A stretch of DNA of 16,643 nucleotides, from the NCBI GenBank assembly GCA_013331805.1, contig DUFS01000017.1, forward strand, positions 1 through 16,643, in the 5' to 3' direction. How positions within the stretch are numbered: the stretch's first letter is position 1; the number at the start of each line of letters is the position of its first letter. Origin of the DNA: Candidatus Micrarchaeota archaeon. Its GTDB lineage: Archaea; Micrarchaeota; Micrarchaeia; Anstonellales; Anstonellaceae. The notes under the pieces were generated by a model. The model made no database searches, was not told where the DNA came from, and saw only the letters and a list, made by a program, of their open reading frames with translations. Shown piece by piece: positions 1-16,643 of this stretch. The position numbers were made by a program, and so were the translations under genes.

Positions 1-25
1 CGGGTTCGAATCCCGGTCGGGGCGC
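1..25 (+). tRNA. 3' end of a tRNA gene (T-arm plus acceptor 3' strand), truncated by the window edge; isotype not determinable (Asp/Glu-like acceptor stem)
   Basis: CGGG-TTCGAAT-CCCG(G) is a canonical T stem-loop, followed by acceptor strand TCGGGGC and discriminator G. No encoded CCA, and the anticodon lies outside the window. Confidence 0.85.
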
Positions 26-36
26 TTGCGATTGAA

Positions 37-91
37 ATAGCAGCGCCCTTGACACTTCCTAATAAGGGGGTGGACACAAGGGTGTTGCTAT
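37..91 (+). promoter_or_regulatory. Long RNA hairpin covering the integrase RBS region and part of its start codon
   Basis: 37-51 ATAGCAGCGCCCTTG pairs with 77-91 CAAGGGTGTTGCTAT (two G-U pairs). Inner stem 53-60/65-72 has two more G-U pairs. The ATG is at 90-92. Confidence 0.6.
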
Positions 92-1271
92 GGAAAAGCG
101 GGACATCTATGAAAAGAAAGTAAAGATGGACTGGTGGCTACGGCGCATAAAGGCCTCAGATTTGGCTGAAGCCACCAAGAAGGAAATACTCGACTTCTTT
201 GACAACTGCGCGGCTACAGGCCTGTCAATGCACCGAATCCTGTTCTACGCTGACAGGTTGTATCCTATTGCCAAAATGCTCGGAAAACCGTTTAAGGAGG
301 CTTCCAGGGCGGATATTGAGGCTATTGTGGCTCAGATAGAGCGCAACGACAAGCTCAGCCCAGACACCAAGGGCATCTACAGGGTGACGCTCAAAAAGTT
401 CTACAAGTGGCTGGAAGGCAACGGCACGGTCTGCCCGGACAAGGTGGCCTGGATAAAGATCAGAAGCAGCAAGAACCACATTCTGCCTGAAGAGCTCCTG
501 ACCAAGGAAGACATCGACAAGCTGATGGACACAGCCCAAAACCCGCGCGACAAGGCTATTATTTCGCTCCTTTACGAGAGCGGGTGCAGGATAGGCGAAA
601 TGGCGACTCTTCAGCTGAAAAACATCTCCTTTGACGAATACGGGGCTATCCTCATGGTGGACGGCAAGACTGGCAGGCGCAGGGTTCGGATTATCGCTTC
701 GGTGCATTATCTGACGACCTGGCTTGAGCACCACACGGACAAGAAGAATCCGAATGCCTATCTCTGGACTAATCTCACATGGCAGCACGGCAAGCCGATG
801 GACTACGACACTTTCCGCCTTCAGATAAGCAAAATAGCCAAAAAAGCCGGAGTTCAGAAACGAGTCAATCCACACGCTTTCAGGCACGCGCGGGCCACCG
901 AGCTTGCCAAGATGGGACTAAACGAGGCTCAGATGTCGGCTTACTTGGGGTGGGTGCCAGATACCGATATGGCCGGCACTTACATACATCTGAGCGGGGC
1001 TGACTTGGACAACGTGCTCCTGGGTGCCTACGGCATAAAGAAGCCCGACGACCAGAACACCACGCCCAAGTGCGCGCGCTGCTTCAAGCTTAACACCGTA
1101 GCTGCGCGCTTCTGCGAGGGATGCGGAATGCCCCTGAGTTTGAGGGCAGCCGTGGAGATGGAAGACAAACGCGTAGAATTTGAAAAGAAGATTGAGCCGT
1201 TAATGGAGCTGCTTCAAAGCGAAGAAATTCGAGTCTATTTAGCTGACAAATTAAAGGTTAACGAGAGGTAG
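90..1271 (+). CDS. Tyrosine recombinase/integrase with C-terminal zinc ribbon
   Basis: Catalytic motifs SGCRIGE (R), DGKTG (K), HAFRH (HxxR), LGW and TYIH (Y). N-terminal core-binding region; C-terminal CARC...CEGC. Adjacent to the tRNA. Confidence 0.95.
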   Translation: MEKRDIYEKKVKMDWWLRRIKASDLAEATKKEILDFFDNCAATGLSMHRILFYADRLYPIAKMLGKPFKEASRADIEAIVAQIERNDKLSPDTKGIYRVTLKKFYKWLEGNGTVCPDKVAWIKIRSSKNHILPEELLTKEDIDKLMDTAQNPRDKAIISLLYESGCRIGEMATLQLKNISFDEYGAILMVDGKTGRRRVRIIASVHYLTTWLEHHTDKKNPNAYLWTNLTWQHGKPMDYDTFRLQISKIAKKAGVQKRVNPHAFRHARATELAKMGLNEAQMSAYLGWVPDTDMAGTYIHLSGADLDNVLLGAYGIKKPDDQNTTPKCARCFKLNTVAARFCEGCGMPLSLRAAVEMEDKRVEFEKKIEPLMELLQSEEIRVYLADKLKVNER

Positions 1272-2400
1272 ATTGTTCAAAAGATGACTCTATATAATTC
1301 AAAATCTCTGTTTTTCCTTTCCCTATTCGTATCCATGCAGGTATCTTATTGTGATTTTCAATATTAACAGTTACACTCCAAATAAATCCACGCTTGCTTT
1401 CTTCCGCCATGTTCACAGAATAGCGTCTCTTCTCTTCAATTAAAAACTTAGCCTTGGCTAATTTCGCGCAAATCTTTTTGACATTATTTCTTCTAATTTT
1501 ATATGGTCTTCTAAATTTTTTTATTCCCAAATATATCGCGTTCCAATCCAGACACATGCCATCCATTTTTGGTATCTTATCGACTAATTTCATATTCTCT
1601 ATTCGAATGTTCTCACTTTCTTCTTCATTTGTTCTATAATCGGGATACTTATTTTCTAAATTTTCGAATTGTCTTCCCCATTCGTGATCAAACTTTGAAT
1701 AGAGGTACTGTAAAATATCAAAACCAATAAACATGCGTCTTTTCGGATCATCATCTTTCATAACAAATTTTTTGTCCCTATATTCTGCAAAATATACGCC
1801 TTTCGCACGGAAAATGTCCATGTGATATGACCCATAATTGTTTCCTCTGTCAAGAGTCTGAACATACTTCATCATACTTAGTTGATCAGTTTTAATATCC
1901 AAGGATGAAAGAAAATTGAGAAATTCTGCCGAATCTGTGTGTGCAATTCTATCTAAGTCGTTGTCAGCTTCTTTTATGTCATCCGTTGGTCTTTCTGAAT
2001 ATCCAGATTTGGGATTTTCTTGGTTTTGAAAAGGATTCTGTTTAGATTTTTTTAATGCAATGTATTCGTCAACGGTTTCCTTTATCCTTTTTCGCATTTC
2101 TCCATCCCACGCATCGTTTTCCCAGATTTTAACCATCAGTTTGGCGCTAATTCGTTTGATAATATCCATGTCTACTAATTCTTCGACATCACATGCTCTA
2201 AGATAAGCTATGTCATCCAAGAGGTTTTCAATATAGTTTTCAACTCTCAAAATCTTTTTTGTTAGACTATTTTTAGCAGTATAATATTTCGCGCGATCTT
2301 CCCCTTTCAGGGCTTTGAGATTCTTTCCAGCAAGTATCTCGCGCTCAATGGGCGTGAAGATTCCTCCTTTTGGAGCATTTTTACCCCTATTTTTGCTCAT
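1258..2400 (-). CDS. Hypothetical protein, possible element regulator (C-terminal wHTH-like segment)
   Basis: 380-aa AT-rich ORF, convergent with the integrase and divergent from the RHH cluster. The segment VKKICAKLAKAKFLIEEKRRYSV is wHTH-like. Confidence 0.7.
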   Translation of the reverse strand: MSKNRGKNAPKGGIFTPIEREILAGKNLKALKGEDRAKYYTAKNSLTKKILRVENYIENLLDDIAYLRACDVEELVDMDIIKRISAKLMVKIWENDAWDGEMRKRIKETVDEYIALKKSKQNPFQNQENPKSGYSERPTDDIKEADNDLDRIAHTDSAEFLNFLSSLDIKTDQLSMMKYVQTLDRGNNYGSYHMDIFRAKGVYFAEYRDKKFVMKDDDPKRRMFIGFDILQYLYSKFDHEWGRQFENLENKYPDYRTNEEESENIRIENMKLVDKIPKMDGMCLDWNAIYLGIKKFRRPYKIRRNNVKKICAKLAKAKFLIEEKRRYSVNMAEESKRGFIWSVTVNIENHNKIPAWIRIGKGKTEILNYIESSFEQSTSR

Positions 2401-2466
2401 AAAGTAATTTACTAAGACATATTTTTATGTATTTCTAACGGCAAAGTCATCTCCGAGGTGAAATGG

Positions 2467-2610
2467 GTGAAACAAACATTGTCGATGTCTGCTGATGAAC
2501 TCAGCCTTCTGAAAGCCCATGCGACTAAGAATGGCCGCACGTTATCTGGGACCATCCGGAAGGCGCTATCCTTGCTTTATGCAAAGGAGGGAGAAAATGC
2601 AGAAACTTGA
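2467..2610 (+). CDS. Small ribbon-helix-helix (CopG-like) protein, not in the ORF track
   Basis: Manual translation MKQTLSMSADELSLLKAHATKNGRTLSGTIRKALSLLYAKEGENAET. GTG start lies 6 nt after GAGGTG (alternative GTG at 2458). Strand-helix-G-R-T-L-S-helix pattern. Confidence 0.75.
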   Translation: MKQTLSMSADELSLLKAHATKNGRTLSGTIRKALSLLYAKEGENAET

Positions 2611-2731
2611 AGGATGGCTGAACTCGTTGGATGAACTCTACAAACTGCTAAAAAAGAAGCAGCAAGCCGTTGAGGGCGGCTTGCCAGAAAACAGTGTTGG
2701 TGATCAATATGGAGAAAAAGGACCTATTTAA
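2597..2731 (+). CDS. Small hypothetical protein (44 aa)
   Basis: ATG at 2597 after GGAGG. Overlaps both neighbours as in a translationally coupled operon. Sequence begins MQKLEGWLNSLDELYKLLKKK. Confidence 0.5.
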   Translation: MQKLEGWLNSLDELYKLLKKKQQAVEGGLPENSVGDQYGEKGPI

Positions 2732-2954
2732 CAATGTGTCTTCGATCTACGACTTTCATTTCGAAGAATTCGCTTTCGCGAGGTTTCGACCCCGTCTTGA
2801 GACCGGTCTGAGCCTCAGAGAATTTTTCAGGCTTGCCGGATGCTGGTTCAGCCTACCCAAGCCAGTCGCACGCCAGCTCCTACACGTCTTTGAAAGAGAC
2901 TATTCCGTGAAAAGACATTACGGACCGTTGGGTATGGAGTTGCACGTAGAATAA
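2709..2954 (+). CDS. Hypothetical protein (81 aa)
   Basis: ATG at 2709 preceded by GGTGAT RBS; overlaps the previous ORF. Confidence 0.6.
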   Translation: MEKKDLFNNVSSIYDFHFEEFAFARFRPRLETGLSLREFFRLAGCWFSLPKPVARQLLHVFERDYSVKRHYGPLGMELHVE

Positions 2955-3145
2955 GGTCGATACCATGAGCAATCTCATTCAGTCCGACATCCCGTCCGTT
3001 ACGGTTCGATACATATCAAAAATATCCAAAGTTACTTACACTATATACACGTGTTTCGTATATACTATACATACTATTCTCGGATCCTTTGCGAATTCCA
3101 TAGAGATTTCGATATTTTTTATACGCATTAAAATTGGTGTTTTTT

Positions 3146-3475
3146 ATGCCAGGAGGTAGGCCAAGGTTAGCGGTTACTGAAAAGGCGGCAAGAACAACAA
3201 TCACTCTAACGCCTGACACTCATGACCATGCTGTTCTGGCAGGCTTAAACATATCTGCCATCTGCGAAGCTGCACTTAGACAACGACTGAATCGCCACAT
3301 TCTGCTGCCAGATGTTCAAAAAACGCTTACTGATGAATTACATGTACTTGAGGCAGAGCTTAATCCGGTGTTAAACGAAAAACAGCATCTAAAGTTCGCT
3401 AATCTCCGTAAAACTATAAACAGACTGGAAGGTGCGGCCTACATTGTGATGGATAAAACGAAGTCTAATGGGTGA
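3146..3475 (+). CDS. CcdA-like/RHH DNA-binding protein
   Basis: RTTITLTPDTHDHAVLAGLNISAICEAAL resembles the CcdA-family RHH signature. GGTG lies upstream of ATG 3146. Confidence 0.65.
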   Translation: MPGGRPRLAVTEKAARTTITLTPDTHDHAVLAGLNISAICEAALRQRLNRHILLPDVQKTLTDELHVLEAELNPVLNEKQHLKFANLRKTINRLEGAAYIVMDKTKSNG

Positions 3476-3481
3476 TATAAC

Positions 3482-4231
3482 ATGACATCGGTAGCCAAAA
3501 AAGCATCAAACCAGAAAAATGCCTTACGCTCGACCGGTCCAAAAAATGTGACTCAAACACGACTAAATGCACTTCAGCATGGTCTTACTGCAGAGGAGAC
3601 AGTCCTTGATAAGAGCCCTTTCTTTGAGTCTAAAGCCGATTTCAGGCGCCTGAATGACCAGTTTATTCAAGATTTGGCTCCTAAGAATGTGGCAGAAGCC
3701 TTCCTTGTCCAGCAAATGGTCCAGGCGTGCTGGCGGCTTCGCAGGGCCTCCAAAGCGGAAAATGCCTTCTTTAGAGAACGCGAAAAAATATTGATTGATG
3801 AAATAGTCAGAAAGCACACCTCTGGTTCGCTTTTTGCGCATCATGATCTGGAAAAGATGAGCAATGCCGCACTCACAGAATTGAAAGAACTTGCAGAAGG
3901 ACATTTAGCAGACTTGGATGCAGGAAAAATTGATCTAAGTGGCTATAGAGGAAATGAAGAATTTGCAAGCATGGACGAAAACAGTCTCAAGAATGAACTC
4001 CGAAAAATGTTTAATGACCAAGTTAGATTTTTTACCGCTCTCATCGGCATAAGGGAAAAGAACGCCTTAGATGAATACGAGGATAGAATAGATTCATCCA
4101 CTATACCGACTGAAAATGGGCTGGATGCTATTCTGCGCTATAGAAACTCAATCCAAAGGGAATTCTATACTGCACTTCGTGAGCTGATGCGCTTGCGCGG
4201 AGCTCCAGCTATAGATGTCCACATAGATTAA
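3482..4231 (+). CDS. Conserved hypothetical mobile-element protein of the 'N-x-x-NA-x-x-STGP...NAL-x-HGL' type
   Basis: Motifs NQKNALRSTGPK...NALQHGL, WRLRRA and LRY...REFYTALREL, recognised from memory as a widespread uncharacterised family. GGTGAT RBS. Confidence 0.8.
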   Translation: MTSVAKKASNQKNALRSTGPKNVTQTRLNALQHGLTAEETVLDKSPFFESKADFRRLNDQFIQDLAPKNVAEAFLVQQMVQACWRLRRASKAENAFFREREKILIDEIVRKHTSGSLFAHHDLEKMSNAALTELKELAEGHLADLDAGKIDLSGYRGNEEFASMDENSLKNELRKMFNDQVRFFTALIGIREKNALDEYEDRIDSSTIPTENGLDAILRYRNSIQREFYTALRELMRLRGAPAIDVHID

Positions 4232-4273
4232 GGTCATTTTTACGAAACGAAGCCAAATGGACAGGTGATGCTT

Positions 4274-4411
4274 ATGTCAATGCCAACATGTATTCGATGT
4301 GGAAATACAACCTTTACGACCTCCGAATATTCTCCAGGATCGATCGGAACCATAGTTATGATCATATGCTGGAGATGCGGTGGAGTCGCGGGTGTAGTAA
4401 GAAAGAAATAA
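4274..4411 (+). CDS. Small zinc-ribbon protein (45 aa), not in the ORF track
   Basis: MSMPTCIRCGNTTFTTSEYSPGSIGTIVMIICWRCGGVAGVVRKK has two CxxCG knuckles. GGTGA RBS at 4264-4268. Confidence 0.75.
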   Translation: MSMPTCIRCGNTTFTTSEYSPGSIGTIVMIICWRCGGVAGVVRKK

Positions 4412-4414
4412 TGG

Positions 4415-5389
4415 TCATTTTTCTACATAATACGGATGTCCTTCTGCAAAGGCTCTAAACCATATTACATATGGCTCTACATCGAAGGGAGTCTCAAATG
4501 CGCACAATCCAGTCGTTTTCATTCCTGGATTTAGATTACCTCCAAATTGACCCGTCGTATAGGTAGAATCAAATTCTCTGTTCTGGGAATCGACAAGTAG
4601 AGTGCTCATACAGTAAAAAGCACTTGATTTTTTACCGACATTTTCAATAGTCACATCAATTACAAAGATTTTTTTATCGCTTGTTTTTCTAACCGCCATG
4701 GAGTTTATCGTGAATTTAGTTGCTCCATTATAGTCGCGTTCCTCCATTGTAGTACTCTTGCCCTCATTTTTCCAATAGTAGTTCCTACAGGTTTCCCCTA
4801 CAGGAATATAGATGTAATCTGTTGTATCACAGCCGCATTTTGAAGCTTTATCAATAAGCTGAAGGGTAGAGTTGCAGTATTTTGGTTTATTATTAGAACA
4901 GCTTTCCACTTGGGTGCCGTCAGGACATTTCGCCAAATCATGTTCACATCTCGCAGTACAAGAACCAGACCCAGTGCAAATATCAGAAGTTCTAATATTC
5001 TTGTCATCACAGTCAGAATCATTCCTGCATTCAGGTTGGATAGCCTGTTTTTTCGTTGTGCAGACCCCCGCAGAACATGTTTTTTCCATGCAGCCTTCAA
5101 TTTCACCAGAACAGCCTATCTGGGGCCCCTCGAACACAAGATTCCTGCACCTATATCCTGTATTCTTGTCGCAGGTATCAATTGTGCAACTATTATTGTC
5201 ATCGCAGCTTTTGGGGCATTTAGGGCACTTGCTGAGATCTGTTACAATACTTTTATCTGGGCACTCGTATGTTTCTGTTGGTTGGGACTGTGGCGGCAGT
5301 GTTTGTGGCTGACTTGACGTCAATTGTCCACTGGAGATGCATCCTGCCAAGAATATCGCAAAGACCAGCCCTAAAATAAGCAGCGTCAA
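4415..5389 (-). CDS. Cys-rich surface lipoprotein with CTDC-like repeats and C-terminal DUF4352-like Ig-fold domain
   Basis: Signal peptide with LAGC lipobox; CDDNNSCTIDTC repeat; C-terminal FVIDVTIENVGK...LVDSQNREFD...LNPG...FETP. TTG start after GGTGG. Confidence 0.8.
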   Translation of the reverse strand: MTLLILGLVFAIFLAGCISSGQLTSSQPQTLPPQSQPTETYECPDKSIVTDLSKCPKCPKSCDDNNSCTIDTCDKNTGYRCRNLVFEGPQIGCSGEIEGCMEKTCSAGVCTTKKQAIQPECRNDSDCDDKNIRTSDICTGSGSCTARCEHDLAKCPDGTQVESCSNNKPKYCNSTLQLIDKASKCGCDTTDYIYIPVGETCRNYYWKNEGKSTTMEERDYNGATKFTINSMAVRKTSDKKIFVIDVTIENVGKKSSAFYCMSTLLVDSQNREFDSTYTTGQFGGNLNPGMKTTGLCAFETPFDVEPYVIWFRAFAEGHPYYVEK

Positions 5390-5468
5390 GCCACCACCCG
5401 CTAAGAATAAGCCGCAAATGATTTAAAATCTATGGCTGGAACTATGTTATATCATAAAGAGGTTCCAC

Positions 5469-5684
5469 ATGTCAAAGACTGAAATACCCAAGAAGATTAT
5501 AGAATTTCTGAAAAAACAGGACTGGCCAGTTACCACTGAGAACGTCATGAAAGAGCTTGACGTTTCTTGGAACACTACACAGGTCCATCTTCTCAAACTG
5601 GTAGCAGACGGCAAAGTCAAATACAAGAAAGTTGGGCGGCAGAACCAGTTTTGGCTTACTGGGAAATATAATAAAGAATTCTAA
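5469..5684 (+). CDS. Winged helix-turn-helix protein
   Basis: IIEFLKK...VTTENVMKELDVSWNTTQVHLLKLVADGKV, followed by wing KKVGRQNQFW. GAGG RBS. Confidence 0.85.
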   Translation: MSKTEIPKKIIEFLKKQDWPVTTENVMKELDVSWNTTQVHLLKLVADGKVKYKKVGRQNQFWLTGKYNKEF

Positions 5685-5793
5685 TCAGGGATTTTCGGGT
5701 CAATGAAGGCGAAGGAATAGAAATTAGACGGGCGCGGATAAAAAAGGCAGAAATAGGGGTTAAACAGATAAAATTTTGCTCTATCAACTAATA

Positions 5794-6561
5794 ATGAAAG
5801 ATATTTCACGAGAACTTCATTCAGTAGATAAAAAGGCTGCACGTCAAGTAGATGAATTACCAAAAAGAAGTCTGACAGGTTTTATCATAATTTTCATTGT
5901 AACAAATTTATTTGCCATATTTCTTGGAGCAATATTCTCTGAACCAATAAACCAATTCTGGCTAAAAATGAATGGTGAAAAACCAAAACTGGAAGTTATT
6001 CCATCTCTTTATCCGACAGCATATGCCAACGCAAGCCTTGTGCGTGTGGATATTACAAATATTGGAAAGATAGATGTTACAAACATGTCCTTATCGTATC
6101 GTTTTCCATGTTACATGAATAAAACAGCAAAGGCACCACTCCATACTTCATTGCTTAAGAGTGGTCAACACGATTTCTTTGAAATTCCAGTACCACTCGT
6201 GCTTAATTGTTCTACATCAACGAAAACATACGATGCAGAGCTTTTCAAGGATAAACGTGGCCAGTGTTTCTTCAAGTCGCAAGGCGAGGTTAAGAGCTCT
6301 GTTTGTATGTATTGTGACTTGAACATGTCAATTGAATCGGAAGATTTTTATCAGGCCTATAGCTCAAGATACCCATACTTTGAGGGAGAAGTTGCGATGG
6401 AGCTTACTTCCGAAAACTGTAGGCCGTATGATGAAGCTGCGAATAAGTCCGAGCTTGTATCTCAGGGTCCATTCGGAATAACAATTATGGATCCGTCTAC
6501 AAGGTGCTTATCAGATCCATCATTTTCTGACTGGTGTAGCGAAAATGGTTTTATCAAGTGA
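5794..6561 (+). CDS. Membrane-anchored hypothetical protein with Cys-containing extracellular domain
   Basis: Single hydrophobic helix FIIIFIVTNLFAIFLGAIF; beta-rich remainder with several N-x-S/T sequons. Start uncertain (5776 or 5794). Confidence 0.75.
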   Translation: MKDISRELHSVDKKAARQVDELPKRSLTGFIIIFIVTNLFAIFLGAIFSEPINQFWLKMNGEKPKLEVIPSLYPTAYANASLVRVDITNIGKIDVTNMSLSYRFPCYMNKTAKAPLHTSLLKSGQHDFFEIPVPLVLNCSTSTKTYDAELFKDKRGQCFFKSQGEVKSSVCMYCDLNMSIESEDFYQAYSSRYPYFEGEVAMELTSENCRPYDEAANKSELVSQGPFGITIMDPSTRCLSDPSFSDWCSENGFIK

Positions 6562-6581
6562 TGTTAGAATTTTACAAAAGT

Positions 6582-7085
6582 CTATTCTGCGCTTTTACTT
6601 CTTATCCATTTTATCAATAATTGTGTATGCTTCTCATCGCTTTTGTACGTATGCCCTAACGCATCTCTAAACCAAATGCATGTCGGTGTTCTGTTTCGGA
6701 GATCGTCGGCCAGTTCTTTTAGGCCTTTTACTACAGTGGCTGTTTCGCCATACTGTATACGCTTTGGTAGCGAATCTATCGGCCCAAACTCCCTGATAAG
6801 TAAGGATTCTCCATTTTCTACTTCTATACCAACGGTTGAAATTGTTACGGGCCTTTCATCAAAATTCTTAGCCACAAGATTCATTATAGTGTCAACTCTA
6901 TTTCTTCCTGGATTAAATAGGTCCGGGCCCCAATCAGCAAGACCAATAGCGCATTCAACTTTGACATCTGGAACATCATTTTTGGATAGTTGTTTAGAAT
7001 CGATGTTTATGTTTTTAGAGCCCACTATGGTGATGTTTTTGTCTCCACGCACTTCTGCGGTATTTCTTTCAAATTTATCTCCCAA
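6582..7085 (-). CDS. Hypothetical protein with shared N-terminal 'GDKN-x-T-x-VGSK' module
   Basis: 167-aa ORF with TTG start after GTGATAAT. The N-terminus is paralogous to that of 7533-8066. Confidence 0.75.
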   Translation of the reverse strand: MGDKFERNTAEVRGDKNITIVGSKNINIDSKQLSKNDVPDVKVECAIGLADWGPDLFNPGRNRVDTIMNLVAKNFDERPVTISTVGIEVENGESLLIREFGPIDSLPKRIQYGETATVVKGLKELADDLRNRTPTCIWFRDALGHTYKSDEKHTQLLIKWIRSKSAE

Positions 7086-7110
7086 ATTATCACATCATAA
7101 ATTCTGTGTC

Positions 7111-7335
7111 CTACTTATTCTGAGGTGCTATTGTGACGCTTATTCTTCCAATTGTTAGCCCTCCCATGAAGCCCAAAACTTGAAAAATTAACAACTGATA
7201 CTCCTGCGCAAAAAACATAGACATGAGCCATGCAATGAACGAGATTCCCGTAAGAATGAAAGACCACATCGTTATCCAGTCGTTAATATTATTACAGATG
7301 GGGGGCATCAATCGGTCTTTTAAGGAAGGCTTCAT
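7111..7335 (-). CDS. Small two-TM membrane protein
   Basis: Two hydrophobic segments; ATGA overlap with the upstream ORF. Confidence 0.65.
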   Translation of the reverse strand: MKPSLKDRLMPPICNNINDWITMWSFILTGISFIAWLMSMFFAQEYQLLIFQVLGFMGGLTIGRISVTIAPQNK

Positions 7336-7520
7336 CTAATCTGCCTCCAATCTTGGCGAGCACCGCACCAAGGACAAATTGTCTGACCAGGTTTTAGCAT
7401 TCCCCCGCAATTCCAACAGCGATAAGCAGTAACATCTCCGTGCTTCTTTGCAAGCTCAGATAAAAACCACAATCCTATACCGAGTATGGCCAAAGTCTCC
7501 AAGTCTTTCTTCTTGACCAT
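7332..7520 (-). CDS. Small protein with N-terminal hydrophobic helix and zinc ribbon
   Basis: CWNCG...CPWCG knuckles; AGGAG RBS. Confidence 0.75.
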   Translation of the reverse strand: MVKKKDLETLAILGIGLWFLSELAKKHGDVTAYRCWNCGGMLKPGQTICPWCGARQDWRQIR

Positions 7521-7532
7521 CTATATTCTCCT

Positions 7533-8066
7533 TCAAATTCTCATCTGAGGTTCGTCTTTGATTACCTCTCTCTCCTTTGAGGTCTTCTCATGGCCGCATT
7601 TTTTGCATACATAGTGGTATTCTATCAGTCTTTCTTCTCCTCCCATCACTCTATTCCGTTTCAAGACAGTTGCTTTTCGTTTTTGAAGGGCAAAATTACT
7701 ATTGCATTGGTCGCATTTTCGACGCTCTGATAAAACGTGAAACACGCCAAATAATAGGAGGAATATCAATCCTGCCCACAAAAGCTCGTTTGGAGCTGTT
7801 GCGCTAAGGACAAAATAACCTCCAAGGAACCCAACAGCTGGTAGGCCAAATATTGCATAACCAGCAACAATATTCTCACGGAAGACGCGCTCAAAAAGGA
7901 GCAAAAAAATCTTTTCTAATGGCTCTTCTGGCACAATTTCGTAGTTTTCGATAGGCTCCTTCTTTTGACCCCCGTGTATGTGTATAGTGGTATCCTTAGA
8001 GCCTACCACTGTGACATTCTTGTCGCCATGCACTTCCGCCTTGTTTCCTTTGAATTCATCCCCCAT
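7533..8066 (-). CDS. Membrane protein with shared N-terminal module and C-terminal zinc ribbon
   Basis: Two TM segments; CDQC...CKKCG; N-terminus MGDEFKGNKAEVHGDKNVTVVGSK. Confidence 0.8.
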   Translation of the reverse strand: MGDEFKGNKAEVHGDKNVTVVGSKDTTIHIHGGQKKEPIENYEIVPEEPLEKIFLLLFERVFRENIVAGYAIFGLPAVGFLGGYFVLSATAPNELLWAGLIFLLLFGVFHVLSERRKCDQCNSNFALQKRKATVLKRNRVMGGEERLIEYHYVCKKCGHEKTSKEREVIKDEPQMRI

Positions 8067-8095
8067 ACTCCCACGTCATAATTCCGACGGGCTGG

Positions 8096-8105
8096 CTTTA
8101 TATAA
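8096..8105 (-). promoter_or_regulatory. Putative archaeal TATA box for the 8066-6582 operon
   Basis: TTATATAAA on the minus strand ~30 nt upstream of ATG 8066. Confidence 0.5.
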
Positions 8106-8183
8106 GTTGCCGCAATAAGAGGTAATAGTGAGTAAAAACCACGCCTGCAGGAGGTGTGGGCGAAACTATTTCTGTCGTATGCG

Positions 8184-8196
8184 CCCGGTCGGGGCG
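8184..8196 (+). repeat. att core copy 2 (tRNA 3'-end repeat)
   Basis: CCCGGTCGGGGCG identical to 12-24. Confidence 0.9.
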
Positions 8197-8274
8197 TCGC
8201 TCGCTCACGCTTCGCGCCGCAGCCCGACCTATTTTCGCTTCGCGAAAAAGCCGCCAAGCGCTTCCTGCTTGTCG

Positions 8275-8288
8275 TCCCGGTCGGGGCG
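8275..8288 (+). repeat. att core copy 3
   Basis: TCCCGGTCGGGGCG identical to 11-24. Confidence 0.9.
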
Positions 8289-8436
8289 AAAAAGTCTTTT
8301 TCACGTCGGAGAATGGAAAATGGCGGGTTCGATTTAGGTATGCTACCGGCGTCAAACGCCCTATTTTCATGGTTTCGACATTTGTGGTTTCACGATAATC
8401 TTGGCTGGAATTCCTGTGGTTCCGACCTGTGCAGTC

Positions 8437-10035
8437 CTAGAGGGGGTCAGTACACGCATCATGTTCCTTCTCTTCCAAGAATTTTGCGAGTTCAACGCGG
8501 TATCTTTCTCTGTCAATATGTTTTGCCCTGCTAAAATATTTCTTGTATGAGCTGTTTTCAGAAAAACTCAGAATCTTGCCTATGATGAACATCTCCTCGA
8601 AGCATTCCGATGTCGGCAGGCGGTTTTTCTGGATAAGGGTGGCAGCCTTGCCAATGTCGCCTTTGCATGCGTGATATGCCGCTGCCAGAAAAACGTATTT
8701 TTCCCTCACGCTGTCGCTTGCCTCGGTGTAATCGTAGAATTCATCCGCGTCAGGCCCGCCATCCGTTTCCTTGACCCTGATGTCTGCCGCGAACTGGAGA
8801 CTGTTTGGTTCACGCATTAATGCCCGGATAAGAGTCAAATCGATTTCGGCATCCTCCACTTTTCCGCGGCTCTTCTCAAGGCAGGCGGCTGTTTCGCGCA
8901 GGAAAGACACGATTTCATCAGCTGCCATACCCCTCGTCTTGCGGCTGTATTCTTCATACCCTTTCTGGTCCGCCGGCGCGAAATTTTCCTTCATGAATTC
9001 CCGTTGCCGTTCCATAATATTCTCCCGCGTGAATGCCATGTCAAGGCCTTTGAGTTCCCTGTGCTCTTTCTTCTCAGCCTCTTGAAGCGCAAGGAAGCTT
9101 TTTTCAAACCCCGGCAAATCCCTTTTCACCAATGAGAGGTATGCCGAGATCAGCTCCTTTTCGTCCAGCAGGTCAATGCCGAAAATATAGCTCGTATCGT
9201 ATACCGCCTGCATAAACCCATCGCATCCAGCAAGGTAATCCTCAGCCATTGCGATGAATTTTTCGCGGTCGTTCGCCAATCCGAAAAAATCCTCAAGGAA
9301 TTCGTCAAAGCCCATGCCATGCCTTTCAATGAAACGGCGGTTGATTTCCATTATTTTCCTGTCCTGCACCTGGAATTTGCCCTTGCTCTTGTATTCCGCA
9401 ATTTCCTGCAGCCCGTGCTCGCGGCTGTATTGCAACAGCTGCTTGCTTTCCTCTTTTGCAGATTCCAGATCTGCCAGCATCTGGCTGAGCTTCGAGAATT
9501 CAGATATGCCGCTGAACAGGTCATCACTCGCAATCAGCCCTATGAAGGAATATTTGCCCGGGTGATTCGGGTTTTCTATCAGCCTCGCATTGACATTGCC
9601 GTTCTTGAAGCCAAGTTCCGATGAGCTGATTACGGTGAACGCTTCGTTGCTGTCAGCATCAACAAAGTGGAATTCCCGCAGGTCAAGCCCTTTCAAATCC
9701 TTTTCGCCTGTTTTTTCGCTGCGAATAAACTTCAGGCTCCGTCTTGTTGAATTTTTGATAAGCATAAACTCCTTTTTTTCGCCATCGCCAAGCGAACTGT
9801 AGAATGCACCCGAAAGGAAGTCGATGAGAAGCCTGCCCTCATGCAAATAATTGAAAAGCGCGTTCTCGATTATGAACTCATTGAATGTCTTTTCGCGCCT
9901 TTCCTTATTCTGACCGTGCGTGAAGTGTTCCATCACTGGCTCCAGGACAAGCAGCGACGAGTTGGTGACGTCGTCTACAATCCCGATTTTCTCAAGATAG
10001 CGGAAAGTGCTGTCGTAAACTTCCAGATATACCAT
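8437..10035 (-). CDS. Hypothetical protein (532 aa, acidic, mostly helical)
   Basis: Long ORF translationally coupled to the upstream gene (TAATG overlap). No family recognised. Confidence 0.8.
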   Translation of the reverse strand: MVYLEVYDSTFRYLEKIGIVDDVTNSSLLVLEPVMEHFTHGQNKERREKTFNEFIIENALFNYLHEGRLLIDFLSGAFYSSLGDGEKKEFMLIKNSTRRSLKFIRSEKTGEKDLKGLDLREFHFVDADSNEAFTVISSSELGFKNGNVNARLIENPNHPGKYSFIGLIASDDLFSGISEFSKLSQMLADLESAKEESKQLLQYSREHGLQEIAEYKSKGKFQVQDRKIMEINRRFIERHGMGFDEFLEDFFGLANDREKFIAMAEDYLAGCDGFMQAVYDTSYIFGIDLLDEKELISAYLSLVKRDLPGFEKSFLALQEAEKKEHRELKGLDMAFTRENIMERQREFMKENFAPADQKGYEEYSRKTRGMAADEIVSFLRETAACLEKSRGKVEDAEIDLTLIRALMREPNSLQFAADIRVKETDGGPDADEFYDYTEASDSVREKYVFLAAAYHACKGDIGKAATLIQKNRLPTSECFEEMFIIGKILSFSENSSYKKYFSRAKHIDRERYRVELAKFLEEKEHDACTDPL

Positions 10036-10430
10036 TATATCCCCGGTCTGGTTCGCAATCTCGTTCTTTTCCTCTCAGCCCTGAATGCGTGTGTGTCCCC
10101 ACAGTGGAAGCGGATTTCGCCCTCCGCGCGCGTGTCCGAAAGGAATGCCATCCAGCCGTCGCCGGATGCCTCGTCGCACTCGTCGTTCCCCGCCCACGTG
10201 AAATCGAACACGCACAGCCCTGTGCCTGTCGATGCGATGTACTTCCCGTCCATCTCCCCGGAAACGAGGATGAACTGGAAGCTTCCGTGCGCGCCCTTTT
10301 CAAGCGTAATGTGCGCCGGCACTTCCATGTCAATGTCCTTGCGGGCAAAGTCGTCCATGTGGACAAACCTCCACTTGCCGAGAAACCGGCTTTTCCAGCC
10401 GCTTGCCATTGCTTTTGCCACGTCTTTCAT
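10035..10430 (-). CDS. Conserved hypothetical beta-rich protein
   Basis: Pattern GKWRFVHM...FTWAGNDECDEASGDGW...GEIRFHCGD; ATGA overlap with the upstream gene. Confidence 0.8.
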   Translation of the reverse strand: MKDVAKAMASGWKSRFLGKWRFVHMDDFARKDIDMEVPAHITLEKGAHGSFQFILVSGEMDGKYIASTGTGLCVFDFTWAGNDECDEASGDGWMAFLSDTRAEGEIRFHCGDTHAFRAERKRTRLRTRPGI

Positions 10431-10993
10431 CCGTTATCCCCGCCCTCTTCAGTCCCTTCAATATCAATCCCGTCATCCTTGCCAAGCGTGCCGTCCAGCA
10501 GCATCTCGTAATAATCTGTGAGCGTGTCCTTGTGACCCCACCCTTCCGCGCTTTTGCCTATGATTTTCTCAATCCTTGGCTTGAACTGCGGAAGAAGTGA
10601 GGGATTGTCTTTCAGGAGCCCCAATGAGGATATGTACATGCTTTCCATACTGGAATAGAATGCCTCGTAAAGGTCGCCGTATTCGTTCTCCACCTCAATC
10701 CCAATCTCAACGTAGGAAACCATCATGTCTAGCATGAGTGGCAGCTCGGGCTTGAGCCTGCGGAAGTCAAGGACAGCCTGCCTTGCCGCGCGCAGGTTTA
10801 TCCTTTCGGAGAACAGCGCCTCCCATATCTTCTTTTTGTAGTATGCTGTTGTGGCGGGGAAGTCGCCCCTGCCCTTAAACCTCATTTCCAGCCATTCGGC
10901 ATTCTCCTTCTTCAAATTGGCAAAGTCAAGGATGATTGCACGAAGCTGACCAGCATCCAATTGAGAAATCTGCTCTTTTAGCTCGGAGTTCAT
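10427..10993 (-). CDS. DUF6155-like helical protein
   Basis: YYKKKI...LRAARQAVLDF...LDMMVSYVEIG...YGDLYEAFYSS resembles DUF6155 as recalled. GGAGG RBS. Confidence 0.7.
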   Translation of the reverse strand: MNSELKEQISQLDAGQLRAIILDFANLKKENAEWLEMRFKGRGDFPATTAYYKKKIWEALFSERINLRAARQAVLDFRRLKPELPLMLDMMVSYVEIGIEVENEYGDLYEAFYSSMESMYISSLGLLKDNPSLLPQFKPRIEKIIGKSAEGWGHKDTLTDYYEMLLDGTLGKDDGIDIEGTEEGGDNG

Positions 10994-10997
10994 TTCC

Positions 10998-11095
10998 TTA
11001 AACCTCCCAGTGTCCGCTGCTTGTCTTTCCCGCCCCGCGGATGGCGTTTTTGGCTTTGAGCTTTTCCAGGCATTCCTTCACTTTTTTTGACTCAT
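10998..11095 (-). pseudogene. Remnant of a wHTH C-terminus
   Basis: Reads KKVKECLEKLKAKNAIRGAGKTSSGHWEV*. The ATG at 11095 is out of frame across an A7 run. Confidence 0.5.
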
Positions 11096-11101
11096 TTCAG
11101 T

Positions 11102-11139
11102 ATACTAAACAATACTAAACTAATCTAATTGTTTAGTAT
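11102..11139. repeat. ATACTAAAC direct/inverted repeat cluster
   Basis: ATACTAAAC at 11102 and 11112; perfect 12-bp inverted repeat 11102-11113 / 11128-11139. Confidence 0.75.
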
Positions 11140-12431
11140 CATTTAACAATCTTGAAACTGCTGGCGCGCGCCCTCCCGGTTTTCTGTAAAAGCCCCAAGT
11201 GCACTAGATGGGCAAAATCCTTCACTGCGGCAGTGACGGAGATATCGTACTTCCTGGCCACGATGGTCGGCCGCAGCTGCTTGCCTTCCTGCATTGCAGC
11301 CAGGATGTGTTTCTGCCGCTCGTTCAGTTTTTGAGTCTGCATGCTCAACCGGACTGAGAACATCGGGTCTGTAACGAACTGCGGGTCTTTGAGGCCGTTC
11401 TGGCGCATGGACTGGTAGATTTTGAGGGTGCCCGTCCCCCATTTTTCAACATAGCCGCAAAGGTAGAGTGCATGGGCAACGTGGGGGTTCTTGATGACGG
11501 AAGAGTGGACGCTGGCCAAATCGTTGATGCTCAGCCCCTCCAGGCGCCCAGGATTCTTGATTTCCAGGTAGTCCGGGCCTATTGTCACGTAGATGTAGGA
11601 GGCGAAGAAGTAATCGCGGTGCACAATCGCGTTGACCAACGCCTCGCGGATGGCTTCCAGCGGGATGCGTAGTTTTTCGATGCGCCGCACGCCCTCCATA
11701 TGGATTTCCTTCGGAATCTGGGAAAGAATGAATTCCAATGTCTGTTCGACAGCCTGGATCAGGTTGCCGTCGAAATCATGCATGGCCCTAAATTCAAGGC
11801 CTGACGAGACAACTGCGCACCGGATGCCCCAGACCGGGAAAAAATCTGCCGGCTTTTTGCCAAAGAGCATCACCGCCCCGTTCTTGAGCTCCTTGCCGTC
11901 TATCAGGCTGAGCTTCGAAAGGATTTCGTCTGCCTTATTTGTTGGGTGGGAAAGACGGCTGGAAGCGGCAGCCATGGACACGAACCTGCGCAGGCTGGCC
12001 TCGTCCAAGTCGGACATGTTGGCATTTTGGCAGGGTGCGTCATCGAAAAAGACGGTCTTGTTCATGAAGAGGCTGCGCAGCTCTTCCGGGTCTGTGACCT
12101 TGAGGGTGGTTTTGTTCACTCGCTTGTAGGCGATGCCTTTGTAGAATATGGGCTTGCGCTTGGCGGGATGGACACGGATGCGGAGGATTTCATGCAGACC
12201 GCTCTTCTCGAAATCGGTTTCGAACACGACCGGCGGCGCGGTCTCATCGTGCATCTTCCTGGTGAATTGCTCGAGCTTGTGCTTCCCGATGCTGGCGCCC
12301 TTTGCGACGCCTTGGTCGGTCATTCCAACGTAGATTGTCCCGCCGTCTCCGTTGGCAAAGGCAGCCATGGTCTTGGCAATGCCGTCCTCGTCCAGGCTTT
12401 CCTTGAACTCTGTTTTCTGGTCTTCCTGCAT
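11139..12431 (-). CDS. AlbA_2 (Schlafen-like) + HATPase_c_4 + C-terminal wHTH protein
   Basis: EDQKTEFKES...AFANGDGGTIYVG (AlbA_2); AIREALVNAIVHRDY, EIKNPG, NPHVA and VEKWGTG (HATPase_c_4); C-terminal HTH. Confidence 0.92.
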   Translation of the reverse strand: MQEDQKTEFKESLDEDGIAKTMAAFANGDGGTIYVGMTDQGVAKGASIGKHKLEQFTRKMHDETAPPVVFETDFEKSGLHEILRIRVHPAKRKPIFYKGIAYKRVNKTTLKVTDPEELRSLFMNKTVFFDDAPCQNANMSDLDEASLRRFVSMAAASSRLSHPTNKADEILSKLSLIDGKELKNGAVMLFGKKPADFFPVWGIRCAVVSSGLEFRAMHDFDGNLIQAVEQTLEFILSQIPKEIHMEGVRRIEKLRIPLEAIREALVNAIVHRDYFFASYIYVTIGPDYLEIKNPGRLEGLSINDLASVHSSVIKNPHVAHALYLCGYVEKWGTGTLKIYQSMRQNGLKDPQFVTDPMFSVRLSMQTQKLNERQKHILAAMQEGKQLRPTIVARKYDISVTAAVKDFAHLVHLGLLQKTGRARASSFKIVK

Positions 12432-12452
12432 GCTGCTGTTTGGGCGAAGAGG

Positions 12453-12507
12453 GTTTATAATACTAATTAATACTAAACTTGCTTTCTTGTTTAATATAGT
12501 TTAGAAT
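12453..12507 (-). promoter_or_regulatory. TATA box overlapped by ATACTAAAC-type operator-like repeats
   Basis: Minus-strand TTATAAAC at 12453-12460. ATACTAAT at 12460 and ATACTAAAC at 12470; inverted GTTTAATAT at 12489 and GTTTAGAAT at 12499. Confidence 0.6.
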
Positions 12508-12596
12508 AAGCTATGGGGGCTAAAAAGCGAGTGAAAGGTGCCGCAGAAGTAGAGATTCCAACGTCAGTGCAACGCCAAACTCTAACTGTTTGTGCT

Positions 12597-12612
12597 AATC
12601 CCGGTCGGGGCG
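12597..12612 (+). repeat. att core copy 4
   Basis: AATCCCGGTCGGGGCG identical to 9-24 (16 bp). Confidence 0.92.
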
Positions 12613-12771
12613 AAGATCTGTCCACGTCGTAGAGTGAAAACGGGCGAGTTCGGTTTGGTGCACCTTACGAGACTATAGCTAAAGACTTAAATATGGAAAC
12701 ATTTTAGTTGCCGCTAATATCGACACTGCTGTGTCTATAGTTCGAGGAAACGATCGATCCGACAAATGAAT

Positions 12772-13758
12772 TTACTCTAGGATCTTAATCGGGGGCAGAT
12801 ATTTTGGAATATCCCTCCTCAGATCAAAAATTTCAAATAGGGTTGTGTTAAAAATTTTGTACAGTCTTGAAAGACTTGCGGCTATTTCTGATGCAGATTT
12901 TTCAAGCTGTTTCGCAATATCTTTGATTGAAACAGATAGCATGAGTTTGTCATTGCTGCTATCAGCCACTGAAGTCATTTTATCAATTAGCAATAGATCA
13001 AGCGTTGCTCGTTCAGTTGCACTCTTTGTCGGAGCAAATGTGATGGCATCGAATAGGTAGGCTTCGTCTGAGTAGAAACGAAGAGGGGAGTATTTCACGC
13101 CATAATGCAGAATTATGCGGTAGGCTAGGACATCGCACCTATCATAGTGGGGCGCAAATATTCCTTCATCGCGATAAAGACTGTCTAGCAAGGATTCTGG
13201 CTTAGAAAGCTTTTCATCCTGGGGGCGCTCAATGGAGTGCAAGCCAATATAAGGAATGTTCCGTTGGAGAGTACGAAGAAGGCCAAGATAAGTCAGCGCA
13301 TCAGGAACTGCCAACGGTTCAAAAGAAACTACTGCATCGAATTTCTCGTTGGGAATTTGCTCGAAACTCTTCTTCTCAGTCCGCAATCCAAGTGAACGCA
13401 GATGTTGAACCCAAAGGTCGCTTATGTCTGTGGCCAGGATCGCATATCCAGCATTTGCAAGGGATTTTGCAACTTTTCCTGTATATGCTGCTGGAAAATA
13501 TATCGAATGTAGCTTATGATTTATGATGCGTTCAGATGCAAGATATGTTTCAAGCTTTCTGAATTCTTCGGCATTGAAATTAAAATCGGCTTTTTCCTGC
13601 TTTTCGTGCGGTATTGGGTTTTCCCAGCCACACTCGGAATGAACCAGAGGCAAGGAACTCCTGAAGTCAGGTAATCGAAGTCGCATATTTGCTATGTTTT
13701 TAGGAGCTATGACAGACTTTGTAAACTCTCCTTTTCGAATGATAAGACTAGAACTCAT
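12772..13758 (-). CDS. Class I SAM-dependent methyltransferase-like protein with C-terminal HTH-like segment
   Basis: Degenerate motif I YFPAAYTG, then ILATDIS and KFDAVVSFEP; C-terminal SIKDIAKQLEKSASEIAASLSRL. Confidence 0.65.
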   Translation of the reverse strand: MSSSLIIRKGEFTKSVIAPKNIANMRLRLPDFRSSLPLVHSECGWENPIPHEKQEKADFNFNAEEFRKLETYLASERIINHKLHSIYFPAAYTGKVAKSLANAGYAILATDISDLWVQHLRSLGLRTEKKSFEQIPNEKFDAVVSFEPLAVPDALTYLGLLRTLQRNIPYIGLHSIERPQDEKLSKPESLLDSLYRDEGIFAPHYDRCDVLAYRIILHYGVKYSPLRFYSDEAYLFDAITFAPTKSATERATLDLLLIDKMTSVADSSNDKLMLSVSIKDIAKQLEKSASEIAASLSRLYKIFNTTLFEIFDLRRDIPKYLPPIKILE

Positions 13759-13922
13759 ATAGTTAAAATCAGTGGTTAAAAGTATAAAAATCTAGTGGCA
13801 CCCCCACAATTTCCTAGGATCTCTTTGGTCGGCTTGATACTGGATCGGTATCCTAACGGACGGTCTGTTGCAGCCTAAGGCGGTTTTATCCCTTTATACA
13901 CATTTTATCCCTAAAACCGCTA

Positions 13923-13970
13923 AGCTTCCAACGCCTTGCAGATGTTACCGATTAACCTTGGGCGGGCGGC
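13923..13970 (+). repeat. Module right-end arm repeat (copy of 14734-14781)
   Basis: 37/48 ungapped identity with 14734-14781 by manual alignment. Confidence 0.8.
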
Positions 13971-14027
13971 TCTCGACGTGGTGGCAAGGCTTTAAAACCT
14001 AGTCCGGCAGAATAAAACCATTGCTTC

Positions 14028-14067
14028 CCTGCGTTTGCCTGGTTCGAAAGGACTGGGCAACCGCAGG
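14028..14067 (+). promoter_or_regulatory. GAAA-tetraloop hairpin in the NYN gene leader
   Basis: CCTGCG-T-TTGCCTGGTTC-GAAA-GGACTGGGCAA-C-CGCAGG, with three G-U pairs. Confidence 0.6.
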
Positions 14068-14082
14068 CTAACGGTCCTTCTT

Positions 14083-14718
14083 ATGAAAACTTCTGCCGCG
14101 CTGTTCATAGACGGCTCCAACTTCTACCATTCGCTCAAGGCAGATGGCCATCTTCCCTTCAACGCCGAGCACTTTGGCAAGCTGTTCGAGCAGCTGTCTG
14201 ACAAGTTCGAGCTCAAGCGCATCTATTTCTATGACGCCCTCAAGGACAGGACAAAAGACCCTGAAGGCTACGCCAGGCAGCAGAAGTTCCATTCCAGCCT
14301 GTCGAAGCTCAGATTTCCCCTCAAGATAAAGACACGAAAGCTCCGCTACCTTGCCAATCTGACGCAAGAGGAAGTCGAAAATGCTGCAACTGCGGTTGGC
14401 ATTGTGGACTCCTGCAGGGAAAAGCTGTGGGCGCTGCTGCACAAGCTGGGGATGATCAGGCTGACAAAGGAGAAAGGCATTGACGTAATGCTGATTGCTG
14501 ATGCCATTGAGCTTGCAAGGACGAAGGATCATGAAGCGGTAATTCTCCTTTCTGGCGATGGCGACTATGTTCCTGGCATAGAGTTAATCCGAAAGTTCGG
14601 CGCCAGGACAGTGAACCTCCACCTCTACCGCGGCAGTTCTACCGAGCTTAGGAATTCCTGCCACCAGAGGATCCAGATCGAGTTTGACGAGGAAGGCACT
14701 TACCTGGAATATCACTGA
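14083..14718 (+). CDS. NYN domain (LabA/DUF88, PIN-like fold) ribonuclease
   Basis: FIDGSNFY, RIYFYD, EKGIDV, LLSGDGDY and STELRNSC motifs. ATG 14083 preferred over TTG 14035. Confidence 0.92.
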   Translation: MKTSAALFIDGSNFYHSLKADGHLPFNAEHFGKLFEQLSDKFELKRIYFYDALKDRTKDPEGYARQQKFHSSLSKLRFPLKIKTRKLRYLANLTQEEVENAATAVGIVDSCREKLWALLHKLGMIRLTKEKGIDVMLIADAIELARTKDHEAVILLSGDGDYVPGIELIRKFGARTVNLHLYRGSSTELRNSCHQRIQIEFDEEGTYLEYH

Positions 14719-14780
14719 AAAACGTCTGGCTTCAGCTTCCAACGGGGTGCAGGTGCTACAGCTTAACCTAATGCAGGCGG

Positions 14781-14794
14781 CCCGGTCGGGGCGC
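14781..14794 (+). repeat. att core copy 5 (outermost attR)
   Basis: CCCGGTCGGGGCGC identical to 12-25, followed by a pyrimidine-rich tract and host-like genes. Confidence 0.9.
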
Positions 14795-14856
14795 CCTCCC
14801 CCTCTCAAAAGACCTAAAAAGCCTGCTGATGATAACCTCTCAGCGGGGTGATTGCA

Positions 14857-15216
14857 ATGAAGAAGATCCTCATACTCGAAGACGACAGGGATTTTGCGGA
14901 AGTGGAGAAAATGCTGGTGCAGAAGGCGGGCTACGGGGTGGCAGTGACCCTGAACCCGAAAAAGGCGCTTGAGGACGTGAAAAAGTACGACCTGCTCCTC
15001 CTGGACATGATAATGGTCTCGAAATTCACTGGAAGGCAATTTTTGGAAAAGATGAAGGAGATGAAGGTAAAGACGCCGGTGATCATAGTCTCCGGCGTTC
15101 TTTTATCCGAGGTTTTCGCGGACGAGCTTGCCAAGAAATACCCCGGAGTCGGGTTTGTCCAGAAAACCTACATGAATGAGAAGCTCATTCCGATGATAAA
15201 GGACAAGATCGGGTAA
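14857..15216 (+). CDS. Stand-alone response regulator receiver (CheY-like)
   Basis: KILILEDD, DLLLLDMIM, PVIIVSG and FVQK motifs; GGGGTGA RBS. Confidence 0.9.
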   Translation: MKKILILEDDRDFAEVEKMLVQKAGYGVAVTLNPKKALEDVKKYDLLLLDMIMVSKFTGRQFLEKMKEMKVKTPVIIVSGVLLSEVFADELAKKYPGVGFVQKTYMNEKLIPMIKDKIG

Positions 15217-15267
15217 AGGCTGGCTGCTTTTTGTAAAACCAGGAGGCGCGAATTGGCAGGTGGAAGC

Positions 15268-15948
15268 ATGGGGGAGGCAAAAAGGGGCGTGGCAATTCTG
15301 GTGCCGGTGTCAGACTCGGTGCCCGGGCTTTTCGTGCATGCGTTTGCCAATGCCTATGTTTCCATAATCTCAAAGGGCCTCGCGCTGACCACGTTCGTGA
15401 ACGAGGCGGTCCCGCTTGAGAAGTCCCGCGAGCGGCTTTTTTCCGATGCGCTTTCCATGGAGCCCGAGCTTTCATACATCCTTTGGCTGGATGCCGACAT
15501 GCTGGTGAACTCCGGCCACGTGGGAAAGCTCATAGATTTCATGGACTCGCACCCTGAGGCCGACGCGGCGACCGCGCTTTACTTTCGGAAGTCCACTTAT
15601 GAGCCCCTGTGCTACAGGCGCCTTGCCAAAGGGGGCGAAACCAAGGTGCCGCTCGAATCCTTCATGCCCGAAGGAAGCGAGGCTGCCGAGGTGGACGCTG
15701 CGGGCCTGGGCTGCATGCTCATCCGCACGCGCTCAGTCAAGGAGAAACTGCTCCCGTCGCTTCAGGGCAGGAAAAGGATTTTCTGGTTCGACCCGGACGG
15801 GCATTCAGAGGACATTAATTTCTGCCTGCTCATGAGGAACGCGGGCATGAGGCTGTTTGCACTCCCGGAAGTCTCAGTTCCCCACGCAGGAGGGTTCGTC
15901 TCGCGCTGGCACTATGAGAAAAAGAAGGAGGACGGGAAGCCTCAGTAG
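15268..15948 (+). CDS. GT-A fold glycosyltransferase-like protein
   Basis: YILWLDADM (DxD), EVDAAGLGCMLI and SEDINFC motifs. Confidence 0.85.
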   Translation: MGEAKRGVAILVPVSDSVPGLFVHAFANAYVSIISKGLALTTFVNEAVPLEKSRERLFSDALSMEPELSYILWLDADMLVNSGHVGKLIDFMDSHPEADAATALYFRKSTYEPLCYRRLAKGGETKVPLESFMPEGSEAAEVDAAGLGCMLIRTRSVKEKLLPSLQGRKRIFWFDPDGHSEDINFCLLMRNAGMRLFALPEVSVPHAGGFVSRWHYEKKKEDGKPQ

Positions 15949-16235
15949 GGGTTGCCCTTGTCCTGCTGGAATTCAGACTGCAGGTCCTGCCAGGTCTTTC
16001 CGGCGTCGCTTGAGGATTTCTCCCGCTTCTCCTTGCAGCGCATTGCGTCATCGTCCTTGCCGAGTTTCCTGAAGAGCGCCTCAGCCTTGCCGTACGCGGC
16101 CGCCTTCTCGAACGCGGCTGCCGCCTCGTATTCCATGCCTGCCTTGATGTAATAATCAGCAGCTTTAACGAAAAGCTGCTTTGATTCCAACGACTTCGCG
16201 CGGGCCAAAAGCCTTCCTATTTCCTGGTCGCCCAT
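15942..16235 (-). CDS. Small helical-repeat (TPR-like) protein
   Basis: KAADYYIKAG / AAAAFEKAA / KAEALFRKLG repeats. Confidence 0.75.
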   Translation of the reverse strand: MGDQEIGRLLARAKSLESKQLFVKAADYYIKAGMEYEAAAAFEKAAAYGKAEALFRKLGKDDDAMRCKEKREKSSSDAGKTWQDLQSEFQQDKGNPY

Positions 16236-16643
16236 CTACTTCCTCTTCCTGAAAAATGCGAATCCCCCTGCAAGGCCGATGAGCGCGATTGGCAGGCAGC
16301 AGCAGGAAAGCGCGTTGCTTGCTCCGGCTGTTCCGCTTTCATTTTCAGAAGGGCTGCCTCCCAGCGTGTCCACCCCTCCCAATCCGCCGAGGACCGGGGC
16401 AGAGCACTGCTTGCCCACCGGACTCAATCCTTCGGGGCAGCCGCAGGTTGGAGCGTCATCAAGGAGATAGCCGTTGGTGCACTTCTTTGGCTTGGTAGCA
16501 GAGCACTTGCCGTCCTCTGTCCCGTCCGAGCAGACAATCGCGCAAGTTTCACCCACCTTGGTCTTGCCTGCAGAGCAGCCGCATTCTGATGCCTTGTCCA
16601 CGAGGGCGCCATTCACGCACTTCTTGCCCTTCTTGGGGGAGCA
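16236..16643 (-). CDS. Cys-rich surface protein with C-terminal TM anchor (5'-truncated by window)
   Basis: The frame stays open to the window edge. Repeats CSDGT..GKCS..KPKKC.NG.L.D.A..CGC; C-terminal CCCLP + hydrophobic segment + RKRK. Confidence 0.8.
   Translation of the reverse strand, partial: CSPKKGKKCVNGALVDKASECGCSAGKTKVGETCAIVCSDGTEDGKCSATKPKKCTNGYLLDDAPTCGCPEGLSPVGKQCSAPVLGGLGGVDTLGGSPSENESGTAGASNALSCCCLPIALIGLAGGFAFFRKRK

Follow-up and report, generated by a model that had tools for sequence, protein, structure and literature searches.

In a tiny groundwater archaeon, the tRNA-Asp(GTC) gene is trailed by an array of accessory DNA in which one recombinase gene is followed by several repeat-bounded segments that appear to lack one. 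This raises the question of whether the array works in the manner of an integron, with non-autonomous cassettes served in trans by a single tRNA-proximal integrase, as a sequence-only reading had proposed, or whether it was built in some other way. Here we address this question in the window, that is, the whole 16,643-nt stretch of DNA that was analysed, together with related genomes and assembled contigs from four public runs.

Copies of a tRNA end partition the locus

The repeated core, CCCGGTCGGGGCG, comprises 13 bases at the 3' end of tRNA-Asp(GTC), namely the 3' T-stem strand, the acceptor strand and the discriminator. Five exact copies, all on the + strand, occur in the window (Table 1), compared with 0.22 expected by chance and with none of 200 shuffles giving at least five; no exact copy was found outside the window in the 1.19-Mb assembly. 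With core-to-core spacings of 8172, 92, 4324 and 2181, the copies partition 14.8 kb that is missing from relatives. These repeats bear out both the segments delimited in the sequence-only reading and its view that att-bounded units stand in tandem at a tRNA 3' end.

The window starts within the tRNA gene; contig C71 carries the complete gene at its end and overlaps window positions 1-23. Among the loci of relatives, ARAGORN assigned this sequence to tRNA-Asp(GTC) in 8 of 10. On the distal side, homologues of the flank genes at 15253-15948 and 16236-16616 lie 1-5 kb behind tRNA-Asp in four relatives (L015, L016, L019 and L021), and the insertion is therefore real relative to them. Independent public-run contigs span the junctions at 8276, 12600 and 14781 (X5 record 20, X4 record 15, X1 record 7 and X4 record 16); among the records listed from the four runs, none spans the 8183/8184 junction. 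The sequence to the left of the internal cores differs from core to core, so that no complete two-armed recombinase site is conserved.

Table 1 Features of the tRNA-Asp array in window coordinates
Feature	Position	Strand	Basis or content
tRNA-Asp(GTC) 3' part (T-loop, 3' T-stem strand, acceptor 3' strand, discriminator)	1..24	+	overlap with C71; ARAGORN in relatives
Core copy 1, attL of integrase element	12-24	+	exact repeat
Integrative element 1, 8.16 kb	25..8183	+	lost exactly at cores in X5 record 20; not at relatives' tRNA-Asp loci
Tyrosine integrase, 393 aa	90..1271	+	PF00589, 97.4 bits
Core copy 2, attR of element 1; the tRNA's own 3' end in the variant without element 1	8184..8196	+	
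Mini, 79-nt two-hairpin module with core-complementary stretch	8197..8275	+	model R1, covariation
Core copy 3	8276..8288	+	exact repeat
Block 3, 4.3 kb, integrase-less	8289..12599	.	left arm 8289-8362, operon, AlbA_2 unit, right arm
AlbA_2 unit with flanking repeats, within block 3	11102..12504	-	nucleotide homology limits
AlbA_2/Schlafen + HATPase_c_4 gene	11139-12431	-	Pfam
Core copy 4; left-side identity to tRNA reaches AAT	12600..12612	+	exact repeat
Block 4a, integrase-less	12613..13970	.	left arm 12613-12660, methyltransferase-like gene, right-arm copy 13923-13970
Candidate decayed core (uncertain), 7/13 positions matching, directly 3' of right-arm copy	13971..13983	+	read from sequence
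Block 4b, NYN unit	~13971/13982..14780	+	NYN gene with upstream 53 nt, right arm 14734-14780
NYN-domain gene	14035-14718	+	PF01936, 77.6 bits
Core copy 5, distal array end, then chromosomal genes	14781..14793	+	exact repeat

A mobile element carries the only recombinase

The tRNA-proximal segment, element 1, encodes the integrase, a CcdA-like RHH protein, a wHTH protein, zinc-ribbon ORFs, a DUF4352 protein and ORFs without assignment, and its G+C is low beyond the integrase gene (0.34-0.49). In one metagenome contig (X5 record 20), the tRNA is joined directly to position 8184 with 0 mismatches over 8184-8587, and the 30 letters before 8184 are identical to the tRNA body, which gives an empty site for element 1. 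Because this variant lacks only 25-8183, element 1 is the newest insertion and, as predicted, the one nearest the tRNA. It is a complete mobile integrative element, present or absent in the population.

The integrase (90-1271) comprises a SAM-like N-domain, a catalytic domain and a C-terminal CxxC...CxxC zinc ribbon; a lambda-type arm-binding domain was not detected in it. The expected catalytic Arg/His-x-x-Arg/Tyr positions and four Cys are invariant across 11 relatives. The enzyme family is common and usually tRNA-adjacent (tRNA directly upstream at 26 of 76 loci). An XerA-like model scored 123.5 bits, under its cut-off of 220. The candidate identity as an integron integrase was rejected, given 66.6 bits for TIGR02249 against a cut-off of 265.

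A six-frame PF00589 search at E of at most 10 matched the window only at 498-995, with one further gene on contig C64; tblastn with the integrase returned only noise elsewhere in the window (E of at least 11), and Pfam on 25 + 23 ORFs of at least 60 aa found no recombinase besides 90-1271. By all three approaches, 8197-14780 contains none. The sequence-only reading was thus right that the recombinase is confined to the tRNA-proximal segment and that the distal units are free of integrase relics.

The 92-bp unit is a structured repeat

The short segment between core copies 2 and 3 had been counted as a segment of the array. It is not an empty cassette but belongs to a separate family of two-hairpin modules, present in many copies behind tRNA genes. 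With model R1, the window gives a single match at E of at most 1, at 8207-8288 (66.4 bits); the hairpins show covariation, with structure conserved and sequence not, and the plan is attC-like (inverse core, hairpins, then core). Members of this family stand behind many tRNA genes across the order, including His, Glu, Ser and Gln tRNAs in this genome and tRNA-Asp in G022, G020 and G013. They also occur in genomes without PF00589, with 15 R1 matches in G010 and 7 in G013. Here the mini is placed among inserted elements, which shows that insertion can take place at either of its core copies.

Distal blocks share arms but not cargo

The distal blocks are compact and contain no pseudogene debris. 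Block 3, whose G+C is host-like, carries a minus-strand operon (8437-10993) for proteins of 532, 131 and 188 aa, none in a known family; a search of 175 other genomes of the order gave the 532-aa protein in none. Its AlbA_2 gene is flanked by ATACTAAAC-type repeats (11102-11145 and 12460-12503), and nucleotide homology to three other genera spans only ~11102-12504 (68-71% aa identity). Within block 3, the gene and its repeats form a unit that can be transferred on its own.

In block 4a, the minus-strand gene at 12772-13758 is class I methyltransferase-like by an Atlas structure lead only (TM about 0.5), and its relatives are restricted to a different family of the order (8 of 175 genomes, 33-40% identity). 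The NYN unit is homologous to G022 from ~13982 onward; the NYN homologue in that genome (81% aa identity) lies beside tRNA-Ala plus a mini, and that of L248 (43% aa) forms a single-gene cassette within a tRNA-Leu array, with both arms common to the neighbouring integrase element. For NYN and AlbA_2 alike, homology to other genomes ends at gene borders and excludes the arms. Of the cargo named from the sequence, AlbA_2/HATPase_c_4 and NYN were confirmed and the methyltransferase kept as a structural lead, but a DUF6155-like protein was not reproduced.

The proposal that the segments have conserved ends held in part. The left arms at 8289 and 12613 (12613-12660 being related to 8289-8340) align with a score of 34, and the right arms 13923-13970 and 14734-14780 with a score of 39, each unmatched in 2000 shuffles. 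However, the right arm of block 3 has just an 11-nt block in common, at the same offset, and the arms of element 1 show no relationship to the arms of blocks 3 and 4, with which it has only the 13-bp core in common. The left arms yielded no consensus fold, and an inverse-core test on the right arms of gene-bearing blocks gave p = 0.56-0.95.

Blocks 3 and 4 are present in all four public runs. The predicted junctions and empty sites were sought in assembled contigs of these runs, which provided the empty site of element 1 but among whose listed records neither block 3 nor block 4 has a junction, circular or otherwise, that would mark its excision or absence. Loose contig ends are concentrated at 12672-12709 and 13897, in block 4a.

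The same site in relatives

As expected from the sequence-only reading, the content behind tRNA-Asp varies among relatives. In congeners, the same left arm at this site heads blocks of unrelated cargo; in L090 it is 83% identical to that of block 3 over 87 nt, compared with 70.7% for the neighbouring chromosomal gene. Core-bounded integrase-less segments (n = 9, 0.8-4.3 kb) occur in seven genomes or contigs (C60, L013, L018, L020, L022, L090 and L186), and none of the nine contains a PF00589 match. Judged by eye, the left-arm motif is absent after the last core in 7 of 9 arrays having it, which indicates that the motif belongs to the units and not to the chromosome. No autonomous element with this left arm was found. 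Tyrosine recombinases are absent from 11 of 22 congeners, and G020 has such a unit with no PF00589 match in an assembly that is 72% complete. In G001, a chimera joins a cassette-type left arm to an element-1-type right arm (86% over 80 nt) without an integrase, which shows that such units arise by deletion within arrays. Mismatches are frequent in the distal cores of relatives (e.g. CACGG, CGCGG, CTCGG).

Relation to known systems

CIMEs of the ICESt1/ICESt3-type islands of Streptococcus are flanked by att sites but have no genes for integration or transfer. At the 3' end of a target gene, they stand in tandem with an element that bears an integrase, and are proposed to move via this neighbour's enzyme (PMC5704250, with Pavlovic 2004 and Bellanger 2011 as references therein). 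Our array likewise has att-flanked integrase-less units in tandem with an integrase-bearing element. Unlike the Streptococcus CIMEs as described there, it resides in an archaeon, has no conjugation module anywhere and has units whose arm family is their own and differs from that of the element beside them; decay as their origin is seen here for one relative only (G001).

The Dehalococcoides ssrA islands lie in tandem 3' of one small-RNA gene, each with a short 3'-end direct repeat and a conserved motif next to it, and vary in content by strain; 15 islands without an integration module were read by the authors as possible CIMEs (PMC3146451). They resemble our array in these tandem repeat-bounded units, some integrase-less, in the motif beside the repeat and in variable content, and differ, in that account, by a serine recombinase, a tmRNA target, larger size with rdhA genes and a bacterial host. 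In the tycheposon islands of Prochlorococcus, successive integrations at one tRNA displace older elements outward, leaving partial tRNA copies between units and degenerate remnants, with element presence heterogeneous in populations (bioRxiv 10.1101/2020.12.28.424599). Here, too, tRNA-end copies part the units, older elements lie outward and presence varies, whereas the tycheposons described there have replication modules, larger cargo and fragmented integrases, of which we found none.

Weighing the alternatives

The account towards which we lean, and which we consider somewhat probable, is tandem accretion at the tRNA-Asp site, with CIME-like blocks movable by any core-acting integrase and cargo that is also shuffled. 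A true integron analogue would instead have a resident integrase, a fixed tRNA att site and promoterless cassettes recognised through a folded, IntI/attC-like site. The locus does resemble an integron in having a single recombinase gene followed by recombinase-less units parted by a repeated core, and the mini has an attC-like plan; integrons themselves reportedly occur in archaeal MAGs, as Ghaly et al. are said to have found in 2022. Yet the integrase is non-IntI, as the failed model indicates, and sits on an 8.2-kb mobile element missing from the variant; half of the congeners examined lack any tyrosine recombinase, the att site is a tRNA end, and the gene-bearing blocks have neither attC at their ends nor, by R1 and the inverse-core test, a mini-like terminal fold, their left arms also being without a consensus fold. 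We regard this reading as very improbable and largely refuted here: what survives of the integron-like cassettes is the array and its compact, relic-free units, not the platform integrase, its IntI identity or arms shared with the integrase element.

A more serious competitor, if still an unlikely one, is that the distal blocks are dead, immobile remnants of autonomous elements that inserted in succession and lost integrase and most genes by deletion, with arms and cores alike by descent. This is the usual fate of such elements according to reviews (PMC5704250, PMC8371274), and it would fit the internal deletion in G001, the candidate decayed core at 13971, the mismatched distal cores of relatives, the host-like G+C of block 3 and the presence of blocks 3 and 4 in all runs without junctions. 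It sits poorly with five perfect cores, with blocks lacking debris, with a non-coding left arm better conserved than the adjacent coding gene (window versus L090) and with unrelated cargo under the same arm in many congeners; the loose ends in block 4a further suggest its exchange between strains, the arms staying. We find it harder still to credit exchange of the blocks without any site-specific recombinase, by homologous recombination at arms, cores or minis or by a mini-spreading process, with the integrase element a bystander. Cargo genes at other tRNAs with different junctions, minis in G010 and G013 despite no recombinase match in either, and homologous-recombination module exchange between tandem elements, cited in a review (PMC8371274), all speak for it. 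However, the common arms are short (about 50-90 nt) and just 70-83% identical, exact 13-bp tRNA-end direct repeats are the classic product of a tyrosine integrase, and element 1 displays that chemistry at this very site.

How the array may have formed

Under tandem accretion, this tRNA-Asp hot spot of a small-genome archaeon, probably a member of the Micrarchaeota, would have been built by repeated site-specific insertion at the last 13 bases of the gene. The ancestral order was tRNA, mini, core and integrase-less blocks, and element 1 with its simple Xer-like tyrosine integrase inserted last, into the tRNA-proximal core. The blocks would be non-autonomous CIME-type units retaining working att sites, which any core-acting integrase, either 90-1271 or enzymes of other tRNA-Asp elements in the community, could excise, insert or carry along with a neighbour; we infer that the 90-1271 integrase may have captured them in trans. 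As a simple tyrosine recombinase, a short-armed Xer-like enzyme should need little beyond the core. Several observations count against this account: the unrelated arms of element 1, the differing sequence to the left of the internal cores, the lack of block 3/4 junctions in the listed contigs, the G001 chimera, the end of NYN and AlbA_2 homology at gene borders, G020 without PF00589 and the failure to find an autonomous element with this left arm.

Since the genes for NYN and AlbA_2 proteins reappear at other tRNAs, with different junctions, exchange is not confined to this att site. Cargo moves independently of the arms and is also shuffled among tRNA hot spots by other recombination, which makes the array a mosaic rather than a row of cassettes with fixed content. 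As a concept this has precedents, for it matches the tandem accretion with CIMEs described in bacteria (PMC5704250, PMC3146451). Known there, such att-bounded integrase-less stacks have hardly been described in archaea of this kind.

Five copies of a tRNA-Asp end

The 13-mer CCCGGTCGGGGCG occurs in the window as five exact copies on one strand, against 0.22 copies expected by chance and five in none of 200 shuffles, which bears out the five direct copies claimed in an earlier, sequence-only reading; the rest of the 83-contig, 1.19-Mb assembly holds no further exact copy. The window is the initial 16.6 kb of a 34.5-kb contig whose start falls within a tRNA gene, and the start of another contig (C71), reverse-complemented, terminates in the full tRNA, the final 23 bases of which are window bases 1-23. 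ARAGORN called tRNA-Asp(GTC) for the same sequence in 8 of 10 relatives' loci; at the other two it made no tRNA call, and there an interruption follows the anticodon loop of the tRNA-Asp sequence. From this identity, the core corresponds to the 3′ strand of the T-stem, the 3′ strand of the acceptor stem and the discriminator base. The host is an archaeon with a small genome; its tRNA genes contain introns, and CCA is not encoded.

Genes to the right of the last core have homologues 1-5 kb behind tRNA-Asp in relatives (16236-16616 in L015, L016, L019 and L021; 15253-15948 in L020), which marks 25-14780 as extra DNA. The runs containing the DNA are groundwater and soil metagenomes. Independent contigs from public runs bridge the cores at 8276 (run X5, record 20), 12600 (X4, record 15) and 14781 (X1, record 7; X4, record 16; X5, record 24), ruling out an assembly artefact at these three junctions, and no contig bridging 8183/8184 was among the listed records of 4 runs. 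Viral contigs searched with the tRNA end gave 0 matches. As a separate observation, GC-rich hairpins with flanking A- and T-runs lie directly 5′ of tRNA-Asp in C71, L013, L015, L016 and L019, and their stems vary among species.

Coordinates of the array features and of related modules elsewhere in the genome (G000)
Feature	Position	Remark
Core copies	12, 8184, 8276, 12600, 14781	13 bp
Element 1	25-8183	tRNA-proximal segment
Integrase	90-1271	element 1
ORF	6582-7085 (-)	element 1
ORF	7332-7520	62 aa, matches zinc-ribbon family
ORF	7533-8066 (-)	weak zinc-ribbon matches
Mini-family locus, window	8197-8288	79-nt interior at 8197-8275
Block 3	8289-12599	integrase-less
ATACTAAAC-type repeats, ~44 nt	11102-11145 and 12460-12503	flank AlbA_2/HATPase_c_4 gene
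Block 4a	12613-13970	integrase-less
Second copy of right arm	13923-13970	end of block 4a
Block 4b	13982-14780	integrase-less
Mini-family loci, G000	C13:24-168, C36:17992-18150, C37:609-688, C46:8879-8961, C56:20693-20779	

Element 1 is a polymorphic integrase element

The protein that marks the tRNA-proximal segment, element 1, is a tyrosine recombinase of 393 aa (PF00589, 97.4 bits). It starts with a SAM-like domain and bears near its C-terminus a ribbon of four cysteines, whose CxxC...CxxC motif (residues 328-345) is invariant in 11 relatives, as are R167, H262, R265 and Y298, which we take to be catalytic residues. The best-scoring model is archaeal XerA-like, at 123.5 bits below its cut-off of 220. 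Element 1 has the attributes of a tyrosine-integrase element, namely the catalytic core, direct repeats of the tRNA end at both ends (the cores at 12 and 8184) and an empty site: a 676-bp contig (X5, record 20) matches 8184-8587 with 0 mismatches, and the 30 letters upstream are identical to the tRNA-Asp body. This empty site of 25-8183 indicates that element 1 is a separate unit which only part of the population carries and which was the last to insert at the tRNA-proximal core, so that the proposed order of arrival, newest nearest the tRNA, holds for element 1. Branching with and without element 1 is also the probable reason why the contig breaks at the tRNA.

Contigs of several runs diverge from the window inside element 1 (at 5031-5556, 5892, 7172, 799 and 7357), which suggests that variant versions of it coexist in the samples; neither these many loose ends nor the stretches lacking coverage carry weight in the conclusions drawn here. 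Its two minus-strand ORFs are 60-64% identical over their first 28 residues and may, on that likeness, be paralogues. An inverted 15-nt motif resembling the left arms (the DNA following the cores) lies at 8063-8077; with ~0.85 such matches expected by chance in the contig, it is no more than a hint.

Relatives of the integrase family are present in 12 of 22 congeners, with a maximum of 17 per genome, and number 397 in the genome contig database, across several archaeal phyla. Most loci with the family are titled Candidatus Micrarchaeota; close relatives (39-51% identity) come, by locus titles, from Micrarchaeota, Bathyarchaeota, Aenigmatarchaeota, Nanoarchaeota, Thermoplasmata and Methanocellales. 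Of the 76 integrase loci examined, 26 have a tRNA gene immediately ahead of the integrase and oriented alike. PF00589 matches are absent from 11 of 22 congeners, some of whose assemblies are rated 97-100% complete. Tyrosine recombinases in the genus thus seem to arrive only on mobile elements, and the genus apparently lacks a chromosomal recombinase of the XerA type. The second integrase of this genome (C64) has no tRNA-Asp core or repeat alongside.

Integrase-less blocks share arms with one another

Among ORFs of at least 60 aa between 8003 and 15039, Pfam detected no recombinase or relic, and neither a six-frame search for PF00589 fragments (E ≤ 10) nor tblastn with the integrase found any in the window beyond the integrase itself. 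Both the restriction of the recombinase to the tRNA-proximal segment and the lack of integrase relics in the distal segments, as previously claimed, are upheld by these searches. The cargo includes an operon encoding proteins of 532, 131 and 188 aa of no known family. The 532-aa protein was found in none of the 175 other genomes searched in the order, nor did the genome contig database yield a relative; its Atlas leads scored ≤0.86, and we adopted no name. Other cargo comprises an AlbA_2/HATPase_c_4 protein, an NYN-domain protein and a third protein for which a methyltransferase-like identity is an Atlas lead only.

The left arms after the cores at 8276 and 12600 are related (0/2000 shuffles), and the right arm preceding 14781 recurs as a second copy (0/2000 shuffles), directly behind which a site matches the core at 7 of 13 positions. 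The 2.2-kb segment is therefore probably two units, blocks 4a and 4b, separated solely by that site. The conserved ends described earlier are real for these two left arms and two right arms and do not extend to element 1, whose arms are unrelated. Blocks 3, 4a and 4b each have att sites at both ends and no recombination or transfer genes within, as befits cis-mobilizable elements (CIMEs). RNAalifold found no consensus fold for the five closest left arms (-5.98 kcal/mol, covariation -0.08); such arms, kept in sequence without a common fold, suggest a protein-binding or regulatory sequence. Contigs have loose ends at 12672-12709 and at 13897, a pattern suggesting that related strains have other DNA in place of block 4a but keep its arms. 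Rfam, searched with the whole window at E ≤ 1, returned a single sub-threshold snoRNA-like chance match.

Comparable arrays exist in relatives. At congeners' tRNA-Asp loci and at one metagenomic locus (L090), seven genomes or contigs together contain nine segments of 0.8-4.3 kb bounded by cores, none with a PF00589 match inside. The cargo of one genome is unrelated to that of another, confirming the anticipated variability of content at this locus. A left-arm motif, a T-run followed by a ACGTCGGAGAATGG-like sequence, heads most of the nine segments; by eye it is absent after the last core in 7 of 9 motif-holding arrays, and hence belongs to the units and not to the native trailer. Between the window and L090 the left arm is 83% identical over 87 nt, compared with 70.7% for the neighbouring chromosomal gene and no match for the cargo. 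The metagenome scan for core plus left-arm motif matched 118 stretches; among the 80 loci examined only L090 was relevant, the remainder being chance matches in GC-rich DNA.

A tRNA-Leu array was also seen in a relative's genome (L232/L185; G003:C31, 1230-9013), where the tRNA-Leu end is repeated at 1230, 7722, 8913 and 9003 and 270 nt of the integrase upstream region recur at 7722. It contains a 19-nt copy of the tRNA-Asp end at 8873, so arrays of two specificities are nested.

Cargo recurs at other tRNA genes

Beyond this genome, only 6 of 175 in the order have the NYN gene. The copy in congener G022 (C3, L270), at 81% identity, has tRNA-Ala(GGC) as its neighbour, and its nucleotide homology to the window is limited to 13982-14718; another, 43% identical, is the sole gene of a 0.95-kb cassette within a tRNA-Leu array (L248:13118-14072). 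The gene is thus seen at three tRNA hot spots (Asp, Ala, Leu), where cores and arms differ. The closest relatives of the AlbA_2 gene belong to three other genera (68-71% amino acid identity), and homology is confined to 11102-12504, that is, the gene and its flanking repeats. In 2 of the 3 genera the gene-plus-repeat unit has a nearby tRNA gene (tRNA-Trp, tRNA-Val), and in 2 of the 3 the gene is bracketed by short direct repeats. Recurrence of both genes at other sites implies that cargo moves on its own.

A family of two-hairpin modules trails tRNA genes

The 79-nt interior of the 92-bp unit (the mini) aligns with modules lying between two tRNA-end copies elsewhere: behind tRNA-His (two), tRNA-Glu (two), tRNA-Gln and tRNA-Ser in this genome, and in congeners behind tRNA-Asp (G022, G020, G013) and tRNA-Ala (G022). 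Members are ~65-90 nt long, end in a copy of their own tRNA's 3′ end and carry an internal stretch complementary to that end. Two hairpins are common to ten units, with compensatory changes in 12 of 18 pairs (RNAalifold). When a third, long-range helix between the internal stretch and the terminal core copy is included, 86.3% of cells are paired, compared with 66.3 ± 2.1 in shuffles (0/500) and 38-54% in slid controls; taken by itself, this helix is paired in 71% of cells. Both sides have changed in 15 of 23 pairs.

A covariance model of the family (R1) found 7 copies of at least 50 bits in this genome and, in the window, no match besides 8207-8288. Across the order 53 of 151 genomes have matches, as do 20 of 22 congeners; a single genome may have as many as 21, and they often stand in tandem. 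At 21 of the 29 loci examined, a tRNA gene on the same strand lies just upstream. The mini itself shows the compensated hairpins, the tRNA-end copy and the position behind a tRNA gene. The family is absent from Rfam, and our literature search listed no paper on such modules. The modules may be the fused arms of elements, folded sites of attachment or RNAs that resemble tRNA; by eye, a transcript would be in keeping with the G-U type pairs seen on the tRNA strand and with T-runs that appear only behind the last core.

Separately, the tRNA-Asp loci of congeners G002, G012, G009 and G016 (L181, L182, L189 and L190) carry a T-loop insertion of 19-45 nt directly before the core. Those of L181 and L182 have words in common with the mini (GGCGCCAAAA, AAAAGCCGC), and the T-loop intron may, judging by these words, be a mini that has lost its first core copy.

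Mobilization and comparison with known systems

That integrase-less cassettes sit at att sites stands, and the earlier interpretation is partly supported overall; several findings, the independent movement of cargo among them, speak against a simple capture by the 90-1271 integrase. The blocks are linked to element 1 through the 13-bp core alone, and the bases left of the internal cores differ from one another. No junction of a missing or excised distal block was listed among the assembled contigs of 4 runs, and no parent element with the same arms as the blocks was found: in a search for one with its integrase at the distal end, integrases beside a tRNA-Asp-like core at the integrase start were limited to L208, L259 and G001:C129 (3 of 76 loci), and their arms have no significant likeness to those of the window. 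Two relatives' loci bear on parentage. At L248 a cassette and the neighbouring integrase element share both arms. G001 has a deletion chimera, a unit of 3.7 kb that lacks an integrase: its left arm is of the cassette type, while its right arm and that of element 1 are 86% identical over 80 nt.

The comparison with integrons fails on all three features examined. The integrase is not of the IntI type, scoring well below cut-off with TIGR02249 (66.6 versus 265 bits) and NF011946 (33.7 versus 435). Folded cassette ends are not apparent, judged by analogy with attC: the right arms before 8184, 12600 and 14781 are no more complementary to the core than shuffles are (p 0.56-0.95), and R1 gave no further candidate in the window. 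Nor is there a stable platform with a resident integrase, since the integrase is missing along with 25-8183 in one contig and half of the congeners have no PF00589 match. The locus likewise differs from one with an SSV-type split integrase, as the six-frame search yielded no PF00589 fragment and the end-proximal ORFs have no family match. Casposon-type target duplication, also considered, appears unlikely, there being no Cas1 or other family match in the ORFs and no terminal inverted repeats seen by eye.

The main features of the array are covered by precedents: tandem accretion and CIMEs (PMC5704250), Dehalococcoides ssrA arrays with 15 islands lacking an integration module (PMC3146451), tycheposon islands (bioRxiv 10.1101/2020.12.28.424599) and, in archaea, tandem integrated elements with integrase loss (PMC8371274). 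For Micrarchaeota or DPANN our literature search listed no publication on such arrays, and the type is barely documented in print for the lineage.

Implications

A more ambitious reading, which we regard as improbable, is that cores, structured minis and shared arms form a lineage-wide Micrarchaeota gene-capture system, in which any simple integrase present would insert or exchange small integrase-less units at tRNA ends and the folded mini would be a portable, re-targetable attachment site, a counterpart of attC fitting any tRNA. The two-hairpin modules behind tRNA genes may also bear on the origin of spare tRNA ends and of tRNA introns.

DPANN archaea, host-dependent and with tiny genomes, acquire accessory and defence genes by routes that are poorly known. 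The locus described here offers a concrete route of gene gain: the tRNA end has served repeatedly as a docking site, element 1 is demonstrably mobile, and the cargo of the small integrase-less units, of nuclease, ATPase or methyltransferase type, varies among species. The recombinase and its 13-bp site are a pair small enough for in vitro work, and if the small units are truly moved in trans, they would constitute a simple natural gene-capture platform in archaea.

Follow-up and report, generated by a model that had tools for sequence, protein, structure and literature searches.

A position-fixed right-end arm ahead of tRNA-end repeats in stacked elements of a Micrarchaeota archaeon: a candidate half of an attachment site

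Streptococcal CIMEs are integrase-less elements that are bounded by the att sites of ICEs or IMEs, stacked at one end and mobile only in trans. The lambda attP site uses arm-type sites together with Int, IHF and Xis, a system that is covered in part by a review (PMC8371274); the sections of this review that bear on Archaea indicate that archaeal att sites require bases beyond the stretch shared by attB and attP. In Prochlorococcus, newcomer tycheposons push older elements inward, degenerate remnants are found and co-existing cells differ, as set out in part of a preprint (bioRxiv 10.1101/2020.12.28.424599). Little has been described of the mobile elements that DPANN archaea carry, and among the papers listed by a full-text search, judged on titles and the openings of abstracts, none is on tRNA-end integrative elements of Micrarchaeota.

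Here, we describe a stretch of 16,643 nucleotides from a Micrarchaeota archaeon, hereafter the window. We propose, with a probability of roughly 0.6, that positions 25-14793 form a stack of elements at the end of tRNA-Asp, and that, in one family of these elements, an arm found ahead of the tRNA-end repeats is the right half of the attachment site (Table 1).

Table 1. Features of the window, with their positions, strand and the evidence attached to each.
Feature	Position	Strand	Evidence or remark
tRNA-Asp(GUC) 3′ end, truncated by contig start	1-24	+	same 3′ end in the full tRNA-Asp genes of relatives
Core within tRNA-Asp end	12-24		13 nt = tRNA positions 61-73
E1 left arm (GAAATAG..CGCCC), inverted copy of E1 right arm	25-89	+	local alignment P=0.017
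Xer-like tyrosine integrase with C-terminal 4-Cys zinc ribbon	90-1271	+	Pfam PF00589, 1e-27
E1 right arm, includes CCACGCCTGCAG	8124-8183	+	homologous to right end of element in G001
Core copy 1 (8184-8196), 79-nt structured module E2, core copy 2 (8276-8288)	8184-8288	+	
E3 left-end module: T-run then ACGTCGGAGAA (8303-8313)	8289-8370	+	
E3 cargo, four genes, none integrase	8437-12431	-	Pfam
Schlafen AlbA_2 + HATPase_c_4 protein (E3 cargo)	11139-12431	-	Pfam; PADLOC matches to pAgo-associated models
E3 right arm	12544-12599	+	box TTCCAACGTCAGTGC (12556-12570), TAAC at 12583, GTTTGTGC
Core copy 3	12600-12612	+	exact 13-nt repeat
E4a left-end module, ACGTCGTAGAG at 12624-12634	12613-12709	+	strain variants break at 12672-12709
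E4a cargo, 328-aa protein	12772-13758	-	weak methyltransferase-like matches only
Coreless right arm	13914-13970	+	77% identity over 48 nt to 14734-14781; 37/50 in register
E4b cargo, NYN-domain nuclease	14035-14718	+	Pfam PF01936, 1.8e-21; PADLOC NYN and HEC-09
E4b right arm	14725-14780	+	TTCCAACG at 14737, TAAC at 14764
Core copy 4, followed by the native chromosome	14781-14793	+	exact 13-nt repeat

Like CIMEs, the locus holds integrase-less elements that carry the right arm of an integrase-bearing relative and are stacked at one tRNA end; unlike them, these elements are archaeal, share with the autonomous type no more than its right arm, have a distinct short left terminus, and their mobility is putative. 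As in lambda attP, in so far as the review describes it (PMC8371274), the candidate site is extended, with conserved sites tens of bases away from a short core that the target also contains, and a helper or host factor is possible. Both have distant sites on both arms, which lie here at 40 nt on the right (8/8) and at 38-43 nt on the left of integrase-bearing elements. They differ in that the arms described here make up a dyad, being inverted and both 40 nt away from the core, and in that the integrase, a putative binder of the arms, is Xer-like and has a C-terminal 4-Cys zinc ribbon and no N-terminal arm-binding domain. The archaeal XerA, XerC and pNOB8-like integrases, as treated in parts of the same review, share with our case an integrase gene left intact after insertion, a tRNA 3′-end target and tandem integration; here, by contrast, the host is a DPANN archaeon, the integrase has a zinc ribbon and an outer box stands at a defined spacing. 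The terms "arm-type", "zinc" and "DPANN" are absent from the text of that review. Tycheposons are similar in their tRNA insertion, partial-tRNA flanks and tandem stacks with decayed remnants and older elements displaced inward, and in their variation between co-existing cells, but they reside in a bacterial host, the available part of the preprint describes no outer box at a fixed distance (bioRxiv 10.1101/2020.12.28.424599), and the likeness is drawn without a comparison of integrases. Altogether, the stack and its arm are a further case of the known tRNA-targeting integrative elements, in which the outer box and its spacing are newly defined.

The body of the truncated tRNA-Asp gene lies at the start of another contig of the same genome (C71; Rfam tRNA, 60 bits). 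The last 13 nt of the gene, the core CCCGGTCGGGGCG, occur exactly at five places in the window where 0.22 would be expected: first inside tRNA-Asp, then at 8184, 8276, 12600 and 14781. No copy was found elsewhere in the genome (83 contigs searched). The insert is therefore bounded by direct repeats that match the 3′ end of the tRNA exactly, and synteny with related genomes resumes past 14793 for the stack as a whole: the gene at 15253-15948 has a counterpart in G001 that comes after the second core there, and synteny with G008, G019 and G020 runs from 16236 onward. In one contig of run X5, the tRNA-Asp body is joined directly to 8184, which means that the 8.2-kb E1 is missing there.

E1 is the element that carries the integrase. 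When its right arm was locally aligned to the reverse-complemented left arm, the two were found to be inverted copies. The integrase matches the XerA-like model of NCBIfam under the cut-off, and its nearest solved structure is XerA (4a8e). The catalytic residues R..K..H-R-H..W..Y and the four cysteines are invariant in 11/11 aligned relatives. Its SAM-like core-binding domain starts at about residue 36, and searches of Pfam and NCBIfam found no extra N-terminal arm-binding domain.

The preliminary description of the window had drawn attention to an 8-mer, TTCCAACG, lying 44 nt ahead of the core at 12556/12600 and 14737/14781 and followed by GTGCA and, at +27, by TAAC. These letters are indeed there: TTCCAACG is found at 12556, 13926 and 14737, with TAAC at 12583, 13953 and 14764, which includes the further copy it had reported at 13926, and the core at 12600 and 14781 starts in each case 44 nt after the 8-mer. 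GTGCA does follow both 8-mers, but at +11 from 12556 and +10 from 14737, which amounts to a one-base shift of that part between the arms. The window holds three such arms and not four. The weaker CCACGCCTGCAG at 8139, which had been counted as the fourth, is present but belongs to the right arm of E1, which is of another type and has no in-register similarity to the TTCCAACG arms. That the integrase of the window carries a different arm type speaks against our main reading.

The bare 8-mer is not enriched (32 genome copies against ~36 expected). The composite motif TTCCAACG-N3-5-TGCA-N9-13-TAAC occurs three times in the 1.19-Mb genome, every time in the window, and stands before a core or at a place where one would be expected. 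We also compared in register the 50 nt preceding each core, with 200,000 random genome pairs as the reference. The arm of the core at 14781 and the arm at 13926 are identical at 37/50 positions, which none of the random pairs equalled, while the arm of the core at 12600 agrees with either of them at 21/50 (P=0.0085), including a common run of 8 (P=0.0007). The arms preceding 8184 and 8276 reach 12-17/50 against all others (P of at least 0.11). The copy at 13926 has no core downstream, and a box-like CGACGTGGTGG (13974-13984) comes directly after it. Of the palindrome TTTTAACGTCGTAAA, the window arms retain only its left half, TTCCAACG, and ACGTC is gone from two of the three; they are degenerate versions of the box of the family.

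Relatives were sought with profile models built from the arms alone, the core being excluded (R1 from three arms, R2 from five). On 42 family genomes, R1 gave matches at G021:C10, which is immediately followed by an exact repeat of the 3′ end of tRNA-Glu, and at G413:C91, which lies 2 kb past tRNA-Asp and is followed by CCCGGTC. On 151 order genomes, R2 gave 21 matches outside its training set; among the best 16 of these 21, seven adjoin a tRNA 3′ end or its repeat, seven have no such link and two were left uncalled. The strict motif TTCCAACGN{3,4}TGCAN{11,12}TAAC yielded, across 401 phylum genomes, chance coding matches only (three genomes, two distinct sequences).

In other Micrarchaeota, relatives of the arm directly precede repeats of tRNA-Glu, tRNA-Arg, tRNA-Asp and a class-II tRNA end, and inverted copies directly follow tRNA ends, adjoining integrase genes. 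We measured the spacing on 13 arms, five of which are training rows of R2. In 8/8 right arms, at tRNA-Asp, -Glu, -Arg and class-II targets, the AAYG (AACG) of the box lies exactly 40 nt from the tRNA-end junction; among the reverse-complemented left arms, it lies at 40 nt in three of five and at 38 and ~43 nt in the rest. One more arm (G000:C37), counted by eye, also gives 40 nt. Moreover, in each of the five integrase-bearing elements tested, the right arm aligns with the reverse complement of the left one (P=0.0003 to 0.02), and those of G003:C7 do so in identical register (14-54 vs 14-54). In the integrase-less elements, the arms fail to align in three of four (P=0.25-0.70), and the fourth, in G021, is borderline (P=0.03). 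Having no inverted left arm, integrase-less elements would hold at most half of the dyad. The right arm of the E3/E4 type matches that of the integrase-bearing G003:C7; at the left end, they have a terminus of another, shorter kind and not an inverted arm. The proposal that the arm marks cassette ends is partly supported, in that these comparisons identify it as a conserved, position-fixed end module of a tRNA-integrating family, at four kinds of tRNA and in several genomes. In viral contigs, single integrase queries found no relatives but a query with the 11-sequence integrase alignment did. In one IMG/VR contig (L268), a 15-mer resembling a tRNA end is enclosed by inverted arms of 22 nt (18/22 matching), ~170 nt ahead of a related integrase gene, and in another viral contig (L267) CCCGGTCAAGGCG follows TTTAAC at a distance of 17 nt, which is also that seen in the window.

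Past E1, modules homologous to E2 come after tRNA-Asp and tRNA-Arg in other genomes. The remaining stack is divided into cassettes E3 (8289-12612), E4a (12613-13970) and E4b (13971-14793), with no PF00589 match within 8289-14780. The left-end module of E3 is 79% identical over 61 nt to 12599-12656, and its type of terminus is also found after tRNA ends in G021, G017, G003 and contig C37 of G000. As had been noted, the cargo next to the arms is unrelated, which the domain annotation of the elements bears out: G021 has AbiEi/AbiEii, C37 encodes a TrmB-like regulator, and the window holds Schlafen-like, NYN and uncharacterised proteins. No cargo is common to E4a and the G021 element. In the window, the cargo is partly defence-like. 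Besides the contig of run X5 that lacks E1, other contigs diverge from the window at 12544, 12672-12709 and 13897, which are edges of the arm-core-left-end modules.

The arm is most likely a cis-acting part of a recombination site, given the fixed spacing, the tRNA-end linkage, the mirrored arms of integrase-bearing elements and the unrelated cargo. Every stacked element would end with the 13 terminal nucleotides of the tRNA, and the ~50 nt of the arm would form the right-end half of the attachment site. In integrase-bearing members, this site would be a ~100 bp dyad with, in order, the box (consensus GCTTTTAACGTCGTAAA), 36 nt, the 13-nt tRNA-identical core, 36 nt, the inverted box and the integrase gene. 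Together with two inner blocks, T(T/G)AAC at -17 and GTTTGTGC at -12, the box most likely sets the distance of a recombinase or helper from the crossover, which we would place within the core. E3, E4a and E4b would then be integrase-less derivatives that have kept the right arm, together with a short terminus on the left (T-run plus ACGTCGKAGAR), and their movement, if any, would depend on an integrase provided in trans; we infer protein binding, the recombination role and this mobilisation from sequence comparison. Since boxes are half-decayed and one arm is coreless, some of the window cassettes are probably fixed relics. Several results count against the recombination reading: the integrase family has no N-terminal arm-binding domain, the window arms keep half a box, the integrase-less elements lack the inverted left arm, neither a cognate integrase nor excision joints of E3 or E4 were found, the exact motif gave chance matches elsewhere, and the palindrome also stands at host promoters.

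One may ask whether shared ancestry alone accounts for the arms, as decaying leftovers without function whose spacing comes by descent from one ancestral end. This would agree with the degenerate state of the window arms (box half lost, 13926 copy coreless, no folding signal) and with the lack of a cognate integrase in the genome, where we found only two PF00589 genes, C60:498-995 and one on C64, and, at 91.5% completeness, no integrase of the G003:C7 type. Strain variation is of the same tenor: neither excision joints or excised forms of E3/E4 nor an individual empty site for E3 or E4 was seen among the contigs of four runs, from which rare forms are dropped. The exact motif is also private to this strain. 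Indeed, a metagenome scan with TTCCAACGN{36,40}CGGTCGGGGCG gave 78 loci, of which three are the same strain (99.3-99.97% identical) and the others chance matches in conserved coding genes of other organisms, so the exact pattern of 8-mer and core appeared in no independent record. Common descent without function is nevertheless unlikely in our view. The same invariant columns and the 40-nt spacing recur at four tRNA targets, in several genera and two families; they persist while cargo and cores differ, the module is mirrored across the core beside integrase genes, and neutral decay would not keep a base-exact spacing in 8/8 right ends.

Less probable still, the box might be an operator or promoter-proximal site through which a host regulator controls the integrase or cargo genes, outside the recombination machinery. 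In five genomes, TTTTACGWCGTRRAA lies ~31 nt past the TATA box and 28-72 nt ahead of the gyrB start, and it is also found upstream of ABCE1 in this genome; the left box of G003:C7 lies ~45 nt before the integrase start, and a palindrome fits a dimeric regulator. The palindrome TTTTAACGTCGTAAA may thus be a transcription site, and with its presence at the gyrB and ABCE1 promoters, a transcriptional role or binding by a host protein has to be weighed equally with integrase binding. No coherent regulon emerged from the two other full palindrome sites of the genome, which lie upstream of ABCE1 and of a gene for a PKD-domain protein. However, an operator leaves unexplained both the mirrored second copy beyond the core, at the same 40 nt, and the right arms that face no gene, and the order of the motifs is opposite, the box preceding a TATA-like run in integrase-bearing elements and following TATA at gyrB. 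Operator and recombination site can be compatible if a host factor serves as a recombination helper. Lambda recombination uses such a host helper, IHF.

It is very unlikely that the arm is the decayed 3′ half of a tRNA gene, a long and ancient block of attP/tRNA identity in which tRNA geometry would set the spacing. In the E3 arm, CTCTAACT matches the anticodon-stem/variable-loop region of tRNA-Glu(CUC) with a register shift of one base, and the 8 nt preceding core copy 3 are T-loop-like, the match growing to 19/21 nt. Yet six arms (five of the TTCCAACG type and that of E1) aligned to tRNA-Glu, with and without intron, and tRNA-Asp bodies no better than shuffles did (P of at least 0.14), and the Rfam tRNA model finds nothing at the arms. 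Finally, an integron-like attC, recognised as a folded single strand, is barely conceivable: the locus resembles such arrays in its tandem small cassettes with unrelated cargo beside one tyrosine recombinase gene, but shuffles fold about as well as the arms do (z -0.76 to +1.56, 6/6, DNA folding), the cassettes are oriented both ways, the repeats are tRNA ends, and the integron-integrase model TIGR02249 scores 66.6 bits, far under its cut-off of 265.

Beyond the attachment site itself, we tentatively consider, as a doubtful but possible extension, that Micrarchaeota possess a cassette system at tRNA 3′ ends, made of integrase-less defence or toxin-antitoxin units (AbiE, NYN, Schlafen-like) swapped in trans. 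Each unit would be bounded by a junction of ~165 bp comprising the right arm, the 13-nt core and the terminus of T-run plus ACGTCGKAGAR. Xer-like zinc-ribbon integrases acting in trans would swap the units among strains and tRNA loci; recognition would go through the palindromic box, which doubles as a host promoter site, so that recombination would be coupled to a DNA-binding factor of the host, and E2, between duplicated tRNA ends, might be the native landing pad.

For one integrase family, our results offer a candidate design of attachment site, with a 13-nt tRNA-end core and mirrored boxes 40 nt out. This design could help to annotate element borders in DPANN genomes and would be a simple substrate for a first biochemistry on DPANN integrases. 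The locus and its relatives also show that small symbiotic archaea stack integrase-less cassettes behind tRNA genes, some with defence-like cargo, and that these stacks vary between co-existing strains.

As to the inner part of the E3 arm, a hairpin CAAAC-N7-GTTTG (12575-12591) was considered as a defining feature of the arm and rejected, since the E4-type arms lack it, as do several relatives. The hairpin is kept in G021, and G413 shows one compensatory change in it.

The window is the opening 16.6 kb of a 34.5-kb contig, in a genome (G000) of 1.19 Mb, 83 contigs and 91.5% completeness. It starts with the end of tRNA-Asp(GUC), the body of G000's own gene lying at the start of another contig (C71). 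The last 13 nt of this tRNA (CCCGGTCGGGGCG, hereafter the core) recur exactly at 8184, 8276, 12600 and 14781, and no copy was found in the rest of the genome when all contigs were searched. In the relative G001, the gene found here at 15253-15948 comes after the second core, and from 16236 onward the window is collinear with three relatives, in two of which the tRNA lies just 3-5 kb off; the native chromosome picks up again past 14793. Together with the tRNA end, the core repeats and the integrase gene, this resumption marks 25-14793 as inserted DNA, made of stacked elements. The G+C content of the window is 47%, against 53% for the genome.

Coordinates of the inserted elements and related features
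Feature	Location	Remarks
tRNA-Asp(GUC) 3' end	window 1-24	relatives have the complete gene, ending in the same 23 nt
Tyrosine integrase gene	window 90-1271	after the tRNA
E1	window 25-8183	bears the integrase
E2	window 8197-8275	79-nt module, cores 1 and 2 on either side
E3	window 8289-12599	four genes
E4a	window 12613-13970	one gene
E4b	window 13971-14780	one gene
E2-type module	window 8184-8288
E2-type module	L165 4735-4828 (-)
E2-type module	L079 7978-8075
E2-type module	L219 17059-17149

The window integrase is Xer-like: it scores 123 bits with the NCBIfam XerA model, under the cut-off of that model, and its closest solved structure is XerA 4a8e. It has no additional N-terminal domain. In eleven aligned relatives, the catalytic residues are kept without exception, as are the four cysteines that belong to a C-terminal zinc ribbon. 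E1 also holds a small ORF (3134-3475) matching the CcdA antitoxin family (Pfam 7e-5, barely over the cut-off) beside a 249-aa ORF without family, and an 86-nt direct repeat (7015-7100 and 7996-8081, 73% identical, E=7e-8) that overlaps the starts of the minus-strand genes 6582-7085 and 7533-8066.

No integrase was found in E3, E4a and E4b. The preliminary description held that the genes beside the arms are unrelated, and indeed the proteins of these three elements show no mutual relation. They include a Schlafen AlbA_2 + HATPase_c_4 protein that matches pAgo-associated models, an NYN nuclease, a 328-aa protein with weak methyltransferase-like matches and three proteins without known family. 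At their left ends, these small elements have a T-run and then ACGTCGKAGAR, 12-15 nt past the core. This left terminus is also present in G021:C10, G017:C130, G003:C17 and G000:C37, and was not found downstream of eight other G000 tRNAs. In E3, two minus-strand gene starts each have a related AT-rich ATACTAA repeat just upstream (11102-11145 and 12460-12503, with 75% identity over 44 nt), promoter-like in appearance. A second integrase-less element of G000, 2 kb long (C37:14805-16805, L254), stands behind an intron-bearing class-II tRNA; its left terminus is the same as the window's, its right arm is related, and its cargo is a TrmB-like regulator and a 281-aa protein without known family.

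Four public runs were aligned to the window, as assembled contigs only, and no joints were reported in them. One contig of run X5 joins the tRNA-Asp body, the core and E2, and continues to 8587; therefore the 8.2-kb E1 is absent there, missing precisely between two core copies. Other X5 contigs cover E1; this points to recent mobility or else to the co-existence of two strains. In several runs, single contigs depart from the window at 12544, 12672-12709 and 13897, which are the outer edges of arm-core-left-terminus modules. One same-strain contig from a metagenome (L122, 99.3% identical) differs solely by a replaced patch at 12652-12704, with 19 extra bases, just within the left end of E4a.

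All the letters listed for the arms, the ~50-nt right-end stretches before the core, were found in place. The bare 8-mer TTCCAACG is not unusual (32 genome copies against ~36 expected); the composite TTCCAACG-N3-5-TGCA-N9-13-TAAC has three copies genome-wide, every one in the window. We compared in register the 50 nt preceding each core with 200,000 random genome pairs. The 14781 and 13926 arms are identical at 37/50 positions, a value reached by none of the random pairs, and the 12600 arm matches either of them at 21/50 (P=0.0085), with a common run of 8 (P=0.0007). The stretches preceding 8184 and 8276 do not resemble the TTCCAACG arms (12-17/50, P>=0.11). The arms are therefore three (12556, 13926 and 14737) and not four as first described, the stretch before 8184 not belonging to the set. 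The 13926 arm has no core after it, CGACGTGGTGG coming immediately; since it aligns with the junction 12556-12640, it may represent an arm-core-left-terminus junction minus ~20 nt, core included. Of the palindromic box inside the arm, the window arms retain the left half alone (TTCCAACG versus the full TTTTAACGTCGTAAA), and ACGTC is gone from two of the three.

Exact-pattern searches of phylum genomes and metagenomes found no independent copies. The three arms, with the core left out, were built into a sequence-only covariance model; run on 42 family genomes, it gave two relatives. The first (G021:C10) immediately precedes an exact repeat of the tRNA-Glu(CUC) 3' end, on a contig that begins within this tRNA; an AbiEi/AbiEii pair occupies the 2.1 kb separating the two repeats. 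The second (G413:C91), in a genome of another genus, sits 2 kb downstream from tRNA-Asp, with CCCGGTC after it. The five-arm alignment is ungapped, with invariant columns AG, T, AACG, A, TAA and G. Run on 151 order genomes, the five-arm model gave 21 matches beyond the training set, of which the best 16 were examined. The expected link to tRNA ends held for seven of these 16, which adjoin a tRNA 3' end or a repeat thereof (by ARAGORN, Rfam or sequence), and failed for seven others; the remaining two fall in neither class. Three of the seven are right arms preceding tRNA-end repeats, in G017:C130 (right end of a 0.84-kb integrase-less element), in G003:C28 and at the attR of the 16.8-kb G003:C7 element, located via a core-repeat search. 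Inverted arms immediately follow the tRNA in G003:C7, G246:C116, G246:C48, G019:C2 and, after tRNA-Ser in a genome of another family, G110:C15; three of them adjoin an integrase gene whose identity to that of the window is 26-33%. An IMG/VR viral contig with a related integrase (L268) has, upstream of int, 22-nt inverted arms (matching at 18/22) on either side of a tRNA-end-like 15-mer, and in the viral contig L267 TTTAAC stands before CCCGGTCAAGGCG, at 17 nt as in the window. In G003:C28, near an att junction, L214 2500-2575 matches an Rfam group II intron domain (43.5 bits; gathering score 40).

The spacing was measured in 13 arms, five of which were training rows of the model. In 8/8 right arms, the distance from the start of the box AAYG to where the 13-nt tRNA-end block begins is exactly 40 nt; in reverse-complemented left arms the distance to the tRNA end is 40 nt in 3/5, the others being 38 and, at an uncertain junction, ~43. 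The C37 arm, whose class-II tRNA is confirmed, also has 40 (counted by eye). In 5/5 integrase-bearing elements tested, the right arm and the reverse-complemented left arm align with each other: E1 (P 0.017), L013, L017 and G003:C7 (P 0.0003 each, the last with identical register on both sides) and L022 (P 0.02). Four integrase-less elements do not show this symmetry (W_E3 0.70 and W_E4 0.52 in the window, G017 0.25, G021 0.03), the G021 arm giving P 0.03 whichever the orientation.

The best reading of these sequences is that, in a family of tRNA-inserting elements of which no published description was found in the literature searched, the arm forms the outer half of the attachment site. One suggestion is that the zinc ribbon of the integrase reads the outer box. 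Among the alternatives, the box as a transcription site has real support: in five genomes TTTTACGWCGTRRAA stands ~31 nt past a TATA box, with the gyrB start 28-72 nt further on, and in G000 it precedes ABCE1 too. The att-arm box and the palindrome TTTTnACGnCGTnAAAA are one motif. Both readings can hold at once if recombination uses a host factor as its helper. Pure shared ancestry of the arms is a further rival to the attachment-site reading. An arm derived from a tRNA relic gave no significant test, and an attC-like folded site is not borne out by folding.

TTTTnACGnCGTnAAAA itself occurs in G000 at C52:4988, C13:2763 and C36:15839, and in relatives at L241, L243, L244 and L245. Five genomes have it ahead of gyrB, downstream of a TATA box; in G000 it also precedes ABCE1 and a gene with a PKD domain. 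G000 has three full sites and the reversed control none; the palindrome probably acts as operator for some DNA-binding protein. The heptamer ACGWCGT is ~five-fold rarer across G000 than in the reversed control (83 vs 422). Matches to gyrB (C52:5056-7803) fall in two pieces of a single 1093-aa open frame, suggesting an intein.

In the E2-type modules, two exact tRNA 3'-end copies flank a structured segment of ~70-80 nt. Its internal core-complementary segment varies with the acceptor of each tRNA (GCCCGACC in the window, GCCTTGGCC in G413, CCCGCCG for tRNA-Arg in G003). Perfect pairing with the tRNA 5' strand is seen in G020 for the second copy alone. When the natural G413 sequence is folded with RNAfold, it is the second copy that closes the acceptor stem (z -3.5). 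Candidate identities for such a module are an intron-like sequence, a spare target site or an end-only mini-element. The tRNA-Asp genes of G002 and G012 (L030, L031) have an apparent insert within the T-loop. In this genus, many genes for tRNA-Glu, tRNA-Arg and class-II tRNAs (L167, L175, L186 and others) have long introns in the anticodon loop, which ARAGORN misses.
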